Virus record (IMG/VR): IMGVR_UViG_3300008117_000445
Span: 1 to 64,000 of that record
Length of the DNA stretch: 64,000 nucleotides
Direction: 5' to 3' (one strand)
Source of the DNA: a virus
Shown here: in pieces, positions 1-64,000 of the stretch
Layout: each line of letters starts with the position of its first letter
Position numbering within the stretch: the first letter of the stretch is position 1
Notes under the pieces: generated by a model
What the model was told of the DNA's origin: nothing
The model's database searches: none
The model's input: only the letters and a program-made list of their open reading frames with translations
Translations under genes and position numbers: made by a program

Positions 1-13
1 ATTTAATCAAAAA

Positions 14-45
14 AATTTGACACTTTTTATAATATCAATATATTT
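14..45 (+). promoter_or_regulatory. Bacteroidetes-type sigmaA promoter (TTTG -33 / TAtaTTTA -7)
   Basis: TTTGacactttttataatatcaaTATATTTA; same architecture repeated at 410-445, 590-632, 735-776. Confidence 0.35.
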
Positions 46-76
46 ATATATTATAAATAATAAATCAAAAAAAACG

Positions 77-406
77 ATGAAAAAAATAGTTAGACTAACT
101 GAAAGAGATTTAACAAGAATTGTTAAACGAGTAATTAAAGAAAGTAACCTTAGCCCATATAGTGATGAAGATATGGCCGAAGACGAAAGACTTGACAGAA
201 TATCAAATGAATGGCGAGATTCATTTTATGATGCTTTTGATTTTGACTTTGAAGGTGCATTTCCAGAATACAATAAAGAATCAGATAAATTTGATGATAA
301 TTTAAATGATTTTATTGTTGATATGATGGGTGAAGACCCAGAACATGCTGTTAGAGTGTTACGTAAAGAACCTTGGTTTAGACCATATGTAAAATATCTT
401 AGATAA
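77..406 (+). CDS. hypothetical protein; N-terminus MKKIVRLTERDLTRIVKRVIKE resembles the shared leader family
   Basis: ORF 17..406 in track; internal Met at aa21 follows promoter; acidic C-terminal half. Confidence 0.45.
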   Translation: MKKIVRLTERDLTRIVKRVIKESNLSPYSDEDMAEDERLDRISNEWRDSFYDAFDFDFEGAFPEYNKESDKFDDNLNDFIVDMMGEDPEHAVRVLRKEPWFRPYVKYLR

Positions 407-409
407 AAA

Positions 410-445
410 ACTTGACACTTTTAAAATTATTAGTATATTTATAAA
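410..445 (+). promoter_or_regulatory. Bacteroidetes-type promoter (TTG ... TAtaTTTA)
   Basis: cTTGacacttttaaaattattagTATATTTAtaaaac, near-duplicate of the promoter at 14-45. Confidence 0.35.
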
Positions 446-589
446 ACAAAATAAAAAACCGCAAATGAAAAATTTACACATATCATTGATAGGAGGCGAT
501 TTAGCTGAGGCAACTTTCAAGGAGAGGGTGTAAGATTTTATACATATATAAAGGTTCTTTGACATATTGGTTTGAATTAAAAAAAATTA

Positions 590-632
590 AAAAAAGATTT
601 GGTGGATTAAAAAATTCTACATATCTTTGTAA
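590..632 (+). promoter_or_regulatory. strong Bacteroidetes-type promoter with A-rich UP-like element
   Basis: aaaaattaaaaaaagaTTTGgtggattaaaaaattctacaTAtcTTTGtaag; 20-nt spacer between TTTG and TAnnTTTG. Confidence 0.45.
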
Positions 633-734
633 GACAAAACGGTTTAGAAGTTAATTGCCTGATTATACAGTAATCCTCCCATCCACAGGCAGAAAGGAGG
701 TAAACAACTAAACCAAAAAAAAATTAAAAAAAGA

Positions 735-776
735 TTTGGTAGATTCAAAAATATTTTATAATTTTGTAGAACAAAC
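735..776 (+). promoter_or_regulatory. strong Bacteroidetes-type promoter with A-rich UP-like element (tandem copy)
   Basis: aaaattaaaaaaagaTTTGgtagattcaaaaatattttaTAatTTTGtagaac; direct repeat of the 590-632 unit. Confidence 0.45.
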
Positions 777-779
777 AAC

Positions 780-815
780 GGAGGTGGAGATGTTAGGGAT
801 GGTAACTCCACCTCC
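780..815 (+). other. perfect 10-bp stem-loop (GGAGGTGGAG ... CTCCACCTCC) immediately downstream of promoter
   Basis: inverted repeat read directly; candidate 5' structure of a short transcript / sRNA. Confidence 0.4.
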
Positions 816-839
816 GGAGATAGGGAAAGTTCATTGACA

Positions 840-1240
840 TATTAAAATATTGTGGTTGTAAGAAAGGGGAAACTCGTTAAGTTCATCAACCAGTTGACTC
901 AAGATGGTGAAACGAGAGTGTGGGTCAACTACTGAATCACAAAAAAACATTATAATGCGAGGGGGAGGTATAGTATCTCATCGGTCTCATAAGTCGACTT
1001 AACTTGATGCGATTTCAAGCCTACGCAACTAATAGGATGGATAGGTGGAAGGGCCTTTCCTGAAAGACGGCTTGCTAGGCCCGTGTCCATCCTTAAAAAA
1101 TTGATAGTGATCACCTCTACAGTGGTTGTCGACAAACTACGTAGGTTGAGGGTAGATAACACCCACTGCCGGTGCACCATAAAACTTAGGAAGGCAGTTA
1201 AGATTGGAAATAGGAGGGTACACCAACACTATCAACATTA
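840..1240 (+). ncRNA. ORF-free, GC-enriched, highly structured RNA segment of unknown family
   Basis: nested inverted repeats (AACTCGTT/AACGAGAG; AGTTGAC/GTCAACT), no credible ORF, lies between promoters and tRNAs. Confidence 0.3.
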
Positions 1241-1243
1241 TTT

Positions 1244-1317
1244 ACTGATGTAGCTCAATCGGTGAGTACGAGGTGTTCATACCTCAAGGTTATGGGTTCA
1301 AGTCCCTTCATCAGTAC
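1244..1317 (+). tRNA. tRNA, anticodon uncertain (loop reads UGUUCAUA: 8 nt as transcribed; GTT or TCA possible)
   Basis: acceptor ACTGATG/CATCAGT perfect 7 bp, D-arm GCTC..GAGT, T-arm ATGGG-TTCAAGT-CCCTT. Confidence 0.55.
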
Positions 1318-1319
1318 TG

Positions 1320-1900
1320 GGAGTGTACACAGTAGAGTTCAGCTTGAGAACAGATGTAACACACACTTTAAAGGGGGTTACAAGGTGTTAAGCCGTTTAT
1401 CAGATTTGGTCGTTAAAATCTGCCGTTGTTGATGAGATAGGTTTAACGTATAAACTTTCCTCCGTGATGTTAGTGGGTTTGATCACCCCTTTCACGTAAA
1501 TGTGATGAAACGAAACCCAAAGGAGTAGTCACAACTTGCGGGTATAGCATAAAATTAATGCTTCGCCATCTATCCGCTCAAAATGAAACAACAGAAGACG
1601 AATTAGCGTCGTTGAAAGGAACCTTGGCTCTCACAAGATCGCAACTTTTACTGAGAGTTGGAATGCCCCAAGGTACTCTGTTCAGATCCCTGCTCTGATG
1701 TGCACGTCAACAGGTTATGGGGAACAAACCATAAGTAAAAATCGTAGAAATGTTTCATTCTTATTAAATGGGAAAGAGATGCCCGAAGTTTTTAAGTTTC
1801 CTTCATAAAAACTTAACGAGAGTGGTACTAACGCGTGAAAATAGTACTCATTGGGAATCGGTTTGGAATATCCTCCTCTCCCCCAAGTATAAGGATTGAC
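1320..1900 (+). ncRNA. ORF-free structured RNA segment (unknown; not tRNA)
   Basis: many local hairpins (e.g. GCGGGTA...TATCCGC mini-helix at ~1541-1583), no ORF, GC-enriched. Confidence 0.25.
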
Positions 1901-1902
1901 TT

Positions 1903-1978
1903 TTTTAAAGGGGATGCCCAGCAGGTTTTTGAAAAAGAAAAACCGATGTAACTACTCACCAGTAATCTCAAGGTGGGG
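1903..1978 (+). ncRNA. conserved ~75-nt element, copy 1 (GGGGATGCCCrGCAGGTTTTT...AAAAACCGAT.T.ACTACTC...)
   Basis: near-identical second copy at 8647-8722; contains GGTTTTT/AAAAACC hairpin. Confidence 0.4.
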
Positions 1979-1984
1979 AAATTT

Positions 1985-2061
1985 GGGGGTGTAGCTCAAT
2001 TGGCTGAGCGGCTCGTTTGCAACGAGAGGGTTTTATGTGGGTTCAAGTCCCACCTCCTCCA
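1985..2061 (+). tRNA. tRNA-Ala (anticodon UGC)
   Basis: acceptor GGGGGTG/CTCCTCC with G3:U70 Ala identity pair; D-arm GCTC-AATTGGCT-GAGC; anticodon loop TTTGCAA; T-arm GTGGG-TTCAAGT-CCCAC. Confidence 0.75.
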
Positions 2062-2156
2062 CAAAGTTCGGAGTAATTAACCGAACCTAACAAGAAGATG
2101 GGTCATATAGCCTAAGGAAATTTGGTACCACTAATTCCTGTCTGTCTTCTTGATTA

Positions 2157-2233
2157 ACTACTTATGGTGTAAATTGGATTGCACATCGGTCACTAAGGCC
2201 GAAGGGTTGTAGGTTCAAGTCCTATGGGTAGTT
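2157..2233 (+). tRNA. tRNA-like gene; anticodon loop reads CACUAAG (CUA in anticodon position: amber-suppressor-like), lacks U33
   Basis: acceptor CTACTTA/TGGGTAG (2 G:U), anticodon stem TCGGT/GCCGA, T-arm GTAGG-TTCAAGT-CCTAT. Confidence 0.4.
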
Positions 2234-2240
2234 CAAATAG

Positions 2241-2357
2241 TCAGGTGGCGAGAGGAACACGCCCCGAAAGTGGAGAGTAACAATACCAACGGGACTCACG
2301 GAGATACTGCGTCCACTGCTGATGGTATCTATCACCGGTTTAAATCCGGTCCTGACT
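2241..2357 (+). tRNA. atypical long (117 nt) tRNA-like gene, acceptor AGTCAGG/CCTGACT
   Basis: perfect 7-bp acceptor, D-arm GGCG-AGAGGAACA-CGCC, T-arm CCGG-TTTAAAT-CCGG, ~35 extra nt between D- and T-arms. Confidence 0.3.
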
Positions 2358-2524
2358 ACATGAAGGTAAAAATATGAAACTTGGTAGTTCTTGTGGATTA
2401 TGATTACCCTGAATGTTTTTACAACTTTCATTCAGAAACCAAAAAATAAATGTTGTTGCAGGTTTAATAAAGGAATGGAGGAAAGTCTAACTAACGAGTA
2501 CTTCATAACCTACTGTATAAAATA

Positions 2525-2609
2525 GTCAGGTGGCGGAATTGGAAGACGCTATCCATTGGAAAGGCTGAGTTAAAAACGGCATTCAAGGTTCAAATCCTTG
2601 CCTGACTAC
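2525..2609 (+). tRNA. 85-nt tRNA-like gene (type-II-sized), acceptor AGTCAGG/CCTGACT; loop TTGGAAA (GGA, Ser-like) but anticodon stem does not pair as read
   Basis: perfect acceptor and T-arm CAAGG-TTCAAAT-CCTTG; shares 5' 15 nt and 3' end with the 2241-2357 gene. Confidence 0.35.
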
Positions 2610-2708
2610 AATCAGTTGCTTGATTCCTGGTAGTAGAGTAACAACCATTGGGATATTCGGGAAAATTCCGTGAATGGTGGTGTAAGATATAAAAGGGAAA
2701 CTTACAAT

Positions 2709-2781
2709 GGTGGAGTACCAAAGACAAAGGAAACGAGACATATGGGTGATCATATGTTGGCGCAAATCTCCACCTTTTTAA
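2709..2781 (+). terminator. stem-loop plus T-run (rho-independent terminator-like)
   Basis: GGTGGAG...CATATGGGTGATCATATG...CTCCACC followed by TTTTTAAATT. Confidence 0.4.
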
Positions 2782-2792
2782 ATTAAAAAATT

Positions 2793-2981
2793 ATGACACT
2801 AAAAGAACAAATTAATGCCGACTTTATGTCCGCATTTAAGAACAAAGAAATGGATAAGAAAAACTTCCTTGGAGTTGTTAAAGGTGAAATCCAAAATGAA
2901 GAAGGAAGGAGTGGGACCGTAACTGATGAGGTTGTTTTGTCCATCTTAAAGAAAATAAACCACCCATCGGCTAAAGACCAA
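2793..2981 (+). pseudogene. yqeY: 5' fragment of yqeY-like (GatB/YqeY-domain) gene, truncated by the IS insertion
   Basis: MTLKEQINADFMSAFKNKEMDKKNFLGVVKGEIQNEEGRSGTVTDEVVLSILKKI matches the YqeY N-terminal consensus (M.LKE.I..D.K.A.KAKDK.....L..A.KNEEI..G..LTDEEVL.VIKK); ORF then runs into IS sequence. Confidence 0.5.
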
Positions 2982-4385
2982 TGGGTTTTGTAGGATTAAT
3001 CCTAACTGGGTGGTTTATAACACCGCTTACATCCGTAAGAGATAAATCTCCATCAGATTTACTTTTATATTTTCTTAATATATTACAAGCACCATTCACA
3101 TCAGCATTAATTAATTTACCTTTTTTTGTTCTAAATAAACCTCGTTTAATGCGTTTACCTAAATATTCTTCGTGTTTCTCTATTTTTTCCAAATCCAACG
3201 ACGAACATTTTGATGTGTATGATTCTTCCTGTAGAACATAATTAATTCCGTAATATTCACATTTTGTTTCTAATTTTCTTTTTAAAATACCAAATGGTAC
3301 CGAAACAAAGTTCTGATTATTTACTTTACCGATATTAATTTCATTTTTCATACCTTTAAAATCACCTATAACTATTGTACCAATATCGTTATTAATACAA
3401 TATTTAACTATTTTATTCACACTCTGATTAAAGTAGTTATTTATATAATTTTTTCTATATTCACTTAATTTAATAAATTTTTTTGTGTTTTTATCTTTTA
3501 ATTTATTTTTTTCATATTCACTTTGTAATCTAGCTTTTTCTTTATTGTAATGATGGTTTACAGATTTAAGTGGTTTACCATCTATAATAAATGATGATTT
3601 ATTTTTAGTGTTATAAGATGTCAAAAGATTATCCAATCCACAATCAATACTTAATATATTATTATGGTTTAATTTCTTTACATTATCTTCAGCAACATAT
3701 GTTATAATTAACTCATACTCTTTACCACCATAAATGGGTTTAATCTGTAATTGTTGTAATTTATTGGTTTTAATATTTTTCGGTAGGTTAAATATGATAT
3801 CACGTTTTAATACATTATATTCTTCTCTAAATTGTTTACTAAGACCCATATATATTTTACCATTTTTAACCCTAGAACTTCTACCGGCAACTAATACTGA
3901 CCACCCAGAATCCTTATCTAAATAAGATGGGACATTAACCGGATTAGAGTACTTACCTTTTTGTTTTAATTTAAGTAATGAGAAAAATGATTTAAAATTT
4001 CTATCAACTAACCTATGTGTTTGTTGTGCGGAGTCTGTTATAAGTAATTTATAGTTCACATCATCTTTAATTAAATGATATTGATCAACATAATTTAAAT
4101 AAGAATTATTATTAAAGTAATACTGTCTAATGTTATAAACACAACTATTATATAAACGAGCAGAATGATATGATAACTTATCTATAATAAATTTTTCATC
4201 TTCATTCAATTTAAGTTTATATTTTTGTGTTAACATCATAATCTCCTATATATAAATATAGGGAAAGTGTGAAAAAACTTGTTTTATATAAAAAAAATAT
4301 TATATTTTAATCATTAACTAAAACATAAAGAAGGAAAAGTGATTCGTTTCCTCCCACAAACTAAAGATTTGTGGGTTTCCACGAA
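2960..4385 (-). mobile_element. IS200/IS605-family element, TnpB-only (IS1341-like), no tnpA
   Basis: tnpB ORF plus subterminal imperfect hairpins: CCCACAAActaaagaTTTGTGGG at 4349-4371 (left end) and CCACCCA...TGGGTGG near 2960-3015 (right end); flanked by the two yqeY fragments. Confidence 0.6.
2971..4239 (-). CDS. tnpB: TnpB/OrfB RNA-guided endonuclease (IS605 family)
   Basis: RuvC-I ILSIDCGLDNLLT, RuvC-III NADVNGACNILRK (DxDxNAAxNI consensus), C-terminal Cys/His zinc-finger region, N-terminal QKYKLKLNEDEK typical of OrfB. Confidence 0.75.
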   Translation of the reverse strand: MMLTQKYKLKLNEDEKFIIDKLSYHSARLYNSCVYNIRQYYFNNNSYLNYVDQYHLIKDDVNYKLLITDSAQQTHRLVDRNFKSFFSLLKLKQKGKYSNPVNVPSYLDKDSGWSVLVAGRSSRVKNGKIYMGLSKQFREEYNVLKRDIIFNLPKNIKTNKLQQLQIKPIYGGKEYELIITYVAEDNVKKLNHNNILSIDCGLDNLLTSYNTKNKSSFIIDGKPLKSVNHHYNKEKARLQSEYEKNKLKDKNTKKFIKLSEYRKNYINNYFNQSVNKIVKYCINNDIGTIVIGDFKGMKNEINIGKVNNQNFVSVPFGILKRKLETKCEYYGINYVLQEESYTSKCSSLDLEKIEKHEEYLGKRIKRGLFRTKKGKLINADVNGACNILRKYKSKSDGDLSLTDVSGVINHPVRINPTKPIGL

Positions 4386-4496
4386 TTAAAAATTATGAAT
4401 AACATTGGTCAAATAATGGGTGAGTTCAACAAACATTACAAAGGTTTGGTTGATAACAAACTGGTGAGTCAAATAACAAAGGAGATTTTAAATTAA
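4360..4496 (+). pseudogene. yqeY: 3' fragment of yqeY-like gene (resumes right after IS left end)
   Basis: FVGFHELKIMNNIGQIMGEFNKHYKGLVDNKLVSQITKEILN matches YqeY C-terminus (..SMKDMGKVMG.LM.K.KG.ADGKLVNQLVKEKL); central ~50 aa of YqeY missing. Confidence 0.45.
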
Positions 4497-4518
4497 TATA
4501 TTGTTTTTGTTTAATTAA

Positions 4519-4551
4519 AAAAGGAGACCAAATTAATGATCTCCTTTTTTT
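4519..4551. terminator. bidirectional rho-independent terminator
   Basis: AAAAAAGGAGAccaaattaatgaTCTCCTTTTTTTTT between the convergent yqeY fragment and the tail-fibre gene. Confidence 0.6.
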
Positions 4552-4570
4552 TTGATATTAACTAAGTTGA

Positions 4571-7500
4571 TTAGTTTGTACCTTTTTCACCGTAAACAAG
4601 GATTTTATTTCCTGTTAATGGTGGAACTGTAAACGTAACAACTGTTCCGTCAAATGTATAGTCTTCAGTCTCTGTTTGACCAAGACCATTCAACATCACA
4701 AGTTCAGTTCCAATGATGATTTCATCATTCAAAGTGAACGCTGAGATTACACCATTTGGAGTTCCAGCATATCCAATTCTTTGGAATGAATTTGTATCCA
4801 GACCAGCAATCGCATCATCAACATATAGTTTTGTAACCAACGTTAAATCATCAAACTGAGTCAATCCAGATGGTTGAGCTGTCAATCTAATATTATCAGA
4901 CATTGTTAAACCTGTTGTATAGAACTCAGCAAGGTTTGATCTGTTGTTGTTATCAGCACCATTACCAATAATTGCAAGTTGAGTGTCACCAGATACGTTA
5001 AATGTTCCTTGAACGTGTTGTGCTCTACCTGCTGCAATTGTTCCTTCACCTTCAGCATGCGAATAATCGCTTGTCCTTCAGCGTGAGAATATAATCCAGA
5101 TGCGATTGTTGAAGCACCTTCAGCGTGAGAATATAATCCAGATGCCGTTGTATTATAACCTTCAGCGTGAGAATAATATCCAGATGCCGTTGTTAAATAT
5201 CCTTCAGCGTGAGAATAATTTCCTAATGCCGTTGTTGCATAACCTTCAGCGTGAGACATATCACCAACAGAAGTTGTATTAAATCCTTCAGCGTGAGAAC
5301 CAACACCAATTGCATAACCTCCAGCAAAATCATTAGCTTGATCTCCACCTTCTGCGTGAGAGTTAACACCTTCAGCTATTGTTTTGTATCCTTCAGCGTG
5401 AGAAGCATATCCTGATGCCGTTGTTGTATTACCTTCAGCGTGAGAAACATATCCGGACGCCGTTGTTGATCTACCTTCAGCGTGAGAATAATTTCCAGAT
5501 GCCGTTGTGTAATAACCTTCAGCGTGAGAACCTAAACCAACAGAAGTCGTCTGAATACCTTCAGCGTGAGAACCATACCCGGAGGCTGTTGTAGATGAAC
5601 CTTCAGCGTGAGAATAATTTCCAGATGCAGTTGTAGAATTACCTTCAGCGTGAGAACTTTGACCCAATGCCGTTGTGTAATTACCTTCAGCGTGAGAATA
5701 ATTTCCAGATGCCGTTGTCTGAATACCTTCGGCGTGAGAAGCACTACCTATAGCTACTGAGTAATTACCTTCAGCGTGAGAACCATTACCAACAGAAGTT
5801 GTCTGAATACCTTCAGCGTGTGAACTTTGACCCAATGCCGTTGTTCCAATACCTTCAGCATGAGAATAATATGCGGATGCTGTCGTTAAAGAACCTTCAA
5901 CGTGAGAATGATATCCAGATGCCGTTGTTAATCTACCCTCAGCGTGAGAATAATTTCCAGATGCCGTTGTTCCTTCACCTTCAGCGTGAGAATAATTTCC
6001 AGACGCAACGGTATTATAACCTGACGCAGTTGAATTTAAACCACTTGCCGTTGAACCAGTTGTTCCAAGAACGATTGAACCCTCAAATGTTCTGGTACCA
6101 CCACTATTTGCTGCAACAACTTGTTTTAACTCAAGTTTGTTATCACCATTTACAATTACGGTAACACCATCAGCATCAGCAAGACCATCAATTTCATTTT
6201 CTAATGATGTGTCAGCACTTGCTCTTACACTTTCTTCAGTTGAAACTCTTGAATCCAATGATCCTTCCGCACTTTCTGCTCTTGAAGTTTCAGAAGAAAC
6301 TTTTGAATCTAATGAGCCTTCAGCAGATTCTGCTCTTGAAGTTTCCGTAGAAACTTTTGAATCTAATGAACCTTCAGCTGACTCAGCTCTACTAACTTCT
6401 TGAGAAATTAAAGCTTCAAGTGAATCGTCACCTGATTCGTTACTTGAAATTCTCGCAGATAATGAATCTTCAGCTGACTCCGCTCTTGAAGTTTCTGTAG
6501 ATACTTTACTGTCTAAAGAACTATCAGCAGATTCTCTGTTTGAAACCTCAGTAGAAATATCAGATGAAATCTTAGAATCCAATGAACCTTCAACACTTTC
6601 AGCTCTTGACGTTTCGTTAGAAACTTTTGAATCTAATGAAGTTTCAGCTGAATCTCTTTTACTTTCTTCAGTTGAAATTCTGGACTCAAGCGAATCTTCA
6701 GTACTTTCCGCTCTTGATGTTTCTGTAGAAACTTTTGAATCCAAAGAACCTTCAGCGGATTCCGCTCTACTAACTTCTTGAGAAATTAAAGCTTCAAGTG
6801 AATCATCACCAGATTCGTTTTGAGAAATTCTAGCAGATAATGAATCTTCAGCAGATTCTGCTCTACTTGTTTCAGAAGATACTTTACTGTCTAATGAACC
6901 TTCAGCAGATTCTGCTCTTGAAATCTCGTTAGAAACTTTTGAATCCAATGAACCTTCAGTAGATTCTGCCCTTGAAGTCTCGTTAGAAACTTTTGAATCT
7001 AATGATCCTTCAGCACTTTCAGCTCTACTTGTTTCGTTAGAAACTTTTGAATCCAAAGAACTATCAGCAGATTCTCTGTTTGAAGTTTCAGAAGAAACTT
7101 TTGAATCCAAAGAACTATCAGCAGATGCTCTGTTACTTTCTTCAGTAGATACTCTAGAATCTAATGAACCTTCAGCAGATTCTGCTCTTGATGTTTCTTG
7201 AGAAATCAACGCTTCCAATGAATCATCACCTGATTCGTTACTTGAAATTCTTGCAGATAATGAATCTTCAGCAGACTCAGCTCTACTTGTTTCGTTAGAA
7301 ACTTTTGCATCCAATGAATCGTCACCAGAAACTCTGTTTGAAATCTCAGCAGAAATTTCAGAAGAAATTTTTGAATCTAATGATCCTTCAGCACTTTCAG
7401 CTCTTGAAGTTTCAGTTGAAACTTTTGCATCCAATGAATCGTCAGCAGATTCTCTTGTACTTTCTTCAACAGATACTCTGTCGGTTAATGAGCCTTCAGC

Positions 7501-7818
7501 CGATTCGGCTCTTGATACTTCAGACGATAAGTCTGCTTCAAGAGAATCATTACCTGATACTCTGTTTGAGATTTCAGTTGAAATCTCGGATGAAATTTTG
7601 TTATCCAATGAACCTTCAGCTGATGTTGCTCTGGACGTTTCATTTGATACTTTCGCATCCAATGAAGCATCACCAGAGATTCTGCTAGAATCCTGACTGG
7701 ATAAGGTTGAACTTAACTCCGCGATATCCGTAATTGTTAAACCGGATGGAGTTAAAATCGTTGCGTTCGTCAGCAATAAGTCGGACTGACGGTCTAATAC
7801 AATTTTAGTTTCTGCCAT
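4571..7818 (-). CDS. tail-fibre / adhesin-like repeat protein (~1080 aa if read through); frame broken at ~5055-5080 inside the repeat array
   Basis: N-terminal ~36 x 14-aa repeats (SRAESAEGSLDSKVSxET), then ~28 x 14-aa Hep_Hag/YadA-head-like repeats (TTASGNYSHAEGxx, 42-nt DNA period), then non-repetitive C-terminus in frame of ORF 4571..4903; one repeat unit is 26 nt instead of 42. Confidence 0.6.
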
Positions 7819-7894
7819 TTTTTAATTTTTAAAATGATAGTTTATTCTGTATCTCTTTATACAGCATGTTTTTCTGGATACGTATATACATACG

Positions 7895-7930
7895 GATATG
7901 TGATATGTGATATTGGATATGTGATATAGA
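7895..7930. repeat. short tandem GATATGT heptamer repeats upstream of tail-fibre gene
   Basis: GATATGTGATATGTGATATTGGATATGTGATATAGATA; adjacent inverted repeat CCGCAT...ATGCGG at 7941-7975. Confidence 0.4.
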
Positions 7931-8091
7931 TACTAGTTACCCGCATCCCTGCCGATACATTATATAAATATGCGGTACTTTACAAAAAGTCACTAATTGT
8001 TTAATTTTTTTTTAAAAAAAATAAAAAAATGAGTTTTTTGTTGTTAATATCATTTATTTCAATTATATTTGTTGTCAGAAAAAAGAAATAA

Positions 8092-8198
8092 GGTCAGAAG
8101 CGTAATGCGGGACGGTACCCAAACCCTCAAGACACCACGGTCCAAGAGCAATTTGGACGCGAGAAGTTATAAGGTTGCATATTGTTGGTTCAAATCCA
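8092..8198 (+). tRNA. atypical long (107 nt) tRNA-like gene, acceptor GGTCAGA/TCTGACC
   Basis: perfect 7-bp acceptor, T-arm GTTGG-TTCAAAT-CCAAC; internal arms not resolvable by eye. Confidence 0.3.
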
Positions 8199-8226
8199 AC
8201 TCTGACCTCAAAAAAATTAAAATAAG

Positions 8227-8511
8227 ATGAAAGAAAAACATCAAGAAGCCATTGATGAAATTATGGATTGGTTTGACTTTGAAAGAGTTGTCAAAGTAAT
8301 GGAGTTTTTAAACTGGAAGTGGATTACCGCCGAAGAAGGTGTACCCAGTATTGGTGAAATCAAAAAAACGGCCAGACGATTATTAAAAGAAGCGATTAAA
8401 AAGAAAACATCAATTGCAACCGGAGGATTCAAGGTGACTTATTTACCAAAAGAAGATTTTTTACATCTTGAATTTGTTATTAGTGAGTTTGATGCTGTAA
8501 TCAAAAAGTAA
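8227..8511 (+). CDS. hypothetical protein
   Basis: 94-aa ORF between two tRNA-like genes. Confidence 0.45.
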   Translation: MKEKHQEAIDEIMDWFDFERVVKVMEFLNWKWITAEEGVPSIGEIKKTARRLLKEAIKKKTSIATGGFKVTYLPKEDFLHLEFVISEFDAVIKK

Positions 8512-8553
8512 CCACTTGACTTATTAAATATTGTTTGTTATAATTATATAGAA

Positions 8554-8632
8554 AGTCAGTTAGCTCAACTGGTAGAGCAATCCCCAACCCTAAGAAGGGG
8601 ACGTGCCGTAGGTTCAAGTCCTTCACTGACTT
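8554..8632 (+). tRNA. tRNA; anticodon arm TCCCC-AACCCTAAGAA-GGGGA (11-nt loop, or 7-nt CCCUAAG closed by A.A pairs: CUA, amber-suppressor-like)
   Basis: acceptor AGTCAGT/ACTGACT perfect, D-arm GCTC-AACTGGTA-GAGC canonical, T-arm GTAGG-TTCAAGT-CCTTC. Confidence 0.5.
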
Positions 8633-8646
8633 CACTTTTTCAATAA

Positions 8647-8722
8647 GGGGATGCCCGGCAGGTTTTTCAACTGGAAAAAACCGATATGACTACTCCTCGT
8701 TATCTTTAAGAGGGGGTGATAT
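8647..8722 (+). ncRNA. conserved ~75-nt element, copy 2
   Basis: GGGGATGCCCGGCAGGTTTTTcaactggAAAAAACCGATATGACTACTC... aligns with 1903-1978. Confidence 0.4.
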
Positions 8723-8732
8723 AGATACAAAA

Positions 8733-8760
8733 AAAGGGACTTTATTGTCCCTTTTTTTTG
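8733..8760. terminator. bidirectional rho-independent terminator
   Basis: AAAAAAAGGGACtttattGTCCCTTTTTTTT. Confidence 0.65.
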
Positions 8761-9690
8761 TTAGATACTTAATAACATATCCATTAATTCTTGTTGTGGA
8801 AACATATCCACCTTGTCACGTCTTGTATTTGTGTGGGTATACATTCCCTTAACTCTACCATAATAAGCATTCTCATTAAATTCAAAACCACCAGCACCAT
8901 TCTTTCTTATTTCCTCAATCAACCCCTTTCTTACATCAATGTTATCTCTATTTGCAATAAATAAGATAAGATCTTTTAATACTTCCAACTGAGTGTCAGA
9001 ATATCTATGCCAGGTTTTATGACCTCTAAATGGTTTATCCAATGTGGTAACGTGAGATTCAATTACTTCACCACCACCGTAGTTATAGAATTTATTGGCA
9101 TCTTTTGCTACCCAGGTTTTTCCCTTTCTATAACCACCTTTAGTTACATAACCATAATTACATACTTCAATACCAACGGAACATTTGTGCATATGCATTG
9201 AACCGTTATCACCCAAATGCCAACCATAACCACCATCCGGTATACATTTAACTATTTCACCATCATATTGGTCGTTCTTTCCGTTACAAGCAGGACCACC
9301 CAATACAAACTCAGTTGCGATTCTACCTCTGGTGTCCTTTGCCCACATATCAACCACTTGGTATGGGTTTGGTCCACCGGCCGTGTGATGCAAGAACAAA
9401 TATTCTTTATCTGTTGGTCCGGCCAAATATTCATCCTTTGGTAAAAAATATTGTTTGAATGACAATGTTTCGTTGTCTGAATTAAATTGTTCATTTAGAT
9501 CAGTTGTTGCAAGTCCCATCGCTTCCCAAGTTTTTGGTCCAACAATTCCATCATCTTTTAACTTATTTTCTTTTTGCCATTTTTTAACGGCCGCTTCGGT
9601 TTTTGGTCCAAAGTCACCATCATCACTAAGTTTTAAAAATCTTTGCAAGATTTTCACATTTTCTCCTTTACTTCCAAGTTTTAAAATCAT
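8761..9690 (-). CDS. endolysin: N-terminal peptidoglycan-binding repeats + N-acetylmuramoyl-L-alanine amidase (Amidase_2/PGRP-like)
   Basis: two PG_binding_1-like repeats (LKLSDDGDFGPKTEAAVKKWQ; LKDDGIVGPKTWEAMG); HHTAGG... and H/C-rich catalytic region. Confidence 0.6.
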   Translation of the reverse strand: MILKLGSKGENVKILQRFLKLSDDGDFGPKTEAAVKKWQKENKLKDDGIVGPKTWEAMGLATTDLNEQFNSDNETLSFKQYFLPKDEYLAGPTDKEYLFLHHTAGGPNPYQVVDMWAKDTRGRIATEFVLGGPACNGKNDQYDGEIVKCIPDGGYGWHLGDNGSMHMHKCSVGIEVCNYGYVTKGGYRKGKTWVAKDANKFYNYGGGEVIESHVTTLDKPFRGHKTWHRYSDTQLEVLKDLILFIANRDNIDVRKGLIEEIRKNGAGGFEFNENAYYGRVKGMYTHTNTRRDKVDMFPQQELMDMLLSI

Positions 9691-9766
9691 CTTATTTGTT
9701 TTTTTGTTTTTTATTTTCTAAATAAATATATATTTATATGTAAATAAACTTTTAAAATTTAGAATT

Positions 9767-9934
9767 ATGAATTTTACAAGAGAGCAAGTTTTGGGTATTG
9801 TTAGACACGTATTAACCTTCGCTGGTGGTATTGTAGTAGCCAAAGGAATTGCAGATGAAGCAACTGTAACTGAAGTTATCGGTGGTGTGATTACATTAAT
9901 CGGTGCTATTTGGTCAATCGTTGCAAAAAAATAA
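9767..9934 (+). CDS. small two-TM membrane protein (holin-like candidate), divergent from endolysin
   Basis: MNFTREQVLGIVRHVLTFAGGIVVAKGIADEATVTEVIGGVITLIGAIWSIVAKK; below the 60-aa track cutoff, read by hand. Confidence 0.35.
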   Translation: MNFTREQVLGIVRHVLTFAGGIVVAKGIADEATVTEVIGGVITLIGAIWSIVAKK

Positions 9935-9954
9935 TTTTATTTAATTTTTTTAAA

Positions 9955-9985
9955 TTTCCCCTTCTTAACCGGAGGGGTTTTTAAT
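9955..9985 (+). terminator. rho-independent terminator
   Basis: CCCCTtcttaaccggAGGGGTTTTT. Confidence 0.55.
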
Positions 9986-10017
9986 TTAACAGATATTTAT
10001 TAATTAAAACAAAAATT

Positions 10018-10629
10018 ATGGGAGATTACGTGGGAATTGTTGTTGCTTTTATTACTGGTGTTTTGGGTCCGTTATCAGTAATTTATTTAAAAAACTATTT
10101 GGACAAAAGAAAAAAGAAACCAGATATGGTTCACGACACATTAAGAGTTAGTGAATTAATTAATCAAAAAATTGAACATATCAAAGAGGAGTTTGATGCT
10201 GATAGGGTGTGGGTAACACAATTTCACAACGGAGGTAACTTCTACCCAACCGGAAAATCAATGGCGAAATTCTCAATTATGTATGAAACTGTAACTGCCG
10301 GAGTTAATTCAGTACAATCAAACTTTCATAATATTCCGGTAAATTTATTCTCAAAATCAATTAATGAACTATTGCAAAATGATGTCATTGAAATTGCGGA
10401 TTTTAAAGATGATTCAATTGCGACCTTTGGTTTAAAGTATATCGCCGAAGAATCAGGTTGTCAATCAGGTTATTTATTTGCAATTAAAACAATTGATGAA
10501 AGATTCATCGGTACCTTGGGACTTGATTATACAAAGAAAAAAATAAAACTTGACATTGAATCAATTAATCATTTAATGGTTCACGCTTCTTCAATCGGTG
10601 GTGTTTTAATTTCACACTTGGAACAATGA
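10018..10629 (+). CDS. membrane-anchored protein, possible GAF-like small-molecule-binding fold (weak)
   Basis: N-terminal TM helix; remainder resembles GAF-type sensor domains loosely. Confidence 0.45.
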   Translation: MGDYVGIVVAFITGVLGPLSVIYLKNYLDKRKKKPDMVHDTLRVSELINQKIEHIKEEFDADRVWVTQFHNGGNFYPTGKSMAKFSIMYETVTAGVNSVQSNFHNIPVNLFSKSINELLQNDVIEIADFKDDSIATFGLKYIAEESGCQSGYLFAIKTIDERFIGTLGLDYTKKKIKLDIESINHLMVHASSIGGVLISHLEQ

Positions 10630-11270
10630 GAAAAAGTCTAATTATTGAACGACTTATTAAAAAAATCAAAAACAAATTAATTTCTGAAAGAAAATCAGAT
10701 CAACTATCATTATATATCTCAAGATTAATTATTAATCAATTTAAAAAGAAAGAAGATTTTCAACTTGAGGATCTTGAGTTTGAGAGGGGTGATGAATATG
10801 CCTTATTTAATTTATATTGTTATTTTATTGAAGATGAAAATCTAAACGAACCGTTCTCAATCAGAGCTGAGGCCGATATGGAAACAATGGAAATTGAAAT
10901 AACATTCAACCCAAGTTATTTTCCGGATGTTATGCAAGATTTGGTTGGTGAAGTCAAGGAAACGGTTGAACATGAACTTGAACATATTGAACAACAAAAC
11001 TTTGAGGATGTTGAATTGGCGGATAAAAGTACCGGTGAAGATTTTGTTGAATATTTAACATCAGACAAAGAAGTCCCAGCGTTTGTTAGAGGATTAATCA
11101 AAAGGGCAAAAACCAAAAAGATTTCATTGAACAAAGCAATGAACGAATGGTTTAATGAAAATTTCAGACAATTTAACGACCCTTCAACTGAATGGCCAAT
11201 GGTTAAAGATGTGTGGATGGAATATGCCACCGAAATGCGAGAAAAAGAAAAAATCAAAAAATTTAATTAA
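10626..11270 (+). CDS. hypothetical acidic protein
   Basis: 214-aa ORF, 4-nt overlap with upstream gene. Confidence 0.45.
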   Translation: MRKSLIIERLIKKIKNKLISERKSDQLSLYISRLIINQFKKKEDFQLEDLEFERGDEYALFNLYCYFIEDENLNEPFSIRAEADMETMEIEITFNPSYFPDVMQDLVGEVKETVEHELEHIEQQNFEDVELADKSTGEDFVEYLTSDKEVPAFVRGLIKRAKTKKISLNKAMNEWFNENFRQFNDPSTEWPMVKDVWMEYATEMREKEKIKKFN

Positions 11271-11326
11271 TTATTTTTTTAATTGAAAAAAAGTTCTTAT
11301 ATTTGTCCTTATATATAAATAAGGAT

Positions 11327-11764
11327 ATGACAAAGTTTGAATTGTGGCTCAAACGCCAATACAAGAGATTAAAGGTTAAATATTATATTTGGGAAAGAGG
11401 AAAGAGTTGGTTTAAAGCACCGGAGGATAAAACCGGTTATGAAAAAATAACTTGTTCAATTGTTAGACAATTGGTTAACCACCCAGATTCCAAATTCACA
11501 ATGGCACCATTGTCCGGAAAAAGATATATTGTCAACAAAACCCTTGATATCTTTTTAATCATTGAAGGAAGCAAAGTTGAAATCACAAACCATGTTTATC
11601 ATTATGTGACAACATTGGGTGAGAGGGACATTGAAAAAATCACCACACATTATGATAGGAAAGTTGAAAATCAACGAATCAGTCACGAAGAACAAATTAA
11701 ATCACAAATATCCAATACCCTACAATCAATTTATGACAAAATCACAATCCAATCTGAAAATTAA
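11327..11764 (+). CDS. hypothetical protein
   Basis: track ORF 11303..11764 begins at TTG inside the TATATTTG promoter box; first ATG (MTKFELW) at 11327. Confidence 0.45.
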   Translation: MTKFELWLKRQYKRLKVKYYIWERGKSWFKAPEDKTGYEKITCSIVRQLVNHPDSKFTMAPLSGKRYIVNKTLDIFLIIEGSKVEITNHVYHYVTTLGERDIEKITTHYDRKVENQRISHEEQIKSQISNTLQSIYDKITIQSEN

Positions 11765-11948
11765 AACATCAAAGGGTTTCGGTCAATTACATAATATATA
11801 TGTTTCCGAACTTGGATTTTTGATGGTGAAAATTGAATATGACAACGGAACTTTTGTTGGTTATAACCTGGGCAAGTTTGACCCAGAAAATAATATAATA
11901 ACAAACGAATTATTCAAAGATGAACTCATTGGATCTCCACGGGATTAA
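11733..11948 (+). CDS. hypothetical protein (overlaps neighbours in alternate frames)
   Basis: internal Met of track ORF 11619..11948. Confidence 0.3.
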   Translation: MTKSQSNLKIKTSKGFGQLHNIYVSELGFLMVKIEYDNGTFVGYNLGKFDPENNIITNELFKDELIGSPRD

Positions 11949-12141
11949 ACATATTGAAGTTCAAAAACTTGTTGACAATTTTATTTGGGAAAATATGCAA
12001 AAAAAGATAAATGAGGTTGAAATCATAACCGGAATATCGGACCAGATGAAAGATATTGTTAAACAAACCGTTGAGGATTATAAAATGGAATGTACGGTGG
12101 ATCCATTGAATGTTGGTAAATTAATTATAAAATTAAAATGA
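11920..12141 (+). CDS. Smr-domain-like small protein
   Basis: LDLHGIKHIEV ... EVEIITGIS resembles Smr LDLHG / ITGKG motifs. Confidence 0.4.
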   Translation: MNSLDLHGIKHIEVQKLVDNFIWENMQKKINEVEIITGISDQMKDIVKQTVEDYKMECTVDPLNVGKLIIKLK

Positions 12142-12401
12142 AAGAACTAAACGAAGAACAATTATTGAAATTATGTGAGATTGAACTCAAAAAAATGAAA
12201 AACCATAACATATCTTGTTTAATTTTTTCAATTATAATATTCGTCCAAGCTTTTTTGTTGTTGTTTGGTTATTTACCAATCACAATCTATCTTATAATAC
12301 TTGGAATTATTATGTTGTTATATTATTTCCACGATTGGAAATTCAAAAAAGCTGACAAAAAACTTAAAGAAATTTTGGAAGAATTGGACAATAGAGTTTG
12401 A
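12138..12401 (+). CDS. small membrane protein
   Basis: two hydrophobic helices. Confidence 0.45.
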   Translation: MKELNEEQLLKLCEIELKKMKNHNISCLIFSIIIFVQAFLLLFGYLPITIYLIILGIIMLLYYFHDWKFKKADKKLKEILEELDNRV

Positions 12402-12444
12402 TTATTAAAAAATGATTTTGTAACTTTGTTTTAAAATATAAAAA

Positions 12445-12693
12445 ATGACAGAAAGAGAATTAATATTATTGGGTTTCCAAAAGGAAGAAATTAATGAATT
12501 TGAAGGCGACGATTCCTATTATTATGTATTGGACATCGCAAATGGACTGACCTTCATTACACCAACAAATGAAGAAATTAAAGATGAGAATTGGTATGTT
12601 GAGGCGTTTAACACGGATCCATTGATTAGATTTTACGAGTTCGGTGAAGTCCAAGCGTTGATTAACACACTAACAAAAGCGATAGTAAAATGA
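12445..12693 (+). CDS. hypothetical protein
   Basis: 82-aa ORF. Confidence 0.45.
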   Translation: MTERELILLGFQKEEINEFEGDDSYYYVLDIANGLTFITPTNEEIKDENWYVEAFNTDPLIRFYEFGEVQALINTLTKAIVK

Positions 12694-12789
12694 TATATAA
12701 TTTTTTTAGAATGTTTGTTCTGTTGACTATTGGTGCATTTTTCATTATAGTTGCTGGTACATATTCATTAACCGAAATAATAAAACCAA

Positions 12790-12966
12790 ATGGAAAGTAA
12801 AAAAGTAATGTATGAGAGTCTATTAAACCAACATAGGCAAGTCTCAAACCAAATCAGTGAAATCAAAGCAAGGAATTTTGAACCAACGGAACAAGATAAA
12901 AAAGAAATCCAAGCTCTTGAATTAAGATTAATCAGTATTATGAACCAAATGCAAAGTTTGTTTTAA
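12790..12966 (+). CDS. hypothetical small protein (58 aa)
   Basis: hand-read ORF MESKKVMYESLLNQHRQVSNQISEIKARNFEPTEQDKKEIQALELRLISIMNQMQSLF filling an otherwise empty gap. Confidence 0.3.
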   Translation: MESKKVMYESLLNQHRQVSNQISEIKARNFEPTEQDKKEIQALELRLISIMNQMQSLF

Positions 12967-12967
12967 G

Positions 12968-13336
12968 ATGAACAAAATACCAACACATGATCCTTACACC
13001 GGTGAACTTAATCCTTATTATGAGGAATTAACCGGTGAAAGAAATCCTTTATCGCCAGAAATTGAAGAAACCTCACCAACGTTTGATTTAAAACAGTTGG
13101 TTGGAAAGGAATTTAGATATAATGGTAAATACGGACTATCAACTTGGACGGATGTTGTTAAAAACATTGAGGTCATTCACGGTATTGAAACAAACCTCCA
13201 ACTTCCAATTAAACCATTGAAGGATGGTGAAGGACAAAAACCATTTAAGCTATACGGATATAAGTATTATTTGCAAGTTAGGTCAACCAGGGGTAATCAT
13301 TTGTATGACTTCAGTGATTGTGTTTTTTTAGATTAG
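12968..13336 (+). CDS. hypothetical protein
   Basis: 122-aa ORF. Confidence 0.45.
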   Translation: MNKIPTHDPYTGELNPYYEELTGERNPLSPEIEETSPTFDLKQLVGKEFRYNGKYGLSTWTDVVKNIEVIHGIETNLQLPIKPLKDGEGQKPFKLYGYKYYLQVRSTRGNHLYDFSDCVFLD

Positions 13337-13356
13337 TAACCAAATAAAAACAATAT

Positions 13357-13539
13357 ATGGAATATTTTAAATTATTTTTGAAGTGGCTCGGGTTAATAAC
13401 GATGATTTCACTTTTTGCGGATTATGTTATAAGTAGAGAAGTTAACGGGTTCATCCAACTTTTAGGTATCGTCGGGTTGGTTGGGATCTTTATGTATTTA
13501 GCAGGCGAAACATTAAATAAATTAACAAACAAAAAATGA
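13357..13539 (+). CDS. small membrane protein (possible NfeD-like partner of the SPFH protein)
   Basis: 60 aa, two TM helices, 4-nt overlap with the SPFH gene. Confidence 0.4.
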   Translation: MEYFKLFLKWLGLITMISLFADYVISREVNGFIQLLGIVGLVGIFMYLAGETLNKLTNKK

Positions 13540-14480
13540 TTGGAACATTAATCGTCCTAGCAGGACTAGTAATCGCCGGTTTTACGGCATTTAAAACAAG
13601 TGGTAATATGTATGAGGTTACTGAAAGTATGTATGGTACACGTAAAAGATTAAATGGTGCGTGGCTCGTTAAACCGATTGGGATTTTTATCCTATCACTT
13701 ATCATTGCCGCAGTTCAACCATTTGCAATTGAGAAGATTGATGCCGGAAACAAAGGGTTGAAAATCAATTTGGTTGGAAATCAGAGAGGTGTTGCAAGTT
13801 ACCAATATAAAACAGGTTGGGTTATGTATAACGCTTGGACTGAACAAGTATTGGAGTTTCCAATTTACCAACAACATATTGAATATGATGACCAGAGTGT
13901 AATCTTAAAAGGTGGATTCTCGGCAACCATTAAACCAACATTTAATTATTCATTACGTGAAGATGCGATTGGTGATATGTTTGTGAACTTGAGACGACCA
14001 ATTGCCGATGTGGAACATGGATGGTTAAAGAACGCAATTATTGGTGCCGTTAATGACGTATCTAATACCTGGGAAGTGGATAGTATCTTTAATCACCGAC
14101 AAGCCTTTGAAGCTGCCATCGTTGCCGAATGTAATTTGAGATTATCAAAGTGGTTTAATGTATCACAATTAAGAACAAATATTACACCACCAGAAGCACT
14201 ACAAGAATCAATCATATCAAAGACAAAAGCAATCCAACAAGCCGAGGCTTCTCGTCAACAAGCAATTGCGGCAAAAGCCGATGGTGAAAGAAAGGTAGCC
14301 GTTGCAAGGGCCGATAGTGCTGAGACGGTAATTAATGCCGCAGCAAAAGCGAAAGCAATGGAACTTACACAACAAAAATTAACACCTTTGTATGTTGAGT
14401 TTAAAAAAGTTGAAAAATGGAATGGGGTTTTGCCTACAACAGTTACAAGTGGTTCTGGAACATTTTTAAATATTAAATAA
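13536..14480 (+). CDS. SPFH / band-7 (stomatin/prohibitin/HflK-like) membrane protein
   Basis: N-terminal TM, SPFH core, C-terminal Ala/Gln-rich coiled coil QQAEASRQQAIAAKADGERKVAVARADSAETVINAAAKAKA. Confidence 0.6.
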   Translation: MIGTLIVLAGLVIAGFTAFKTSGNMYEVTESMYGTRKRLNGAWLVKPIGIFILSLIIAAVQPFAIEKIDAGNKGLKINLVGNQRGVASYQYKTGWVMYNAWTEQVLEFPIYQQHIEYDDQSVILKGGFSATIKPTFNYSLREDAIGDMFVNLRRPIADVEHGWLKNAIIGAVNDVSNTWEVDSIFNHRQAFEAAIVAECNLRLSKWFNVSQLRTNITPPEALQESIISKTKAIQQAEASRQQAIAAKADGERKVAVARADSAETVINAAAKAKAMELTQQKLTPLYVEFKKVEKWNGVLPTTVTSGSGTFLNIK

Positions 14481-14481
14481 G

Positions 14482-14733
14482 ATGATAAGAAATTTTGGAA
14501 CAGTATATTTTGTAATTATTTTAAGTGGTTTAATATACGGTGGAATTATGTATATGGCGTTTAATAAAAACAATACGTGTGATAAATTAGTAAGGTTTAA
14601 TGACGGGACACAAATTGAGGTTAAAGATGTTAGTTCAGATGATAACGGAATGACAGTGATTAAAACCTGTACCGACGATATTTTAAGGACACCGACACTT
14701 AATATAAAAATGGTTGAAGAACTAAATAAATAA
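14482..14733 (+). CDS. small membrane protein
   Basis: 83-aa ORF with N-terminal TM. Confidence 0.4.
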   Translation: MIRNFGTVYFVIILSGLIYGGIMYMAFNKNNTCDKLVRFNDGTQIEVKDVSSDDNGMTVIKTCTDDILRTPTLNIKMVEELNK

Positions 14734-14740
14734 AATTAAA

Positions 14741-14775
14741 TCCCCATCTTAGTAGTGGGGATTTGTTTTTTTAAA
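14741..14775 (+). terminator. rho-independent terminator
   Basis: CCCCAtcttagtagTGGGGATTTGTTTTTTT. Confidence 0.6.
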
Positions 14776-14827
14776 ATAATATTATTAATTTTGGGGTTAT
14801 GAAAGGGGCTTCCAAAAAGCACTTGAG

Positions 14828-15046
14828 TTGATGGGTCATAAGATGTTTAGTGAGGAACAATTAAGAGAAGCGTTTTTCCATGTACAAAATGAACCCACTT
14901 TTGATGTTTTTAAACAATCACTACAACAAACTGAATGGGATGTTGAGATTGAGACTGTTCCGGCACTTTCAAATAATGGTAATGTTTATTATGGTGATAT
15001 TCCAAAACTTGATGAAGATGGTTGTTTAATTTTAAAAAGAATATAA
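14828..15046 (+). CDS. hypothetical protein
   Basis: 72-aa ORF. Confidence 0.4.
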   Translation: MMGHKMFSEEQLREAFFHVQNEPTFDVFKQSLQQTEWDVEIETVPALSNNGNVYYGDIPKLDEDGCLILKRI

Positions 15047-15288
15047 AAATGGATAAAAGAAGTACACACTACGGAGACGTAGCAAAATGGATAGAAAAGG
15101 TAATTGACTCTTGTGAGACATACCAACAGACATTTGCCGTTAAAACATTAATTAGTAATTTTAGAAAACAACTAATGAGAACTACACCTAACAAATATTG
15201 GAGAGATTATCAGTATAGTGTTATTTGGCCACTTGAAGCAAGGGTAACATCTAAAAGGCAGTCATTTATAAATAAGATTGAGGAATAA
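15022..15288 (+). CDS. hypothetical protein
   Basis: 88-aa ORF. Confidence 0.4.
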   Translation: MFNFKKNIKMDKRSTHYGDVAKWIEKVIDSCETYQQTFAVKTLISNFRKQLMRTTPNKYWRDYQYSVIWPLEARVTSKRQSFINKIEE

Positions 15289-15602
15289 TGGAAAACAGAA
15301 AATACCCAGTAGGTGGATTTGCACCTGGAAACTATATGTGTGAGTGTGTCACCTGTAAACACGATTTCTTAGGTGATAAATTAGCAGTACAATGCGAAAC
15401 TTGTGCTATTGAAATGGTTAAAACAAAAATTGAGGTTGCCGAAAATGGTGGTATTGAAATAGTACATGACTATTTACCGGGGTTTATAGAACAATTTGGT
15501 GACGGACCTCTTGGTGAACTAGACCCAAATGAATGGACCGCACTTGATTTTTTGGAATGGTTAAAAATTAATAATTTTAAAATAATAAAAGATGTCAGAT
15601 AA
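15288..15602 (+). CDS. zinc-ribbon protein
   Basis: CECVTCKH ... CETCAI. Confidence 0.45.
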   Translation: MENRKYPVGGFAPGNYMCECVTCKHDFLGDKLAVQCETCAIEMVKTKIEVAENGGIEIVHDYLPGFIEQFGDGPLGELDPNEWTALDFLEWLKINNFKIIKDVR

Positions 15603-15822
15603 TTTTAAAACAAAAAAGTGGATTGAAAAAGTAATTAAATCCTGTCAAAATTGGGAACAACTAACAACTTGTGAAAAACTGATATCCAATTTCAAAAACC
15701 AAATGATTAACAAAGGTTACGACAATATGTTGGCCTTACCATTCATATCGGATTTGGATTATAAAGTTAAATTAAAAAGAAACGAACTTATTGAATCAAA
15801 AAACTTGATTTTAAACAATTAA
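15592..15822 (+). CDS. hypothetical protein (paralog-like of 15022..15288: both contain KWIEKVI.SC...LISNF)
   Basis: shared motif KWIEKVIDSCETYQQTFAVKTLISNFRKQ / KWIEKVIKSCQNWEQLTTCEKLISNFKNQ. Confidence 0.45.
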   Translation: MSDNFKTKKWIEKVIKSCQNWEQLTTCEKLISNFKNQMINKGYDNMLALPFISDLDYKVKLKRNELIESKNLILNN

Positions 15823-15824
15823 AA

Positions 15825-16424
15825 ATGATTGACAACCTTGAACTTATTAAACCTTTATTAAATTTCTCAGAACCCGGAGATTTCTATTACTGTCTTATTT
15901 TAAAAAGAAAGAAAGATCAACCAGAAGGAGAACGAGATAATCACCAATCAGTAAGAACAATTAAAACTTATTGTATTGAATCCGTTGAATATCTTGAAAA
16001 ACGTTATGAAGAAATCAAACAACTTTGTGAGTTTTTTAAAGCCAGAGCTTATGTTCAGGTTCAAAAACAAAACCACAAAGATGTGTCATTAAATATGATG
16101 GTCGCATTAGCTCAGAGAATTCAGGACGGAAGTCATAAACAAGATGGTTTGTTTAGTTCGGTTGTTGGACAAATAAAAACACACGAAAAAAGGTGGGTAA
16201 TTGATATTGATGAAAAAACTCCGGAATTGGTTAATCAAGTTATTGATTTCATTGATTCACTTGAACCGGTTGGTCCCAAAATTGAAACGTGTTTACCAAC
16301 CAAAGATGGTTATCATCTTATAACCAAAAGGTTTGACAACAAAACGTTTGGTGAGAAATATCCAGAAATTACAGTACAAAAAAAGAACCCAACTTTACTT
16401 TTTTTACCAAAATCACTAAATTAA
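15825..16424 (+). CDS. hypothetical protein
   Basis: 199-aa ORF. Confidence 0.45.
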   Translation: MIDNLELIKPLLNFSEPGDFYYCLILKRKKDQPEGERDNHQSVRTIKTYCIESVEYLEKRYEEIKQLCEFFKARAYVQVQKQNHKDVSLNMMVALAQRIQDGSHKQDGLFSSVVGQIKTHEKRWVIDIDEKTPELVNQVIDFIDSLEPVGPKIETCLPTKDGYHLITKRFDNKTFGEKYPEITVQKKNPTLLFLPKSLN

Positions 16425-16429
16425 AAATT

Positions 16430-16612
16430 ATGAATAATATGTTTGATCCCAATACGTTAAAGAACCTTCAACAGATGATGAATGGTTTAACAAACTTTAC
16501 ACAACAACCGGCAATTGATTTTAAAACAATCAAAAAATTAATCCTAATAGTTGTGTTATCATTATTTTTATCCGGATTTGGTGTTGGTTTATTAATTGGG
16601 TTATTATTTTAA
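16430..16612 (+). CDS. small membrane protein
   Basis: C-terminal TM. Confidence 0.4.
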   Translation: MNNMFDPNTLKNLQQMMNGLTNFTQQPAIDFKTIKKLILIVVLSLFLSGFGVGLLIGLLF

Positions 16613-16720
16613 TATTATGTTGAAATTATTATTAATTGGTTGGACTATTAGTTCATTATTTGTTATTAATTTAACAATCCAATATTTTTACGACGAATAT
16701 AAAAACAGAAAAAAATAGAT

Positions 16721-16954
16721 ATGACAGAATACATCCATTACCCTTTACCGGGAGAAAAGTACCAACACTATAAAGGAGGTACATATGAGGTGATTTGTTT
16801 GGCAAATCACACAGATAATAATGAAGCATTGGTAATTTACAAATCATTATCTTTTGGTAGTACACACGCTAGACCATTAAAAGAGTGGATTGAAATTATT
16901 GGAAATGAAAAAGCGGGAACAACGTACCCATTACCAAGATTTACAAAAATATGA
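16721..16954 (+). CDS. hypothetical protein
   Basis: 77-aa ORF. Confidence 0.4.
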   Translation: MTEYIHYPLPGEKYQHYKGGTYEVICLANHTDNNEALVIYKSLSFGSTHARPLKEWIEIIGNEKAGTTYPLPRFTKI

Positions 16955-17200
16955 AAAAAGTAATTTACTACAGTTTAAGAGGTTTGTCGTTGGTTTTGGC
17001 AATTCCTTCGTTGGTTATCGGATTACCGGCCTTTATGGTAATGTTGGTTGCCGATTATATTGAAGATCCATATAATATGTCCGAAGATGTTAAAGAGAAT
17101 TAATAGATGGTTTGAACTCAACTGGGGTTGGTTCTTCATCAACGGTAGGAAACAAGCCGAATGGGCTGATTATTTAAGAAACAAATGTAAAAAATAAAAA

Positions 17201-17599
17201 ATGAAAAAAATAATTTTAAGTTTAGCACTTTTGTGTGGTAAAACAAGTTTCGCACAATTAGATTACGTCAAGAATTTCAAAAAAAATGAATATGGACTTT
17301 ATGAGTTGAGTTTCAAAGATCCTATCCAGGCTATACATGAATACAATAATGTTCTAGATAAAAATGGTTCCGACACGCTTAACGTTGTTTATAATATAAC
17401 TAAAAACCCAATTGATTTTGGTTTTTTTAGTAACGACCCAAATAGTGATAACATTATCGTTAGTATATTTTTAAGAGAAAATAACAAATACAAAATAATG
17501 TTTGGTGAAATTGACGGAACTATTGATAAGTATTTTTTTGAAGTAATTGACCAAAATGGTGTTATTACTGATTTATATTATAGGACACATAAAAAATAA
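17201..17599 (+). CDS. secreted protein, paralog A (signal peptide MKKIILSLALLCGKTSFAQ)
   Basis: signal peptide; paralogous to 17603..17992. Confidence 0.5.
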   Translation: MKKIILSLALLCGKTSFAQLDYVKNFKKNEYGLYELSFKDPIQAIHEYNNVLDKNGSDTLNVVYNITKNPIDFGFFSNDPNSDNIIVSIFLRENNKYKIMFGEIDGTIDKYFFEVIDQNGVITDLYYRTHKK

Positions 17600-17602
17600 A
17601 AT

Positions 17603-17992
17603 ATGAAAAAAATAATTTTAACAGTTGCGTTATTTTGTACTACAACCATAAATGGTCAAGTGAAACATTTAGATGGTTTTGAAAAAACAAAATTAGGTCA
17701 CATCAGAACTGTATTTACAGAAGATGAGGCCATTAAAACATTCAGTTATGTGATGGATATGAATGGAATTGACACTGTACAATCTAAATACACAAGAGGA
17801 GACAATCCGGTAGCGTTTAGTTTTTTTAAAACGGATGAAAAATCAAAGAAAGTTAATGTTGCCGCAATCATTCACTATGATGGTGTTTATGATGTTTTAT
17901 TTATGACCATCAAAGACCAAAATACAGTTTTATTTAATGTTAAAGATAAGAATGGTGAAATAATTGAATTAATATACGAAAAACCAGAATAA
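17603..17992 (+). CDS. secreted protein, paralog B (signal peptide MKKIILTVALFCTTTINGQ)
   Basis: same length and architecture as 17201..17599. Confidence 0.5.
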   Translation: MKKIILTVALFCTTTINGQVKHLDGFEKTKLGHIRTVFTEDEAIKTFSYVMDMNGIDTVQSKYTRGDNPVAFSFFKTDEKSKKVNVAAIIHYDGVYDVLFMTIKDQNTVLFNVKDKNGEIIELIYEKPE

Positions 17993-18258
17993 TGAAAAAA
18001 ATTGAAGTTAATTTAGGAATTGGGATGAATATGTTTTTTCCTGAACCAGTGGTAATTGAAATACCAGATAATGGAATCTTTGTTGAAGAACTTGTAAAGT
18101 CATATCAAAAATATCTTGAGTTTTGTAAAACTCTGGAACAACCAAATTATGATTACTTGGTTGACGACCCAAAGGAAAATAAAGTAAGAGAATTTACATT
18201 GGAAGAGTTTGTTAATGTTTGGGAAAGTAATGACGAGTTCCAAGGAAAGTTTAATTAA
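17992..18258 (+). CDS. hypothetical protein
   Basis: 88-aa ORF. Confidence 0.4.
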   Translation: MKKIEVNLGIGMNMFFPEPVVIEIPDNGIFVEELVKSYQKYLEFCKTLEQPNYDYLVDDPKENKVREFTLEEFVNVWESNDEFQGKFN

Positions 18259-18305
18259 TTTGTAAATTCAAAAAATGATTATTATATTTGTAAAAAAATA
18301 ATCAT

Positions 18306-18584
18306 ATGAAAAAAATATTAATCTTCAGTTTAATTTTAACATCTTGTAAAACTCAAGATATTGTTCAGTACGAAAAAAACAAATCAGTAGTCGTGAGTTG
18401 GGAAACCAATAGTCAAACTTTTGATGTTTATAGATCTGATTCGTTGGTAGTACAGAAAATACCTTGTGATGGCATCAATCAATTAACCTTACATAATTAT
18501 GACCAAGGTGACTATAAATTCATTTTCAAAAATGATGGTGTTGTTACTGAAGAAAAACTAATTAAAATTGTTGATAAAAAATAA
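18306..18584 (+). CDS. lipoprotein (lipobox LTSC)
   Basis: MKKILIFSLILTSCKT. Confidence 0.5.
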   Translation: MKKILIFSLILTSCKTQDIVQYEKNKSVVVSWETNSQTFDVYRSDSLVVQKIPCDGINQLTLHNYDQGDYKFIFKNDGVVTEEKLIKIVDKK

Positions 18585-18585
18585 T

Positions 18586-18846
18586 ATGGAAATAGAAAAA
18601 TTTGAAGAAGCAAAAAAAATCAAGGAAGAACTTGATAGGTTTGAAATACAAAAACGTAAATTGGAAGAAGCTTTTAAATCTTGTTCTTTGGGTGTGACAA
18701 TTGGTTATTCATATGGTGGAACCTTCCCAAGAAAAGGTGAGGTAAGTCTTTATAATAAAGACGCAATTAAAGAAATGATTTGTAGAGAACTACGAAGTTT
18801 AGAAGAGCAAATTGATTTAGTAAAAGAAGAATTTGAAAAATTATAG
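18586..18846 (+). CDS. hypothetical coiled-coil protein
   Basis: internal Met of track ORF 18568..18846. Confidence 0.4.
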   Translation: MEIEKFEEAKKIKEELDRFEIQKRKLEEAFKSCSLGVTIGYSYGGTFPRKGEVSLYNKDAIKEMICRELRSLEEQIDLVKEEFEKL

Positions 18847-18847
18847 T

Positions 18848-19027
18848 ATGGAACAGAACCCTATAGAATTTATTAAGGAAAAAATTGAACTTGATGGAGA
18901 CACCGATTTTTTACATATTAATTGGGACAAGTTTTATGATATTATAGAACAAGCCTATTTGATGGATATAAAAAGAATGGAATCCCTTAAAGATTTTGAT
19001 ACTTGGAAAGAATGGAAAAACTCATAA
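18848..19027 (+). CDS. hypothetical protein
   Basis: track ORF 18833..19027, internal Met. Confidence 0.35.
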   Translation: MEQNPIEFIKEKIELDGDTDFLHINWDKFYDIIEQAYLMDIKRMESLKDFDTWKEWKNS

Positions 19028-19031
19028 TGAT

Positions 19032-19307
19032 ATGTATAGAATTAAAATAGAAGAAAGTAACAACGGAGAAAAACGTTATATACCACAAGTTGGAACAAAT
19101 AAATTGAGAACTGGTAGGGTTGTTTGGTTGGGTACCAAATGGGAGAATATAATTACACATCACAATCGTTATACAACATCAAATGGTATAACAGAATTAC
19201 ATAATACCGAACAAGAAGCTCTTAATGTAATTGAATCGTTTAAGAAAAGTGTTTTAGAAGAAGATGGTAACAAAGTTAAATTCACAACATATAAAATGAT
19301 TGATTGA
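19032..19307 (+). CDS. hypothetical protein
   Basis: track ORF 18996..19307, internal Met MYRIKIEE. Confidence 0.4.
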   Translation: MYRIKIEESNNGEKRYIPQVGTNKLRTGRVVWLGTKWENIITHHNRYTTSNGITELHNTEQEALNVIESFKKSVLEEDGNKVKFTTYKMID

Positions 19308-19308
19308 T

Positions 19309-19569
19309 ATGAGTTATAAAGTAAAACATATAGGTGAAGGTAAATTTGAAGCAACACTTGATAATGGTGAAACAAAAGAAGTTGGAAAGAATATTATAGG
19401 GATGATTAGATATACTTATTTTGCAGATTTTAAATTACCACCAGTTAATTGGGAAATCACACAAAAACAATTATTGGAGGACTATCAGCCAAAAGTAATG
19501 AAAGACATTATGGAAGGTAAAATACTATATGGTAAACACGAATTTGGACAAACAGATTGGATTGAATAA
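19309..19569 (+). CDS. hypothetical protein
   Basis: track ORF 19300..19569. Confidence 0.4.
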   Translation: MSYKVKHIGEGKFEATLDNGETKEVGKNIIGMIRYTYFADFKLPPVNWEITQKQLLEDYQPKVMKDIMEGKILYGKHEFGQTDWIE

Positions 19570-19580
19570 AATTAAATAAT

Positions 19581-19799
19581 ATGAACGCACAAGAAGCAAG
19601 AAAGATGGCCGAGGAGTTTGAGTGGACTCCTGAGATAGACGAAACCATAGAGTTGATTAAGAAATCCGCAAACAGAGGAGAGTTCTCAACAACAACAAAT
19701 AGAATGAAACCATCAACACAGAGGTATCTTGAAAGAGTGGGGTATAAAGTTCGGTGGCATGATGTTCAAAGAGACGGTTATTGGGAAGTAAGTTGGTAA
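19581..19799 (+). CDS. hypothetical protein
   Basis: 72-aa ORF. Confidence 0.4.
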   Translation: MNAQEARKMAEEFEWTPEIDETIELIKKSANRGEFSTTTNRMKPSTQRYLERVGYKVRWHDVQRDGYWEVSW

Positions 19800-19809
19800 A
19801 AAAAAGATT

Positions 19810-20037
19810 ATGAGTGAACAAATTAAAATAGAAATTTCCTTTACTATGGAGGAAATGGAGAACTTCCTTTTATACAACTACCCAACAAATTATCACTGGA
19901 AAGATAGGGTTAAGAAAGATGTAATGGTGTACGGTAACGATATTGTTGTTGAAGACATAAAAGAAGAGTTTGTTAAGTGTTTCAAGGAAACATTATTGAG
20001 TCAAAGACTTAATTCAAGACCATCAATATACAAATAA
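19810..20037 (+). CDS. hypothetical protein
   Basis: 75-aa ORF. Confidence 0.4.
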   Translation: MSEQIKIEISFTMEEMENFLLYNYPTNYHWKDRVKKDVMVYGNDIVVEDIKEEFVKCFKETLLSQRLNSRPSIYK

Positions 20038-20103
20038 AATAAAAGATGAATAAAGAAACAAAATTTAAAGTGGGAGACAAGGCTCACAAACCAACAAGAA
20101 TTA

Positions 20104-20439
20104 TTGGACGAATGTTATAAAAACTATTGGGGGAAAGTGTCTGTTAATAATGAAGAAGATTGTTTAGTTAAACAAGAAGAAGGATCACTTCTAAAAGAAG
20201 TAAGAGTTCTTTATCAACAAGAATTTATCAACAAATGTAAAACTGATATTGAGTTCTCTGAAAAGTGGGGATTAAAGATTGAAGAACGAGAGCTGAGTTT
20301 GGAAGAGAGATGTGGTATTCAAATAAACAGAAATGATTATCAATCATACTACACAAAAGATGAGTTAGATGAAAATAACATTCCAACCAAACTAATCACA
20401 GTTAATTATAAAAACGAAAAAATAGAAGTTTATGAGTAA
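20104..20439 (+). CDS. hypothetical protein
   Basis: 111-aa ORF. Confidence 0.4.
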   Translation: MDECYKNYWGKVSVNNEEDCLVKQEEGSLLKEVRVLYQQEFINKCKTDIEFSEKWGLKIEERELSLEERCGIQINRNDYQSYYTKDELDENNIPTKLITVNYKNEKIEVYE

Positions 20440-20710
20440 AACAAGAGAAAAATTATTGAATGCAAATAAGTATTGTCACATCTATGTGGATGATGACGGG
20501 ATAACTAATTATCACGATACTGAAACAAATGAGACTTATAGGGTTATACCTGACAAAGGAGCATTAGGTTTTTATTTGGAATATTTTAAAGATGGTGTAT
20601 TAAAAGCAAGAAATTCACTTGAATTTAAAGAACTTAAAATACTTGCAAATCTTGCTGGGAGTAATTATTTACTGAATAATTTAATTGGTGGAGAACTTAA
20701 ATCAGAGTAA
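20432..20710 (+). CDS. hypothetical protein
   Basis: 92-aa ORF. Confidence 0.4.
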   Translation: MSKTREKLLNANKYCHIYVDDDGITNYHDTETNETYRVIPDKGALGFYLEYFKDGVLKARNSLEFKELKILANLAGSNYLLNNLIGGELKSE

Positions 20711-20711
20711 T

Positions 20712-20894
20712 ATGAGTTGGAAGAAAACAATTAAAGAAGTAAAAGTAGGTGATTCTGTGGAGAATAACCGAAATGGTAAAGGTATGGTAATTGCAAAAAC
20801 CGCAAGAACTGTTACGGTATTATTTGAAAATGGTAACAAAGTTAAAAACAGTTATAAATACTCTGATGATTATTTCTGGGAAACAGATTTTTAA
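20712..20894 (+). CDS. hypothetical protein
   Basis: track ORF 20685..20894, internal Met MSWKK. Confidence 0.4.
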   Translation: MSWKKTIKEVKVGDSVENNRNGKGMVIAKTARTVTVLFENGNKVKNSYKYSDDYFWETDF

Positions 20895-20922
20895 ACAAAA
20901 ACAAAGATTAAAAAATTAAAAG

Positions 20923-21144
20923 ATGAATAAAGAAACAAAATTTAAAGTGGGAGACAAGGCTCACAAACCAAAAGGTTATAAATTTCCTTGTACAATTGTG
21001 GGTGTATTTGAAACAATTGCTGGTGAAGTCCGGGTGATTGGTGAAATGGATGAATACGGATTATTACATATTTTTAACGAAGACCAATTGGAAAAAGTTC
21101 CACAACAAACAAATGGTGAAGTTAAAACAAAGTGGGATTTATGA
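20923..21144 (+). CDS. hypothetical protein (5' 50 nt duplicated at ~20045)
   Basis: MNKETKFKVGDKAHKPKGYKF... Confidence 0.45.
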   Translation: MNKETKFKVGDKAHKPKGYKFPCTIVGVFETIAGEVRVIGEMDEYGLLHIFNEDQLEKVPQQTNGEVKTKWDL

Positions 21145-21971
21145 GTAAAGCCGACAAATATTATATTCAAAACATCCAAAAAATTATGGAAGAAGGTTCT
21201 TGGGATGAAAATCCAAGACCAAAATACGAGGATGGAACACCGGCAAACTCAAAATTTATTACAGGAGTTTTTGAAGAGTATGACATATCAAAAGAAGAGT
21301 TTCCAATTCCGACATTAAGAAATACCGCAATTAAAACCGGTATTAAAGAAATTTTATGGATATATCAAAAACAAACTTCATCATTGAGAGTTGCTCGTGA
21401 AATGGGTATTAACTGGTGGGAAGAATGGAATATTGGTGACGATACAATCGGACAAAGATATGGTGCAACAATTGGAAGATACAATCTAATTGATAGATTA
21501 TTAGTAGGTTTAATTGATGATCCGTTTGGTAGAAGACATATCATCAATATGTTTCAGTATCAAGATTTATTTGAAACAAAAGGTTTATTTCCTTGCGCAT
21601 ACGAAATACTATTCTCGGTAAGAAAAAATAACGGAGAATTAACTCTTGATATGACACTAATCCAACGCAGCAACGATTATTTAGTTGCTGGTTATATTAA
21701 CAAAATTCAATATACAGCACTTTTAATGATGGTTGCGGGACATTGTGACTATAAAGTTGGTAAGTTTTGTCATTTGGTTCAGAACCTACATATATACGAT
21801 AGACATTTTGTTGGTGTTTCAGAATTATTAAACAAGGAACCATTAGACACACAACCAAAGTTAATTTTAAAAGAGAATAAAAACTTCTACGACTACACAA
21901 TTGATGATTTTGAGATTACCGGAATTGACAGTATAACTAAAATAAATTCAAAATTAGAGTTGGCAATTTAG
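21132..21971 (+). CDS. thyA: thymidylate synthase (ThyA family; dUMP-specific Asn retained)
   Basis: GRRHIINMFQY, FPCAYEILF (PCA rather than PCH), LIQRSNDYLVAGYINKIQY, NLHIYDRHF; GTG start. Confidence 0.8.
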   Translation: MGFMSKADKYYIQNIQKIMEEGSWDENPRPKYEDGTPANSKFITGVFEEYDISKEEFPIPTLRNTAIKTGIKEILWIYQKQTSSLRVAREMGINWWEEWNIGDDTIGQRYGATIGRYNLIDRLLVGLIDDPFGRRHIINMFQYQDLFETKGLFPCAYEILFSVRKNNGELTLDMTLIQRSNDYLVAGYINKIQYTALLMMVAGHCDYKVGKFCHLVQNLHIYDRHFVGVSELLNKEPLDTQPKLILKENKNFYDYTIDDFEITGIDSITKINSKLELAI

Positions 21972-22035
21972 GTTTTTTTAGGACTACCATTTAACTTTTT
22001 ATCTTTTGTAGATATTTATATTAAAAGGTAGTCCT

Positions 22036-22770
22036 ATGGTTGGTATTTATAGAATAAAAAATTTGGTAAATGGAAAGATTTATTATGGTTCGTCAAAAGA
22101 CATTAAAAAAAGATGGAGAACACATAAAAATAAATTAAACAATGGAAAACATCATAATTCACCATTGCTTAACGCTTGGAACAAATACGGGGAAGAAAAT
22201 TTTATTTTTGAAATTATTGAACTGTGTGATGAAAAAATTTTACTTGAAAGAGAACAACATTATTTAGATTTAAAACCAGAATATAATATCGGAATTAAAT
22301 CTAGTGGTGGTGACAACATAACAAAAAATCCAAATAAAAAAGATATTATTCGTAGAATTACAGAATCAATTAAAAAAAGATACAAATTGATGACAGACGA
22401 AGAAAAAAAAGAAATGTTTTCATTACCTATGGATAAGAATCCTAATTGGAAAGGTGGTATTAGTTATAAATATTGCGAATGTGGTGTAAAAATTAAACCA
22501 ATAAATGATACTTGTTATAAATGTAGACCCAGAAGTGAAGATAAAAATCCATTTTTTGGTAAACAACACTCCGAGGAAACAAAAAAGAAATTAAGTGAAG
22601 GTAAGAAAGGAAAATATCACGGAGAACAAAATATACCTATAATAATTGATGATGTTGAATACAGATCGGCTGGTGAAGCATCCAAAACACTTAATATCCC
22701 AATGGTTACGATAAGGTGGAGAGTAATTAGTAAAAACAAAAAGTTTGAAAATTACAAATATAAAGAGTAA
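22036..22770 (+). CDS. GIY-YIG homing endonuclease (I-TevI/Seg-like) with C-terminal Zn-finger/DNA-binding region
   Basis: VGIYRIKNLVNGKIYYGSSKDIKKRWRTHKN..N (GIY-YIG, R, H, N), CECGVKIKPINDTCYKC. Confidence 0.8.
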   Translation: MVGIYRIKNLVNGKIYYGSSKDIKKRWRTHKNKLNNGKHHNSPLLNAWNKYGEENFIFEIIELCDEKILLEREQHYLDLKPEYNIGIKSSGGDNITKNPNKKDIIRRITESIKKRYKLMTDEEKKEMFSLPMDKNPNWKGGISYKYCECGVKIKPINDTCYKCRPRSEDKNPFFGKQHSEETKKKLSEGKKGKYHGEQNIPIIIDDVEYRSAGEASKTLNIPMVTIRWRVISKNKKFENYKYKE

Positions 22771-22857
22771 GGGTTTACCCCCAATTTAACCAGAAGGTCT
22801 TTTCAAATCAAAATAGATTGTTTAAGTTTGTATAAGAAATTTAAAAAAAAGTAGAAT

Positions 22858-23145
22858 ATGAAAACAACAGTAGAATGGTTTGTAATAGAATTAAGAAAAC
22901 TAATTAAAGAATCAGAACTTAGTGATATGAGACCAAGTGAGTTTGATGCTAAAGAAGTGATGCTTATAGAACAAGCCAAAGAAATGGAAGAACAAGAACA
23001 AAAATCATTGTTAGAATGGATTAGAGATAATGCAGTTGAAGTAAGAGAAGGGTGGCATTGTGTAGGGCAGTATCCAGATAAAACATATACTGACGAAGAG
23101 ATAATTGAAGTGTATCAAAAACAAAAAACCTTTAAATCAGAATAG
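22858..23145 (+). CDS. hypothetical protein
   Basis: 95-aa ORF. Confidence 0.4.
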   Translation: MKTTVEWFVIELRKLIKESELSDMRPSEFDAKEVMLIEQAKEMEEQEQKSLLEWIRDNAVEVREGWHCVGQYPDKTYTDEEIIEVYQKQKTFKSE

Positions 23146-23146
23146 A

Positions 23147-23461
23147 ATGGAAGGAAAATACTTAATAACAACAGACAAGTGGTTTACTGCGCCAGACGGT
23201 TTTTCGTATCAAGCAGTTTGGGGTGATGTTAAAATCGTGGAGGATTCGGTCCTTGGAGTTAAGACCAACAGAAATAGTGCCAATTGGTATGCTGTTGTTG
23301 GTGGAAATGGTAAAGAAATTATAATTGCAGGATGTCAAATACATTATGCCGTTAAATCTGAATATAAACCATACACTGGTAGAGTAAGGGATTGGCATAC
23401 AGCAGACAACGGAAGTGTTGTTGAGAATGAAAGACCAACAAAAATTTATATTGCCGAATAA
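23147..23461 (+). CDS. hypothetical protein
   Basis: track ORF 23105..23461, internal Met MEGKYL. Confidence 0.4.
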   Translation: MEGKYLITTDKWFTAPDGFSYQAVWGDVKIVEDSVLGVKTNRNSANWYAVVGGNGKEIIIAGCQIHYAVKSEYKPYTGRVRDWHTADNGSVVENERPTKIYIAE

Positions 23462-23857
23462 TATGGAAGAAGATTATACATTTAAATCAATAAAACCCCC
23501 CACATATGCTGGAGGTTATAGATTAGGTAAACTTGAAACTAACTATACTCAATTTAATATGACCCATAAACCAAATTGGTTTCACAGACAAATGATGAGA
23601 ATATTTTTTGGTTGGTATTGGTTTGATAATGGTGTAAAATAGTTTTAACAAAAACAGATAAAATTGTAAAAAGTAATTAAAGTTATGGACATAAAAAACT
23701 TACCACCAACAGAACTCATCGCCCTTAAAAAATACTTTGAAAGTAGGTATGAAAAATTGGACCCAAAATATTGGGATAAACAAAAAGATGCGATAGAGGT
23801 TGTCAAAAAAATTGAGACAATATTAGATAAAATGGGTAAAAGAATAATAACTGATTT

Positions 23858-24139
23858 ATGAAATTAGGAAAACAAACATTAATTGACAATGACTATTGGG
23901 AAAGTGGCGAATGGAAACAACCGCCGGTAAAAATAAAACACGGAGATTTGGTGGACATTAAATGCGAAAACTACCCAATTATGCTTGGAAGATATATTGG
24001 TAAAGGTATGGGTGTCGTAGAATTACATAATTATTCAACTGGAACTAGTTACCATATCGGTAAAGTTGTATCAAGAGGTTTAGACAGAAATCCACGTCTA
24101 ATATCGGATGAAAAATTATTTGAATTTATAAAAGATTAA
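23858..24139 (+). CDS. hypothetical protein
   Basis: 93-aa ORF. Confidence 0.4.
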   Translation: MKLGKQTLIDNDYWESGEWKQPPVKIKHGDLVDIKCENYPIMLGRYIGKGMGVVELHNYSTGTSYHIGKVVSRGLDRNPRLISDEKLFEFIKD

Positions 24140-24151
24140 AAATTATTAAAA

Positions 24152-24463
24152 ATGAAATTAGGAGAATTCATAGAAAAATTTAGTCATAATAATTTGATTA
24201 GATTACATTACAAGGAAAAAGGTGGAAACCGACTTGTATTGGAAGATTGGAATGATGTGTCAATGGACTGGGAAGTTAATAAACAAAAAGGAAAGTTCAG
24301 ACATTATGTAAATAATGAAGTATTGAGCCTTGCCAGTATTTACTTTCCACCAGGAATGAACCATCGTTATCCGGAAGCAATCAATATTGTAATTGAAGAA
24401 TTGGAAAATCAACCTATGATTGATGAGGTTGAAGATGAAATAAATTATGAATCAGCAGGATAA
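24152..24463 (+). CDS. hypothetical protein
   Basis: 103-aa ORF. Confidence 0.4.
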   Translation: MKLGEFIEKFSHNNLIRLHYKEKGGNRLVLEDWNDVSMDWEVNKQKGKFRHYVNNEVLSLASIYFPPGMNHRYPEAINIVIEELENQPMIDEVEDEINYESAG

Positions 24464-25020
24464 TGAAAGACATAGGTTTAGAAATAACAAAAGAAGAGAT
24501 CCAAGAAATTGAAAGATTAACCGGAGGAAAAATTGGGACACACACATTTGGACCAAACAACGAATACACATTAGAAAATTCATTCTTATCACTTGATGGG
24601 ACATACATTGGTAGTATGGACGAAGCAAGATGGTACGTGAAAAACAAAATGATGGTAGATGAAAAATACCCACATGGAGTTGCCGCAGTTATTACCGAAG
24701 AAACATATGGAACCGATAAACCTGTTATTGAAGGAATGTATGGGTATACGCATAGAGGAGGAAATCTATTTAAAATTGGTGATAGGTTGTTTGATGAAAA
24801 ATACAAACCAACCAAAGAAGATTATCCTAAAGATGAATGGAATGAATATGAAACCAGATTTAAAGAACTTTATGAGTCAGAAGATGAACTTGGAAAAAGA
24901 TGGATGGATGCTGACGGAATATCATATGTGATACCTTATAAATTAAGAGGTTCAAGAATCATTGAAACAATGGAAGATGCGTTTGAAGCAGCCAAAAATA
25001 TGTCAAATTATTTAAGTTAA
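24463..25020 (+). CDS. hypothetical protein
   Basis: 185-aa ORF. Confidence 0.45.
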   Translation: MKDIGLEITKEEIQEIERLTGGKIGTHTFGPNNEYTLENSFLSLDGTYIGSMDEARWYVKNKMMVDEKYPHGVAAVITEETYGTDKPVIEGMYGYTHRGGNLFKIGDRLFDEKYKPTKEDYPKDEWNEYETRFKELYESEDELGKRWMDADGISYVIPYKLRGSRIIETMEDAFEAAKNMSNYLS

Positions 25021-25024
25021 TATT

Positions 25025-25531
25025 ATGAACGAAAAACAAACTTACGACTACGGATGTGTAATGTTATATTTTGATTTCCCTGAGATCAAAAACCTACATT
25101 CACTAATTGATGAAGAAGACATCTACACCGAAGATGGTGATAGAAGTTTTGGTTTAGAAGACGAACCACACACCACATTACTCTATGGATTGCATGATGA
25201 TGTTACTGAAGGTGATGTTGCAGATGTGATAAACAACTTTGATTATGGAACTTGTAGAATTACAAATCCATCTTTATTTGAAAATGAAAAATATGATGTT
25301 TTGAAGTTTGATACTAGTGGACCAAACTTACATGAAACAAATAAAGAGTTATCAAATTATCCACACACAACATCATTTCCTGACTACCACCCCCATTTAA
25401 CAATCGGTTATTTAAAATCAGGAATGGGTAAGAAATATGCAAATAAATTAAAAGGAATCCAATTCAAATTGGAACCAACCCATGTTGTATATTCTATGGC
25501 AAATGGAGATAAAATAAATTATAACATATAA
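25025..25531 (+). CDS. 2H phosphoesterase superfamily (LigT / 2',3'-cyclic phosphodiesterase-like)
   Basis: two H-x-T-x motifs: EPHTTLLYGL and HPHLTIGY. Confidence 0.55.
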   Translation: MNEKQTYDYGCVMLYFDFPEIKNLHSLIDEEDIYTEDGDRSFGLEDEPHTTLLYGLHDDVTEGDVADVINNFDYGTCRITNPSLFENEKYDVLKFDTSGPNLHETNKELSNYPHTTSFPDYHPHLTIGYLKSGMGKKYANKLKGIQFKLEPTHVVYSMANGDKINYNI

Positions 25532-25546
25532 TTAAATAATTAAAAT

Positions 25547-26230
25547 ATGTTAGGACTAAAAAAGGTTGAACCCGGTAGATGGAAAAATGATTGGATGGAA
25601 TTTTATCCCGGATTTCACAAGTGGAACTTTAGGTACCTACCAAGTAATGGGTTAAATTGGAAATTGGATTTTTGTTTTATTTGGGGGCAATTTTATATGA
25701 CGTTCAAAACAAACAAACCACCAAAATATAAAGATGAAAGACCAACATATGGATTTTATTTTTATTCTGTAAGTAATTGGTTTCCTGATTCATTATGGTT
25801 CCACAGAGGAACTAAAAAAATAAAATGTATAGATTTACCTTGGCAATATGATTGGGTTAGAACTTCCGTATTTTTAAAGGATGGAACTTGGACTCACGAT
25901 ACTAAAAAAAATAAAACGGACTTTTATGACCCAAAGTTTAAAAATAAAATACATACAGAAAAACATACCTATTATTATATCCACGATGGTATTTTTCAAG
26001 AAACCGAAGCCATTTGTACACTAGAAGAACGAGAATGGAGACCCAAATGTTTTAAATGGACTGGTTTGTTTAAAAAAGTAAGAACAACTATTGACGTTGA
26101 ATTTACAAATCCCATCGGTAGTGGTGTTAACACATATAAAGGTGGTACTTACGGTGCCGGACATGATATTAAAAAAGGTGAAACAATTAGGGATTGTCTA
26201 ATAAGGATGATGGACGAAAGAAAGTTTTAA
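25547..26230 (+). CDS. hypothetical protein (Trp/Tyr-rich)
   Basis: 227-aa ORF. Confidence 0.45.
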   Translation: MLGLKKVEPGRWKNDWMEFYPGFHKWNFRYLPSNGLNWKLDFCFIWGQFYMTFKTNKPPKYKDERPTYGFYFYSVSNWFPDSLWFHRGTKKIKCIDLPWQYDWVRTSVFLKDGTWTHDTKKNKTDFYDPKFKNKIHTEKHTYYYIHDGIFQETEAICTLEEREWRPKCFKWTGLFKKVRTTIDVEFTNPIGSGVNTYKGGTYGAGHDIKKGETIRDCLIRMMDERKF

Positions 26231-26232
26231 AC

Positions 26233-26862
26233 TTATTTTATAACCACTTTTTCACCACCCCCCCTTATTAACCCATTAACCGATTTTAGATCCGAAATTA
26301 TAATTTTCCCATCCAAGTTTGAACCAACCCAAACGTATTTCTTTTTTCCAATGAACAAAACTTTAAAAAACTTGGATGGTATTGGAATTTTACTACCACC
26401 CATATAGTTAACACCATCATAAATAACACCAGTTATAATAACCACATCTTTTTTGTATTTGGAAACAGAATCCTCAACTGATCTCTCCAACCTCATCCAA
26501 GAACCCCTATTAAATTTTGGTAACTGAGGTACCGAATTAAACAAACTAAACGATCTATAATTAAGTTCATTGTCATATGATGTGATGTGTGATGGTGTTA
26601 AATGTCCCATATCATATCCGGATTTGTAGTAGTATTTTGTGTCGTACTTATCAACAAATACGTCCTGAAACCAGTTGTCACTTCTTTCTTTGTCAAGTTT
26701 TAAAAAATCAACATATTTTAGTTTGTGTATGGATATAAAAGTACACGTATCTTTTGTTAATATGAGTGTCATATCACCGTGGTTGATTTTTATATTGTTT
26801 GTTTTAATTGTTTGACAAAAATAGTTAAGTGATATTAGTAGGAAGAATAATAATGTTCGCAT
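26233..26862 (-). CDS. secreted DNA/RNA non-specific endonuclease (Endonuclease_NS-like)
   Basis: signal peptide MRTLLFFLLISLNYFCQ; GYDMGHLTPSH resembles the DRGH active-site motif. Confidence 0.5.
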   Translation of the reverse strand: MRTLLFFLLISLNYFCQTIKTNNIKINHGDMTLILTKDTCTFISIHKLKYVDFLKLDKERSDNWFQDVFVDKYDTKYYYKSGYDMGHLTPSHITSYDNELNYRSFSLFNSVPQLPKFNRGSWMRLERSVEDSVSKYKKDVVIITGVIYDGVNYMGGSKIPIPSKFFKVLFIGKKKYVWVGSNLDGKIIISDLKSVNGLIRGGGEKVVIK

Positions 26863-26983
26863 AATGAATCTTTAAAAATAAATATTAATCTTTAGTAAAG
26901 AAATAGTCGTTGGCTGTAAATATATGTCAAAATGTTTGGTCAGATTAAATATTATCATTATATTTGTTCATATTTATTAATTG

Positions 26984-28453
26984 ATGAAGTATTTACTTTC
27001 CATATTGACACTTATTGTAACTTTTTTTACTGTAGCACAAATTACAGCAAACGGAAATTCTGGAGTTAGACCAACGGTTTATACAAACGGATCACCAAAC
27101 AATTCAATCTTTATTTGGTGTGGTGTAGGAAATAATGGCTCATTGACTTATACACCAACTTCCGGAACGGCACCTTATACATTCAACTGGTTCTCATATT
27201 CCAATACAACTTTTTCTTGGAATACATTAACCACCCAAAACGGCGCAACATCTACTTTAAATAATTTGTCTAACGGTGGTTATAGAATTGAGGTTTATTC
27301 ATCAAACGGTACATTGGTTGGTTGTGATATTGCTTGGGTTTGGAATGTAAATAATCAAGTTACAGCCTCAAACACACAAGTTAGTTGTGGGTCAACAAAC
27401 TTAATTGGAACCAATACAGTTACACCAACATCGTTTACTTATTATAATCCACCACCACCACAATCAATAATAAACACCAACACAACAATTAAAGTTTGTT
27501 TTACCGGAAATCACACTTGGGTTTCAGATTTGGGATTCTATTTAATTGGACCGGCTTCTTGTGGTAGCCCAGTGATTACCTTATCACCAAATCCAGGATC
27601 CAATAGTCAAGGTAGTATTTGTAATGGTGGAAACAACTTCAATAACCTTTGTTTTACAAATGCGGCAAGTCCCAATTTAAATGTATGTTCATCACCAACA
27701 CCATTAACTGGAACTTATGATTCGTATGGACCAACTCCGGGAACCAATATTAATTTTTCACCACTTATTGGTTGTAACGCGGCACAAGGTGGTTGGAGAG
27801 TTCAGGTGTTTGATTGTATTTCATCCGATGTTGGTAAGTTAACTAATGCAAACATAACTTTTTCAAATTTAACATCCATTTGTGGTTCACCAACAACCAT
27901 AACTTATAGTTCAGGAACAATAAATTCAAACATAAATGATAATTCATGTTCACAAGCGACGGCATCCGTTTATCAGGTACCACCACCGACAAATTTAACA
28001 ACACCAATAACAATAAATGGTACCACCACAATTCAATGGACAAGTAATCCATCGGCAACAATTGCAAATTCAACAAACCTTAATACAACGACAACAAACG
28101 TGACACAACAAACAACATTTACTTTAACTTCAACATTCAGTGTAGGTGGAACAAATGTTTGTGTTTCAACAGCTCAAACAACCTTTACACCAACACCATT
28201 AACCGCCAACTTTACGTTTGTTAATCCATCTTGCTTTGGTTTGTGTGACGGTTCGGCAACCGCAACGCCAACATCAGGAACTTTACCTTATATATATGTT
28301 TGGACACCAAGTGGTTCCACACAAACAATATCTAATTTATGTTCCGGAACATATAATGTAACGGTCACTGACGCTAATGGTTGTACTGTAAGTGGAAGTG
28401 TAACCTTAACGGACCCAAATCAGTTAATATTAACCCCAATAAACCATAATTAA
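26984..28453 (+). CDS. secreted SprB-repeat / Ig-like-domain protein (Thr/Asn/Gly-rich)
   Basis: signal peptide; repeated ..[10 protein letters not shown].., ..[27 protein letters not shown].. SprB-like repeats. Confidence 0.5.
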
Positions 28454-28464
28454 ATCTAAACACC

Positions 28465-29040
28465 ATGAAAAAAGTAATTTTAATTTTAGCTCTTTTAGTA
28501 TCAAGCTCTTTGTTCTCACAACTTGTAACAACAAACCCTGATACGGTCTGTTTCCAATCAACAACACTATCCACTTATACAGTACAAAATATCGGTTCGG
28601 GGACCTATACGTGGACAATACCAGGTTCAGCAACCCTAGTTTCTGGACAAGGAACAAACTCAATCCAAGTGGATTGGTCAGCAACACCAGCCGGTCTTAT
28701 AAATAACGCCATATCTGTAACATATACTTCGGGTTCTGGATGTCAAGCTCAACCGGTAACATTAAACGTGTTGATCTACCAATTCACACCAACTATTGCT
28801 GCTTTAGGTCCATTTTGTGAATCTGATCCTTGTGTTACTTTGGTTGGTTCACCGGTTGGTGGTACTTGGTCTGGAACCGGAGTCTCTGGAAATCAATTTT
28901 GTCCAGATAACGTGGCAAACGGAACGAACGCAATTTCCAATGTGACATATACTGTAACAAATGGTGGATGTACGTTCTCAACTTCAACAACAGTACCAGT
29001 ATTTGGTACACCAACTTTATCACCAATTCAACATAACTAA
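28465..29040 (+). CDS. secreted Ig-like repeat protein
   Basis: signal peptide MKKVILILALLVSSSLFSQ; C-terminus TLSPIQHN parallels LTPINHN of upstream gene. Confidence 0.5.
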   Translation: MKKVILILALLVSSSLFSQLVTTNPDTVCFQSTTLSTYTVQNIGSGTYTWTIPGSATLVSGQGTNSIQVDWSATPAGLINNAISVTYTSGSGCQAQPVTLNVLIYQFTPTIAALGPFCESDPCVTLVGSPVGGTWSGTGVSGNQFCPDNVANGTNAISNVTYTVTNGGCTFSTSTTVPVFGTPTLSPIQHN

Positions 29041-29043
29041 AAT

Positions 29044-29610
29044 ATGAAATTTATTTCATCCATATTGGTTTTAATCATATGTTTTGTTTCTTCAGCACAA
29101 GATACACTTGAGATCTGTGCTGGGGAACCCAAAACGGTTAGCTATTTTGCCTCATCAACGAGTGATGGTGAAAATACCTGGAAGGTCAATGGTGAAACAT
29201 TTATTGGTGATGAATTAACTTATACTTATACTCAAGGTGGTTTATACAATATAACTGTACGTAGAGAAAATTGGTTATGTTATGTTGAACAAACACTCCA
29301 AGTTTTTGTAAGTGAATGTCCAGGTGTTACTTTTTGGGTACCAAACACATTTACACCAGATGGTGACGAATTTAATCAATATTTTGGCCCAGTAATGAAT
29401 GAAGGATTTGATGTTGATGGTTATTCGTTTTTGATTTTTAACAGATGGGGTGAAACCATATTTAGTTCATCTGACCCAAATGGAAAGTGGGATGGTATGT
29501 ACAATAACGTTTTATGTCAATACGGAACTTATAGTTGGGTGTTAAGGTTTAATGTTAAAGGTGATGATGGTGTCATTCAAAAATCAGGTAATGTTAATTT
29601 ACTTCGTTGA
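29044..29610 (+). CDS. protein with T9SS type-B C-terminal sorting domain (gliding motility-associated CTD)
   Basis: signal peptide + C-terminal VPNTFTPDGDEFNQYFGP...FNRWGETIF...DPNGKWDGMYNNVLCQYGTYSWVL. Confidence 0.6.
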   Translation: MKFISSILVLIICFVSSAQDTLEICAGEPKTVSYFASSTSDGENTWKVNGETFIGDELTYTYTQGGLYNITVRRENWLCYVEQTLQVFVSECPGVTFWVPNTFTPDGDEFNQYFGPVMNEGFDVDGYSFLIFNRWGETIFSSSDPNGKWDGMYNNVLCQYGTYSWVLRFNVKGDDGVIQKSGNVNLLR

Positions 29611-29613
29611 TTG

Positions 29614-30231
29614 TTAGTCCCACCACCATCTCATTCTTTCTTTTAAAATTTTAAACAATAAATTATGCGCTTTTTCTTGATTATGTTTTGAAACATAATG
29701 ACATAAATCTCTTTTATTTAGATTGGGATTTTCTTTTAATATTTTACGGACACTTGATGGGTATTTTTTTAAAAAATCATCATAAGTCTCACTTGAAACC
29801 TCTATATCTGCGGACCTAAGATTTTCATTACCTTCAACCGGTTTAAATACAACATCAGAGTCTTCATAATCAAGATATTCAGTGTTGTAGTATTCGTCTT
29901 TAACTCTTTCAATTAGGTTTAAAACAATAGTCATATCACGATTATCTCTATCAACCTCCATATGACGATTTGCATAGATAATTTCTTTTCTTTGAAATTC
30001 TATTTTCTTTTGAAGGATTGTAAAAATATACCAGTCATCCCAATCCTTATCTTTATATAAAGTTGGTATCCATCTAAAGATATTTTTTATACCTCCGATA
30101 AAGTATCTTATTCTCCAATTTGTGTTTCGCCATATGAATGGAAATACCCCCTTTCTATTCCAAGCGGATTCTTCAGGTATTGTTAGTTTCTTGTAATTTT
30201 TCATTGTATTGTAAATATAACGAAAAAACAA
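29614..30231 (-). CDS. hypothetical protein (possibly continuous with the overlapping TM ORF 30173..30376 via frameshift)
   Basis: 205-aa ORF; upstream overlapping ORF encodes hydrophobic helices. Confidence 0.4.
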   Translation of the reverse strand: MFFRYIYNTMKNYKKLTIPEESAWNRKGVFPFIWRNTNWRIRYFIGGIKNIFRWIPTLYKDKDWDDWYIFTILQKKIEFQRKEIIYANRHMEVDRDNRDMTIVLNLIERVKDEYYNTEYLDYEDSDVVFKPVEGNENLRSADIEVSSETYDDFLKKYPSSVRKILKENPNLNKRDLCHYVSKHNQEKAHNLLFKILKERMRWWWD

Positions 30232-30388
30232 CCAAAAAGTTAATAGTTAAACTCAAAAAAATCTCAAATAAATAATGCCAATTTGTTTGTGTTAAGGAAA
30301 CGTGGGTTCCAAACCACATAAATGAACCATATTTGTTCATAACTTCAATTAGTAGATATTTCAAAAAGTTTTTCATATATTTATAATT

Positions 30389-30661
30389 ATGGCGAAGGAC
30401 TTAAATACACCAAACCCAAAACTAGAGGTTGGTGATAGAATTGTTTTAATTCACATGGATGGTGAAGAAGTTCCGATTGGATCAAAAGGTAAAGTTGTTG
30501 GAATAAATAACCAACCAAGGTATAGACCGACAGACTCTGGTATGGGGTATTGGGTTGAGTTTTATGACTCAGATACCGATGAATTTATTTCCAAACTGAC
30601 TTTGATTCCGGAAGATGATATTTGGTTGTATGACAAAGATTATTATCAAAGTTTGGGTTGA
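30389..30661 (+). CDS. hypothetical protein
   Basis: 90-aa ORF. Confidence 0.4.
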   Translation: MAKDLNTPNPKLEVGDRIVLIHMDGEEVPIGSKGKVVGINNQPRYRPTDSGMGYWVEFYDSDTDEFISKLTLIPEDDIWLYDKDYYQSLG

Positions 30662-30705
30662 TATCCTTAATTTTTTTTTCTATTATTTGTTGTAAACAAA
30701 AAATT

Positions 30706-31026
30706 ATGGAAAAAAACGACATCTTAAAATACGGAGAAATTCAATATCTAAAAGGACGACTTGATGAATTATTTAAGTCATTTTATGTCATCACAGATTT
30801 ACACGAAAGTAGATTAATAGACCAGCGAATTGAAAAATATTTAAATAAGTTGAAACATGTGGATGAGGTTTCATACTACCTATATGAGGTTGAATTAACA
30901 TCAAGAAGAAAATCAAAAGAAAGATCCAAAAAAGAAGTTAAAACATTGTTGGAAAATGTTTTGAATGAGGAAAATATTTCAGAAGAACTTATTGAAAAAA
31001 TTAAAAAACAAATTGATAAATATTAA
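30706..31026 (+). CDS. hypothetical coiled-coil protein
   Basis: track ORF 30658..31026, internal Met MEKNDIL. Confidence 0.4.
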   Translation: MEKNDILKYGEIQYLKGRLDELFKSFYVITDLHESRLIDQRIEKYLNKLKHVDEVSYYLYEVELTSRRKSKERSKKEVKTLLENVLNEENISEELIEKIKKQIDKY

Positions 31027-31037
31027 TTAATTTTTGT

Positions 31038-31049
31038 TATATTTGTATC
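31038..31049 (+). promoter_or_regulatory. TATATTTGTA -7 box abutting the ATG (leaderless-type promoter)
   Basis: ttgtTATATTTGTAtcATG; same box before the genes at 35622, 38360, 40004, 46787. Confidence 0.4.
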
Positions 31050-31538
31050 ATGAAAAAGAGGTTAACATTTATATCGGATACACATACAAAACACAATTTG
31101 TTGGATGGGTTTTTACCTGGTGGTGATATATTGTTGTGTGCTGGAGACATATCCAGTCGTGGTTATGTTACCGAATTAGAGAATTTCTTTGGATGGTATG
31201 ATAAAATAGATAACTACGACACAAAAGTTTTTATCGCAGGTAATCATGATTTTGGGTTCCAGGATGATCCAGAAAAAATAAAAGGTTTGCTCACCGGTTA
31301 TAAAACAATAGACTACCTTCAAGATGATTGGATGTTGGTTGGTGAGGATTATGATAAATTGGTTAAAATCTGGGGTAGTCCATGGCAACCTGAATTTCAT
31401 AATTGGGCATTTAATTTACCTCGTGGTGAAAAACTAATGGATAAGTGGAACTTGATACCAAAAGATGTTGATATACTTGTAACTCACGGACCCGCTTTTG
31501 GTAAATTAGATTTTGTTCCATATGACAGAAACAAATGA
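31050..31538 (+). CDS. metallophosphoesterase (calcineurin-like)
   Basis: DTHTKHN, GDISSRG, GNHD motifs. Confidence 0.6.
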   Translation: MKKRLTFISDTHTKHNLLDGFLPGGDILLCAGDISSRGYVTELENFFGWYDKIDNYDTKVFIAGNHDFGFQDDPEKIKGLLTGYKTIDYLQDDWMLVGEDYDKLVKIWGSPWQPEFHNWAFNLPRGEKLMDKWNLIPKDVDILVTHGPAFGKLDFVPYDRNK

Positions 31539-31572
31539 AATTGAGTTTGTTGAAAATTAATGGTTGGATCTG

Positions 31573-33153
31573 TTATTGATAAACAGGTCCAATCTTTATA
31601 ACGTCAGCACCAAAACCTTTGTTTTTTAATGTGATTTCTTTTTCGTGTGGGTAAAGGATATTATTTTTAATTGATTCATAAAAGTCAATTAATTGTTTTT
31701 GAACTTCAACTTCAATCAAGAATCCTTTTGTTCCGTGTGTTTTATCTTTTGGTGACCTATAATGGTTTTTGATTAATTGTTTCTTGTTCATTGAGTAGTG
31801 ACTTCCAGGGTATTGTGTATCAATCGCATCTTCACTTTCAGCAAACACAACCCGATATAGTTTTAATGTTTCCGGTAGATTGTCATAATATTCCGTTAAG
31901 TCGTTTAATTCAAATATGGCATTATCATTTTCATAACCCATCTCATACAAACAACCAAGTAAGTTATCCGTATTATTTGCCGTTAATCTAACAAAACCTT
32001 CATTTAAATTATTTTCCTTATCTCGGTTCACTTTTTTGATTTCCAAAGGTGGATCCAATAGATATTTTTCATTCAACCAATGTCTCAATTCATTCTCAAC
32101 AAAAAACTCCGGAACTTCTTCATTGTCTGGTTTTTCTGAGGCGACTTCGGCAATGTGCCTGGCAAATTTAACTTTTAATTTATCATCCAACATGGTCATT
32201 AATCCATCGGAAATAAAAAAGATTTTGGACAATGGATCAGAAACACCCAACTCACCCTCAACAAGGTCAAACACCTTCATAATGGTTTTACCCCACCATG
32301 TTTTATATCCGGTAGTTTCTTCAAGTCCGGGTCTGAATATTTTATTAAACGCTCTAATAATTGAACCAGAAAAACCAGCCAGAGCAAGTTGGGGGAAGAA
32401 CCAAGGTAAAAGTCTCAATGTCGCCTTATAACCTCCTTCACCCACATGTAATAATAATCTATTTGTTTTTGCTTCTTCAACCAGTTCTTTTAATTGACCA
32501 AATGTGATTTTACCTTGAGCCTTACAGAATTTTTTGGCATCACAAATGTTTTTGATTGCTTTTGAGGATGGTGTTATATCTTCAGATATGGTGACAAACC
32601 CTTCATTCATTTTATTTTTTGTTTTCTTCAACAAACTTTTAATAAAAAACACAATTCCACTTAAAACGACTCCACTCAATAAAACCTGAATGTTATCCAT
32701 GGTTATACTTCTATCATTTATGATTGTATTAATAAGTTTCATAACCGGGTTCAATAAAAAAGCAAACCCCAATATTTCACTTAATGAATATGAAATACCC
32801 AACACGCTTTTTATAACGGTTCTTATGATGTCCAGGGTGTTCTTGATTAAATTTTTAACACCCTCAAGCGGTTTTGTTAGGTCAAGTTCTTTAATTTTAT
32901 TTAATAGTGAATCCTTATTTTTGTCATTAATTAAAAGTGCAACTGATGTTATAATTAAAAGAACAATTTCATTTTCATTTAATGAGAATCCAGAACCGGT
33001 TAATAACCTTTCCACTGGACCCATAAACGCACCCATTCCGGTACCAAAGGTAAATAAGATTCCGGTATTTATTTTAAGATCATTTAAGGTGTCCTTAAAT
33101 AAATTCTCATTTATTAATTCTAAATATTGTTCTTCTGTTAAAATTACTTTCAT
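31573..33153 (-). CDS. large membrane protein with shared N-terminal leader (MKVILTEEQYLELINEN)
   Basis: 526 aa, several TM segments (GILFTFGTGMGAFMG, VLLIITSVALLI, LLSGVVLSGIVFFI). Confidence 0.55.
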   Translation of the reverse strand: MKVILTEEQYLELINENLFKDTLNDLKINTGILFTFGTGMGAFMGPVERLLTGSGFSLNENEIVLLIITSVALLINDKNKDSLLNKIKELDLTKPLEGVKNLIKNTLDIIRTVIKSVLGISYSLSEILGFAFLLNPVMKLINTIINDRSITMDNIQVLLSGVVLSGIVFFIKSLLKKTKNKMNEGFVTISEDITPSSKAIKNICDAKKFCKAQGKITFGQLKELVEEAKTNRLLLHVGEGGYKATLRLLPWFFPQLALAGFSGSIIRAFNKIFRPGLEETTGYKTWWGKTIMKVFDLVEGELGVSDPLSKIFFISDGLMTMLDDKLKVKFARHIAEVASEKPDNEEVPEFFVENELRHWLNEKYLLDPPLEIKKVNRDKENNLNEGFVRLTANNTDNLLGCLYEMGYENDNAIFELNDLTEYYDNLPETLKLYRVVFAESEDAIDTQYPGSHYSMNKKQLIKNHYRSPKDKTHGTKGFLIEVEVQKQLIDFYESIKNNILYPHEKEITLKNKGFGADVIKIGPVYQ

Positions 33154-33156
33154 TTT

Positions 33157-33615
33157 TTATAATTTAAAACTATCTAATTTTTGATATAACCCCGAGTCCT
33201 TATATACATCAACATCTTCTACATTAAATTCAGGAAACATTTTTATCAATTCTTTAATAAAATCTCTTCTTACGTTTCTATATATTTCAACCATATCATC
33301 ACCTAATTTGATAAGAATTCTTTGTTCAATACCACTATTATAAACAATTAACGGTAACCCCCAAGATGATTTATTTTCTAATATATGAAGATGGTTATCA
33401 CGTAAAATGATATCACCACCCCTTTTTATTACATTTAAATCAGTAAAACAGGACATCAATATATCAATTATATTTTCTTCACCAATTATACTAAAAAGAT
33501 TTTTGAAACCACCAACCATTTCGGCAGTGTCAGCATAACCGTACTCTTCAATTGAATTAATTAAAGTTTGTTTTAATGACTCCTCTTTTAATATTTTTCT
33601 AATTAGTTGTTTCAT
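33157..33615 (-). CDS. leader-family protein (MKQLIRKILKEESLKQT)
   Basis: 152-aa ORF. Confidence 0.5.
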   Translation of the reverse strand: MKQLIRKILKEESLKQTLINSIEEYGYADTAEMVGGFKNLFSIIGEENIIDILMSCFTDLNVIKRGGDIILRDNHLHILENKSSWGLPLIVYNSGIEQRILIKLGDDMVEIYRNVRRDFIKELIKMFPEFNVEDVDVYKDSGLYQKLDSFKL

Positions 33616-33618
33616 AAA

Positions 33619-34005
33619 TTAAAAATTAACCCAAGCCTGCACCTTAAATTTTAAATCAATAGGTGAACCATAAGTGTACAGATCAAAAGAAAAATAATTT
33701 TTAAAAATATCTTCAATATCACTTCTTAATGGACGACTATTTTTTATTTCTTGATCTGTTAATTTAAATTTTAATGTGAATACCATTCTATCAACAACAG
33801 GATTCTCCATACCCAATTTTACGGATCCTAATTTAACTTTTTTCATACTTGTTTCAACTTCAAGTAAATTAGGAAATTCAGAATGAAGGTAATCAATTAT
33901 TTGGTCCTTCATACTTTCTAACCTACCCAACTCCTTATAGTAATGATCAATAAATTCTTGACCCTGAAGTTCCTCATTTAATATTTTTCTAATTAATTTC
34001 TCCAT
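33619..34005 (-). CDS. leader-family protein (MEKLIRKILNEELQGQE)
   Basis: track ORF 33619..34035, internal Met. Confidence 0.45.
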   Translation of the reverse strand: MEKLIRKILNEELQGQEFIDHYYKELGRLESMKDQIIDYLHSEFPNLLEVETSMKKVKLGSVKLGMENPVVDRMVFTLKFKLTDQEIKNSRPLRSDIEDIFKNYFSFDLYTYGSPIDLKFKVQAWVNF

Positions 34006-34058
34006 TATATCATAATAAATAGTTTGATATTTCAAAATAAATTATATATCTTTGTCCC

Positions 34059-35600
34059 ATGGAATTAAATGAAAAACTGGCAAAATTAATCTTTCAAGAG
34101 TTTGAAGACTCAATTAAAGGTACCGACATCTATAATCACGAAGGTTCCATGTGGTTAATTTTTACAGAAGAAAGAAAATGGGTTGTTGAATTTACAAAAC
34201 AAAAAACCTTATGGTATAATTATAAACATTTTAATGACATACTGGTTTTATTTGGCATGGAACTAAGTGAAGGTGCCGAATATATCAAAAAATGGTATGA
34301 AGACAAATTCATTTTTAATACGGTAAAACAAAATGCTTCAACATTACTATACGTTGATAATGTTATTGATAATGGTGTGAAAGAGACAGATAAATCATAC
34401 TCCAATTATCGTTTGTGTGTTGAAAACACCATTCAAAATGGGGTGAAACACATCTGTCGGGGATCTTATGAGAATACCCCTCTTGCTGAAGACATCATTA
34501 AAAATGGAGTTAAAAAAGTTGATGACTCAATTAAGGAAAGATTATTTTTTGTTGAAGACACCATTCAAAATGGGGTGAAGATTATGGATATTGATAGAGG
34601 TTCTTATTTAAGTTTTGTTGAAAATACTATTAAAAATGGCGTAAAAAATATCGTTTACGCAGGACCTGATCAAACATTTTGTGTTGAAGAAGCCATTCAA
34701 AATGGAGTGAAGGACACCCAATGGAATGATTTTGCTCGTTGGAATATTATTGACTACACCATTCAAAATGGGGTGAAGGACACAAATTGTAAATTTGAAT
34801 TCACTTCACAAGGAATTAACGACGCAATTAAAATTGGATTTAAAGATACCGACCCAAAAACCTACCAACCAAATGATAGGATTGAAGATGTAGTTGAAAA
34901 TGGGGTAAATGTTATTAGTTGGGCTCATCCCACCGCAAATTTCACAAATCAGGTTGAAGGTATTATTCAAAATGGGGTGAAGAACATATATTGTGGTTGC
35001 AACGAAACCTTACCGACTATAGAAGACACAATTAAAAATGGGGTAAAAGATATGTGGTGTATTGAAAGAACTAACACCTTTGATGTTGAAGATACCATTC
35101 AAAATGGGATTAAAAATACCCAATCGTTTGATGGTAAATCTTTGAAATTGGTTAATAAGATAATAAGCGATGGCGTAAAACGTACTGAATGGAACGGTTC
35201 TGATTTACCAACAGGTAAAGTTGAAGACACAATTCAAAATGGAGTTAAACACGCACAATTTGATAATGATTACACCAAAGAGTATGTTGGTAACATAATT
35301 CAAAATGGAGTTAAAGATGTGAAAGAAATATATGAACATACTTTAAACAGTGGTTTATTTGAGATTAATTGTAAAAAGGCAATAAAAAAAGGTGTTAAGT
35401 ATGTTTTTGAGGGAAAAGTGCAAGCATATTTAGTAAATGATGTTATTGAGGATGGTGTTAAAGAAGTTGAATATTATGATGGAGATGCCGAAGTTTTAGT
35501 TAATGAAGCAATTGAAAATGGTGTTAAATATATGATGTCAGGAAGTGAATTTAAAAATAATCAAGTAGAAGATGTTATTAAATATAGTGTTAAATTATAA
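34059..35600 (+). CDS. novel repeat protein: ~19 x 23-aa repeats with core (V/I)(E/D)(D/N)TIQNGVK
   Basis: NGVK recurs every ~23 residues from aa ~110 to C-terminus; promoter TAtcTTTG 5 nt upstream of ATG. Confidence 0.55.
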   Translation: MELNEKLAKLIFQEFEDSIKGTDIYNHEGSMWLIFTEERKWVVEFTKQKTLWYNYKHFNDILVLFGMELSEGAEYIKKWYEDKFIFNTVKQNASTLLYVDNVIDNGVKETDKSYSNYRLCVENTIQNGVKHICRGSYENTPLAEDIIKNGVKKVDDSIKERLFFVEDTIQNGVKIMDIDRGSYLSFVENTIKNGVKNIVYAGPDQTFCVEEAIQNGVKDTQWNDFARWNIIDYTIQNGVKDTNCKFEFTSQGINDAIKIGFKDTDPKTYQPNDRIEDVVENGVNVISWAHPTANFTNQVEGIIQNGVKNIYCGCNETLPTIEDTIKNGVKDMWCIERTNTFDVEDTIQNGIKNTQSFDGKSLKLVNKIISDGVKRTEWNGSDLPTGKVEDTIQNGVKHAQFDNDYTKEYVGNIIQNGVKDVKEIYEHTLNSGLFEINCKKAIKKGVKYVFEGKVQAYLVNDVIEDGVKEVEYYDGDAEVLVNEAIENGVKYMMSGSEFKNNQVEDVIKYSVKL

Positions 35601-35621
35601 AATTAGTTGTATATTTGTATT

Positions 35622-36014
35622 ATGGAAAAAAAACTTGTGATATGTCGCGGAATTTGTGGTGCTGGAAAATCAACATTTGCTAAAACATTGGGTGGAAAAC
35701 ATTATGAAGCCGATATGTATTTTATTAATCCAACTACCGGTGAATATAAATTTGATGGGACAAAAATTAAAAACGCCCACGCTTGGTGTTTAGATAGGGT
35801 TAAAACAGATATGGCTGTTGGTAGAGATAAAATAGTCGTTTCAAATACCTTCACACAAGAATGGGAGTTCCAACCATACTTTGAACTAGCAAAACAGTAT
35901 GGATATAAAGTGTTTTCAATAATTGTTGAAAATCGTCACGAAGGAATAAACCAACACGGAGTTCCAGAAGATAAAATAGAACAAATGAAAAACAGATTCA
36001 GTATAAAGTTATGA
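35622..36014 (+). CDS. P-loop NTPase, polynucleotide-kinase-like
   Basis: Walker A ICRGICGAGKSTFAK; track ORF starts at TTG inside promoter box, first ATG MEKKLVI. Confidence 0.55.
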   Translation: MEKKLVICRGICGAGKSTFAKTLGGKHYEADMYFINPTTGEYKFDGTKIKNAHAWCLDRVKTDMAVGRDKIVVSNTFTQEWEFQPYFELAKQYGYKVFSIIVENRHEGINQHGVPEDKIEQMKNRFSIKL

Positions 36015-36664
36015 AATTCAAAACATTAGAAACAACAGGAAAAGTCTGGATTAGTTCGGATACGCATTTCGGTCACAAAAATTTGTGTCGTGGAGTAACA
36101 AATTGGAGAACCCAGGACGGTGAAATTCCAATTGAATCAACAAGAGATTTTCAAACCATTGAACAAATGAATGAAAGGATAGTTGATGGTATTAACTTTA
36201 TGGTAGGTCAAGATGATACATTAATTATGTTGGGTGATGTTTCATTTGGTGGTTTTGAGAATATCGGAATATTCCTTGATAGATTGGTTTGCAAAAATAT
36301 TCATTTAATACTTGGAAATCATGATACACACATCGAAAAAAATAGAGAAGAAATTCAAAATAGATTTTTGAGTGTACAACATTATCTGGAGGTTAGAATC
36401 AACGATAAAGATTTTGTTTTGTGTCACTATCCACTACAAAGTTGGCACGGTCTAAATAAGGGTGTAATCCAATTACATGGGCACGTACACCTTAGTCCAG
36501 ATAAGAAATTTGGTAATGGAAAAAAAATGGATGTTGGTATGGATGGAAACGGATTGAATCCGTATAGTATTGATGAAATAATCAAAATTATGGATAAAAG
36601 ACCAGTTGGGTCCGATATGTCCGGAGATCACCACCTGGATGATTTGGTTGGAGTTGTTGGGTAA
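36011..36664 (+). CDS. calcineurin-type metallophosphoesterase (Pnkp-phosphatase-like), co-transcribed with the kinase
   Basis: SSDTHFGH, GDVSFGG, GNHD, HGHVH motifs; 4-nt overlap with kinase gene. Confidence 0.65.
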   Translation: MKFKTLETTGKVWISSDTHFGHKNLCRGVTNWRTQDGEIPIESTRDFQTIEQMNERIVDGINFMVGQDDTLIMLGDVSFGGFENIGIFLDRLVCKNIHLILGNHDTHIEKNREEIQNRFLSVQHYLEVRINDKDFVLCHYPLQSWHGLNKGVIQLHGHVHLSPDKKFGNGKKMDVGMDGNGLNPYSIDEIIKIMDKRPVGSDMSGDHHLDDLVGVVG

Positions 36665-36691
36665 AACCATAACTCCAACATATTTATATGT

Positions 36692-37903
36692 ATGAAAATC
36701 ATTATAACTGAATCTCAATTAAAACTTATTAAAGAAGCGGTTGGCGTTCCGGAAGGAATATTAAAAGCCGGTGAAGAACTATTTAAAATTGTTGCTTCCA
36801 ATCTAAAAAAAATCAACAATAAAGATAATAAACACGAATTCCACATAACTGAGGAAGAATTACAAATTTCTGATGTTACAATTGATTTCATTAAAATTAC
36901 AGTATCAGTTGAAGAAATTGAAGGTTATGATGGTAAGCCTGTTATCGCATCAATGGGTGTAAATAACGCATTTAGGTTTGATAAAGGAATAATGATGCAA
37001 GTAAGCAAAGTTGATAAGGTAATTGAATTGGAAATTAATTTCATTGTACCAAAAGAATGGGAACCGCAAGACTTATATGAAACATTCATATCAGACGAAA
37101 CACATAATGAATCAGTTATGGCCCACGAAATAATGCACAAATTTCATCGTACAAAAAAAACAAAAGGGTTTGTTGGCGACATTGCCGATTATCAAGCATA
37201 TTCATCTGGGAAAATAAGATTCAATATTCCGGTTCTTGATGATTTTATGCTATATAGTTATTATATCCAAGCTGCCGAAAATACTGTTAGACCAACTGAG
37301 GTTGCCTCAAGGATGATTAAAAAAGGAATAACAAAAGATCAATTTAAAGATTTTCTTAAAGAAGATGAGACATTTAAACAATTAAAACAAATCCAGAATT
37401 TTACTTATGATTATTTGATAAGTAGTTTACGTAAACAAATGGACAGAATTGATGGGTTAATAAAACATATTGGTGATGATCCGAGCAAAATGTCCGTAGA
37501 TTACAAAATTGAGTTTATTTTAAAAATAGCATATGTCAATCTCGTTAATTTAAAGATTGAAATATTTGATAACTATTTTTATGATAATGCGGAGAAGTTC
37601 CTTCAATCTATGGGTGGTTTGTTTGGTAAAGTGAGTAAAGAAAAAGAAGATGTTAGAAAAAAGTTCGTTAATCACGTTGTAAAATATGAAAATAAAGAAA
37701 TGGACTTTTTCAAAGACGAATGTGAACGGTTTAATTATGTTGCAACAAAACTTATGAAAAAAATATCAAAAATCTATGCACTCCTTCCTGATGAAAAGGA
37801 ACAAACAAATGAATCAATATTGGATTGGGAATTACACCAAAAACTTATGGAAAAGAAGTATGGTGAAAGACCAATTCAAAAATCTTATAATTTCAAAAAA
37901 TAA
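36692..37903 (+). CDS. putative HExxH zinc metallopeptidase with shared N-terminal leader (MKIIITESQLKLIKEAV)
   Basis: MAHEIMHKFH zincin motif. Confidence 0.45.
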   Translation: MKIIITESQLKLIKEAVGVPEGILKAGEELFKIVASNLKKINNKDNKHEFHITEEELQISDVTIDFIKITVSVEEIEGYDGKPVIASMGVNNAFRFDKGIMMQVSKVDKVIELEINFIVPKEWEPQDLYETFISDETHNESVMAHEIMHKFHRTKKTKGFVGDIADYQAYSSGKIRFNIPVLDDFMLYSYYIQAAENTVRPTEVASRMIKKGITKDQFKDFLKEDETFKQLKQIQNFTYDYLISSLRKQMDRIDGLIKHIGDDPSKMSVDYKIEFILKIAYVNLVNLKIEIFDNYFYDNAEKFLQSMGGLFGKVSKEKEDVRKKFVNHVVKYENKEMDFFKDECERFNYVATKLMKKISKIYALLPDEKEQTNESILDWELHQKLMEKKYGERPIQKSYNFKK

Positions 37904-38087
37904 TTTGTTTTATTAAAAAACATTCTTTACCTTTGTAAGGTGAAAAAACCATGTAAAGAATGTCCACATCTTATTCGTAATCGTCATAATGATATGATTG
38001 TGGAGTTCGGTGAGAGAACGGGAAAGAAACATAATTGTCATATGACGGAAGGAAAAAAAGATTTGTGGAATGTAACGGATAAGAAAC

Positions 38088-38285
38088 TTGAATGTTATGG
38101 AAGTAGAAATGTCTAAAGAAATGGATGAGTTCATCAACAAGTTGGATTCGTTATGTTGGGAATATCACATTGAAATAAAACCCACACATCCAGTGCCTGA
38201 TGATGAATACCCAACTATATCCATTATAAATGGTGATGAAGTTGTAAAATTAATTTATATTGATGGTGATGGAAGAGGTAAATAA
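38088..38285 (+). CDS. hypothetical protein
   Basis: 65-aa ORF. Confidence 0.35.
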   Translation: MNVMEVEMSKEMDEFINKLDSLCWEYHIEIKPTHPVPDDEYPTISIINGDEVVKLIYIDGDGRGK

Positions 38286-38359
38286 CGTCCGATGATAAAC
38301 AATCGTTTTAATGTTGTTGATCATTTGTTATATTAAAAAATAATTCTTATATTTGTCAA

Positions 38360-38668
38360 ATGAAAGTAGAATCAAAATTTGGAACATATACAATGGAAAC
38401 AATAAGTAGTACAAAAATAAGTACAGACAAACTCGCAGTGTTTGTTGAACGACTTAAAAAAATAGGAATTGATGTAAAACTATCAGGAAACTTTCCTTGG
38501 GTTTATATTAGTGAAATCAATGGTATAAGAGTTAAAGAAAATTTCCAAGCAAACCACGGATTTACTGTAATGTTTCTTCCAGGAAGAAATGATTCACCAC
38601 CATCTGAATTTACAGACATCAAAGAAATTTTTAATTTAATAAGAAAATATAAAAATGAAAAACGATAA
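38360..38668 (+). CDS. hypothetical protein
   Basis: 102-aa ORF, TATATTTG box upstream. Confidence 0.45.
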   Translation: MKVESKFGTYTMETISSTKISTDKLAVFVERLKKIGIDVKLSGNFPWVYISEINGIRVKENFQANHGFTVMFLPGRNDSPPSEFTDIKEIFNLIRKYKNEKR

Positions 38669-39077
38669 GTTATTTTTAGACGACCTTAGAATACCAAAGG
38701 ATGCTATAGGTTTGGTCCCTGATAAACATAATAAGTTTTATTGGGAAAATGATTGGGATATTGTAAGAAACTACGATGAGTTTGTTCAATATACTGAGGT
38801 TAATGGTGTTCCAGAGTTTGTTTCATTCGACCACGACTTGGCTGATTTTCATTACGACTTAAAACCTGAAGATTATGAAAATATGTCCGAAGATGAAATG
38901 GTTATGAAATTCGGTAGTATGGAAAAAACAGGACTTGATTGTGCAAAGTTCCTTGTTGAATATTGTGCAGATGAAAACCAACCATTACCTAAATACTTGG
39001 TACATTCAGCAAATCCTGCAGGAAAAGAAAATATTGAGAAATTTTTAGAAAACGCAAAAAAACATTTAAATATATAA
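38655..39077 (+). CDS. hypothetical protein
   Basis: 140-aa ORF. Confidence 0.45.
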   Translation: MKNDKLFLDDLRIPKDAIGLVPDKHNKFYWENDWDIVRNYDEFVQYTEVNGVPEFVSFDHDLADFHYDLKPEDYENMSEDEMVMKFGSMEKTGLDCAKFLVEYCADENQPLPKYLVHSANPAGKENIEKFLENAKKHLNI

Positions 39078-39078
39078 T

Positions 39079-39447
39079 ATGGTCCTTACAAAAATAACAA
39101 TGGACGATAAATATAAAAAAATAGACGAAAAATCAAAAATAATTACAGATAGACTTGGTTGTAAGATTGATGATGGTATTAGAGAATTAATAGTTTTACT
39201 AAACTATAACAATATTGGGACAACACAATCTTGTTGGGGACATAAAAACTGGGGTGAAAAATTTCCTTGGTTTGATATTGATGGTAAATACTATGATGAT
39301 ATAAAATCAATTATTTTTGATTTGGAAATTGGGTTTGAAAAGTATGATGTTAATACCATACGTTTTTATCCTAAATGTAAAACACTAATAAAGGGTAGAA
39401 GAGAATTTAATAAATTGAAAGATAAATTAAAACAAACTAATAATTGA
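39079..39447 (+). CDS. hypothetical protein (N-terminus MVLTKITMDDK paralogous to next gene)
   Basis: 122-aa ORF. Confidence 0.45.
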   Translation: MVLTKITMDDKYKKIDEKSKIITDRLGCKIDDGIRELIVLLNYNNIGTTQSCWGHKNWGEKFPWFDIDGKYYDDIKSIIFDLEIGFEKYDVNTIRFYPKCKTLIKGRREFNKLKDKLKQTNN

Positions 39448-39454
39448 ATATAAT

Positions 39455-39976
39455 ATGGACCTTACTAAACTAACAATGGACGAACTTATTTCTTTGAAAA
39501 ATAAAATTGAGGGACTTATTCATTCATATGAAGATGGATATTTGTATATCTGTTCTGTTCGTCAGTTCGGTAGTGTGTGGGAAGAAAGACCCACGAGTCT
39601 ATATTCATTAAAAGAACTTTGTGGTGAATACAATGGTGACAACGGTATTGTTGATGTTTATACTAACAACCCAAATTTAGAATTTCCTGAAATGGAGTTT
39701 TATAATTATGGTGATGTTATGTATATCAAATCAGAAGATGATTATAGAGAGTGGATTAAACACACTAAAAGAAAAAACCTTATTGAAGATGTAACACAAC
39801 GACTTGATGAATGGGAAAGTAGAGAAAATGTACCGTTTCAATATAGACCTTCTTTTGCTCCAATATGGACAAGAGAAGATGTTAGTGAATGGGTTACAGA
39901 ATTTGAAAGTAATAAGTGGGATTTTGTTGAACCAGTTTCAATGAAGAAAAATTATTTTGAAGAAAATGATGATTAA
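39455..39976 (+). CDS. hypothetical protein (N-terminus MDLTKLTMDEL)
   Basis: 173-aa ORF. Confidence 0.45.
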   Translation: MDLTKLTMDELISLKNKIEGLIHSYEDGYLYICSVRQFGSVWEERPTSLYSLKELCGEYNGDNGIVDVYTNNPNLEFPEMEFYNYGDVMYIKSEDDYREWIKHTKRKNLIEDVTQRLDEWESRENVPFQYRPSFAPIWTREDVSEWVTEFESNKWDFVEPVSMKKNYFEENDD

Positions 39977-40003
39977 TTAAAAAATTATTTGTATATTTGT
40001 ATT

Positions 40004-40156
40004 ATGAAAAATTTATCTATTAGCTTAATTTACTTAGGGTTTTTCGCCCTTATCGGAACCGCAACTTACATTACTAATAATGGTAATTGTTTGTGGGCCT
40101 TGTTATTAACACCAAGTTTAACTTATAAACAAGAAGATGATGGAGAATCAGAATAG
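40004..40156 (+). CDS. small hydrophobic upstream ORF (50 aa) overlapping the start of the RNA ligase gene
   Basis: MKNLSISLIYLGFFALIGTATYITNNGNCLWALLLTPSLTYKQEDDGESE; directly after TATATTTGTAttATG. Confidence 0.3.
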   Translation: MKNLSISLIYLGFFALIGTATYITNNGNCLWALLLTPSLTYKQEDDGESE

Positions 40157-41255
40157 TGTTGCGTATGTAGGAAAAATAGGTTCAGTATCTGAAATACCAG
40201 GTGCTGACAATATAGAATTAGTAACTGTTGGTGGATGGAACGCCATAACCAAAAAAGGAGAATATAAGGTTGATGATTTAGTGGTTGTCGCAACTACTGA
40301 CGCTGTTATACCACAAAAATTGTCAGATGGTTTAGGTGTTACTAACTACCTTCGTAAAGGGCAAAGGGTTAGAACTGTAAAACTTCGTGGTGTTTATTCT
40401 GAATGTTTGTTAATACCGGTTACTTTCGTACCTGAAAAATATCGTTATGAAGGTTCCGATTGTATGGAATTACTTGAAATATTCAAGTTTGAACCACCAG
40501 TTAAAACAATAACTTTATCATCTGGTGGACGTAAAGTAAAGTACCACCAAAATCCAAACTTCCACATATACTACAAGTTTCCAAACCAAAAGAATGTTCC
40601 GGATATGTTTAATGAGGAAGATATGGTTGTTATAACCAGAAAATTACATGGAACAAATTCCAGATTTGGTATAATAAGAAAGAAAAAACTTACTATATGG
40701 GACCGAGTTAAAATGTTCTTTGGTGACAAATGGGCTGGATTTGATTACATAGTAGGTAGTCATAATGTTGAGAAAGGATCTGACTCACAAGGATTTTATG
40801 ATACCAATGTTTGGGAAGAAATATCCATAAAGTATAACATAAGAGAAAAATTGTGGCAACACGTAAAAGATACTTATGAATATCTTGAAACTGGATTCAT
40901 AATATATGGTGAAATATATGGTGCCGGTATACAGAAGAACTACGACTACTGTTTAACTGATATAAAGTTTGCTGGGTTTGATGTTGAGGTGGACGGTAAA
41001 TACGAAAGTTATCCGGCTGAAGTTACACACTTTGACGTAATGGATTTACCAAAGGTTGAACTTTTACATTGGGGTCATTGGGACAAAGAAAAACAAGATA
41101 GTTTTGTTTATGATAACTTTATAGAAGGAACCAAAGTTCCACACGAAGGTGTTATAGTAAAACACGAATCTGGTGATCGTAAAAAAATATCAAAATGTAT
41201 AAATCCTGGATATTTAATCGCAAGTGAAAAACATAATTATGGTGATTCACATTGA
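40137..41255 (+). CDS. RNA ligase, Rnl2 family
   Basis: nucleotidyltransferase motif I KLHGTN (T4 Rnl2 KIHGTN), downstream motifs consistent with the ligase fold. Confidence 0.6.
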   Translation: MMENQNSVAYVGKIGSVSEIPGADNIELVTVGGWNAITKKGEYKVDDLVVVATTDAVIPQKLSDGLGVTNYLRKGQRVRTVKLRGVYSECLLIPVTFVPEKYRYEGSDCMELLEIFKFEPPVKTITLSSGGRKVKYHQNPNFHIYYKFPNQKNVPDMFNEEDMVVITRKLHGTNSRFGIIRKKKLTIWDRVKMFFGDKWAGFDYIVGSHNVEKGSDSQGFYDTNVWEEISIKYNIREKLWQHVKDTYEYLETGFIIYGEIYGAGIQKNYDYCLTDIKFAGFDVEVDGKYESYPAEVTHFDVMDLPKVELLHWGHWDKEKQDSFVYDNFIEGTKVPHEGVIVKHESGDRKKISKCINPGYLIASEKHNYGDSH

Positions 41256-41295
41256 TGGAATCAATTTTTTTCTTAACTTTGTAAAAAATTAAAAT

Positions 41296-41562
41296 ATGCC
41301 TTACATTAGATTACATGTGGATTTAGATGAAATCTACGACGATATGGATAGAAGTGATAAAAGAGAAATGGCCGAATGGTTATTTGATGACGGTGTTTTG
41401 GGTTCACATCCTAATCCAGAAATTAGAAAATTAGTTAGAGGTGATGAAGATTCAATAGGAGAAAAAGAGTTTAAAGACACTCTTGAGAAGTTATGGAGTG
41501 CTTATCACCGACTATCCAATGAAGATGAATTATTAATTAAACAAATCGCAGATAAAATATGA
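41296..41562 (+). CDS. hypothetical protein
   Basis: 88-aa ORF. Confidence 0.4.
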   Translation: MPYIRLHVDLDEIYDDMDRSDKREMAEWLFDDGVLGSHPNPEIRKLVRGDEDSIGEKEFKDTLEKLWSAYHRLSNEDELLIKQIADKI

Positions 41563-41792
41563 CAAGAGAAATAATATTTGGTGTTTGTGATAAAACAGAC
41601 AAATGTAATTCGTATTTCGGGTTTTTCAAACACGAGGATGATGCCAAAAAAGAAATCAGAATCCAAGCTGAAAGAATGAAAGATGAACTTGGAATGATGG
41701 ATTTGGTTGTCAAGGACGACCGTGCCGTTATTTTGAGAGACGATAGAGTTGAAGAAATTGTTTTGGTAATTCATCGGTATGTACTTAGGTAA
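41559..41792 (+). CDS. hypothetical protein
   Basis: 77-aa ORF. Confidence 0.4.
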   Translation: MTREIIFGVCDKTDKCNSYFGFFKHEDDAKKEIRIQAERMKDELGMMDLVVKDDRAVILRDDRVEEIVLVIHRYVLR

Positions 41793-41984
41793 AGAAGAAA
41801 AACCATTCGGTTTAAAAGTTATTCATTTTCTTGTCACCAACACTTTCTGGTATTTGATATTTTCTTTTATTTATCTTAATTTTGACATTAGAGAATGGTG
41901 GTTAATCCAGAATAGTTTCGGTAGATTCATTTTATTATTTTTGGAATTAACAATGTTTTACTCGGCGTTTAAAAAAGATTAAAT

Positions 41985-42185
41985 ATGGAAAAAATTGAAA
42001 TATATGTAAGGTTCGCAAACGAAGGTGTTTATTATGACAAAATAAAGTTAGATCCTTCAAAAATAAGTAATCCAAGGATTTTTACTCAAGAAGTATTTTT
42101 TGATATTGACGGGATTACAGTGGCTACAAGAAAAGAAGATTGGCAAAAGATAGAACAATGGAAAGAAACTGGCAAAAAGAATTAA
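41985..42185 (+). CDS. hypothetical protein
   Basis: 66-aa ORF. Confidence 0.35.
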   Translation: MEKIEIYVRFANEGVYYDKIKLDPSKISNPRIFTQEVFFDIDGITVATRKEDWQKIEQWKETGKKN

Positions 42186-43219
42186 GAGAAATTTTAAAAA
42201 GAAATAATATGAGTGAAGAGTATATTGAAAAAACGGTAGAGTATGGTGATACAATACCTGAAGTAGAAACAACATATGATGAATATCCAGGAATTGAAGA
42301 ACCAGTTATTGGTAGAATAATGGATTCTGAAGAAGATAGAAAAATTGATGCTGACGTACCTTCTTGTTGGAGTAATTTAAAAAATAATGAATATGCGCCC
42401 GCATATGTTACAGTACCAAAGGTTCCTGCCGGTGTTTATGAAATAGGTTGGAATGGTAATTTACAAACTTATACCGTTAAAAAACAACCATTCAAGTCTG
42501 ATGAGTTATACCATCTACCGTCATATGAAATTACAGACATCTTAAAAGATATTGATAATTTTTGGAATAGAGCCGACAATTATAAAAAATACAACTATAT
42601 CCACAAAAGAGGCATTTTAATGTATGGTGAACCAGGTTGTGGTAAGTCAGGTATAATCCAATTAATATCACAACAACTAATTGAAAAAGATGGTATTGTA
42701 ATTAATATCAAAGATGAAGAAGATGTTGAAAGGTTCACATCATTTATTGGAACGTTTAGAAAAGTTGAACCAAAAAGACCATTGATTGTTTTATTGGAGG
42801 ATATTGATTCACTTGCTGGTGAAGGTAGAAGTCAAACTGCTAGATTATTAAACATACTAGATGGTGTTAAACAAATTGAAGGTGTTGTATATATTGCAAC
42901 AACAAACTACCCGGAGAAGTTACAGGAAAGAATCACCAACCGTCCGTCCCGTTTTGATAGAAGATATAAAGTGGAACTTCCAAATGAAGATATTAGAAGG
43001 GCTTATATTGAACATAAATTAAGTGAAGAAGATTTAAAAGGTATTGATATTGAGGAATGGATCAAAAAAACTGAAGGGATGTCATTGTCACACTTAAAAG
43101 AAGTTGTAATTTCGGTTATTGTTATGGGTAGAACTTTTGAAGAAACAATTGAAAATCTTGAAGGGTTGAAAAAAACACCAACAATTAAAGGTTCTGGTAA
43201 GATGGGGTTTGGAAAATAA
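42140..43219 (+). CDS. classic AAA ATPase
   Basis: Walker A GEPGCGKSG, Walker B LLEDIDS, second region of homology ATTNYPEKLQERITNRPSRFDRR. Confidence 0.8.
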   Translation: MAKDRTMERNWQKELREILKRNNMSEEYIEKTVEYGDTIPEVETTYDEYPGIEEPVIGRIMDSEEDRKIDADVPSCWSNLKNNEYAPAYVTVPKVPAGVYEIGWNGNLQTYTVKKQPFKSDELYHLPSYEITDILKDIDNFWNRADNYKKYNYIHKRGILMYGEPGCGKSGIIQLISQQLIEKDGIVINIKDEEDVERFTSFIGTFRKVEPKRPLIVLLEDIDSLAGEGRSQTARLLNILDGVKQIEGVVYIATTNYPEKLQERITNRPSRFDRRYKVELPNEDIRRAYIEHKLSEEDLKGIDIEEWIKKTEGMSLSHLKEVVISVIVMGRTFEETIENLEGLKKTPTIKGSGKMGFGK

Positions 43220-43408
43220 TTAAAAATAACGGACAGGTTTATGAATAGTGCGATATAATACACTATATCGTTAAAATTAGGTTGAAATTGACTTAATTGA
43301 TATTAATAGTGAATTATACTACACTTTAAACATTACTCATATATTATGTCGTAAAAGAAAAATTTAATTAGATTTAAAAATTAATTACTATATTTGTAAA
43401 AAAAAGAT

Positions 43409-43573
43409 ATGGGAACAAGTCAGATTATAATGTTAGTGTTGTTGGGGTCAAATTTATTGTTTGGTGCTCATTTTCACGGGAAAGAAAGAACAGGGAATTA
43501 CAGTTTTTGGATTACATTTTTAAGTGTTGGAATTTATTTTACATTATTAATGACTGGTGGTTATTTTAATTAA
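43409..43573 (+). CDS. small two-TM membrane protein (54 aa)
   Basis: hand-read ORF MGTSQIIMLVLLGSNLLFGAHFHGKERTGNYSFWITFLSVGIYFTLLMTGGYFN after TATTTGTA box. Confidence 0.35.
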   Translation: MGTSQIIMLVLLGSNLLFGAHFHGKERTGNYSFWITFLSVGIYFTLLMTGGYFN

Positions 43574-43574
43574 T

Positions 43575-43766
43575 ATGGAAAAACATAAAAAAGTAACTTG
43601 GGAATGTGTTAGTTGTGGAAACCAACACGAATCATATTCAAACCGAAGATGGGATATGCAAGTTTGTGAATGTGGAAAAAGTGGGCTTGATTTGGAGGAA
43701 TTTTATTCAAGAACAATGGGTGAAATAAAAATTGTCAAGGAAGAAACAATTGAATCCGAAAATTAA
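43575..43766 (+). CDS. zinc-ribbon protein
   Basis: WECVSCGNQHES ... CECGKSG. Confidence 0.4.
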   Translation: MEKHKKVTWECVSCGNQHESYSNRRWDMQVCECGKSGLDLEEFYSRTMGEIKIVKEETIESEN

Positions 43767-43769
43767 ATA

Positions 43770-43949
43770 ATGGAAACCACAACAAAATTCAATGAACTGA
43801 AGGTTGGTGATAGAGTGGAAACCAGACTATCCGGTAAAGCGATGGTTATTGAAACTGGTTGTTACAACGGTAAAATGGTCAAACTTAAATGTGACAAACC
43901 AAGGTGGTGTTGTCCTTATTTTTACGAATCAGAATTAAAATTAAAATGA
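43770..43949 (+). CDS. hypothetical small protein (59 aa)
   Basis: hand-read ORF METTTKFNELKVGDRVETRLSGKAMVIETGCYNGKMVKLKCDKPRWCCPYFYESELKLK. Confidence 0.3.
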   Translation: METTTKFNELKVGDRVETRLSGKAMVIETGCYNGKMVKLKCDKPRWCCPYFYESELKLK

Positions 43950-44368
43950 GATATCACGCGAATTTTTACACAAATAGACTGGTCAAGGAATGGTTAAGAA
44001 ATGGTAAGATTATAATTGGTTGTGATCTTGACGACACTATTATTCCTTACAACGAAGAAATCAAAGAGAATTGTCAAAAAATGGTTGATTTGATTTTGGA
44101 ATGTCAAAAGGAAGGGATATACTTTTTGATAAATACGGCAAGAAGTTTAGATAGGTTAGAGAATGCAAAAGAACAAGTTGAATCTTTGGGTATTGAAGTC
44201 CATGGGGTAAATGAAATGCATCCAGAATGGGATAGACCATATGGGATTAATGGAAAATTATATGCGAACATTTTCCTTGATGACCGTGGAGGTTTTTGGG
44301 GTGGTTACTGGACATTGTCAAACGCATTAACTATTGTTAGAAAAATAAGAAATGATGAGAAAGAATGA
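43946..44368 (+). CDS. HAD-superfamily hydrolase-like
   Basis: motif I IIIGCDLDDTII (DxDxT). Confidence 0.45.
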   Translation: MRYHANFYTNRLVKEWLRNGKIIIGCDLDDTIIPYNEEIKENCQKMVDLILECQKEGIYFLINTARSLDRLENAKEQVESLGIEVHGVNEMHPEWDRPYGINGKLYANIFLDDRGGFWGGYWTLSNALTIVRKIRNDEKE

Positions 44369-44909
44369 TAACTATAGAACTGACGCTGAGTTTGAAGATT
44401 TTTTAGTTAGTATCGGTGGTGTTGTTAATGGTCGTAGAACTAACGAACCTTTAATTTTTGAAAGAAAGCGTTTCACGGTAGGAAATGGTTGGCTCGGGAT
44501 TGTTCAACGATTGTTTGAAACATTAATCGCCCTTGGTTGGAATAAGAAATTTATTTTAGTTAAAGAAAAATTCGGTGGAATGAGTATATTTTTGGACGAC
44601 CTTCCAGAGAATGGTTTACATTTTGTAATTGAAGCAGATAAAGAAACATTTTCAGTTTGTGAGGTTTGTGGCGAATCAGCCGAACAACACAAAATAAACA
44701 ACTGGGTTTATACTTTATGTGATACACACCGGGATGAAAAACTATATGTTGAGGTTGATGGTAAAACTTATCTTAAAAAATTAAAAGATCCGATATTAAA
44801 AGGTGACATATACTTCAACGCACTAGATAATGAAATATTAACGTGTGATGTGGACAAGTTATTTGATCCATGGTCGTTAAAAGTGGTGGAGGTTAAGAAC
44901 AATGATTGA
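44352..44909 (+). CDS. hypothetical protein with Cys/His cluster
   Basis: CEVCGESAEQH ... CDTH. Confidence 0.4.
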   Translation: MMRKNDNYRTDAEFEDFLVSIGGVVNGRRTNEPLIFERKRFTVGNGWLGIVQRLFETLIALGWNKKFILVKEKFGGMSIFLDDLPENGLHFVIEADKETFSVCEVCGESAEQHKINNWVYTLCDTHRDEKLYVEVDGKTYLKKLKDPILKGDIYFNALDNEILTCDVDKLFDPWSLKVVEVKNND

Positions 44910-45357
44910 TTTTTCAACATACAAATTAAGAGGTGACGACCTTAAACTTATTAGGTTTGATTTCAACTTCAGATCATCAGATGCTTATGATGTGATATAT
45001 GACATATTAAACAATGATGAAAAGAGAAACGTTGGATTCATAACTACAAAATATCCAAATAGTACATCGGATTTAAATGATGAACAATATTGGGATATAT
45101 TATTATTGGACAACGAAGTTTTGTTTTACTTAGAGAATATGTTGGTTAAATATGGAATTGTTTATACAATCACTGATATTACGGACCAATATATTAAAAA
45201 ATCAAAAAAACTAGAAAAGGATTTCATTGAAGAAATTGACAATTATGTTGAAAAGTTATATGATGTTGATCAGATATTGGATAGGATTAATGAAGTTGGA
45301 CTTGACAAGATAAACAAATTTGAATTAAATTATTTACAAAAACAATCAAAAAAATGA
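44902..45357 (+). CDS. hypothetical protein
   Basis: 151-aa ORF. Confidence 0.45.
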   Translation: MIDFSTYKLRGDDLKLIRFDFNFRSSDAYDVIYDILNNDEKRNVGFITTKYPNSTSDLNDEQYWDILLLDNEVLFYLENMLVKYGIVYTITDITDQYIKKSKKLEKDFIEEIDNYVEKLYDVDQILDRINEVGLDKINKFELNYLQKQSKK

Positions 45358-46082
45358 ACTACGGAAAAGAATTTAGAAGTTTTGCAAAAAGTGAAGGAAT
45401 CAGTTCACTAACATTGGATCAGTTTGAATCATCACTAACACCATATATTTTGGAAGAAAGGGAATTAAGGGCAACCCAAATTGATATTTTCTCAAGATTA
45501 ATGGTTGATAGGATTATTTGGTTATCCGGACCCGTTGACCAACGAATGTCAGATATTGTCCAAGCCCAATTATTATTTTTGGATTCGGTTCAAAAAAAGG
45601 ATATTACACTTTATATTAATAGTCCTGGAGGTTCGGTTATGTGTGGGTTGGGAATTGTTGATTTGATGAATTATGTTTCTTCAGATGTGGTAACAACAAA
45701 CATTGGAATGTGTGCGTCAATGGGTTCCGTTTTATTATCATCCGGAACAAAAGGTAAAAGATCGGCTTTGGTTCATTCAAAAGTTATGACACATTTTGTT
45801 AGTCACGGAACAAAAGGAAATATCCAAGATACCAGAATTGACCAAATGGAAGGTGAAAAATATAACTACATATTATTTAAAATATTGGCCGAGAATTGTG
45901 GAAAAACATTTGATGAAATGTACGAAACATCCAGAAGAGATAAGTGGTTCAATTCTGACGAAGCCCTTAATTTTGGTTTGGTTGATGAGGTAATTGGTGT
46001 TGATAAGAACAAAACGATTACAAACTATTTGGAGGGATTTGACGACTATTACAAAAAAGAAGTTTTAAACTACAAAAAATAA
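45354..46082 (+). CDS. clpP: ClpP-family serine protease
   Basis: IDIFSRLMVDRIIWLSGPVDQ, INSPGGSV, active-site GMCASMGSVLL, full-length alignment to ClpP fold. Confidence 0.8.
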   Translation: MNYGKEFRSFAKSEGISSLTLDQFESSLTPYILEERELRATQIDIFSRLMVDRIIWLSGPVDQRMSDIVQAQLLFLDSVQKKDITLYINSPGGSVMCGLGIVDLMNYVSSDVVTTNIGMCASMGSVLLSSGTKGKRSALVHSKVMTHFVSHGTKGNIQDTRIDQMEGEKYNYILFKILAENCGKTFDEMYETSRRDKWFNSDEALNFGLVDEVIGVDKNKTITNYLEGFDDYYKKEVLNYKK

Positions 46083-46119
46083 TTTGACATTTTAAAAAAC
46101 AATCCATATAATTAACATT

Positions 46120-46551
46120 ATGAATATAAAACAAGCACTAAAACAGAAAAACAAGTTGATCAAAGAGATCACTGAAAAAATCAAGTTGATGCAACAGTAC
46201 AACTCGGTTGAGGAAGGTAATGAGAGACCTTATAGCATCAACGAACTTTACGTTGATGTTACAGAAAAGTCAAAAGAATTGTCAGAATTAAAAGCAAGAA
46301 TTCACAGAGCAAACGCTCCGGTTTTGGAAGATATCTTTTTAATGGCGGAAATGAAATCAACAATTCAAGCACTTAAAAAAATGGATTGCACTTCAGGAAA
46401 ATCAAATAGAGATAGATATTCGTCAGCTGAAATTATTTTGACAGTTGAGATGAATTTGGTTGAGAGAAATAACAAAATCAAGGATTTGGAAGATAGAATT
46501 GAACAAATTCAAGATGTCCTTGACGTGTTTAATTCCAATACCGAAATATAA
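46120..46551 (+). CDS. hypothetical coiled-coil protein
   Basis: 143-aa ORF. Confidence 0.45.
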   Translation: MNIKQALKQKNKLIKEITEKIKLMQQYNSVEEGNERPYSINELYVDVTEKSKELSELKARIHRANAPVLEDIFLMAEMKSTIQALKKMDCTSGKSNRDRYSSAEIILTVEMNLVERNNKIKDLEDRIEQIQDVLDVFNSNTEI

Positions 46552-46722
46552 TAGTTTGAGGTTAAGATTAAATAATAGGTTGTTCAACTATACGATCCGA
46601 CGTGACTGATAATAGATTTTGATACTGTAATAGTCCCAAATTCAAAAGTCAAATTGTCAACGATCATTTTTTTAACCCTTAAAACTCTTTACTTTACCTT
46701 TTTTAATCTTGAATCAAACTAT

Positions 46723-46757
46723 TTAGAACCCCCAGTATTTTTATTGGGGGTTTGTTT
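46723..46757 (+). terminator. rho-independent terminator
   Basis: AACCCCCAgtatttttatTGGGGGTTTGTTTTTT. Confidence 0.6.
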
Positions 46758-46786
46758 TTTATAAATAAATTTATTATATTTGTATT

Positions 46787-47365
46787 ATGAAAGTTATATT
46801 CTTAGATAACGACGGAGTTATATGTCTATCCAATAATTGGGGTGGACGATTAAAAAAATGGGCAAAATACCGTAGTGAAAATCCAGATAGTAGTAAAGAT
46901 AAAAAAGATGCACCAGTATTTGTTCGTTTTGATGATTTTGATAAAAAAGCAATTAAGGTTCTTAATGAAATTATTGAAGAAACGGGTTGTGAGATTGTAG
47001 TTTCTTCAGATTGGAAATTACATGCGACTCTTGAAGAACTTGGTGATTACTACGAAAGTCAAGGGATTATCAAACGACCAATTGCATTAACACCAAATAT
47101 ACAGAACTGTAAGGATTACGACAGTAATTTTATTTGGTCACCACGATGGGAATCAGAACAAATACGAACTATTGAAATTAAACAATATCTTCACGACCAT
47201 CCTGAAATAACACATTGGGTTGCGGTTGATGATTTGAATATGGGAAAAATTGGTGAACCGTGGAAAGATGAATGGGCAATTGATAATTTTGTTTTAACAC
47301 CAAAACAAAACGAAGGAATAAAACAATTGGGTGTAAAAGAAAAAATATTAAATTATTTAATGTGA
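46787..47365 (+). CDS. HAD-superfamily phosphatase / nucleotidase-like
   Basis: motif I VIFLDNDGVI (DxDG). Confidence 0.5.
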   Translation: MKVIFLDNDGVICLSNNWGGRLKKWAKYRSENPDSSKDKKDAPVFVRFDDFDKKAIKVLNEIIEETGCEIVVSSDWKLHATLEELGDYYESQGIIKRPIALTPNIQNCKDYDSNFIWSPRWESEQIRTIEIKQYLHDHPEITHWVAVDDLNMGKIGEPWKDEWAIDNFVLTPKQNEGIKQLGVKEKILNYLM

Positions 47366-47676
47366 AAAGTATAAGTCAATTATTCAAAGGGAACGAACAT
47401 TTAATGGATTTAAGTCCTGTTGAAGAACTTATTGAATATACTCAAGAACTTGAAGGACAAGTGATGGAAAAAAAAATTGAAGATAACTATAATAAAGAAC
47501 ATATGTTAAAATCAATGTTGTCTGATATTCTTAATAGTTGTAGAGAATATGAAGAAAATAAAATACTTCAAGATCGGTACCCAGAATTATATAAAAATAT
47601 AGATGCCGACACTTTAGTTAAGAATTTAATGGCTTATATTCTATCTATGAATATAAAAAATAATCTTAACATATGA
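47362..47676 (+). CDS. hypothetical protein
   Basis: 104-aa ORF, GTG start. Confidence 0.4.
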   Translation: MKSISQLFKGNEHLMDLSPVEELIEYTQELEGQVMEKKIEDNYNKEHMLKSMLSDILNSCREYEENKILQDRYPELYKNIDADTLVKNLMAYILSMNIKNNLNI

Positions 47677-48074
47677 AAAAACGGGTTTATCTTTTTGACA
47701 TCGATGGAACTATTTGTACCGATATAAAAAATGAGGATTCACACCTTTATGAAAGTGCGGAACCAATTGATGGTGCAAAGGAAGAAATTAACAGATTATA
47801 TGATGAAGGCAACAAAATTGTTTTTTTCACCGCCAGAGAATATAAAGATAAAGGAATTACTTTAAAATGGTTATGGAATCACGGATTTAAATTTCACGAC
47901 CTAATAACTGACAAACCAAGATGTATTGAGGATGACTGCGAATATGTTTGGGTTGATAACAGACCGGTAAGAGGGATAACGTTCAAAGGGGATTGGAGTC
48001 CGATTGTTGAATTAAAAAACCAAGAAATTGAAACGCTATTAACATTTAAAAAACAAGATGGAACAAACATTTAA
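47673..48074 (+). CDS. HAD-superfamily phosphatase
   Basis: motif I VYLFDIDGTI (DxDGT). Confidence 0.5.
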   Translation: MKKRVYLFDIDGTICTDIKNEDSHLYESAEPIDGAKEEINRLYDEGNKIVFFTAREYKDKGITLKWLWNHGFKFHDLITDKPRCIEDDCEYVWVDNRPVRGITFKGDWSPIVELKNQEIETLLTFKKQDGTNI

Positions 48075-48369
48075 ACTATTTTTGGTTGATAACAAACCAT
48101 ACCTCACCATTGATGAAGATGTTAAAATCGGAGATAAGGTAATTGTAACAATGGGTAATTTATATCCAACACTTGTTGATTGTATACACGATGATCAGAT
48201 TAATTTGTTTCAAAAACCAAAAACAACAATGACAAAACGACATAAAGTTGTGATGTTACCAGATAAAATAAATTTGGATGAAACAACATTGGACACATTA
48301 AATAAAAACGAAGGACCATTGGTTGTCACATATAAAGATAACCAAATCAAAATTATATCCGATATGTAA
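48058..48369 (+). CDS. hypothetical protein
   Basis: 103-aa ORF. Confidence 0.4.
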   Translation: MEQTFKLFLVDNKPYLTIDEDVKIGDKVIVTMGNLYPTLVDCIHDDQINLFQKPKTTMTKRHKVVMLPDKINLDETTLDTLNKNEGPLVVTYKDNQIKIISDM

Positions 48370-48382
48370 GATAATTATAATT

Positions 48383-48736
48383 ATGGGAATTTCAAACGCC
48401 ATAAAGGTATATGTCAAAGAGTTCTACACAATAAGATATAATCCAAGGAAAAAACAAATATATCTTCACGACTTATCTGAAACTACCGGCCATAACATTA
48501 TTGACATCGGAAGGGTTGGAAGGGTAAAAATATCATTAATTTGGGGAACAATTGAAGAAGTTACCGGAATTCAATATCATCATAAAGAATTTCAATCGGA
48601 ATTATCAAAATTTTTTGTAAATTTGATAACCGAAAAAAAATCAAAAGAGTTTTTTAAATTATTGTTGGAAGAAAATCTGGATGTTAGTTTTAGATTAAAC
48701 GAAATAACAGATGAGTTTCCGGTTTTAAATGATTAA
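48383..48736 (+). CDS. hypothetical protein
   Basis: track ORF 48323..48736, internal Met. Confidence 0.4.
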   Translation: MGISNAIKVYVKEFYTIRYNPRKKQIYLHDLSETTGHNIIDIGRVGRVKISLIWGTIEEVTGIQYHHKEFQSELSKFFVNLITEKKSKEFFKLLLEENLDVSFRLNEITDEFPVLND

Positions 48737-48742
48737 CTATTT

Positions 48743-49105
48743 ATGGATATGACACGAATTATTTTAACCGAAGAAGAAAAAGGTGATTTGTTAAGTAAAC
48801 ACGAAGAAATTGATAGAAAGATTATGAACTTTTTATTAAGAAGATATAGTGTTGAAGAAAAAACAATCGGAGAAGATGATGACGCAATTAAGTGGGTTGA
48901 GGTTAATTTTGTTGATTTTCCAATGTACGGTTTCAACACTTTTATGAACCGAAAGGATATGGAATGGAGAATCCTTAATATGTTGGAAGATGCCGAAAAA
49001 CTAAACGCTGACGAATTTAGGTACAATAGACAATTGGACAAAAACAAACAAAAAACAATTAAAACAATCCGAGCTTTTTTAAATTTTGTATTACCTGTAA
49101 AATGA
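48743..49105 (+). CDS. hypothetical protein
   Basis: 120-aa ORF. Confidence 0.45.
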   Translation: MDMTRIILTEEEKGDLLSKHEEIDRKIMNFLLRRYSVEEKTIGEDDDAIKWVEVNFVDFPMYGFNTFMNRKDMEWRILNMLEDAEKLNADEFRYNRQLDKNKQKTIKTIRAFLNFVLPVK

Positions 49106-49446
49106 AAATAGAAGAAAATATCAAAATAAAAAACCTTCTTAAAGGTTTATTTGAAAACCAAGAGTTTGAAACAACATTCCAAGATAATGTGACTTCATGG
49201 AATGATGAAGAGGAAATTTATGAAGAATATACTTTCAAATATTACATGGAGGTCGGTAAAGTTTTAGGTGAAGGAACAAAGACAGTCGCTTCTATTAATG
49301 TTATTATAACTGAATTTACCAATGATGGAGAAGATAAGATGTTTGTTTGGAAAGAAGAAGGTTATGATGGATACACTTGGTATATTATATCATTAGAAAA
49401 TTTGGTTGGACGAGACGAAGAGCTGGTATGGACATTCTTATCATAG
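49102..49446 (+). CDS. hypothetical protein
   Basis: 114-aa ORF. Confidence 0.45.
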   Translation: MKIEENIKIKNLLKGLFENQEFETTFQDNVTSWNDEEEIYEEYTFKYYMEVGKVLGEGTKTVASINVIITEFTNDGEDKMFVWKEEGYDGYTWYIISLENLVGRDEELVWTFLS

Positions 49447-49675
49447 AATGTGGAGACATCACTCAGAAGGAATATTTGAGATGGAACAAAGGTTTGGTCC
49501 TGAGTTTAAAAATAGTGACGGCAAAACCGTTTATACTCGTTATGTTGGTGAGCAACACGTAAGAGAAGATTGTGATGGTTACATACCATCCGCAAAAGAA
49601 TGGTTCATGATTGTTGAAAATAAACAACGACCTATATGGGCAACTAAAACTCAAAAGTTAGAGTTTGAAGATTAA
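49406..49675 (+). CDS. hypothetical protein
   Basis: 89-aa ORF. Confidence 0.4.
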   Translation: MDETKSWYGHSYHRMWRHHSEGIFEMEQRFGPEFKNSDGKTVYTRYVGEQHVREDCDGYIPSAKEWFMIVENKQRPIWATKTQKLEFED

Positions 49676-49689
49676 GAGTATTTATTAAT

Positions 49690-50439
49690 ATGAATTCACT
49701 TGAGGATATTTTACAATCAAAATTAACGGATGAGTTAAAGAGAGAGTTTAGAAAGTTTTGTTTGTTACTTCAAGCACTTTCAGACGATAACTCTTGGGTG
49801 TATGAATGTGATTTTTATTTAACTGATTCTATATTCTGGGGAGTACCAGCTTTTTATGGTGGGGGTTCAGAAGAATTAATGTCAGAACCAATAAAAAACT
49901 ATTTCCAAAAAATAATCCAAAAATATATTACAGTTGATAATTTGTGGGGTTACATTGATGAAGAATATGAAGATAGGTTAACTGAAACTGGTTGGTTGTA
50001 TTTTACTCTATATCCTAAAATGAATAAATTAAACATTGAATTACATTATGATTATGGAGTTGATGACTATACACCATACGAAGATGAAATATCAACCATT
50101 GTTGAATTATACTCCAGAGGAAATGAGGATGATGTAAAAAAACAATTAAATGAATGGAAACAAAATAATGCAAAGTTTGAAGTGTATTATCAAGGATCCA
50201 ATTTTAATAGTTATGTTGATGACACTTGTAAAAGTAATATCGGTGTTACTAAGATACCGGATGTTATTGAAGTTTTATCTGAAATACTAATTAATATTTA
50301 TGAAAGAGGTTATCATTTGGAAAGAGATGGTGGTGAAGGAACCATTAATTTTGATTTTGGTAAAAACTATTTATTAATGGAACATAGACAATATAATACC
50401 AGACACCAAGAAGTTGATTTGGGAACTTTAAATTTTTAA
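49690..50439 (+). CDS. hypothetical protein
   Basis: 249-aa ORF. Confidence 0.45.
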   Translation: MNSLEDILQSKLTDELKREFRKFCLLLQALSDDNSWVYECDFYLTDSIFWGVPAFYGGGSEELMSEPIKNYFQKIIQKYITVDNLWGYIDEEYEDRLTETGWLYFTLYPKMNKLNIELHYDYGVDDYTPYEDEISTIVELYSRGNEDDVKKQLNEWKQNNAKFEVYYQGSNFNSYVDDTCKSNIGVTKIPDVIEVLSEILINIYERGYHLERDGGEGTINFDFGKNYLLMEHRQYNTRHQEVDLGTLNF

Positions 50440-50442
50440 ATT

Positions 50443-50787
50443 ATGGACGTAACAGAATTAGAGGACGGAGTATTAATTAGAATACTAGAAGCAATACAAG
50501 AAAGAATTGATGATGGAGAGGCCGATTTAGATGAAGACCCTTTTGACTCAACAAATATGGAAATGTTAGACAATGTTTGTGAGTATTTCGGTATGGTACT
50601 AGATGATTTTGTTGAAAGATCATTTTTTGTAAAACTATATAAAGATAACCCAAATTTTCAAACAGAACCGTTAAAAAGACCAACACTTGAAACGTATGAT
50701 GTGGTTCATGAAGAAGACGTTAGAGAAATTAAAACTAATTATTATAATACAAGAATTGATAGTTATTATCCTATAAAAAGAAAATGA
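50443..50787 (+). CDS. hypothetical acidic protein
   Basis: 114-aa ORF. Confidence 0.45.
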   Translation: MDVTELEDGVLIRILEAIQERIDDGEADLDEDPFDSTNMEMLDNVCEYFGMVLDDFVERSFFVKLYKDNPNFQTEPLKRPTLETYDVVHEEDVREIKTNYYNTRIDSYYPIKRK

Positions 50788-51551
50788 AAACAATAAAACT
50801 TACAGACGATCAAAAAAAGAACTTACACAAACCAAACCTGTATTTACAAGCGGTTTTTTCTGAAGGCATTGAATGGAATCGTTGGGTTGAATCAGAAGAA
50901 GGGTATGATTATCATGAAACTTATGGACCAACACCATCCGGACCTAGTGGTTACGATAGAAAAAATGAGTTGGATCCAATATTTAATGATGTGGGATTGG
51001 AAATACTTAACATAATGGCCGAAAATATTATTAATGATAGTGAAGATGAAGTATATGCTAATTTGGATTGTTACGATTGTAGTGGTGGAGGTCATATATA
51101 CGTTAATTACCAACCGGAAGATCAAACGTTCACTTTATTACTTGACAAATATTTAACTTTAACCAATGAAGAATATTTTTCCAAAACATTTAATGAATGG
51201 GCGAATGTTGAACCACAATATGAATGGCACCGAATCCCAAAAGACATAAAAAAATTGTTGGATCCAGATTTTATTGAAAAATATAAAAATGAAGGTGAAA
51301 ATGGGATTTTTGAAATCACATATAATGGTTATGGTGATAGTGGTGAAATTGAAACACCAGTAGATTTACCAGATGAAATTGAATATTTGGGTTATGCGAT
51401 AATAGATGTTTATTTCAGTGGTTGGGAAAATAATCAAGGAGCTGACGGTGAAATCATAATTGATTTCAACAAACAAACAATTTCCATAAGACATGACCAA
51501 CGTTACGAAGAAACCGAAAGAGTTGAGCTTAAAAAAATACAATTAGTTTAA
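50784..51551 (+). CDS. hypothetical acidic protein
   Basis: 255-aa ORF. Confidence 0.45.
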   Translation: MKTIKLTDDQKKNLHKPNLYLQAVFSEGIEWNRWVESEEGYDYHETYGPTPSGPSGYDRKNELDPIFNDVGLEILNIMAENIINDSEDEVYANLDCYDCSGGGHIYVNYQPEDQTFTLLLDKYLTLTNEEYFSKTFNEWANVEPQYEWHRIPKDIKKLLDPDFIEKYKNEGENGIFEITYNGYGDSGEIETPVDLPDEIEYLGYAIIDVYFSGWENNQGADGEIIIDFNKQTISIRHDQRYEETERVELKKIQLV

Positions 51552-52375
51552 TGGAAAAACTACAAGAAAATATTGTTAGAATTAAAAAATTAATGTTGGT
51601 TGAGAATGAAACATCAATTAACAAATACATTGACATTGTTGATTCGGAAGATAATAATCCAAATAATCTGGAAATTGAGTTTATTCAGAAAAACAGACGA
51701 TTTGCCAAAATGTTAAACACAATCTTATTTGAGTTATATAAAGATAATCTGGATTGGAATGAAGATAAAAGTAAGTTTGGCATTGTCGGAGTTTACACAT
51801 TAAATGATTTTACCAATTGGTCCATTTTAAATTATTTTGGTGGACACAAATTCGTAAAAAACAGATTATTAGATAACTTCAAAAAATCAAATCAAGGTGA
51901 TACACCAAAAGATTTTTATCAGTGGATAATTGATAACAAAGAAACATTATTAAAGGATGGTCCATTATTAAAAGAACTCATTAGGGCAAATATGAATACC
52001 TACAACAAGGGATGTATTACAGAAAAATATGTTATTGAAAAATTAAAAAATAAGGGTTTCAACATTAAATATTATCCTCCAGGTTCAACACAAGATAGAG
52101 ATCAAGGAATTGATATTGAAGTTAACGGAAACTCATTCCAGGTAAAGGAATTTACTGGTATGTCAGAAAAAGATGGAAAAATTCTACTAAATACACCTTT
52201 TCCAAAAAACTATCTAGGTATGGACGTTCAACGAATTATGTTGGTTAATATTTCCAATGGTGATTTTGTCTCGTTTCCAAATAAAGATTACATAATTGAC
52301 ATTAAGGATAATTGTTACGTTTTGGATTTACAACTAAAAAGTCAAATCAAATCCGGAAATTTCAATAAATTATGA
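51551..52375 (+). CDS. leader-family protein (MEKLQENIVRIKKLMLVE)
   Basis: 274-aa ORF. Confidence 0.45.
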   Translation: MEKLQENIVRIKKLMLVENETSINKYIDIVDSEDNNPNNLEIEFIQKNRRFAKMLNTILFELYKDNLDWNEDKSKFGIVGVYTLNDFTNWSILNYFGGHKFVKNRLLDNFKKSNQGDTPKDFYQWIIDNKETLLKDGPLLKELIRANMNTYNKGCITEKYVIEKLKNKGFNIKYYPPGSTQDRDQGIDIEVNGNSFQVKEFTGMSEKDGKILLNTPFPKNYLGMDVQRIMLVNISNGDFVSFPNKDYIIDIKDNCYVLDLQLKSQIKSGNFNKL

Positions 52376-52387
52376 TATTTATGTTAA

Positions 52388-53416
52388 ATGAGTGAAGCAG
52401 CAAGAGAACTATTAGACGAATTTAATGACGGTAATTGGAATGAAGTTGGTTCGTATTTCAACGACGACTTTGAAACATTTTTAGATTATCTAGAAAAAAA
52501 TGGTTTAGAAGGTGAATTAGATTATGAAAATGTTGACGATGAATGGCAAAATATAATATTACTTCGTAAATTAGAAAAATATCCTCAAGAGACATTAAAC
52601 TACATTTGTGATAATATAATTACAGATGTTTATTATATGGAAGGTGGATATTATCTATATCTAAGAGAAAGAGAAGAACTGGCAATTCTATTTAGTAATT
52701 CAGGAAGAGACTTTAGTTCAAGAGATGCCGCTGAAAAAGTATTAAGTGAAGACTTTTGGGATCCTTATTGGGACACAACAGATGATGTTTATAGTGATGT
52801 GATTGATGAACTAAATGAGGAAAATAAAAATCATTTAGCAAACTATATTGTAAAAATTATGGGGAACCAAGAATTATCACTTAATGATTATGATGATGGA
52901 CTATTTGAACAATTCTCAGAAAAACAAGGAACCGAAGGGGTTTTTAAAATAGATAGTGAAAATGTAATGCAACTTATTGGTGACGAAATGGCAATGAAAG
53001 AATTGTTTAGTAAAGATCTTGATGAATTAAAAAGTGAATTATATTCTTTACATAATAACGCATATAACGGAGCATATACTGATGAAATATATGATAGTGT
53101 ATGGAGTGAACTTTCAGAATACTTTGAACCAAAATCATGGAAATATGAACAAAAAGATAGATACGATGGTAAAAAAATTCAACATGAATATATTAAAATA
53201 AAAGATTTTTATAATGATATTCATACCTTTTTAAGTGAAAATGAAGATAGACAGTGGTCAGATCAAAGTTTAGAGTATTGGGGTTCATATACTGGATTTG
53301 TTTCACATATGATGGATAACGGAGAAAGGAGTTGGTTAGATTTTAGAATACCAGACTATCCAGATTGGACATTAATCAAAAAGAACATAAATGATAATTT
53401 AGATTCGTATATCTAA
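52388..53416 (+). CDS. hypothetical acidic protein
   Basis: 342-aa ORF. Confidence 0.45.
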   Translation: MSEAARELLDEFNDGNWNEVGSYFNDDFETFLDYLEKNGLEGELDYENVDDEWQNIILLRKLEKYPQETLNYICDNIITDVYYMEGGYYLYLREREELAILFSNSGRDFSSRDAAEKVLSEDFWDPYWDTTDDVYSDVIDELNEENKNHLANYIVKIMGNQELSLNDYDDGLFEQFSEKQGTEGVFKIDSENVMQLIGDEMAMKELFSKDLDELKSELYSLHNNAYNGAYTDEIYDSVWSELSEYFEPKSWKYEQKDRYDGKKIQHEYIKIKDFYNDIHTFLSENEDRQWSDQSLEYWGSYTGFVSHMMDNGERSWLDFRIPDYPDWTLIKKNINDNLDSYI

Positions 53417-54351
53417 TGAAAGTAATAGTAACACAAAAACAACTTGAACAAATTAGAGAAAATGTATCTAAAAAATTTAGTTGTGAAAAATGTGATCATT
53501 CCTGGAAAATAGAAAAAGAAGATAAACATCCATATCTATGTCATATGTGTGGTTATGATTCTGCAAAAGAAAAACATAACTACGACGAACTTGAAAACTT
53601 TTGGAAGAACTATAAAAAAGAAGAAGAGGTTACAGAAAAATGGTCAGAGAAATATAAAAAAAGTATTAACTGTAGTAACCCTAAAAAAATATTATCAACG
53701 GTGATTGAATTTGCAACACCTGAAATAAAAAACATTCTTAATGATGAAAATATCACTATAACCTATGAAATAGAACCTCATAGATATTCAGAATTAGGTT
53801 TTTACACTATCATCACAACATTAAATATTTTAGATAAAAATAGTAACACAATAAAATTAAGTTTGACTGAGAAAGAAGACATTATTGATATTCTTTTTGA
53901 TTATTTAAGTTATATGGGGGAAGATCAACAAACCGAAACATATGACTATAGTTTTGATTTTAAAAAATATAAAATTTCTTATAACTTGAATGAAAATGAT
54001 CAAACACACTTGAGATTAAAAAAATATGGTTACGACATTGAAAAAATAAAACAAGCCCTTCAAATGCTATCTCAAGTTTCAGAATCGGTTGGTGAATTTG
54101 TTCCACTAGAATTTAAACTATATGGTTATCATTTAAGAAAGTTTAATACTGGGTTGCCTGTGTTAATACTTTTTATTGATGTAGATACAGAAGGTGGTGT
54201 TTATAATACTATGAGCGAAAATTGGCACGACATCGGAATGCAATTATTAGATATTTTTCAAATGTTGGGTATTAGAGACGAGAGATATATGAGACCTATG
54301 TATGATTTTAAATTTAATAAAAGATCATTAGATAACATCACAATTGTTTGA
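53416..54351 (+). CDS. leader-family protein (MKVIVTQKQLEQIRENV) with Zn-ribbon
   Basis: CEKCDHSW...CHMCGYD. Confidence 0.5.
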   Translation: MKVIVTQKQLEQIRENVSKKFSCEKCDHSWKIEKEDKHPYLCHMCGYDSAKEKHNYDELENFWKNYKKEEEVTEKWSEKYKKSINCSNPKKILSTVIEFATPEIKNILNDENITITYEIEPHRYSELGFYTIITTLNILDKNSNTIKLSLTEKEDIIDILFDYLSYMGEDQQTETYDYSFDFKKYKISYNLNENDQTHLRLKKYGYDIEKIKQALQMLSQVSESVGEFVPLEFKLYGYHLRKFNTGLPVLILFIDVDTEGGVYNTMSENWHDIGMQLLDIFQMLGIRDERYMRPMYDFKFNKRSLDNITIV

Positions 54352-54415
54352 TTATTCAAAATAATATTATTACATTTGTATCATTATAAATCTTTTAAAA
54401 AAATAAACAAAAATT

Positions 54416-54664
54416 ATGGGAACAAAAGCAGGACAAAAGGGTCGTTACATTTGTAAAGTTGGTTATTTGGATGTATATGCTAAAGACGCACACAAACCAA
54501 AAAAAGCAAGTAGATACAAGTTTACTGTTGCTGACGTGAAATCAACAGCGTATCAGATTTTACACGGTAAAAAAGTGGTTAAAGGTGATTTAAAAACAAA
54601 AGATGATGCGGTAAATGAGGCAATCACATTAATGGGTGATAAAGCCAAAATTTATGGACTTTAA
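54416..54664 (+). CDS. small basic protein
   Basis: 82 aa, Lys-rich. Confidence 0.45.
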   Translation: MGTKAGQKGRYICKVGYLDVYAKDAHKPKKASRYKFTVADVKSTAYQILHGKKVVKGDLKTKDDAVNEAITLMGDKAKIYGL

Positions 54665-54682
54665 AAAAATAAAATAAACTAC

Positions 54683-54712
54683 AGAAAGTCAGGGCAAACT
54701 CCTGACTTTTTT
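54683..54712 (+). terminator. rho-independent terminator
   Basis: AAAGTCAGGgcaaactCCTGACTTTTTTG. Confidence 0.6.
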
Positions 54713-54734
54713 GTTTGGTTCAATATTTATTAGT

Positions 54735-55640
54735 ATGTTATTCAAAAAACGTGATTTGGTTACTGAAGATACCAGTGAAGAAAGTGTCATTAAAAAAGTG
54801 ATATCAAAATTAAAAGATGTTAAACAAAGAGCAACATCCGAAATAAAGGAAACCAGGGCTCTTGTTAGGATTTTAACACACGCTGTAAAATCTTATAGTA
54901 AAAAAAGAGATTTTGACTTAAACGAACAAGATAAAAAATTTATTAAAGGACAATCAACTGATGTGATTAAAAACATCATAATTATGATTGTTGCCATTAT
55001 ACCTTTACCAATACCATTAACTCCATTTTTGGTGATATTTGGAAAAAAACTTGGAGTTGACTTTATACCTCAAGAACAAGAAATACCAGAAAAGGGAAAA
55101 TCCAAAAAAGAAAAAGTTGAGGAATCAAAAAAGTTAAATATTGTAATAACCAAAGAACAATATGAGTTATTAAATGAGATTAACAAAACAGATAAAAATA
55201 GACTTCAGAGACTTTGTACAAATCAAAAAGAAAATAAACCATTTTGTAGTTTACTACAAATGAGAGAAAAACTAACTGATATTGATCAAGTACAACTTGA
55301 TAAATCAGTTAATATATTGGACGATTATTTTAGATTCAGTAACGTTGGGATGTTTCCTCGTATTGTTGAATTAGCACTTAAAGATGAAGGGAGAACTATC
55401 AACTATTTAAAATTGATTTCAGACTTTATTGTGGACGATCAATTTGATGATACCAATACTAAAAAAATATTGGATAAACAACGTTTTTCAAAAGATGTTC
55501 CGGAAAATTTGGATGATATTTTAAAACAAGCCAGAACCTTGGAACATCAAAAATATGAAGAAAGTTTTGTTGGTTACTCAGGGAAGTTATTATTTAAAGG
55601 CCGATCTTGTAACAACAAAAGATTTAAAATACGAAGGTGA
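54735..55640 (+). CDS. membrane protein carrying an internal copy of the leader motif (LNIVITKEQYELLNEINK at ~aa 140)
   Basis: N-terminal TM segments (IIIMIVAIIPLPIPLTPFLVIFG); track ORF 54711..55640. Confidence 0.45.
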   Translation: MLFKKRDLVTEDTSEESVIKKVISKLKDVKQRATSEIKETRALVRILTHAVKSYSKKRDFDLNEQDKKFIKGQSTDVIKNIIIMIVAIIPLPIPLTPFLVIFGKKLGVDFIPQEQEIPEKGKSKKEKVEESKKLNIVITKEQYELLNEINKTDKNRLQRLCTNQKENKPFCSLLQMREKLTDIDQVQLDKSVNILDDYFRFSNVGMFPRIVELALKDEGRTINYLKLISDFIVDDQFDDTNTKKILDKQRFSKDVPENLDDILKQARTLEHQKYEESFVGYSGKLLFKGRSCNNKRFKIRR

Positions 55641-56088
55641 GGTTATATTTCCAACAGGGACTTATTTTGAAGTTAAAAAAATGGATCCATTCATTGACAG
55701 TTATTTATCTGAGTTCTTCTCAATATTTAAAGAAACCGAAAAAATTGTATTTAAAGGTGAATACGTTGAACTTTATAATGAATTAATCCAAAGGATTTTT
55801 GAATGGTTAAATAATAACGAAGATGCTGAGGAATATTTGGATAAAGTTAAGTCACAAATCGGTGGAATAATTTATGAATATCAAACAATAGTACCAAGTG
55901 AATTTATTGATCTTTATTGGTCAAACAAAGGTCAACGTGGTTGTGATGAAAAGAGACTATCAATTAGGTTTAGAATTAAACCGGGCGTAAGTGAAATAAA
56001 AACATTTAGATTTGTTGATAGTGAAGAACTTGAACCAGTGGTTAAAAAGGTACCATATAATCAAAATGAAAAAGTTATTTGTATATGA
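55555..56088 (+). CDS. hypothetical protein (start uncertain; overlaps previous gene by ~85 nt)
   Basis: 177-aa ORF. Confidence 0.35.
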   Translation: MKKVLLVTQGSYYLKADLVTTKDLKYEGEVIFPTGTYFEVKKMDPFIDSYLSEFFSIFKETEKIVFKGEYVELYNELIQRIFEWLNNNEDAEEYLDKVKSQIGGIIYEYQTIVPSEFIDLYWSNKGQRGCDEKRLSIRFRIKPGVSEIKTFRFVDSEELEPVVKKVPYNQNEKVICI

Positions 56089-56375
56089 AAATAATAGTAA
56101 CGGAAGAACAATTTAGGGGACTTTTAGAATCACAACAAGATGATGAACGCGTTGTAAGAAACGCACTATACAGCATTTGGCAAGATGAACTTGACTCAAT
56201 AGGAGAAATTGACTTTGACCCAAAGATTGCAAATTATATAGGTTACAAACAAATAGGACATGTTCACGAAATATATAGAGATTTTCTTGGTGGTTGGGAC
56301 AATATGGTTGAAAAATCATTTGAACTAATGGATAGAACTTTTGATACTATGGATTATAATTTTAGTGGTGGATAA
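56088..56375 (+). CDS. leader-family protein (MKIIVTEEQFRGLLESQ)
   Basis: first of four tandem leader-family genes. Confidence 0.5.
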   Translation, partial: KIIVTEEQFRGLLESQQDDERVVRNALYSIWQDELDSIGEIDFDPKIANYIGYKQIGHVHEIYRDFLGGWDNMVEKSFELMDRTFDTMDYNFSGG

Positions 56376-56428
56376 GTCACAAAGAAAACGGGAATATTAA
56401 TTGAAGTAAACAACTTTTGGATAAAATA

Positions 56429-56833
56429 ATGAAAATAATAATAACAGAAAGTCAGTACAAAATGTTATTGGAATCAAATACTGAATCTATGCAAAGTCTT
56501 ATTGACCTTGCGTTTGATGCTGTAAAAGAAAATTGTGAAAAAGGTTATTACGTAATGGCACACCATGATTATATATGTAACCCAATAGAAATGATTGAAG
56601 AAATTAAAGTTGTTGAGGTATCAAAAAAACAAGTAATGGATTACTTTGAAAAAGATAAAAATGATATAATCAATATAACTGTTGATTTTTATATTGACTC
56701 TATTCGTGAATATAATAATTTAGATAATTTTATTTACGAATTACAAGAAGAAGCGAGAAGTGTTGTTGGTGGTAAATTTATTACGATAAATTATGGAGAA
56801 GTGATTAATAAAAGAAAAAACTTTGATTGGTGA
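56429..56833 (+). CDS. leader-family protein (MKIIITESQYKMLLESN)
   Basis: second of tandem array. Confidence 0.5.
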   Translation: MKIIITESQYKMLLESNTESMQSLIDLAFDAVKENCEKGYYVMAHHDYICNPIEMIEEIKVVEVSKKQVMDYFEKDKNDIINITVDFYIDSIREYNNLDNFIYELQEEARSVVGGKFITINYGEVINKRKNFDW

Positions 56834-56835
56834 TG

Positions 56836-57657
56836 AAAATAATAGTAACGGAAGAACAATTAAACCATTTAGTTGAAAACGTGAGTCCTTGTCCTAAAGG
56901 GAAAAAAGAAGATAAATTAGTGACGTTAAATGACCTTAAAAGGGGTTCAATAATTGAAAAAGGTTATTGTAATTCCAATAGTGAATCGGCGATTGTTAAA
57001 ATACAAAAAATGTTACAAGATAAAGGACTTTTGGATAGAAGTAGTTATCCAGGTTATTATGGTGATAAAACACAAGAAGCCATAAAAAAGTTGTTTACTG
57101 GGATTAATGTAACCGGTCAAAAAATAGGCCCAAAAACTTTAACAAAGTTAGAAACACCAAAAAAATCAGAAACTGTAACCAAAAAAAGTGGACTCGTAAG
57201 TAAAGTTGAAGCTGAAAAATTATTTAATGGATTAAGTTATAGTGAAAAAGTTTTAGTTTGTACATTATTAGGTGAAGCCGGAGGTGAAAAAAATCCAAGA
57301 AACGCAATGACCGCAATAGCTAATGTTTTAAGAAATAGAGCTAAAAAAGGACATTTAAAAAAAACAACAATGGTTGACCAAGCCTTAGCACCATTTCAAT
57401 TCTCTATGTGGAATAATAAAAGTACCTCAACCGTTTTTAATGAACTTAAAAATCACGGACAAATGGCAACTGCAATTGATATAGTAAAAAATATTAATTC
57501 ATTATCCGACATTACAAATGGGGCACTATATTATTACGCAAATTACGTTTCACCAAATTGGGCAAAAAATACAGATACAACTATATGGAAGGAAACGGCG
57601 GAAATAGGTAAACATATATTTGGAAATGTGTTACCTAAACGAAAAAAAAGAAAATAA
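56836..57657 (+). CDS. leader-family cell-wall hydrolase: PG-binding domain + SleB-like Hydrolase_2
   Basis: MKIIVTEEQLNHLVENV leader; IVKIQKMLQDKGLL..YYGDKTQEAIKKLF (PG_binding_1); LVCTLLGEAGGE...NVLRNR...APFQFSMWN (cell wall hydrolase SleB family). Confidence 0.6.
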   Translation, partial: KIIVTEEQLNHLVENVSPCPKGKKEDKLVTLNDLKRGSIIEKGYCNSNSESAIVKIQKMLQDKGLLDRSSYPGYYGDKTQEAIKKLFTGINVTGQKIGPKTLTKLETPKKSETVTKKSGLVSKVEAEKLFNGLSYSEKVLVCTLLGEAGGEKNPRNAMTAIANVLRNRAKKGHLKKTTMVDQALAPFQFSMWNNKSTSTVFNELKNHGQMATAIDIVKNINSLSDITNGALYYYANYVSPNWAKNTDTTIWKETAEIGKHIFGNVLPKRKKRK

Positions 57658-57658
57658 A

Positions 57659-58225
57659 ATGAAAATAATAATCACTGAAAATCAATTCAATATACTGAGT
57701 GAACAAAATCTTAAAGAGTTTTTGTACAAATTCTGGGATAGTCAAAAGAGACAGGGTGAAGAACCATCACTGGATGATATTATATTTCAAGTCACAGATA
57801 TAACAAAAAATAACACAGAAGATCACCGATTAATAAGACCTATATGGTATGAATATAATGGTGGATATGATAAGTTATTAAAAAAAATAGATGAGGAGTT
57901 TTTAGATAAAAAGTTTTATTTGGAAGGTAGAGAAAATCTTAAAATGGATTTTAAAGTTAATAATATTGAATCTTATGGTGTTGATGTTTACGGTGGAATG
58001 GTTGACGTTGGTTGTCGTATATTAGGGGGTACTGTTGATGGGTATGTTTATAATGAAGAAACTGAAGAATCGGAAATGGTTCCTAATATGGATATTAGAG
58101 ATCAATACGCGGAATTAGAATATGATACTGGTGATTTTGACGATTTTTTAAAGTCTGAAATTTATAAATTTTTGGACAATAAATTTGAAATTTATGGTGT
58201 ACCTTTTTATATAGAAATTAATTAA
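57659..58225 (+). CDS. leader-family protein (MKIIITENQFNILSEQN)
   Basis: fourth of tandem array; internal Met of track ORF 57620..58225. Confidence 0.5.
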   Translation: MKIIITENQFNILSEQNLKEFLYKFWDSQKRQGEEPSLDDIIFQVTDITKNNTEDHRLIRPIWYEYNGGYDKLLKKIDEEFLDKKFYLEGRENLKMDFKVNNIESYGVDVYGGMVDVGCRILGGTVDGYVYNEETEESEMVPNMDIRDQYAELEYDTGDFDDFLKSEIYKFLDNKFEIYGVPFYIEIN

Positions 58226-58264
58226 ACAATTTTCTTTTTAAACAATCTAAACTATTATTACAAT

Positions 58265-58516
58265 ATGAAAACTTTTAGACAGAATTTAAATATTTGGCTT
58301 GAAGAACAAAAAAACGAATCCGGTAGTCCGGAAGTTAAAATTGTTTTGGAACAAGTACAAACATATATTAAAAGTCAGGAAAAAGAGGAAGAAAATATGG
58401 TAAATTCCGCATACGATAGAGGGTACTTTGATAAGGAATTAAAACACACAAAAAAAGGAAATTATTACCAACAGACATATAAATTACATGATAAACTTAA
58501 AAAAATGATAAAATAA
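58265..58516 (+). CDS. hypothetical protein
   Basis: 83-aa ORF. Confidence 0.4.
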   Translation: MKTFRQNLNIWLEEQKNESGSPEVKIVLEQVQTYIKSQEKEEENMVNSAYDRGYFDKELKHTKKGNYYQQTYKLHDKLKKMIK

Positions 58517-58517
58517 A

Positions 58518-58832
58518 ATGGAAATAACAGCTAAAGAATTACAAGAAAAAATCCAAAACGGTGATAAAATAATATTGAAATTAGGTGCCGAATGGTGCCA
58601 TCCATGTAATATCCTTAATCCAATTTTTGAAAGGGTTTCAAGTAACAATGAAACTGATGTACAACTATTTACAATGGATGTTGACAAAAATAGTGACTTT
58701 GTTAAGTCATTAGGTGTGAGAAGTGTACCGACAATTAAATTATTTAACAACGGTGAAGTGATTGAAACCAAAGTCGGAATTCAAACTGAAGAACAAATCA
58801 AAACTTTGGTTAGTAATTTAAACTCCAATTAA
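58518..58832 (+). CDS. trx: thioredoxin
   Basis: active site AEWCHPC, thioredoxin fold length and downstream VPT cis-Pro. Confidence 0.7.
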   Translation: MEITAKELQEKIQNGDKIILKLGAEWCHPCNILNPIFERVSSNNETDVQLFTMDVDKNSDFVKSLGVRSVPTIKLFNNGEVIETKVGIQTEEQIKTLVSNLNSN

Positions 58833-58837
58833 AAAAA

Positions 58838-59002
58838 ATGAAAAAAATAATTGTCATATTAATTTTGTTTTATATTTTTGTTTCCTGTAAAACAACAAAA
58901 ACAAAATGTGACGCATATGGAAACTCAAAACAAATTAATGAAAATAGAGATAACAGTTCAAGAAATTTGGGCAGCAACTCGTCCTATTATTCAAAAATCT
59001 AA
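58838..59002 (+). CDS. small lipoprotein (54 aa)
   Basis: hand-read ORF MKKIIVILILFYIFVSCKTTK... with lipobox. Confidence 0.3.
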   Translation: MKKIIVILILFYIFVSCKTTKTKCDAYGNSKQINENRDNSSRNLGSNSSYYSKI

Positions 59003-59058
59003 AAAACAATATTCACGTAAAGAAAAACATAAAAAAAGATTTTGATATAAATTAAAAA

Positions 59059-59085
59059 AGGAAGTGAATTACTTCCTTTTTGTTA
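59059..59085. terminator. bidirectional rho-independent terminator
   Basis: AAAAAAGGAAGTgaattACTTCCTTTTTG. Confidence 0.6.
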
Positions 59086-59367
59086 CATATTTTTTAAAAC
59101 CATTTCCAATGAATAAATTGATTCCTTATCCTGTTTCGTTTTAATATTTTTGGATTTCAGATAATTCAAGGTTTCAACCACTTCATCTTTTTTGGATTTT
59201 ACGGGAACCGTTTTGACAGACATATTACTCTCAACTTGAGAAGTAATAGGTACTTCAACATAAACGATTTCTTTTTGTGTGTGATACAAATGGTTATAGA
59301 TGTCAATTGCGGTTTTAGCGTGACGAGTTGTGCAACGAATCACAAGATATTTAAGTAGTTCTTTCAT
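59083..59367 (-). CDS. hypothetical protein
   Basis: 94-aa ORF on minus strand. Confidence 0.4.
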   Translation of the reverse strand: MKELLKYLVIRCTTRHAKTAIDIYNHLYHTQKEIVYVEVPITSQVESNMSVKTVPVKSKKDEVVETLNYLKSKNIKTKQDKESIYSLEMVLKNM

Positions 59368-59562
59368 ATAACAAAGATAAGGAAAATATTTCTATTGACC
59401 TAACTCTTTGTAATATTTTTGAAGAAGTTTGTTGTTATTTTCAATCAATCTTAAAGTTTTTTTGATGCTCTTTAACGATTTACCTTTTGTTCCTTGTTTT
59501 TTTGCTTTTGCCATTTTACTTTAGTTTAGTTATAAATATTATTAAAGTGATATTTATACTTT

Positions 59563-59976
59563 ATGAGACGGTTAATTAGAGAAAATCACAACAAACAAAA
59601 ACTAAGAGAAAATCTTGAAACCTTAATTTATATAATTGAGACAAATAAAAAAACAAATCTTATTGAATCAATTGAACTTACAGATGTAAACTATTATGAA
59701 AAATCAGGATCATTTGATGCTGAAATTAAAGTTAAAAGTTGGTTTGAAGAACATGATTTGACCGCGTTAGCTGATACATTAAAAGAAATTGATAGTGATA
59801 TATGGCAAACAATGGGACGTTATGAATTTGATAAAAATTTAAATATTAAAAAAATACCTATACACGGTTTTTCAAATTTAATGTGGGCAACAACTGCCGT
59901 TGATTGGGACATACAAACAAATCAAGATTTAAATATTAGATTCGCAATTATCCAAGATAAATTTAGAGATGAATAA
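59563..59976 (+). CDS. leader-family-like protein (MRRLIRENHNKQKLREN)
   Basis: 137-aa ORF. Confidence 0.45.
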   Translation: MRRLIRENHNKQKLRENLETLIYIIETNKKTNLIESIELTDVNYYEKSGSFDAEIKVKSWFEEHDLTALADTLKEIDSDIWQTMGRYEFDKNLNIKKIPIHGFSNLMWATTAVDWDIQTNQDLNIRFAIIQDKFRDE

Positions 59977-61861
59977 TTTAATTCAAAATATAATCAGAGA
60001 AGAAACGGATCAAAGTAAATTATATTTGAAGGGTATAGATATTACTGTATCAATCCTAAAAAAATATTATCCATTTATAATTGGTTGGGAGTTAAAAAAC
60101 GAATACACATCATTTTTTGAAATTGATGTGATATGTGATATTAATAAAACATCTGAATTTTATGATAGTCCGATACTTCCTGAGTTTTTTGAATATGGTT
60201 TCAGATCGGTTCCTTATCCGCACTGGTTACTTGATTTATGTAATAAATTAAATGAGGATGAAAATTTCGCTTTATACAGAGATATAAAGAATGAACTCAA
60301 CGAAATATACGATGAGATTCCTAATGAATTTAAAAAATTATTTGGTACCGCCAAAAATGTGTATTTAGACATTACAATTGATAGGTTCATATTCGTTAAT
60401 CCAGAAAAACTTGAAGAATCAAAAAGAGTTAACTTAAAAGAAAAATATAAAATACCCAAAGATGAATTTGTTGAATTATATAGGGATAATGATTTTATTT
60501 TGACAATACCATTAACACACGAAGCATCAAAGAAATATGGTTCTGACACCAAATGGTGTACGACAACCAAAGAGTGTTCAAAAAAGTTTGAGGATCACAC
60601 AAATTTAGGTGTTTTAGGTTATATTACAATAAGAGATAAAGAACTAAAAAATAAGTTAGAAAATAACGCCTTTGCTTTATATAGATTGTATGGTGACGAC
60701 GTAAATAGAACCATAGTTTTTGATGATCAAAACAATGAATATAGAAACGGAGAGCAATGGTTATCCAACAAGTTTGATAGAGTTGATAAGTTGTTTCAAT
60801 TTTACAAAATGTTTAGAAATTTCAATGAGTATTTTGAAAAACAAAATGTTAAAAAACAAATTAACGAATCTGAAGATAGACCAAATAAAGAGATTATTAA
60901 TAATGTAGTAAACGAATTAATATTACCAAATTATAAAGATGTTATTTGTGATATTGAATATATTGATAAAGACGAAAGATTAGATTTTTGGGGTGAACCA
61001 TCCTTTAATCAATCTAGAGTTACTATTACCTTTATTGGTGAAAAACCATTAAAAATTAAAGAACGGGACAAATATGATAATATAATGAATGAAATTTGGG
61101 ACACAATTCACGATTATGTGGGTATAAGTGTTGATCTTTATGCGAGGTATAGTGATAAGTGTGAAAAAGAAAATATAAATGAATCTAAAGACAGACCAAA
61201 CTATTTGGGTGTAATTGAAAAATTGGTTACCAGTTATAAAGATAGGGAATTTGTTTGTGATGTTGAGGTTTTATACGATGAAGAAGATGATTTTTATGTT
61301 GTAACATTATGGTTTGATCCAGAACAAATGGGTGAAAGACCTGATTTTTATGTTAAAAATTTAAGAAAAGAATTAACCACCGAAATTAAAAATTATCTAC
61401 CAATAGATAATATATATGTTGGTTCCGGTGGTAATGTTGGTTGTAGTAAGAAACGAATAACAGAAAATAAAATTCCATCATCAGATTATAATTCGTTAGA
61501 GAAGGTTATGAATCTGGTAATGGAAGAAAAATATGATTGGTGGAAAGATATAAAAATTAATAACATATTCAACTGGGGTGGACCCAATGATTATAATAAC
61601 TACACAAATATAGAAGCCGAAATAACAGTTGACGAAGATTGGGGCGGTAACCAATGGAATGAATATAATCCTCATATGGAATTTCCTGGAAATAAAGGGT
61701 GGGAAGATAATGAAGAATACGAACTAGTGAGTCTTGGTGACATAATTGGGTCAAACTTAGCTAACGAAATAAGAGAAACCATTTCGGAAGTTTTAAAATA
61801 TACATTAGGTATTGAAATAAACACAATGTCCTTTAGGAATTTAATGTTAATTTTTGAGTAA
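59969..61861 (+). CDS. large leader-family protein (MNNLIQNIIREETDQ) with internal domain duplication
   Basis: 630 aa; NESEDRPNKEIINNVVNEL... and NESKDRPNYLGVIEKLV... mark two copies of a ~100-aa module. Confidence 0.5.
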   Translation: MNNLIQNIIREETDQSKLYLKGIDITVSILKKYYPFIIGWELKNEYTSFFEIDVICDINKTSEFYDSPILPEFFEYGFRSVPYPHWLLDLCNKLNEDENFALYRDIKNELNEIYDEIPNEFKKLFGTAKNVYLDITIDRFIFVNPEKLEESKRVNLKEKYKIPKDEFVELYRDNDFILTIPLTHEASKKYGSDTKWCTTTKECSKKFEDHTNLGVLGYITIRDKELKNKLENNAFALYRLYGDDVNRTIVFDDQNNEYRNGEQWLSNKFDRVDKLFQFYKMFRNFNEYFEKQNVKKQINESEDRPNKEIINNVVNELILPNYKDVICDIEYIDKDERLDFWGEPSFNQSRVTITFIGEKPLKIKERDKYDNIMNEIWDTIHDYVGISVDLYARYSDKCEKENINESKDRPNYLGVIEKLVTSYKDREFVCDVEVLYDEEDDFYVVTLWFDPEQMGERPDFYVKNLRKELTTEIKNYLPIDNIYVGSGGNVGCSKKRITENKIPSSDYNSLEKVMNLVMEEKYDWWKDIKINNIFNWGGPNDYNNYTNIEAEITVDEDWGGNQWNEYNPHMEFPGNKGWEDNEEYELVSLGDIIGSNLANEIRETISEVLKYTLGIEINTMSFRNLMLIFE

Positions 61862-61863
61862 AA

Positions 61864-62559
61864 ATGAAACAACTAATTAGAAAAATATTAAAAGAAGAAA
61901 TTAACAAGAAGTTTACAAAACCTAATGAGAAATTAGATAGTCTTGTTTATAATTGGTTAGACAACTATTTTGAAGGTTCACAAATTTACAAAGAAGAATA
62001 TTGGAAATATTATGGTTTCACATACCAATTTTGTAAAAATAGTAGAGAAATTGCAGATTTAAGAATTGAATTTGATGACAGAAGCCCTGATTGGGGACCA
62101 AGTGATAAAAGACCAACAAGTGAAAGAAGTGTTAAAGAAGTAATGTTATACATTTATCCTATTATGGTAAATGAGTTAGTTACAGATATACCAATTAGAA
62201 AAAACTATTTATTATATCTTATTGAAGAATGGTTTGAAGATACAAAATTAGATGAAATCCAACAAGAGTTCAACAGAAATGATTTATCTTTAGATTATGT
62301 TTCCGTATTTGAAAGTAGAAAAAGAGGAGATATATGTGTTCCACCACCAACAAAACCTGAAGGTGTAACAATGCAAGAAATGATGGATTACATCAAAAAA
62401 AATACTTTGTTTTCTTACAAAGACATGGAAGAACATGAAGAAGATGAACCAGGTTGGATTGAAAAAACATATTTAGGAAAACTTCAAGGAAAAGAAAAAG
62501 AAAGAATTAATCAAGAAGATAGAGAAAATAATCCTGAACCATTTGATGATAGATATTAA
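61864..62559 (+). CDS. leader-family protein (MKQLIRKILKEEINKKF)
   Basis: 231-aa ORF. Confidence 0.5.
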   Translation: MKQLIRKILKEEINKKFTKPNEKLDSLVYNWLDNYFEGSQIYKEEYWKYYGFTYQFCKNSREIADLRIEFDDRSPDWGPSDKRPTSERSVKEVMLYIYPIMVNELVTDIPIRKNYLLYLIEEWFEDTKLDEIQQEFNRNDLSLDYVSVFESRKRGDICVPPPTKPEGVTMQEMMDYIKKNTLFSYKDMEEHEEDEPGWIEKTYLGKLQGKEKERINQEDRENNPEPFDDRY

Positions 62560-62564
62560 ATAAG

Positions 62565-62933
62565 ATGAATCTACAAGAAAACATAAGAAGAATATTAAAA
62601 GAAGAAACAGAAGGTATGTCACCACTAGAGCAGACAGTTGCTGATTTTATTAATATGAATCTATCTGAATATGATTTACCAGAAGACTTTGATAGAGTTG
62701 CCGTAGATATATTTGATAATGAATATGATAGAAAAGAGTGTGTAGTGACCATATTATTTGAGAAACCATTTAATTTAAAAGATTCAGATAGAATGCATGA
62801 TATAATGAATGAAATAAAAAAAGAAATCAAAAAATATTTTGGTGATACTTTTTGGTATATAAAATTAGGAACATCGACGGTAGATGTTTATAACAGTACC
62901 AAAGATTGGTACACCAAAAGAAAGAATAAATAA
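62565..62933 (+). CDS. leader-family protein (MNLQENIRRILKEETEG)
   Basis: 122-aa ORF. Confidence 0.5.
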   Translation: MNLQENIRRILKEETEGMSPLEQTVADFINMNLSEYDLPEDFDRVAVDIFDNEYDRKECVVTILFEKPFNLKDSDRMHDIMNEIKKEIKKYFGDTFWYIKLGTSTVDVYNSTKDWYTKRKNK

Positions 62934-63259
62934 TGGAAGACATTAAAATCCTTCACCTAAAAAGTAACGCACAAAAATTGGAAACTTGGGTTGCCATGTT
63001 AAATGGTGAAATAGTTGGACACATTTATTTGGAAAGGGAGGATAACAAAAAAATTAAATTCCTTGATGCTTGGGTTCATCACGACCATAGAAGAAAGGGA
63101 ATCTACCGAATGTTGTGGGACACAAGGTGGGAATATGTTCAAGAAAATTATAAAGGGTGGATTGCCTTTGCCTGGTGTAAACCATCATCACTACCATTAC
63201 TATTAGAAAAAGATTTCACAACCGGTGAAACTTGTACCTACGTTGAAAGAGAAATTTAA
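62933..63259 (+). CDS. GNAT-family N-acetyltransferase-like
   Basis: motif A-like VHHDHRRKGIYRMLW (R-x-x-G-x-G/A region). Confidence 0.45.
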   Translation: MEDIKILHLKSNAQKLETWVAMLNGEIVGHIYLEREDNKKIKFLDAWVHHDHRRKGIYRMLWDTRWEYVQENYKGWIAFAWCKPSSLPLLLEKDFTTGETCTYVEREI

Positions 63260-63307
63260 TCACAATTAATTTAGAAAAATCAAATATTTTTTTGTATATT
63301 TACCATT

Positions 63308-63577
63308 ATGGTTAGTGGTACTATTTTAGAATATTTTGAAGATATAATGAGGGGTGGTTTCAGAGAGGATGTGCAAAAATATTTAAGTTTTTTTAATGGT
63401 GATTGCGGACGTTTACTTATGACCGTCACAATTCCTTATGACTTACTTTCAAACATGAACAATAAACATTTTGATGATTATATGGTGCGGTTTACGAATT
63501 CAATAAATGAAAGAATGGTGAGGTATGGTTTTGAACTTAATAAAGATTACGTAATTGATGTAATAAGAACAGAATGA
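63308..63577 (+). CDS. hypothetical protein
   Basis: 89-aa ORF; TATATTTA box upstream. Confidence 0.4.
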   Translation: MVSGTILEYFEDIMRGGFREDVQKYLSFFNGDCGRLLMTVTIPYDLLSNMNNKHFDDYMVRFTNSINERMVRYGFELNKDYVIDVIRTE

Positions 63578-63837
63578 ACCCAAAGTTAGAATATATCGAA
63601 GAATTGGTTAGAAATAATATTAGTGATGAACTTAAACATACATTAAACTTCACACTAAATGAAAATAATGTAGTACTAATCAATGTTAAATATGAAACAT
63701 TAGATATGGTGCCTAGTGTATGGGGACAAATTATACGTAGAAGAATAGTTGAAACACTTTACTCATTTGGTATGAGAGTAAATGAAGATTACAAAATAGA
63801 AACAGAAATATCATGGAAAAACACCTTACGACAATAG
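63574..63837 (+). CDS. hypothetical protein
   Basis: 87-aa ORF. Confidence 0.4.
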   Translation: MNPKLEYIEELVRNNISDELKHTLNFTLNENNVVLINVKYETLDMVPSVWGQIIRRRIVETLYSFGMRVNEDYKIETEISWKNTLRQ

Positions 63838-64000
63838 AATACATCAAAGACATACTTGAAGAAGATGATTTAGATATTACTTTTAAAAAAGGCAAATACG
63901 TCATTAAATTTATAATTGACGCTAAAAATAGCATGACTATGGATGCCATTGCAAAACTTAGAGGTATTGGTAAAAAAACTATGACAGAATCAAAACTATT
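63813..64000 (+). CDS. hypothetical protein, 5' partial (runs off window)
   Basis: MEKHLTTIEYIKDILEEDDLDITFKKGKYVIKF... open to the window end. Confidence 0.35.
   Translation, partial: MEKHLTTIEYIKDILEEDDLDITFKKGKYVIKFIIDAKNSMTMDAIAKLRGIGKKTMTESKL

Follow-up and report, generated by a model that had tools for sequence, protein, structure and literature searches.

The minus strand of the window (the whole 64,000-nucleotide stretch of viral DNA analyzed here) carries at 2955-4394 a complete 1,440-bp IS200/IS605-family element with tnpB as its sole gene (IS1341 type). This supports the core of the original prediction, a TnpB-only IS605-family element that breaks a phage yqeY gene beside a tRNA cluster. 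We favor, with a probability of about 0.8, the reading that the element is a non-autonomous insertion sequence that entered yqeY by means of TnpA supplied in trans, that a deletion beside it followed, and that the copy is now stranded. It is an ordinary, well-formed representative of a known transposon family and no new kind of system.

Ends of the element and target site

The boundaries were defined by comparison with same-family elements at other sites (loci L039, L043, L046, L047, L048, L129, L131, L148 and others) and with intact yqeY alleles, and two bases at the right end (2955-2956, AT) are ambiguous, as they can be assigned either to the element or to the Met56 codon of yqeY. Like the models of the IS200/IS605 family and its IS1341 group, IS608 of H. 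pylori and ISDra2 of D. radiodurans, the element has imperfect subterminal hairpins at both ends in place of terminal inverted repeats. Alignment of seven family left ends divided the 155-nt left end (4240-4394, minus strand) into a 19-nt linker, a hairpin, an AT-rich stretch and, immediately before the ATG of tnpB, the palindrome CCTATATTTATATATAGG, which is invariant. The left-end hairpin (4343-4385, minus strand) consists of an inner stem, CCCACAAA/TTTGTGGG, with the loop TCTTTAG at 4353-4375, and a 5-bp outer helix in which 4381-4385 pairs with 4343-4347. This inner stem had been predicted and does exist, but at 4353-4375 and not at 4349-4371. In the seven sequences 100% of the cells were paired, with compensatory changes in five pairs and a covariation of 0.476 as compared to 0.149 in shuffles, and pairing dropped to about 40% once the partners were slid.

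The right-end hairpin, CCCATTGG-TCTTTAG-CCGATGGG (2963-2985, minus strand), has the same loop, in which the tnpB stop codon TAG (2971-2973) is located. It is conserved and covarying, with compensatory changes in four stem pairs across the family, and 8 nt (TGGTTTAT) separate it from the terminus. The left 19-nt and right 8-nt spacers resemble those of IS608. The pairing first proposed for this end, CCACCCA/TGGGTGG, is present in this copy but was rejected as the family's right-end pairing, since a 13-member alignment showed that most members have TGGGTAG and are mismatched. The terminus, ...GTTTAT, is conserved in front of 14 different flanks, and directly past it the sequences no longer match.

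The left end is flanked by the pentanucleotide TTCAT (4395-4399, minus strand), which on the plus strand reads ATGAA and encodes Met99-Asn100 of yqeY. TTCAT closes every one of the nine distinct left-end flanks known from the family, and in the intact alleles P0121 and L152 ATGAATAAC is native yqeY sequence. The right-end flanks are unrelated to the left-end flanks. Insertion is thus 3' of a fixed short target without target-site duplication, as in IS608 (TTAC) and ISDra2 (TTGAT), and the expectation of a conserved target was borne out, although as TTCAT and not as a TTAC-like tetranucleotide. In contrast to these models, six of the nine left-end sites are exactly at the ATG of a gene, and at L039 joining the two flanks recreates an overlap of stop and start codons, ATGA. 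No second tnpB copy and no repeats of the element ends were found in the window.

The element and a deletion disrupt yqeY

The plus-strand ORFs on either side were confirmed as parts of YqeY. The 5' fragment (2793-2954) holds codons 1-54 and matches PF09424 positions 1-53, and the 3' fragment (4395-4496) holds codons 99-131 plus the stop codon and matches positions 111-143. The mechanically called upstream ORF extends to 2993 (66 aa) because 12 codons of the right end (INHPSAKDQWVL) are read through, and the listed downstream ORF, from a GTG at 4371, starts inside the left end. The 5' fragment is 64-87% identical in amino acids to the intact YqeY of 29 viral loci, and all 33 residues of the 3' fragment (100%) agree with the C-terminus of intact YqeY in P0121. 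DNA homology to the relatives ends at 2956 and resumes at 4395, so that 129 bp of yqeY (codons 56-98) are missing between two junctions that are both at Met codons. A loss of about 50 central residues had been estimated; the loss is real but amounts to 43, and what had been described as a simple insertion is an insertion combined with a 129-bp deletion, a flank deletion that also sets this copy apart from the IS200/IS605 models. In place of a single ORF over the ~130-148-aa domain, PF09424 positions 54-110 are absent and 1,440 bp separate the two parts of the gene. As the element interrupts the gene and 129 bp are gone, yqeY is a pseudogene.

The relatives show the gene undivided. An intact yqeY of 130-141 aa is present in more than 30 related phages, including the closest relative L152/L153 (~93% DNA identity in the flanks) and the close relatives P0121 and P0122, and the suggested check for a gene that is naturally two ORFs gave a single intact ORF in 29 of 29 IMG/VR loci. 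Inspection of the sequence shows that the fragments do share one frame when joined (LKK|MNNIGQ), as would be expected if an intron-like insert restored YqeY by splicing, and IStrons, chimeras of group I introns and IS605/IS607 elements, likewise bring an element with TnpB into protein-coding genes (PMC10690162). In contrast to IStrons, there is no ribozyme here, tnpB is antisense to the gene it interrupts, and that gene cannot be restored. An Rfam scan of positions 1-9000 had no group I or group II intron or other ribozyme match at E<=1 and returned tRNAs and freshwater-1 RNA only, the 43 conserved codons would still be absent after any splice, and no 88-aa in-frame short YqeY, which could also have been a pre-insertion allele, exists among 363 homologs. 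Both splicing and a natural two-ORF gene are therefore extremely improbable.

At least 25 contigs, which come from numerous freshwater samples, carry the disrupted allele, with identical TnpB and identical flanks in L033-L038 and L133-L141. The other short YqeY ORFs are either cut off by a contig end or disrupted in an unrelated way, and an intermediate allele, with YqeY residues 1-98 fused to the right-end read-through tail, was not found among 5.8 billion proteins. Returning to the insertion sequence reading, the element would have entered single-stranded DNA 3' of TTCAT at Met99, catalyzed by a Y1 TnpA supplied in trans, and a later deletion beside the right end, via the 2-nt microhomology AT, would have removed 129 bp up to the Met56 codon. 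We infer this order, insertion at Met99 followed by the deletion on the right-end side, as the most parsimonious one.

The host is a freshwater jumbo phage, and yqeY is translation-related and non-essential. The tRNA cluster, with a freshwater-1 RNA, lies directly upstream of yqeY on the plus strand (1244-2609; ARAGORN, Rfam), as had been noted. This neighborhood is a hot spot for mobile DNA. In sister phages it holds IS607-type and IS605-type elements, and a GIY-YIG endonuclease is encoded elsewhere in the window.

TnpB has a rearranged RuvC-II site and no zinc finger

The minus-strand ORF at 2971-4239 (422 aa) was confirmed as TnpB by its Pfam domains (OrfB_IS605 at 2.3e-18, Cas12f1-like_TNB at 1.2e-10) and by its fold, as the AlphaFold model (pLDDT 82) matches Cas12f, ISDra2 TnpB and ISFba1 TnpB with TM scores of 0.6-0.7. 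Phmmer and profile searches of PDB sequences reached Cas12f only, and ISDra2 TnpB was found by the fold search alone. The RuvC-I motif SIDCGLD (D199) and the RuvC-III motif NADVNGACNI (D380) are present as predicted and invariant in 21 homologs. The suggested check for missing catalytic residues also came out in favor of the original prediction, as these residues are present, although RuvC-II is in a rearranged configuration. In the profile alignment with Cas12f (IGDF opposite its MEDL), G292 takes the beta-4 position at which RuvC-II canonically has its Glu, which led us to reject E339 as the canonical residue. An alternative Glu, E338/E339, is invariant in beta-5, ~46 residues downstream of G292. 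The zinc finger of the original prediction is absent. A single Cys (C345) is found within residues 340-380 in this protein and in all close homologs, and for that reason there is no CxxC...CxxC.

By its residue pattern the protein matches a published class of RuvC-II-rearranged TnpBs. In the RIIr-3, RIIr-4 and RIIr-5 clades the canonical Glu is likewise replaced by Gly and a conserved alternative Glu is located in the next beta-strand (Altae-Tran et al. 2023, PNAS, PMC10691335). That class was judged active, some of its branches are enriched in viruses, and some large branches of TnpB are reported to have lost the C4 zinc finger (PMC10691335). The activity of the class is a prediction from conservation, and that of the present protein is likewise putative. 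Both the rearranged RuvC-II and the missing zinc finger distinguish it from the TnpBs of the IS200/IS605 models. Values of dN/dS of about 0.10-0.18 against the 98%, 90% and 81% identical homologs indicate that the TnpB family is under purifying selection. Together with the invariant residues this makes TnpB catalytically plausible, and we infer a nuclease with TTCAT as its candidate TAM.

Loss of the canonical RuvC-II Glu and of the zinc finger could also point to domestication, in which a TldR-like or otherwise exapted TnpB would serve the phage as an RNA-guided regulator or binder and no longer be part of a mobile element, and the allele is indeed fixed in one lineage with a protein that is 100% identical across many samples. 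TldR-like proteins are marked by loss of catalytic residues or C-terminal truncation and by a fixed, non-mobile context. Here D199, E338/E339 and D380 are invariant, which fits the class judged active, and the protein retains its full length, including an untruncated C-terminus. Moreover, the same family occurs with identical ends next to 14 different right-end flanks, and the locus occupied here is a destroyed gene and not a regulatory position. We regard domestication as very improbable.

A predicted omega-RNA overlaps the tnpB 3' end

In an alignment of 13 family members, nucleotide conservation over 2955-3058 (minus strand) was far above that of the coding sequence upstream, and the last ~100 nt, which overlap the 3' end of tnpB, were near-invariant even at synonymous sites. 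RNAalifold predicted 39 pairs in this region, eight of them with changes on both sides, and compensatory changes in two helices; the single-sequence fold gave a z of -2.8. The conserved structured block stops exactly at the right-end terminus GTTTAT. No Rfam family matched the region. These conservation and covariation patterns suggest an omega-RNA scaffold core that overlaps the tnpB 3' end and includes the right end, with a guide starting at the right-end boundary. They fit the earlier proposal of an omega-RNA at ~2950-3100 on the minus strand with a guide from the adjoining yqeY sequence, and a guide-RNA scaffold over the tnpB 3' end that stops at the right-end terminus is a further likeness to IS200/IS605 elements.

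Following established TnpB/omega-RNA architecture, the predicted guide would be the first 20 nt of the flank past the terminus, TTTCTTTAAGATGGACAAAA (2935-2954, minus strand), which is antisense to yqeY codons 48-54. A guide search of the window returned the self site only, plus two 3-mismatch matches at chance level.

The family is mobile among freshwater phages

Family members with 14 different right-end flanks were found on phage-like metagenome contigs, and a 98%-identical copy (L129) is located at an APS-kinase/SET locus. One element at different sites is evidence of mobility, with the caveat that some flank pairs are possibly assembly chimeras. L003 was considered as the empty site of the L129 copy and rejected, as the loci are too different (an extra SET gene and a shorter APS kinase). 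The pairs L046/L047 and L129/L131 have the element and the right-end flank in common and unrelated left-end flanks, with identity starting exactly at TTCAT. In place of the order of events given above, they could reflect rearrangements on the left-end side, or else chimeric assembly across the repeat. A repeat of 1.4 kb can cause mis-joins in short-read assemblies, and the pairs were for that reason not used as evidence of a left-end-side mechanism.

In contrast to the IS200/IS605 models the element resides in phage genomes, and the closest TnpB across 185,579 species genomes of bacteria and archaea reaches no more than 54% identity. GenBank phages held no relative above 43% amino acid identity. 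An exact-peptide scan of IMG/VR gave no match, and a profile scan of the same collection gave one relative at 69% and many at 50% or below. The family appears to be confined to freshwater phage genomes. It had been suggested that a TnpB in a phage is itself notable, which is overstated: relatives are encoded in more than 521 IMG/VR stretches and 40 GenBank phage records, and phage tnpB genes are already described in the literature.

As predicted, and as in other IS1341-type copies, the element has no tnpA, with 155 nt between the left boundary and the tnpB ATG. A Pfam scan of 52 ORFs and tblastn with phage Y1 TnpA found none elsewhere in the window. Bacterial relatives of this TnpB adjoin a Y1 TnpA, as in L175. 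Related phages contain full IS605 copies whose hairpins are of the same type, which bears on a supply of TnpA in trans. In one of them, L006 of IMG/VR record IMGVR_UViG_3300043466_002526, a Y1 TnpA and a canonical TnpB are flanked by hairpins with the same loop, and one of these hairpins has 27 nt identical to window positions 4352-4378. The right end of the L006 element is ...GTTCAC, and its left hairpin lacks a TTCAT at a distance of 19 nt upstream; as these end-proximal bases differ, its TnpA may not be cognate.

Homing from this copy is doubtful

TnpB and its omega-RNA would act as the family's usual selfish nuclease for retention and homing, cutting guide-matching sites flanked by TTCAT, after which recombination would copy the element back in. 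An active homing or competition device would go further, in that the yqeY-guided TnpB would cut intact alleles of co-infecting phages and repair would convert them, either by non-restorative transposon homing, a published concept (PMC13565253), or by marker exclusion as with the free-standing T4 Seg/Mob endonucleases. In the T-even SegB, SegF and Mob systems and in non-restorative transposon homing, a nuclease gene is located among or inside conserved phage genes beside a tRNA region and could, in a co-infection, cleave alleles without the nuclease gene, and the same could apply here, with the difference from SegB, SegF and Mob that targeting would be RNA-guided. The guide is antisense to a conserved yqeY stretch, TnpB appears catalytically plausible and under purifying selection, and the deletion of codons 56-98 would make the carrier immune. 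Moreover, intact (L152, L153) and disrupted (L134, L136) alleles come from the same sampling series (KRAE22-1; JGI Ga04803xx).

The target side of these alleles argues the other way. All intact alleles with Met56 at the guide site (18 of 31 examined) show TTTTCCAT, so that the guide left after the deletion would face TCCAT, in contrast to the TTCAT of nine out of nine left-end flanks. The nearest intact allele mismatches the guide at two positions, 1 and 10, and more distant alleles have 4-10 mismatches. Since intact alleles have TCCAT in place of TTCAT, they lack the presumed TAM that this copy would require, and homing from it is doubtful. We consider a homing device at this locus unlikely. 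Under the insertion sequence reading, the copy is probably a stranded, vertically inherited passenger and not an active homing agent, as judged from its guide and the alleles it would meet.

Implications

ATGAA is the commonest start context in the window (21 of 48 genes), and TTCAT is its reverse complement. Copies can therefore slot exactly between leader and ATG, and a tentative extension, which we put forward as speculation, is that the family is a phage-adapted lineage that does so, spreads by borrowed TnpA and homing, and reshuffles modules. If this is true, the outer part of the left end, which is rich in A and T (…GAATTAAAAATT|ATG), would be a surrogate leader for Shine-Dalgarno-less translation of the Bacteroidota type, and transfer of the lineage between co-infecting jumbo phages would rely on Y1 TnpA from phage-borne IS605 copies together with RNA-guided homing. 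The lineage would also reshuffle phage modules by providing portable homology, and the discontinuities in the left-end flanks would be explained in this way.

Taken together, our results show that yqeY is dispensable in this phage lineage and provide a cleanly delimited natural TnpB element, with exact ends, the candidate TAM TTCAT, a predicted scaffold of ~100 nt and a 422-aa nuclease without a zinc finger. Sequence variants of the family number in the hundreds, and it also supplies many natural guides for comparison. This is material for studying TnpBs with a rearranged active site and the persistence of IS200/IS605 elements in compact viral genomes, and it may be of use in developing compact editors.

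Interruption of yqeY

The plus-strand ORFs flanking the element match PF09424 at profile positions 1-53 (N-terminal fragment, 2793-2957) and 111-143 (C-terminal fragment, 4395-4496), in agreement with the original prediction that they are the two parts of a YqeY-like protein. An intact, single yqeY of 130-136 aa was found in 29/29 IMG/VR loci encoding a relative of the N-terminal fragment, and a search of 5.8 billion proteins gave 363 YqeY homologs, of which the 120 listed were all full-length (130-149 aa) and none was an 88-aa fused form. In the closest YqeY among the matches listed (P0121), the C-terminal residues (MNNIGQIMGEFNKHYKGLVDNKLVSQITKEILN) are exactly those encoded at 4395-4496. 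The closest relatives with DNA (L152/L153) have an intact yqeY and flanks that are ~93-95% identical, as counted from the alignment. DNA homology to relatives ends at 2956 and restarts at 4395, so that 129 bp (yqeY codons 56-98) are replaced by 1,440 bp, with Met codons at both junctions (AAA ATG GAA, Met56; GGC ATG AAT, Met99). Taken together, these comparisons indicate that yqeY is interrupted by the TnpB element, as had been proposed, rather than naturally split into two ORFs.

At least 25 contigs, drawn from many freshwater metagenomes, bear the identical TnpB in identical flanks. The disrupted allele is thus fixed in a widespread lineage, in which yqeY is dispensable. Further short YqeY-like ORFs (P0246, P0248 and P0253, one of them on a 24-kb contig) break off around codons 35-60 and continue into unrelated tails; they may represent independent disruptions in other phage lineages, and those on tiny contigs are possibly truncation artefacts.

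Element boundaries and hairpins

A protein search gave thousands of TnpB homologs, ~100 of them at 60-98% identity, and the DNA around several was compared. Read in the tnpB sense, each copy starts directly 3' of TTCAT (TTCAT/AATTTTTAATTCGTGGAAA-CCCACAAA-TCTTTAG-TTTGTGGG; slashes mark junctions) and terminates with ...CAAAA-CCCATTGG-TCTTTAG-CCGATGGG-TGGTTTAT/, with unrelated flanks beyond (9 distinct left-end and 14 distinct right-end flanks). Copies at other sites thereby place the element at 2955-4394 on the minus strand. The left-end hairpin (4353-4375, minus) was 100% paired in 7 sequences, with compensatory changes in 5 pairs and a covariation score of 0.476 vs. 0.149 in shuffles, and pairing dropped to ~40% with the partners slid. 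Its existence had been predicted correctly, at a position (4349-4371) that was 4 nt off. The right-end hairpin (2963-2985, minus) has 4 covarying pairs and the same loop, TCTTTAG, in which the tnpB stop codon is located. The spacers between cleavage site and hairpin, 19 nt at the left end and 8 nt at the right end, resemble those of IS608. As predicted, no tnpA was found across the window, and the suggested search for additional copies revealed no further tnpB or element ends within the 64 kb. In the defining features tested, the element is an IS200/IS605-family member of the tnpB-only (IS1341) type, in which tnpB likewise stands alone. All family members also have, immediately 5' of the tnpB start, an invariant palindrome, CCTATATTTATATATAGG (4252-4269, minus), a possible operator, promoter or 5'-UTR structure.

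Origin of the window copy

The left-end flank of the window copy is the canonical TTCAT at Met99, and in intact alleles TCCAT at Met56 precedes the sequence that follows the right end. A two-step origin needs the fewest assumptions: canonical integration at yqeY Met99 would have been followed by a 129-bp deletion beside the right end, from the terminal ...TAT to ...CCAT, with 2-nt microhomology. Alternatively, two insertions (at Met99 and Met56) may have been followed by recombination between the copies, or the element may have integrated at the non-canonical TCCAT, with a left-end-side event later. Left-end-side rearrangements could be hinted at by two family pairs with identical right-end and unrelated left-end flanks, although these pairs may equally be assembly chimeras across the repeat. 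No intermediate yqeY/element allele was found among 5.8 billion proteins, and integration followed by deletion is the origin we favor.

TnpB nuclease and putative omega-RNA

The 422-aa tnpB ORF (2971..4239, minus) matched Pfam OrfB_IS605 (2.3e-18) and Cas12f1-like TNB (1.2e-10), and its AlphaFold model (mean pLDDT 82) gave TM 0.6-0.7 to AsCas12f, ISDra2 TnpB, ISFba1 TnpB and Fanzor2, confirming its assignment as a TnpB. The check on catalytic residues found them present, with RuvC-II rearranged: RuvC-I D199 (SIDCGLD) and RuvC-III D380 (NADVNG) were invariant in 21 homologs of 54-100% identity, but G292 replaces the canonical RuvC-II glutamate (TIVIGDFKG vs. TIQMEDLTG in a profile alignment to Cas12f). 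The next predicted strand holds an invariant pair of glutamates, E338/E339 (LQEESYTS). Altae-Tran et al (PMC10691335) described RuvC-II-rearranged clades in which the canonical position is Gly and a Glu in beta-5 compensates, judged them likely active, with one branch (RIIr-4) enriched in viruses, and reported zinc-finger loss in some large TnpB branches. The window TnpB has the same pattern (G292, E338/E339) and fits this rearranged-active-site class. The zinc finger that had been assigned to it is absent, with a single Cys in residues 340-380 in this protein and all close homologs. Since dN/dS was 0.14, 0.18 and 0.10 against 98%, 90% and 81% identical homologs, the protein family is under purifying selection.

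When 13 family members were aligned, the final ~100 nt before the terminus were nearly invariant, synonymous positions included, and the coding sequence upstream of this block varied freely. RNAalifold gave 39 pairs, 8 with compensatory changes, and an internal helix (~3038-3051) covaries within the tnpB coding region; no Rfam family matched the conserved region. An omega-RNA had been predicted across the right end, and the block has the place and behavior expected of a TnpB omega-RNA scaffold. The predicted guide TTTCTTTAAGATGGACAAAA (2954 to 2935, minus), the flank directly past the terminus, is antisense to yqeY codons 48-54, consistent with the proposed derivation from adjacent yqeY.

Insertion sites

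At 6 of the 9 distinct left-end sites an opposite-strand gene (63-243 codons) has its ATG within TTCAT, as the reverse complement of CAT. Of the 379 ATGAA sites in the window, 62 (16%) resemble start codons, and we estimate a binomial P of ~1e-3 for the 6/9 coincidence; 21 of 48 window genes (44%) start with ATGAA. At the site of another copy (L039) the joined flanks rebuild a ...TTT/ATGAAC stop/start overlap, which indicates a clean insertion there. The simplest reading is survivorship, in that dense coding in a phage genome lets only gene-boundary insertions persist and many gene starts happen to carry TTCAT. The outer left end (GAATTAAAAATT/ATG) looks like native leaders, the yqeY leader (AAATTAAAAAATT/ATG) among them, and is a candidate leader for initiation.

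Possible mobilisation and homing

A related phage (L006, IMGVR_UViG_3300043466_002526) has an intact yqeY and, within its tRNA cluster, a full IS605 (L006:1890-4080). This IS605 comprises, in this order, a hairpin of the left-end type (1911-1933), a p129-like phage gene that appears to be a passenger (1978-2316, minus), a Y1 TnpA (2377-2826, minus; Pfam Y1_Tnp 9e-33), a TnpB with the canonical zinc finger (2878-4074) and a hairpin of the right-end type (4049-4071). The hairpin loop, TCTTTAG, is that of the window element, and one hairpin has 27 nt identical to window 4352-4378. With Y1_Tnp and such similar hairpins, trans-mobilisation within the phage population is plausible, even though L006 has different bases near its ends.

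TnpB is established as serving selfish retention and homing, the latter into empty sites flanked by a TAM (PMC10055086, PMC13565253). In all intact alleles that have Met56 at the same position, the guide of the window copy faces TCCAT, and the guide mismatches the nearest intact yqeY allele at two positions; for both reasons active homing of this copy into yqeY appears unlikely.

Genomic neighborhood

The predicted tRNA cluster beside yqeY is present just upstream, as tRNA genes and a freshwater-1 RNA (1244-2609, plus). The full-length Rfam freshwater-1 match (1679-1740, plus; E = 4.5e-15), placed between tRNA genes, falls just under the gathering score (70.3 bits vs. 72). Several odd tRNA-like genes (1244-1317, 2157-2234, 2239-2358, 2524-2609 and 8554-8632, all plus) may reflect introns or stop-codon suppression. 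Among them, one has a CTA (amber-reading) anticodon, two have an anticodon that ARAGORN could not name, one tRNA-like match is 120 nt long, and one carries 12 inserted nt in its anticodon region. Two sister strains 98-99.7% identical to the window (L133:5719-7266 and L135:5699-6519) have in the tRNA cluster an extra IS607-type unit, absent from the window, at the place corresponding to the region left of window 1595. Its two parts are a serine recombinase (Resolvase) and a further TnpB, which shares 40% identity with the window TnpB and likewise has Gly at the canonical RuvC-II position.

The genes p110 and p970 (4571-7818, minus) are absent from two related loci (L004/L008), where yqeY abuts a homolog of window 8042-8493; the block adjoins intact yqeY in L152 and has another context in L003. 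p970, tail-fibre-like and highly repetitive, contains SRAESAEGSLDSKVS and SHAEG repeats, and its last ~50 aa are non-repetitive and 94% conserved in a related locus (L001); this C-terminal switch may point to a frameshift or a fusion with p110. Domain matches over the ORFs scanned at 10000-63000, taken as a set, include the anti-defence proteins Acb1, Acb3 and Tad6, a free-standing GIY-YIG/I-TevI-ZnF/NUMOD3 homing endonuclease, Clp protease, thymidylate synthase, RNA ligase and the RNA-repair domains HAD_SAK_2 and cREC_REC.

Host and family distribution

The window encodes CHU_C/T9SS, SprB and PKD domains, and its 48 plus-strand genes have no Shine-Dalgarno sequence, both of which point to a Bacteroidota host. 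The gene leaders are rich in A/T, and TAnnTTTG-like motifs lie directly 5' of ATG in several genes. Contigs with close TnpB homologs look phage-like, with Mom, N6_N4 methyltransferase, dNMP kinase, sulfotransferase and glycosyltransferase modules. Among 185,579 bacterial and archaeal species (one genome each) the best TnpB relative was 54% identical and the remainder at most 46%, mostly from cyanobacteria and Firmicutes; some (L175, L224) adjoin a Y1 TnpA.

Genes for TnpB are common in phages, less exceptional than the original prediction held: relatives occur in >521 IMG/VR stretches and in 40 GenBank phage records, and the literature already discusses phage tnpB genes. Modestly new are a sub-family apparently restricted to phage genomes, a target that coincides with start codons, and a zinc-finger-less, rearranged nuclease with many natural guides.

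What the first reader, a model, noticed from the sequence alone, without database searches (positions are those of the whole stretch)
4571..7818. Tail-fibre/adhesin-like gene with two 14-aa repeat arrays and a frameshift inside the 42-nt repeat array
The 970-aa minus-strand ORF has three parts:
- ~36 copies of SRAESAEGSLDSKVSxET
- a short bridge
- ~28 copies of a 14-aa unit TTASGNYSHAEGxx, which resembles Hep_Hag / YadA-head repeats used by trimeric adhesins and phage fibres

At + strand ~5055-5080 one repeat unit is 26 nt instead of 42. The track ORF then runs out of frame: ...SHAEG-QAIIRMLKVKEQ...*.

Meanwhile the frame of the downstream ORF 4571..4903 is open all the way back to 5077. It reads ...RTSDYSHAEGEGTIAAGRAQHVQGTFNVSGDTQLAIIGNGADNNNRSNLAEFYTTGLTMSDNIRL... 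This continues the repeats and provides the C-terminal, non-repetitive, probably receptor-binding or chaperone domain.

So the real product is ~1080 aa, interrupted by a 16-nt deletion. Possible causes are a sequencing/assembly error in the repeat, a genuine inactivating mutation, or repeat-mediated phase variation / programmed frameshifting of the distal tip.

The reverse-strand ORFs listed inside this gene (5100..5282, 5379..5594, 5799..6164 and others) are repeat artefacts.
Basis: seen in the sequence. Interest (0 to 1): 0.65.

Follow-up and report, generated by a model that had tools for sequence, protein, structure and literature searches.

The report
Phage fibre gene broken by deletion
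This is one long repeat-rich phage fibre gene whose last part has been knocked out of frame by a small deletion inside its repeats, much like the broken side-tail-fibre gene of laboratory phage lambda. Related wild phages carry intact or separately broken copies, so it is a fairly ordinary lesion and not a new decoding trick.

Summary
On the minus strand, 4571-7818 holds one fibre gene:
- an N-terminal domain
- about 28 units of about 18 aa
- a short bridge
- about 22 YadA-head units of 14 aa (Pfam PF05658, E = 5e-29)
- one 26-nt unit (5057-5082) where 42 nt are expected

After that unit the 970-aa ORF runs out of frame. The -1 frame, open from 5077, continues the repeats, the GNG..RSN cap and the 110-aa tip.

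An almost identical pair of environmental contigs settles the architecture. L012 has an intact 1233-aa gene. L004 is 99.9% identical to L012 but carries a blunt 151-nt deletion. That deletion ends at exactly the same base as the window's (just before TTATTCGCATGC), with a different left end. A third relative, L001, has an in-frame TGA instead. More distant relatives keep the tip domain fused in one ORF.

I found no slippery heptamer, no homopolymer, no unusual RNA structure and no stop-codon recoding. The 42-nt unit cannot act as a reversible frame switch.

Best reading: a genuine out-of-register deletion in a fast-changing repeat array, giving a truncated fibre. The tip ORF is either silent or re-initiated at TAAcaATG. 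A sequencing error in the window itself cannot be excluded without reads. The shared breakpoint is unexplained. Interest is low to moderate.

The parts
4571..7818 (-). Whole disrupted fibre gene (3248 nt, 2 mod 3)
   Evidence: Orthologues: L012 is intact at 1233 aa; L001 has 1646 codons in one frame with one TGA.
7678..7818 (-). Conserved N-terminal domain (aa 1-47, MAETKIVLDRQSDLLLTNATILTPSGLTITDIAEL...). Probably the virion-attachment end; this is inferred.
   Evidence: The same N-terminus is found in L001, L004, L012 and L093-L097.
6202..7677 (-). First repeat array: about 28 units, mostly 18 aa (range 14-22), consensus SRAESAEGSLDSKVSxET
   Evidence: TRF period 54 nt. Anchor spacing: 18 aa x21, 22 aa x3, 14 aa x3. 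PHROG 13589. Copy number differs in relatives: 24 in L012, 43 in L001.
6067..6201 (-). Non-repetitive bridge (aa 540-584, ENEIDGLADADGVTVIVNGDNKLELKQVVAANSGGTRTFEGSIVL)
   Evidence: Conserved in L001, L004 and L012.
5074..6066 (-). YadA-head (Hep_Hag) array: 22 units of 14 aa (SHAEGxxTTASGxY), 42-nt period
   Evidence: Pfam PF05658, E = 5.1e-29. TRF. Spacing. PHROG 25468.
5057..5082 (-). Broken 26-nt unit gctgaaggacaagcga|ttattcgcat. The deletion junction lies between 5067 and 5066.
   Evidence: Relative to L012, 58 nt are missing (16 + 42n). The right breakpoint is the same as in L004.
4906..5066 (-). Out-of-frame tail of the 970-aa ORF (..IIRMLKVKEQLQQVEHNTFKEHLTYLVTLNLQLLVMVLITTTDQTLLSSIQQV, then TAA at 4906-4908)
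   Evidence: This frame has a stop in L001, so it is not a conserved overlapping gene.
4904..5077 (-). True (-1) frame: the last YadA unit, the QHVQG..GNGADNNNRSN cap and the neck LAEFYTTGLT, with no start codon of its own
   Evidence: Aligns in one frame with L001, L002 and L012. Window vs L004 over this stretch plus the first 32 tip codons: 9 synonymous and 1 non-synonymous codon changes in this frame, against 2 and 8 in the other frame.
4571..4903 (-). Tip ORF (110 aa): conserved linker MSDNIRLTAQPSGLTQFDDLTLVTKLYVDD, then a widespread beta module of about 65 aa. Its ATG lies 2 nt after the TAA of the long ORF.
   Evidence: 416 cluster representatives hit at E<=1e-3. The profile hits phage fibre and tail proteins in the PDB. 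Window vs L001: 17 synonymous and 7 non-synonymous changes.
4517..4550 (-). Probable intrinsic terminator after the tip ORF (aaaaaaGGAGAtCattaatttgGTCTCCtttttt)
   Evidence: Seen in the sequence. The simple scan did not report it (loop longer than 8 nt).

Best explanation
The region is one structural gene for a long phage fibre. Its parts, in order, are:
- an N-terminal anchor
- a shaft of about 28 units of about 18 residues
- a bridge
- a beta-roll of about 23 YadA-head units
- a GNG..RSN cap and neck
- a distal beta-sandwich module of about 65 residues

In this genome an out-of-register deletion removed 16 + 42n nt, which is 58 nt relative to the closest intact relative. The deletion lies between a 'GQA' unit and the last canonical unit. 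Its 3' edge falls exactly at the start of the conserved core TTATTCGCATGCTGAAGG.

Shown:
- The long ORF now leaves the true frame.
- It reads 53 codons in the wrong frame.
- It stops at a TAA 2 nt before the ATG of the tip ORF.

Inferred:
- The virion carries a fibre that lacks its cap and tip, or no stable fibre at all.
- The tip is either not made or made separately at low level by re-initiation.
- The lesion is recent. It is tolerated because the fibre is accessory or because intact alleles co-circulate, in the way laboratory lambda PaPa lives with its frameshifted stf gene.
- It is a by-product of the high insertion/deletion rate of these tandem arrays.
For: One gene, normally:
- L012 has a single 1233-aa ORF.
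- L002 is fused, with Val (GTT) in place of the Met.
- L093-L097 end in the same module within one ORF.

Nature of the lesions:
- L004 equals L012 (99.9% identity over 5.9 kb) minus a blunt 151-nt deletion with no microhomology. Repeat collapse in a k-mer graph would therefore not produce it.
- The window has the same kind of junction, with another left end.
- L001 has a GGA-to-TGA nonsense codon in the same array.
- Array copy numbers differ widely: 28/22 in the window, 24/38 in L012, 43/44 in L001.

True frame under purifying selection:
- Window vs L001, tip ORF: 17 synonymous and 7 non-synonymous changes.
- Window vs L004: 9 synonymous and 1 non-synonymous.

No recoding signals.

Neighbouring genes in the window are tightly packed, with normal start/stop overlaps, so the record is not generally indel-ridden.
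Against: - No reads are available for the window, so a local error cannot be ruled out.
- Two independent deletions sharing one right breakpoint to the base is more than a simple random-deletion model predicts.
- The low dN/dS of the tip between two disrupted genomes (window and L001) could also mean the tip is still expressed.
- Three of four close relatives seen full-length across the array are disrupted. That is a lot for a purely deleterious lesion.
Confidence: 0.6

Rival explanations
1. The frameshift is a sequencing or assembly artefact of this record. The real genome has an intact gene of about 1090 to 1130 aa or more.
For: - Tandem 42-nt arrays are hard to assemble.
- Contigs of relatives break at this very base (L003 and L005).
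- Window-like contigs L100 and L101 do not reach the junction.
- The -1 frame is perfectly open and conserved.
Against: - The junction has at most 1 nt of microhomology, so collapsing identical k-mers cannot produce it.
- A 16/58-nt loss is not a typical read error.
- The same class of junction occurs in an independent assembly (L004).
- The rest of the window shows no broken genes.
Confidence: 0.2
2. The split is functional. The shaft (970 aa) and the 110-aa tip are made as two proteins. The tip is translated by termination-reinitiation at TAAcaATG and binds the fibre non-covalently, or acts as a separate factor.
For: - The stop and start are 2 nt apart.
- The window and L004 deletions both land in the one wrong frame that ends there.
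- The ATG is present in the window, L001, L004 and L012.
- The tip is under purifying selection between two disrupted genomes.
Against: - The ATG is GTT in L002 and V in P0014, so the Met is not a conserved start.
- The cap and neck (58 codons, strongly conserved) would be lost.
- All intact relatives fuse the tip.
- In L001 the stop is 335 codons upstream, so coupling cannot work there.
Confidence: 0.1
3. The site TTATTCGCATGC is a deletion hot spot or contingency site. It repeatedly unplugs the tip in natural populations, giving heritable heterogeneity of fibre tips.
For: - The right breakpoint is identical in two independent events: the window and L004. The left ends differ, and L004 is otherwise 99.9% identical to intact L012.
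- Two further contigs from sister samples end at exactly this base, which suggests co-occurring alleles.
Against: - Only two events were seen.
- Out-of-register deletions cannot revert by slippage.
- No recombinase site, inverted repeat or alternative cassette lies nearby.
- Contig ends at a shared base also occur elsewhere, simply because related strains co-occur (L100 and L101 both start at window 4732).
Confidence: 0.07
4. Full-length fibre is restored by programmed -1 frameshifting or by unusual decoding, for example through the odd tRNA-like genes next to the fibre gene.
For: - The downstream frame is open and conserved.
- The window encodes tRNA-like genes with non-standard anticodon loops at 1244-1316, 2524-2608 and 8554-8632.
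Against: - There is no X XXY YYZ heptamer and no XXXYYY hexamer in any frame, and no homopolymer of 5 or more.
- RNA fold z-score is -0.34.
- The shift is absent from L012, L002, L001 and L093-L097.
- The junctions of the window and L004 differ in sequence on the 5' side.
- There is no stop-codon recoding in the window.
- An expanded anticodon loop would give a +1 shift, not the -1 shift needed here.
Confidence: 0.03

Closest known systems
Side tail fibre gene stf of phage lambda: intact in Ur-lambda, split by a frameshift into orf-401 and orf-314 in laboratory lambda PaPa (Hendrix & Duda 1992, from my own knowledge)
   Same: - A long fibre gene is split into a large 5' ORF and a smaller 3' ORF by a frameshifting indel.
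- Intact alleles exist in close relatives.
- The phage evidently persists with the lesion.
   Different: - Here the lesion is a 16/58-nt deletion inside a 42-nt tandem array, not a 1-bp change.
- It was found in environmental assemblies, not in a laboratory stock.
- Whether this fibre is dispensable is unknown.
YadA-head / Hep_Hag repeats (Pfam PF05658) of trimeric autotransporter adhesins
   Same: The 14-residue SHAEG..TTASG units match the family model (E = 5e-29), and the array ends with the typical GNG....RSN cap.
   Different: - No YadA membrane anchor and no signal peptide.
- The protein is a virion fibre with a phage-type N-terminus and a phage tip module. It uses the fold but is not an autotransporter.
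Hypermutable poly-G tracts in receptor-binding protein genes of Campylobacter phages (phase-variable fibres; from my own knowledge, see also PMC10877375)
   Same: Repeat-associated frameshifts switch off the distal part of a phage receptor-binding protein and create mixed populations.
   Different: Those tracts are homopolymers that change frame reversibly at high rate. Here the unit is 42 nt, so ordinary slippage keeps the frame, and the observed deletions are irreversible.
Fibre protein gp28 of cyanophage P-SCSP1u (PDB 8i4m) and the N-terminal region of Klebsiella phage K1 depolymerase (PDB 9k4a)
   Same: They carry the same beta module of about 65 residues (NG..F.L......V.LNG..Q....DYT..G..ITF..AP..G..I) as the window's tip. 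Profile E-values are 1.5e-6 and 1.6e-9.
   Different: In those proteins the module is internal or near the N-terminus. Overall architecture and the rest of the sequence are unrelated.

Membership tests
YadA_head / Hep_Hag repeat proteins (PF05658) | Tandem 14-residue units that match the family HMM above the gathering score | tested here: met
   100.4 bits against a cut-off of 25, E = 5.1e-29, 5 stretches. 22 anchors at 14-aa spacing.
Trimeric autotransporter adhesin | C-terminal YadA-type membrane anchor (beta-barrel translocator domain) and an N-terminal signal peptide | tested here: not met
   Pfam finds only YadA_head in the 970-aa ORF and nothing in the 168-aa C-terminus. The N-terminus MAETKIVLDRQSDL is shared with phage fibres.
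This phage fibre family (L001, L004, L012, L093-L097) | MAETKIVLxRQSDL N-terminus, Ser/Glu-rich repeats of about 18 aa, and a C-terminal beta module, all in one ORF | tested here: inconclusive
   All three sequence features are present. The single-ORF feature is broken in the window by the frameshift.
Programmed -1 ribosomal frameshift | Slippery heptamer X XXY YYZ in the zero frame within the overlap of the two frames | tested here: not met
   None in the 172-nt overlap. No XXXYYY in any frame, and no homopolymer of 5 or more.
Programmed -1 ribosomal frameshift | Stimulatory downstream RNA structure | tested here: not met
   Minimum free energy -40.3 kcal/mol against a shuffle mean of -39.0; z = -0.34.
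Programmed -1 ribosomal frameshift | The two-frame arrangement is conserved in relatives | tested here: not met
   L012, L002, L001 and L093-L097 have the tip in the same frame as the repeats. L004 differs from L012 only by a recent deletion.
Phase-variable contingency locus (simple-sequence repeat) | A repeat tract whose unit length is not a multiple of three (or a homopolymer), so that slippage toggles the frame reversibly | tested here: not met
   The unit is 42 nt, and there are no homopolymers of 7 or more in the gene. The observed deletions are out of register, with 0-1 nt of microhomology.
Stop-codon recoding (suppressor tRNA dependent) | In-frame TAG or TGA codons in otherwise continuous long genes | tested here: not met
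   Treating TAG or TGA as sense merges no convincing gene pairs in the window. TGA ends 28 of 96 long ORFs. The lesion here is a frameshift, not a stop.
Invertible or shufflon-type fibre tip switching | Inverted crossover sites and alternative tip cassettes next to the fibre gene | tested here: not met
   Only AT-rich chance inverted repeats in 1-12000. No second copy of the tip module in the window.
Termination-reinitiation (translational coupling) pair | The stop of the upstream ORF lies within a few nt of the downstream start, and the downstream protein is actually made | not testable with these tools
   The geometry is met: TAA, then 2 nt, then ATG. Expression is unknown. The Met is Val in L002 and P0014.

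The most novel reading that the evidence does not exclude
The base just 5' of TTATTCGCATGC, at the last YadA unit, is a natural deletion hot spot. It repeatedly and independently disconnects the cap and tip from the fibre shaft in wild phage populations: in the window and in L004, with intact alleles such as L012 co-circulating. Each time the shaft ends up in the one wrong frame that terminates 2 nt before the tip's ATG. The population would then carry a heritable mixture of tipped fibres and untipped or split fibres, which would be a contingency mechanism for host recognition built on a 42-nt repeat array.
Probability: 0.1. Interest if true: 0.6.

Novelty: new member of a known kind. Interest (0 to 1): 0.3.

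Why it matters
For annotation, 4571-7818 should be treated as one disrupted fibre gene, not as two genes plus several small antisense ORFs.

For phage ecology, it documents an uncultured, low-GC freshwater phage lineage, possibly infecting Bacteroidota. Its fibres combine an 18-residue shaft repeat with an adhesin-type YadA-head beta-roll. Their arrays change copy number quickly, and three of four close relatives carry a truncating lesion.

If the shared breakpoint proved to be a hot spot, it would be an example of repeat-driven heterogeneity in a phage host-recognition organ. As it stands it is an ordinary lesion in a hypervariable gene.

Tried and rejected
- Megablast and tblastn against 50,697 GenBank phage records: no match for the locus, a 20-kb stretch of the window, or the tip.
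- Protein search with the out-of-frame tail, to count other frameshifted alleles: no candidates.
- Exact look-ups of the window's 970-aa and 110-aa products: not on record.
- Exact window junction in IMG/VR: 0 hits.
- Shared 3' junction in GTDB genomes: 0 hits.
- TnpB relatives in GTDB genomes, for a host hint: none.
- AlphaFold model of the 167-aa C-terminus with a 3-sequence alignment: pLDDT 39, unusable, so no fold search was run.
- Stop-codon recoding, prompted by the in-frame TGA of L001 and the suppressor-like tRNAs: rejected for the window.
- Homology between the window's broken unit and L001's TGA unit (shared 'acaag..cgat'): rejected. L001's unit is a normal 42-nt unit with two substitutions, 24 units upstream of the window's junction.
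- T4 gene-60-type bypass (GGA to GGA): rejected, because there is no stop after the take-off codon and the feature is not conserved in L004 (by eye).
- A conserved overlapping ORF in the wrong frame, whose product has a hydrophobic stretch: rejected, because that frame has a stop in L001.
- Invertible-segment switching: rejected.
- Repeat collapse in a k-mer graph as the source of L004's deletion: rejected, because the junction k-mers do not exist in the intact sequence.
Full report
**1. What is in the sequence**

The minus strand of 4571-7818 carries a 970-aa ORF (4906..7818) followed by a 110-aa ORF (4571..4903). Tandem Repeats Finder reports a 54-nt period over 6235-7197 and a 42-nt period over 5075-6022.

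The protein has these parts:
- a 47-aa N-terminus
- about 28 Ser/Glu-rich units, mostly 18 aa (aa 48-539)
- a 45-aa bridge
- 22 units of 14 aa, SHAEGxxTTASGxY (aa 585-915)

Pfam assigns the second array to YadA_head, PF05658 (E = 5.1e-29).

The last unit, gctgaaggacaagcgattattcgcat, is 26 nt instead of 42 (window 5057-5082). After it the ORF reads QAIIRMLKVKEQ... and stops at TAA (4906-4908). The -1 frame has its last stop at 5078-5080. It then reads RTSDYSHAEGEGTIAAGRAQHVQGTFNVSGDTQLAIIGNGADNNNRSNLAEFYTTGLTMSDNIRL... through to 4571.

Only the unit counts and the period of the first array were misstated.

**2. Relatives show the normal state of the gene**

No GenBank phage resembles the locus, but environmental contigs do.

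- **L012** (Ga0315906_10010438) has the whole gene as one 1233-aa ORF. It runs from MAVTKIVLNRQSDL through both arrays, the cap ...GNGADNENRSNLAEFYTTGLTMSDNIRL and the tip.
- **L002** (JGI 3300043327) has its last 195 codons in one frame, with GTT (Val) where the window has the ATG of the 110-aa ORF.
- **L093-L097**, five more distant IMG/VR relatives, share the N-terminus and the 18-aa-type repeats and lack the YadA array. They all end in the same kind of C-terminal module within a single ORF of 647-1523 aa.

The 110-aa ORF is therefore the C-terminus of the fibre and not a gene of its own.

**3. Relatives are also often broken**

L004 (IMGVR_UViG_3300008259_003680) is 99.9% identical to L012 over 5.9 kb. 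Within the gene it equals L012 minus a clean 151-nt deletion: 3058 nt of prefix plus 493 nt of suffix make exactly its 3551 nt, with no microhomology. It therefore shows the same picture as the window: a 1072-aa ORF ending ...SHAEVIRMLKVKEQLQQVEHNTF...SSIQQV*, followed by a 109-aa tip ORF.

Aligned to L012, the window's broken unit is the start of a 'GQA' unit (gctgaaggacaagcga) joined to the last 10 nt of the following unit (ttattcgcat). That is a loss of 58 nt, or 16 + 42n.

The left ends differ, and the window's array is only about 75-85% identical to that of L004 and L012. L004 split from intact L012 only very recently. The two deletions are therefore independent. Even so, they share the right breakpoint to the base (just before TTATTCGCATGC) and are both 1 mod 3.

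A third relative, L001 (ENA ERZ27280167), has 1646 codons in one frame with a single TGA. This is GGA to TGA in an otherwise normal unit, 24 units before the cap. Array sizes (first array / second array) vary: 28/22 in the window, 24/38 in L012, 43/44 in L001.

**4. Is it an artefact?**

I cannot see reads for the window, so a local error remains possible. I give it about 0.2.

Several points argue against it:
- The junctions have 0-1 nt of microhomology, and their k-mers do not exist in the intact sequence. Collapse of identical repeats in an assembly graph does not produce them.
- A 16/58-nt loss is not a typical read error.
- An independent assembly shows the same class of lesion.
- The rest of the window has tightly packed, unbroken genes.

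IMG/VR contigs L003 and L005, from sister samples, end exactly at the breakpoint base. The likely reason is that alleles with different preceding bases co-occur there. This pattern is not special to the site, however. Window-like contigs L100 (JGI 3300008116) and L101 (GCA_031544975.1) are 99.95-100% identical to the window over 2607/3391-4732, and both begin at window 4732.

**5. Is the shift decoded?**

- The 172-nt overlap of the two frames has no X XXY YYZ heptamer, no XXXYYY hexamer in any frame, and no homopolymer of 5 or more.
- The RNA folds no better than shuffles (z = -0.34).
- The two-frame arrangement is not conserved in relatives.
- The 5' sides of the window and L004 junctions differ in sequence.
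- Stop-codon recoding was considered because of L001's TGA and the suppressor-like tRNA genes nearby. It is not seen in the window: TGA ends 28 of 96 long ORFs, and reading TAG or TGA as sense merges no real genes.
- The repeat unit is 42 nt, so ordinary slippage changes fibre length and leaves the frame unchanged. This is not a simple-sequence phase-variation tract.
- No inverted crossover sites or alternative tips exist nearby.

**6. Selection**

Codon differences fall into these classes:

| Comparison | Frame | Synonymous | Non-synonymous |
|---|---|---|---|
| Window vs L001, tip ORF | true (-1) | 17 | 7 |
| Window vs L001, tip ORF | shifted | 3 | 22 |
| Window vs L004, shared 258-nt block after the junction | true (-1) | 9 | 1 |
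| Window vs L004, shared 258-nt block after the junction | long-ORF frame | 2 | 8 |

The cap and tip have therefore been protein-coding in the -1 frame for nearly all of their history.

Either the lesions are recent, which is my reading, or the tip is still expressed. The only visible route to expression is re-initiation. The TAA of the long ORF lies 2 nt before the tip's ATG (gtt TAA ca ATG), and the same holds in L004. Against a designed split:
- The Met is Val in L002 and P0014.
- The conserved 58-codon cap and neck would be lost.
- L001's stop is 335 codons upstream, with no in-frame ATG, GTG or TTG before the tip.

**7. What the tip is**

The last 65 or so residues belong to a widespread module, consensus ..NG.NT.FTL......V.LNG..Q....DYT.SG.TITF..AP..GD.....Y.
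- It has 416 cluster representatives at E<=1e-3.
- Among the best 150, it sits at C-terminal, internal or N-terminal positions, often in tandem.
- A profile of it hits the Klebsiella phage K1 depolymerase N-terminal region (9k4a, E = 1.6e-9), cyanophage P-SCSP1u fibre gp28 (8i4m, E = 1.5e-6) and a tail adaptor (7y22).
- PHROG tail-fibre families give weak hits.

It is a phage fibre module. Whether it binds the receptor here is not shown. My AlphaFold model was unusable (pLDDT 39).

**8. Verdict**

The region is one phage fibre gene with an adhesin-type YadA-head array. A genuine out-of-register deletion in a fast-evolving tandem array has most likely truncated it (confidence 0.6).

The closest known analogue is the frameshifted stf side-tail-fibre gene of lambda PaPa versus intact Ur-lambda (from my own knowledge). 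It is a new member of a known kind, and interest is low to moderate.

The one odd point is the identical right breakpoint in two independent deletions, which also coincides with the start of the most conserved 18-mer of the unit. Read-level data from the named samples would show whether this is a hot spot or a coincidence.

Noticed in passing
window 1244-2609 and 8554-8632 (+ strand): A cluster of tRNA and tRNA-like genes, several with non-standard anticodon arms:
- 1244-1316: Rfam tRNA 47 bits. The arm is 18 nt instead of 17. ARAGORN reads a 2-nt anticodon 'tc'; alternatively an 8-nt loop UGUUCAUA that contains UCA.
- 1985-2061: tRNA-Ala (TGC).
- 2158-2232: anticodon CTA, amber-suppressor-like, but only 23.6 bits.
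- 2239-2358: tRNA ends with an insert of about 50 nt.
- 2524-2608: long variable arm and no normal anticodon loop; ARAGORN reads 'tgga'.
- 8554-8632: 43.6 bits, with 12 nt where 6 are expected in the loop.

No in-frame TAG or TGA was found in long ORFs of this window.
   Followed up: partly
window 1679-1740 (+): A match to the Rfam freshwater-1 RNA motif (RF02979): 70.3 bits, just under the gathering score of 72, E = 4.5e-15, full length. It points to a freshwater origin.
   Followed up: no
window 1908-1975 and 8645-8712 (+): Two copies of a conserved element of about 75 nt (AAGGGGATGCCCrGCAGGTTTTT...AAAAACCGATrTrACTACTC, with a GGTTTTT/AAAAACC hairpin). Each lies next to a tRNA-like gene, on either side of the fibre locus. 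A weaker third copy lies near 1775-1830.
   Followed up: partly
window 2971-4239 (-): A TnpB / IS605 OrfB gene (OrfB_IS605 plus the Cas12f1-like TNB domain) lies directly downstream of the fibre tip, where L001, L002, L004 and L012 have a DUF2827 gene. The same tip-TnpB junction is found at 99.95-100% identity in JGI 3300008116 (L100) and GCA_031544975.1 (L101). No relative was found in GTDB genomes.
   Followed up: partly
L001 6107-6109: The orthologous fibre gene of ENA contig ERZ27280167 k141_1507439 has a single in-frame TGA (S*TRAIGDYSHAEG). It is followed by 335 open codons of repeats with no ATG, GTG or TTG, and then the tip. This is either a very recent nonsense mutation or read-through.
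   Followed up: partly
L003 position 1, L005 position 1; L100 and L101 position 1: Contigs from sister samples end at exactly the deletion breakpoint (L003, L005). Two window-like contigs both start at window 4732, inside the tip ORF. This suggests that several fibre alleles co-occur in these lakes and break the assemblies at allele boundaries.
   Followed up: partly
window 4808-5066 vs the rest of the tip: The fibre 3' end is mosaic.
- The 259 nt after the junction are 95.8% identical to L003, L004 and L005.
- Homology to L004 then stops. The distal tip matches L001 instead (94% aa) and is only 66% identical to L004's tip.
- No similarity outside the fibre gene (beyond about 180 nt upstream of it) was found between the window and the fetched parts of these contigs.

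The gene or its tip therefore appears to move between phages.
   Followed up: partly
window 26981-28453 (+): A 490-aa ORF with an SprB repeat (PF13573, E = 4e-9), a repeat typical of Bacteroidota gliding adhesins. It may hint at the host.
   Followed up: no
window 8761-9690 (-) and 56827-57657 (+): Two cell-wall hydrolases with PG_binding_1 domains: Amidase_2 next to the fibre gene, and Hydrolase_2 further on. There is also an RNA ligase (40137-41255) and an AAA ATPase (42140-43219). Most large ORFs have no PHROG or Pfam match.
   Followed up: no
window 54711-55640 / 55555-56088 and 56827-57657 / 57620-58225 (+): Two pairs of sizeable ORFs overlap by 86 and 38 nt in different frames. I did not examine whether these are normal overlaps, mis-set starts or further frameshifts.
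   Followed up: no
L004 5985-6482 and L012 1939-2436: Just upstream of the fibre gene in L004 and L012, a 165-aa protein ends in the same beta module as the fibre tip (..HLYLNGLLQDEGVTEDYTIINNIITYNEAPDPN..). It follows a 789-aa structural protein with a Pro/Thr-rich linker. The window has no second copy of the module.
   Followed up: no

Follow-up and report, generated by a model that had tools for sequence, protein, structure and literature searches.

Does this stretch of viral DNA carry one dispersed RNA-repair pathway? The window, by which we mean the whole 64,000-nucleotide stretch analysed here, comes from a large phage of Bacteroidota with an RNA-repair gene set aboard, and this gene set belongs to an already-known kind of system. 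An earlier note had joined four open reading frames into a single toolkit: a 2H phosphoesterase (25025-25531), a kinase (35607/35622-36014), a calcineurin-type phosphoesterase (36011-36664) and an RNA ligase (40137-41255). All four frames are there with the motifs quoted for them, and the Pfam families anticipated are recovered, the one for the 2H protein (2_5_RNA_ligase2) weakly. Domain matches and a conserved gene neighbourhood support a system for healing (kinase and phosphoesterase) and sealing (ligase). The same neighbourhood holds the kinase, phosphoesterase and ligase together; the 2H gene, rarely found near them, probably lies outside the group. We consider it reasonably likely that the window encodes an RNA end-healing and sealing system split among several short transcription units in the region of about 31-47 kb, with the 2H gene probably separate.

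The healing and sealing genes

Together the kinase, metallophosphoesterase and ligase would make up a real module for healing and sealing RNA ends. The candidate P-loop polynucleotide 5'-kinase (35622..36014, +; 130 aa) carries the motifs GICGAGKST, EAD, SNT and ENRH and matches Pfam AAA_33 (1.9e-9), phrog_2071 (9e-40) and phrog_505, annotated 'polynucleotide kinase' (4e-6), with weak similarity to the kinase domain of Clostridium Pnkp (4mde, E 0.085). The reservation that it might instead be a dNMP kinase was not borne out: the Pfam search returned no dNMP-kinase match, and its homologues adjoin RNA ligases and, in the related locus L085, a HAD_PNKP-type phosphatase (2.5e-33). The stop codon of the kinase and the start codon of the phosphoesterase share the tetranucleotide ATGA, the translational coupling described earlier. 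The calcineurin-type metallophosphoesterase that follows (36011..36664, +; 217 aa) is a predicted 2',3'-cyclic/3'-phosphate end-healing enzyme, matching Pfam Metallophos (3.5e-7) and phrog_547 (2.4e-47); the metal-ligand motifs DxH, GD, GNHD, H and GHxH are invariant among its homologues. Its family is the larger of the two in phage records (1440 against 623 for the kinase), and it also turns up in phages without the kinase, immuto and Cellulophaga phi17:2 among them.

The ATP-dependent RNA ligase (40137..41255, +) has an N-terminal OB domain (PHA02142, 2.6e-15) and a C-terminal nucleotidyltransferase domain (RNA_ligase PF09414, 3.6e-11) with the adenylylation lysine in KLHGTN. This is the Rnl5 architecture of NgrRnl and DraRnl, and the family profile aligns with Naegleria Rnl5 (NgrRnl) over its full length (E 1e-54). 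Among NCBIfam models DRB0094/Rnl5 (3.6e-26) scores far ahead of Rnl2 (2e-5), with a score of 91.9 that lies below the Rnl5 equivalog cutoff of 151. The Rnl2 family, to which the ligase had been assigned, is ruled out by the OB domain, the full-length Rnl5 alignment and the NCBIfam scores; only motif I is Rnl2-like. The lysine-adenylate motif is retained: the lysine of motif I corresponds to NgrRnl Lys170 in the alignment, and 121/121 cluster representatives carry it. The KxHG subclade is large, comprising 119 of the 121, and corresponds to Pfam PHA02142 and phrog_968. The second ATG (40140) is the one used as start in relatives. The transcription unit is headed by a small ORF for a hydrophobic 50-aa product (40004..40156, +), which does overlap the ligase start, by 17-20 nt. 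A role as translational regulator, suggested previously, loses its footing among relatives: homologues occur in only 3/80 kinase loci, one of which retains the overlap.

Further repair-type genes surround the module. Between phosphoesterase and ligase lies a gene for a cRec (cyclic-phosphate processing Receiver) domain protein (38655..39077, +; 140 aa; cREC_REC PF20274, 3.6e-21, above cutoff), some homologues of which directly adjoin the kinase in related loci. Resolution of 2',3'-cyclic ends is predicted for cRec, and operon links to RNA ligases have been reported (PMC7824862). Downstream, a 192-aa HAD phosphatase of the 'Swiss Army Knife' RNA-repair type is encoded (46787..47365, +; HAD_SAK_2 PF18143, 9.6e-21, above cutoff). 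Upstream, a second, short metallophosphoesterase, MPE2 (31050..31538, +; 162 aa; Metallophos 2.5e-10), lacks the C-terminal GHxH and recurs beside the module, in four related loci and phage immuto. Directly 3' of the phosphoesterase, a position conserved in the window's lineage, is a 403-aa protein with an HExxH motif (36692..37903, +); it has homologues in 28/80 kinase loci, and no family match was found in Pfam, PHROG or NCBIfam. The first reading had mentioned neither cRec nor the SAK-type HAD enzyme, nor the promoter box that repair-type genes share.

A shared promoter box and a conserved neighbourhood

The box, TTGTATATTTGTATTATG (35607..35624, +), contains a Bacteroidota -7 element (TAnnTTTG) 4 nt 5' of the ATG. 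An identical copy stands at 39989-40006 and near-identical ones at 31035-31052 and 46772-46789. The 18-mer box has 5 matches against 0.52 expected, a number reached in 0/100 shuffles, and the four occurrences of its exact 13-mer all fall at start codons of repair-type genes: MPE2, the kinase, the small ORF/ligase unit and the HAD_SAK gene. In relatives the box is kept ahead of whichever gene opens the module. It has the features of a leaderless, promoter-like box placed 5' of repair-type genes.

The neighbourhood itself is conserved. In phages Kassivere, APECc02, KP2025, Aeromonas PAc, PaoP5, Gary and M5.1, an interval of about 2.5 kb contains phosphoesterase, Rnl1-like ligase and kinase; the three-gene cluster is present in 7/8 unrelated annotated phages, as well as in many IMG/VR contigs. 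The Rnl1-like gene of the annotated phages matches T4 Rnl1 (2c5u) at E 5e-6. The ligase slot of the module is filled by either the window-type ligase, directly 3' of the kinase in seven related loci, or the Rnl1-like one, in three others (about 150 nt downstream of the kinase in one of them). Thirty IMG/VR kinase loci are flanked by 6 kb or more on each side. The phosphoesterase is no more than 6 kb from the kinase in 19 of them, the ligase in 16 and cRec in 11; in 9/30 none of these is nearby, and a 2H gene is within that distance in 0/30. Because the neighbourhood is conserved, the association of kinase, phosphoesterase and ligase goes beyond chance.

The 2H gene and its neighbours

The 2H phosphoesterase (25025..25531, +; 168 aa; HTT...HLT, with the HxT/HxT tetrad H49/T51 and H124/T126) stands in other company. 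Directly 5' is a homologue of Tad6, a type I Thoeris inhibitor (24463..25020, +; Pfam Tad6 PF25188, 9.1e-15, above cutoff), and directly 3' a homologue of Acb3, a CD-NTase/CBASS inhibitor (25547..26230, +; Pfam Acb3 PF25187, 5.1e-28, above cutoff). The three genes probably form a small anti-defence islet that blocks host immune signalling. In 9/80 relatives Tad6 is no more than 6 kb from the 2H gene, directly adjoining it in the closest, and Tad6 or NARP1 genes (phage NAD+ reconstitution pathway, Adps/Namat) recur near 2H homologues. Acb3 is near the 2H gene in 0/80 related 2H loci and hence is a variable accessory gene.

Pfam matches of the 2H protein are weak, the best being Acb1 (4.8e-5, below the curated cutoff), followed by 2_5_RNA_ligase2 (1e-3). 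Its sole PHROG match is phrog_755 (4.9e-10), which T4 Acb1 matches at 5e-68, and Acb1 of phage BCSR5 is the top solved-structure match both by sequence and with Foldseek. With Acb1 (T4 57B, Erwinia phage FBB1; PMC9117128) it shares the 2H fold, the HxT/HxT tetrad, a similar size (168 against 152 aa), the PHROG and a location amid anti-defence genes. It is nonetheless very distant: hhalign against T4 Acb1 gives a probability of 37% over the second HxT region only. Given that it is flanked by Tad6 and Acb3, that its top matches are Acb1 and that the module is almost never adjacent, the 2H protein is more probably an Acb1-like cyclic-oligonucleotide phosphodiesterase acting against signalling, although it may instead be an RNA 2',3'-cyclic phosphodiesterase.

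Could the 2H enzyme nevertheless belong to the repair module, opening 2',3'-cyclic ends as a CPDase of the LigT/Trl1 type, so that all four enzymes form the one pathway first proposed? 2_5_RNA_ligase2 is matched by 32/32 members of the 2H family, in one related locus (L155) the 2H gene follows phosphoesterase, kinase and ligase, in that order, and stands about 360 nt 3' of the ligase, and a CPDase role has been proposed for phage 2H enzymes (PMC7824862). Yet a 2H gene is within 10 kb of the kinase in 0/80 kinase loci, and the module is adjacent in 1/80 2H loci; in the window the gene is 10 kb away, in another operon, and lacks the promoter box common to the repair-type genes. A 2H CPDase would moreover leave a 2'-phosphate that requires a Tpt1/KptA-type enzyme, none of which was found among the window ORFs scanned, and 3'-end healing is already covered by the metallophosphoesterase, cRec and HAD enzymes. 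We regard this arrangement as unlikely.

Nor does a 'large tRNA complement' adjoin these genes, as had been stated. ARAGORN and Rfam (above threshold) report four tRNAs each, together five distinct genes and one weak candidate: tRNA genes at 1244-1317, 1985-2062, 2157-2234 (weak), 2524-2609 and 8554-8632 and a tRNA-like sequence of 120 nt at 2239-2358 (all +). These 4-6 genes, all at 1244-8632, are separated from the 2H gene by 16 kb and from the kinase by 27 kb.

Possible substrates of the module and likeness to known systems

A separate healing and sealing module could act as follows. A host ribotoxin, presumably a defence nuclease, would cut RNA and leave 2',3'-cyclic phosphate and 5'-OH ends. 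The metallophosphoesterase (36011) would open and remove the cyclic or 3'-phosphate to give a 3'-OH, probably aided by the cRec protein (38655) and by HAD phosphatases (46787, perhaps 47673), and the P-loop kinase (35622) would phosphorylate the 5'-OH. The OB-NTase ligase (40137), adenylylated on the KLHGTN lysine, would then seal the 3'-OH/5'-PO4 break, probably in a base-paired context by analogy with Rnl5. The 2H phosphoesterase (25025) would probably stay outside this pathway and most likely degrade cyclic-oligonucleotide immune signals as Acb1 does.

Polynucleotide kinase-phosphatases are generally active on DNA as well, and the three enzymes might mend nicks in DNA or RNA-DNA hybrids (genome nicks, ribonucleotide-containing primer junctions) rather than cleaved tRNA. 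Rnl5 is reported to seal nicked duplexes with an RNA 3'-OH strand, and Deinococcus without DraRnl to be sensitive to ionising radiation (PMC7261155), so the target of the ligase need not be tRNA; in L085 the module also adjoins a 301-aa ORF that by eye is a candidate UV-endonuclease-like protein. Against this, an Rnl1-like enzyme is interchangeable in the ligase slot, RNA-repair contexts define the cRec and SAK-HAD families, and the cassette lies amid counter-defence genes (NARP1, Tad6) and not replication genes, which makes nick repair improbable. Less probable still is that kinase, metallophosphoesterase and cRec act on small nucleotide or NAD-derived molecules (immune signals, NAD+ salvage intermediates) with the ligase a mere neighbour: a nucleotide-metabolic role is conceivable because NARP1 genes (Adps, Namat) lie directly 3' of the kinase in Kassivere, PaoP5 and M5.1 and within 2 kb in Gary, they are nearby in three further loci (L155 among them), and cRec action on cyclic ADPR-type molecules has also been proposed (PMC7824862), but the window has no NARP1, NARP1 is within 6 kb of the kinase in 1/30 loci against 16/30 for the ligase and 19/30 for the phosphoesterase, and the kinase has a HAD_PNKP phosphatase as partner in L085 and finds its matches among polynucleotide-kinase PHROGs and in the kinase domain of Clostridium Pnkp rather than among nucleoside kinases.

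Read as an RNA-repair module, the genes can be set beside several known systems. The ligase resembles NgrRnl (Rnl5) in its domain order, N-terminal OB then C-terminal nucleotidyltransferase, and in the conserved nucleophile Lys170, Glu227, Glu312, Lys326, Asp53 and Lys121. It differs in that five NgrRnl residues are replaced (the ATP/metal contacts R4N, R149N and D172H, and also D146N and R190H), that motif I is KxHGxN, as in T4 Rnl2, and that about 20-25 aa are inserted after motif I. The Pnkp-Hen1 system of Clostridium thermocellum likewise combines a P-loop kinase, a calcineurin-type phosphoesterase and an RNA ligase. Membership of this bacterial Pnkp type, which the earlier note had claimed, is not supported: the window has three separate proteins where Pnkp is one polypeptide, the ligase is not Rnl4, a Hen1 methyltransferase was not found, and neither kinase nor phosphoesterase matches the NCBIfam polynucleotide kinase-phosphatase (Pnkp) family.

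T4 Pnkp and Rnl1, which reverse anticodon-nuclease damage by PrrC, follow the same logic of 5' kinase, 3' phosphatase and RNA ligase. Related phages also have the Rnl1-like ligase in the slot and, in L085, a T4 HAD_PNKP-type phosphatase. In the window, as had been recognised, there is no fused kinase-HAD protein: kinase and phosphatase are separate genes, a metallophosphoesterase is the main phosphatase and the ligase is of the OB-NTase kind. The catalogue of phage RNA repair by Iyer, Anantharaman, Krishnan, Burroughs and Aravind (2021; PMC7824862), citing Burroughs and Aravind 2016, describes systems built of the same parts: polynucleotide kinase, phosphoesterases (HAD, calcineurin-like, HD, 2H, cRec), ATP-dependent RNA ligases and phage tRNAs. 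Calcineurin-like healing enzymes are rare in the jumbo phages surveyed there, whereas here the calcineurin-type enzyme is the main partner of the kinase, and the three-gene cassette recurs in many non-jumbo myovirus and T5-like lineages.

The kinase-phosphoesterase-ligase cassette

We find that the window encodes a P-loop kinase (35622-36014; Pfam AAA_33, 1.9e-9) and a calcineurin-like metallophosphoesterase (36011-36664; Pfam Metallophos, 3.5e-7, score 31.3 against a cutoff of 21.5), both carrying the motifs read by the earlier note, and that the two genes are translationally coupled as it had said, the ATG of the phosphoesterase overlapping the kinase stop as ATGA. Polynucleotide 5'-kinases are recognized by a Walker A motif GxxxxGK[ST], an acidic general base after strand 2 and one or more lid arginines. 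In the window kinase GxGKST, E30/D32 and R106 are invariant, a weak alignment to the Clostridium Pnkp kinase domain (4mde) being the sole basis for their equivalence to T4 D35/R126. A dNMP kinase, the identity that was to speak against a repair role, is rejected, as Pfam, PHROG and NCBIfam gave no match to such a family. The metal ligands of the phosphoesterase (D17/H19, D76, N103/H104, H139 and H156/H158) do not vary among 17 homologues and follow the DxH...GD...GNH[DE]...H...GHxH pattern of calcineurin-like metallophosphoesterases. Its AlphaFold model is poor (pLDDT 55), the retrievable homologues are all about 80% identical, and PDB sequence searches returned nothing useful. The pair had been taken to be of the bacterial Pnkp type, an assignment that does not hold; bacterial Pnkp is a single polypeptide of kinase, calcineurin-type phosphatase and Rnl4 ligase, partnered with Hen1, whereas here kinase, phosphoesterase and ligase are separate genes and the ligase has the Rnl5 architecture. 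NCBIfam at E<=0.01 gave no Pnkp family match for kinase or phosphoesterase, and the scanned window ORFs included neither a methyltransferase nor Hen1.

Both families are common in phages, with 623 phage records for the kinase (phrog_2071) and 1440 for the phosphoesterase (phrog_547). Among eight annotated phages of different genera, seven (Kassivere, APECc02, KP2025, Aeromonas PAc, PaoP5, Gary and M5.1) carry a homologous phosphoesterase, an Rnl1-like ligase (E 5e-6 to T4 Rnl1, 2c5u) and the kinase within about 2.5 kb; Vibrio phage Gary has the order ligase, kinase, phosphoesterase, its kinase-to-phosphoesterase order being that of the window. We also collected 80 related IMG/VR loci (L-numbers) using the kinase alignment, 30 of them with at least 6 kb on either side. 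In these fully flanked loci the phosphoesterase lies within 6 kb of the kinase in 19/30, a ligase in 16/30 and a cRec domain gene in 11/30. The ligase of the window type stands immediately 3' of the kinase in L054, L055, L064, L068, L074, L076 and L086; an Rnl1-like ligase takes the same slot in L057 (about 150 nt downstream), L060 and L089, and lies about 1.6 kb downstream in L077 and L078. The ligase slot may be interchangeable between Rnl1-like enzymes and the KxHG OB-nucleotidyltransferase type. In L085 the kinase is partnered instead by a T4-type HAD_PNKP phosphatase (2.5e-33). That varied 3'-phosphatases and ligase families swap around the kinase is the strongest evidence that it serves as a polynucleotide 5'-kinase in end healing, and genomic context thus supports this assignment for the candidate enzyme. 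In the lineage of the window a conserved run of small genes (36692-39976) is inserted between phosphoesterase and ligase.

The surroundings of the cassette hold further genes. Directly upstream of the kinase, a 513-aa protein of about 19 degenerate 'IxNGVK' repeats (34059-35600, plus strand) has its own TAnnTTTG box, and the phosphoesterase is followed by a 403-aa protein with an HExxH motif (HEIMH) and without a family match (36692-37903, plus strand), whose gene is directly 3' of the phosphoesterase in 28/80 related loci. Close relatives (L010, 3591-4553; L011, L013, L014, L019, L034, L041 and others) have an extra 320-aa ORF between kinase and phosphoesterase, which remains ATGA-coupled to the kinase. 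In Vibrio phage Kuja (L174, 3998-5044) the kinase homologue is fused to a C-terminal domain of about 215 aa and annotated 'DNA ligase', from a start that cuts off the P-loop. The NARP1 genes of NAD+ reconstitution (Adps, Namat) immediately adjoin the cassette in Kassivere (L003), PaoP5 (L172), Gary (L173), M5.1 (L175), L016, L074 and L155, Gary and M5.1 having an Adpp/macro-domain phosphatase nearby as well. An AAA+ ATPase gene (42140-43219, plus strand) frequently comes after the ligase region in relatives.

The RNA ligase gene (40137-41255; Pfam PF09414, 3.6e-11) is present with its KLHGTN motif. It had been placed in the Rnl2 family, a placement that fails because the nucleotidyltransferase domain stands at the C-terminal end, the chain running only about 20 aa past motif V. 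Similarity to T4 Rnl2 is confined to about 35-90 residues, and the likeness is one of motif I (KLHGTN) only. An N-terminal PHA02142 OB domain (residues 9-95, 2.6e-15) precedes the RNA_ligase domain (residues 164-353), the arrangement of OB-fold and C-terminal nucleotidyltransferase that characterizes Rnl5. The window ligase alone matches the structure of the Naegleria Rnl5 ligase NgrRnl (5cot) through its OB domain (E 4e-13), and a profile of this ligase with eleven homologues aligns 5cot residues 5-335 at E 1e-54, as against 1e-4 over a short stretch of T4 Rnl2. NCBIfam scores fall below the equivalog cutoffs for both RNA_lig_DRB0094 (TIGR02306; 3.6e-26, 91.9 bits against 151) and Rnl2 (TIGR02307; 2e-5, 24 bits against 197). 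When the catalytic residues of NgrRnl (PMC7261155) are mapped onto the window ligase, K170, E227, E312 and K326 align with K168, E258, E336 and K352, so that the motif I lysine, the motif III and IV glutamates and the motif V lysine of Rnl5 are all kept, as are OB residues Asp53 and Lys121. Arg4, Asp146, Arg149, Asp172 and Arg190 are replaced by N, N, N, H and H, and with R4N, R149N and D172H contacts to the ATP gamma-phosphate and metal are not kept. Given these replacements and a score under the equivalog cutoff, the ligase belongs to a distinct subclade and is not an Rnl5 orthologue. In an alignment of 121 full-length sequences (119 cluster representatives at E<1e-30, the window protein and NgrRnl) KxHG occurs in 119 and the motif I lysine in every one; the KxHG OB-ligase subclade is thus large and no peculiarity of the window phage. 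Loss of the adenylylation lysine, which the earlier note had named as evidence against the repair toolkit, is therefore not seen.

Further repair-type genes and a common promoter box

Two repair-type genes had been overlooked. A cRec domain protein (38655-39077; PF20274, 3.6e-21, 76.1 bits against a gathering cutoff of 27) is encoded 1.1 kb upstream of the ligase, and its homologues adjoin kinase or phosphoesterase in L026, L027, L038, L077, L089 and others, so that both the score and the linkage to RNA ligases or NAD processing expected of the family are in place. Members of this family are predicted to resolve 2',3'-cyclic phosphate ends and are linked to RNA ligases (Iyer et al., PMC7824862); PDB sequence searches with the window protein returned nothing useful. 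The second gene, at 46787-47365, encodes a HAD_SAK_2 phosphatase (9.6e-21), a family described as 'HAD domain in Swiss Army Knife RNA repair proteins'. Two other proteins of HAD type (43904-44368 and 47673-48074) have weak matches only. A short metallophosphoesterase of 162 aa (31050-31538, plus strand) is without the C-terminal GHxH metal-ligand motif, yet keeps its length across relatives; together with a 205-aa protein of no assigned role (29614-30231, minus strand) it recurs beside the cassette in relatives and in Flavobacterium phage immuto.

Four repair-type genes share a promoter-like box, TATATTTG, on the plus strand at 31035-31052, 35607-35624, 39989-40006 and 46772-46789, with looser copies at 34047 and 38348. 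Ahead of the kinase (35607) and of the unit formed by a small ORF and the ligase (39989) stands one and the same 18-mer, TTGTATATTTGTATTATG; allowing up to three mismatches it has five matches against 0.52 expected, and none of 100 shuffles reached five. The exact 13-mer TATTTGTATNATG occurs four times in the window, and in all four copies the ATG serves as start codon of a repair-type gene, namely the short phosphoesterase, the kinase, the small ORF/ligase unit and the HAD_SAK gene. The core of the box fits TAnnTTTG, which we take to be the Bacteroidota -7 promoter element, and is spaced from the ATG by four bases, which implies transcripts with no leader or almost none. Since the looser copies head other genes, the box marks a promoter class and is not a repair-specific signal. 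On related contigs it is conserved ahead of whichever module gene stands first. The small ORF itself (40004-40156), 50 aa long and hydrophobic, does overlap the ligase start. Its suggested role as a regulator of the ligase is rejected as unsupported, the ORF being found in 3/80 relatives and the overlap kept in one.

The large tRNA complement beside which the toolkit was said to lie shrinks, in the window, to four genes by ARAGORN and to four above threshold plus two weak candidates by Rfam. All lie within 1244-8632, at least 16 kb from the 2H phosphoesterase gene and 27 kb from the kinase. Odd forms are found on the plus strand at 1244-1317, 2157-2234, 2239-2358, 2524-2609 and 8554-8632. One has the anticodon UCA, reading UGA, in two, CUA stands in an anticodon loop that is atypical or enlarged, one has a loop of 8 nt (ARAGORN 'tgga'), and a 120-nt tRNA-like sequence has acceptor ends in common with the neighbouring tRNA. 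The stop-codon recoding suggested by the UCA and CUA forms is rejected for the window, whose genes end in TAA (49), TGA (18) or TAG (5), no gene being extended by TAG or TGA read-through. Inside the tRNA cluster lies a freshwater-1 RNA motif (RF02979; 1679-1740, plus strand; 70.3 bits against a gathering score of 72, E 5e-15).

The 2H gene and its neighbours

The fourth member of the proposed toolkit, the 2H phosphoesterase gene (25025-25531), exists with its motifs, HxT standing at H49/T51 and H124/T126. Its membership in the toolkit is not supported; the gene is probably an anti-signalling one, together with Tad6 and Acb3 homologues. The 2H fold is certain, the AlphaFold model having a pLDDT of 94 and strong fold matches to 2H proteins only. 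All of 29 homologues keep H49-T-T51 and H124-L-T126; as this tetrad is common to all 2H enzymes, it does not discriminate Acb1. Pfam matches are weak both to Acb1 (PF23474; 4.8e-5, 23.6 bits against a cutoff of 27) and to 2_5_RNA_ligase2 (1e-3). The sole PHROG match, phrog_755 (4.9e-10), is the family of T4 Acb1/57B (5e-68), and the best solved structure by sequence and by Foldseek alike is phage Acb1 (9q2g). Four bases separate the gene from a Tad6 homologue upstream (9e-15) and fifteen from an Acb3 homologue downstream (5e-28); both homologues exceed Pfam cutoffs, and the three genes form one operon, an anti-defence islet at 24463-26230 (plus strand). Acb3 acts as a CD-NTase inhibitor; Tad6 acts on Thoeris, where it blocks an NAD+-processing site. 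Among 80 loci related through the 2H gene, 9 have Tad6 and 5 have NARP1 genes within 6 kb of it; Acb3 is missing from all 80 and is therefore a recent accessory gain. Sequence matches and neighbourhood lead us to favour, with some reserve, a cyclic-oligonucleotide phosphodiesterase of Acb1-like role; known Acb1 anti-CBASS nucleases cleave 3'3'-cGAMP and cyclic trinucleotides and so relieve CBASS.

An RNA 2',3'-cyclic phosphodiesterase, which would return the 2H enzyme to a four-enzyme repair pathway as in the earlier note, is possible and the less likely of the two. It is consistent with the weak matches of all 32 family members to 2_5_RNA_ligase2 as well as to Acb1, with a weak hhalign comparison to T4 Acb1 (probability 37%, the second HxT region alone aligned) and with one locus, L155, where the 2H gene directly follows the ligase. 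In none of the 30 fully flanked kinase loci does the 2H gene lie within 6 kb of the kinase.

Proposed repair pathway and comparison with known systems

The analysis shows domain identities, intact catalytic residues, gene coupling, neighbourhood and a common promoter; we infer that the module acts on RNA ends and opposes a host defence. A host ribotoxin would leave 2',3'-cyclic phosphate and 5'-OH ends; the metallophosphoesterase, with the cRec and HAD enzymes, would restore the 3'-OH, the kinase would make the 5'-phosphate, and the ligase, adenylylated on its motif I lysine, would seal the break, by Rnl5 analogy probably in a base-paired context. Rnl5 enzymes (NgrRnl/DraRnl) seal duplexes nicked between 3'-OH and 5'-PO4 where the 3'-OH strand is RNA, and as this ligase type seals duplex nicks, the damage reversed may be cuts in base-paired RNA. 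By the same analogy the target may be tRNA stems or rRNA cut by a ribotoxin of the Bacteroidota host, rather than classical anticodon-loop cleavage. Two further rival readings, both less likely, are repair of nicks in DNA or hybrids and processing of small molecules, the latter suggested by the NARP1 genes that adjoin the cassette in several phages. In the lineage of the window the cassette may have been dispersed into a small regulon with an identical leaderless promoter, cRec and SAK-HAD being added. Joined into one, a widespread large-phage RNA-repair cassette with a swappable ligase, tied here into a promoter-marked regulon and directed at cuts in base-paired RNA, is a tentative reading and rather unlikely to hold in full.

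The window comes from a large Bacteroidota phage, probably of freshwater origin. Among cultured phages it is closest to those of Flavobacterium, Cellulophaga and Maribacter. Many relatives occur in IMG/VR, on contigs reaching about 300 kb, and type IX secretion cargo domains are encoded in the window. Megablast of 24-42 kb against phages gave no match; the lineage is known only from metagenomes. SprB repeats, PKD domains and a CHU_C type IX secretion sorting domain, and a DNA/RNA non-specific endonuclease with a signal-peptide-like N-terminus, are encoded at 26981-29610 (plus strand) and 26233-26862 (minus strand); the proteins are possibly exported through the host T9SS. Mobile elements are a TnpB/OrfB_IS605 gene (2971-4239, minus strand) and an I-TevI-like GIY-YIG homing endonuclease that comes straight after thymidylate synthase (21132-22770, plus strand). 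The plus strand also encodes a Band 7/SPFH protein (13536-14480) and a ClpP protease (45354-46082).

RNA repair by phages is the classic counter to tRNA-cutting abortive-infection nucleases, and to our knowledge T4 Pnkp/Rnl1 is the only such system studied in depth. Kits of the present composition have been catalogued by the Aravind group (PMC7824862), so that the one in the window belongs to an already known kind and the picture of phage RNA repair is unchanged in kind. The annotation is corrected on two points: Rnl2 is dropped for the ligase, and the 2H gene is probably an anti-signalling one that goes with Tad6 and Acb3. The refinements are a three-gene cassette with an exchangeable ligase, a KxHG OB-ligase subclade, a promoter-marked regulon and the Tad6-2H-Acb3 islet, which offer concrete candidates for biochemistry and for tracing the opposing host nuclease. 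Beside the T4 enzymes there stands a different three-enzyme solution, of metallophosphoesterase, separate kinase and OB-type or Rnl1-like ligase, conserved across many phage lineages and, in this freshwater Bacteroidota phage, expanded by cRec and HAD enzymes and marked by a common promoter.
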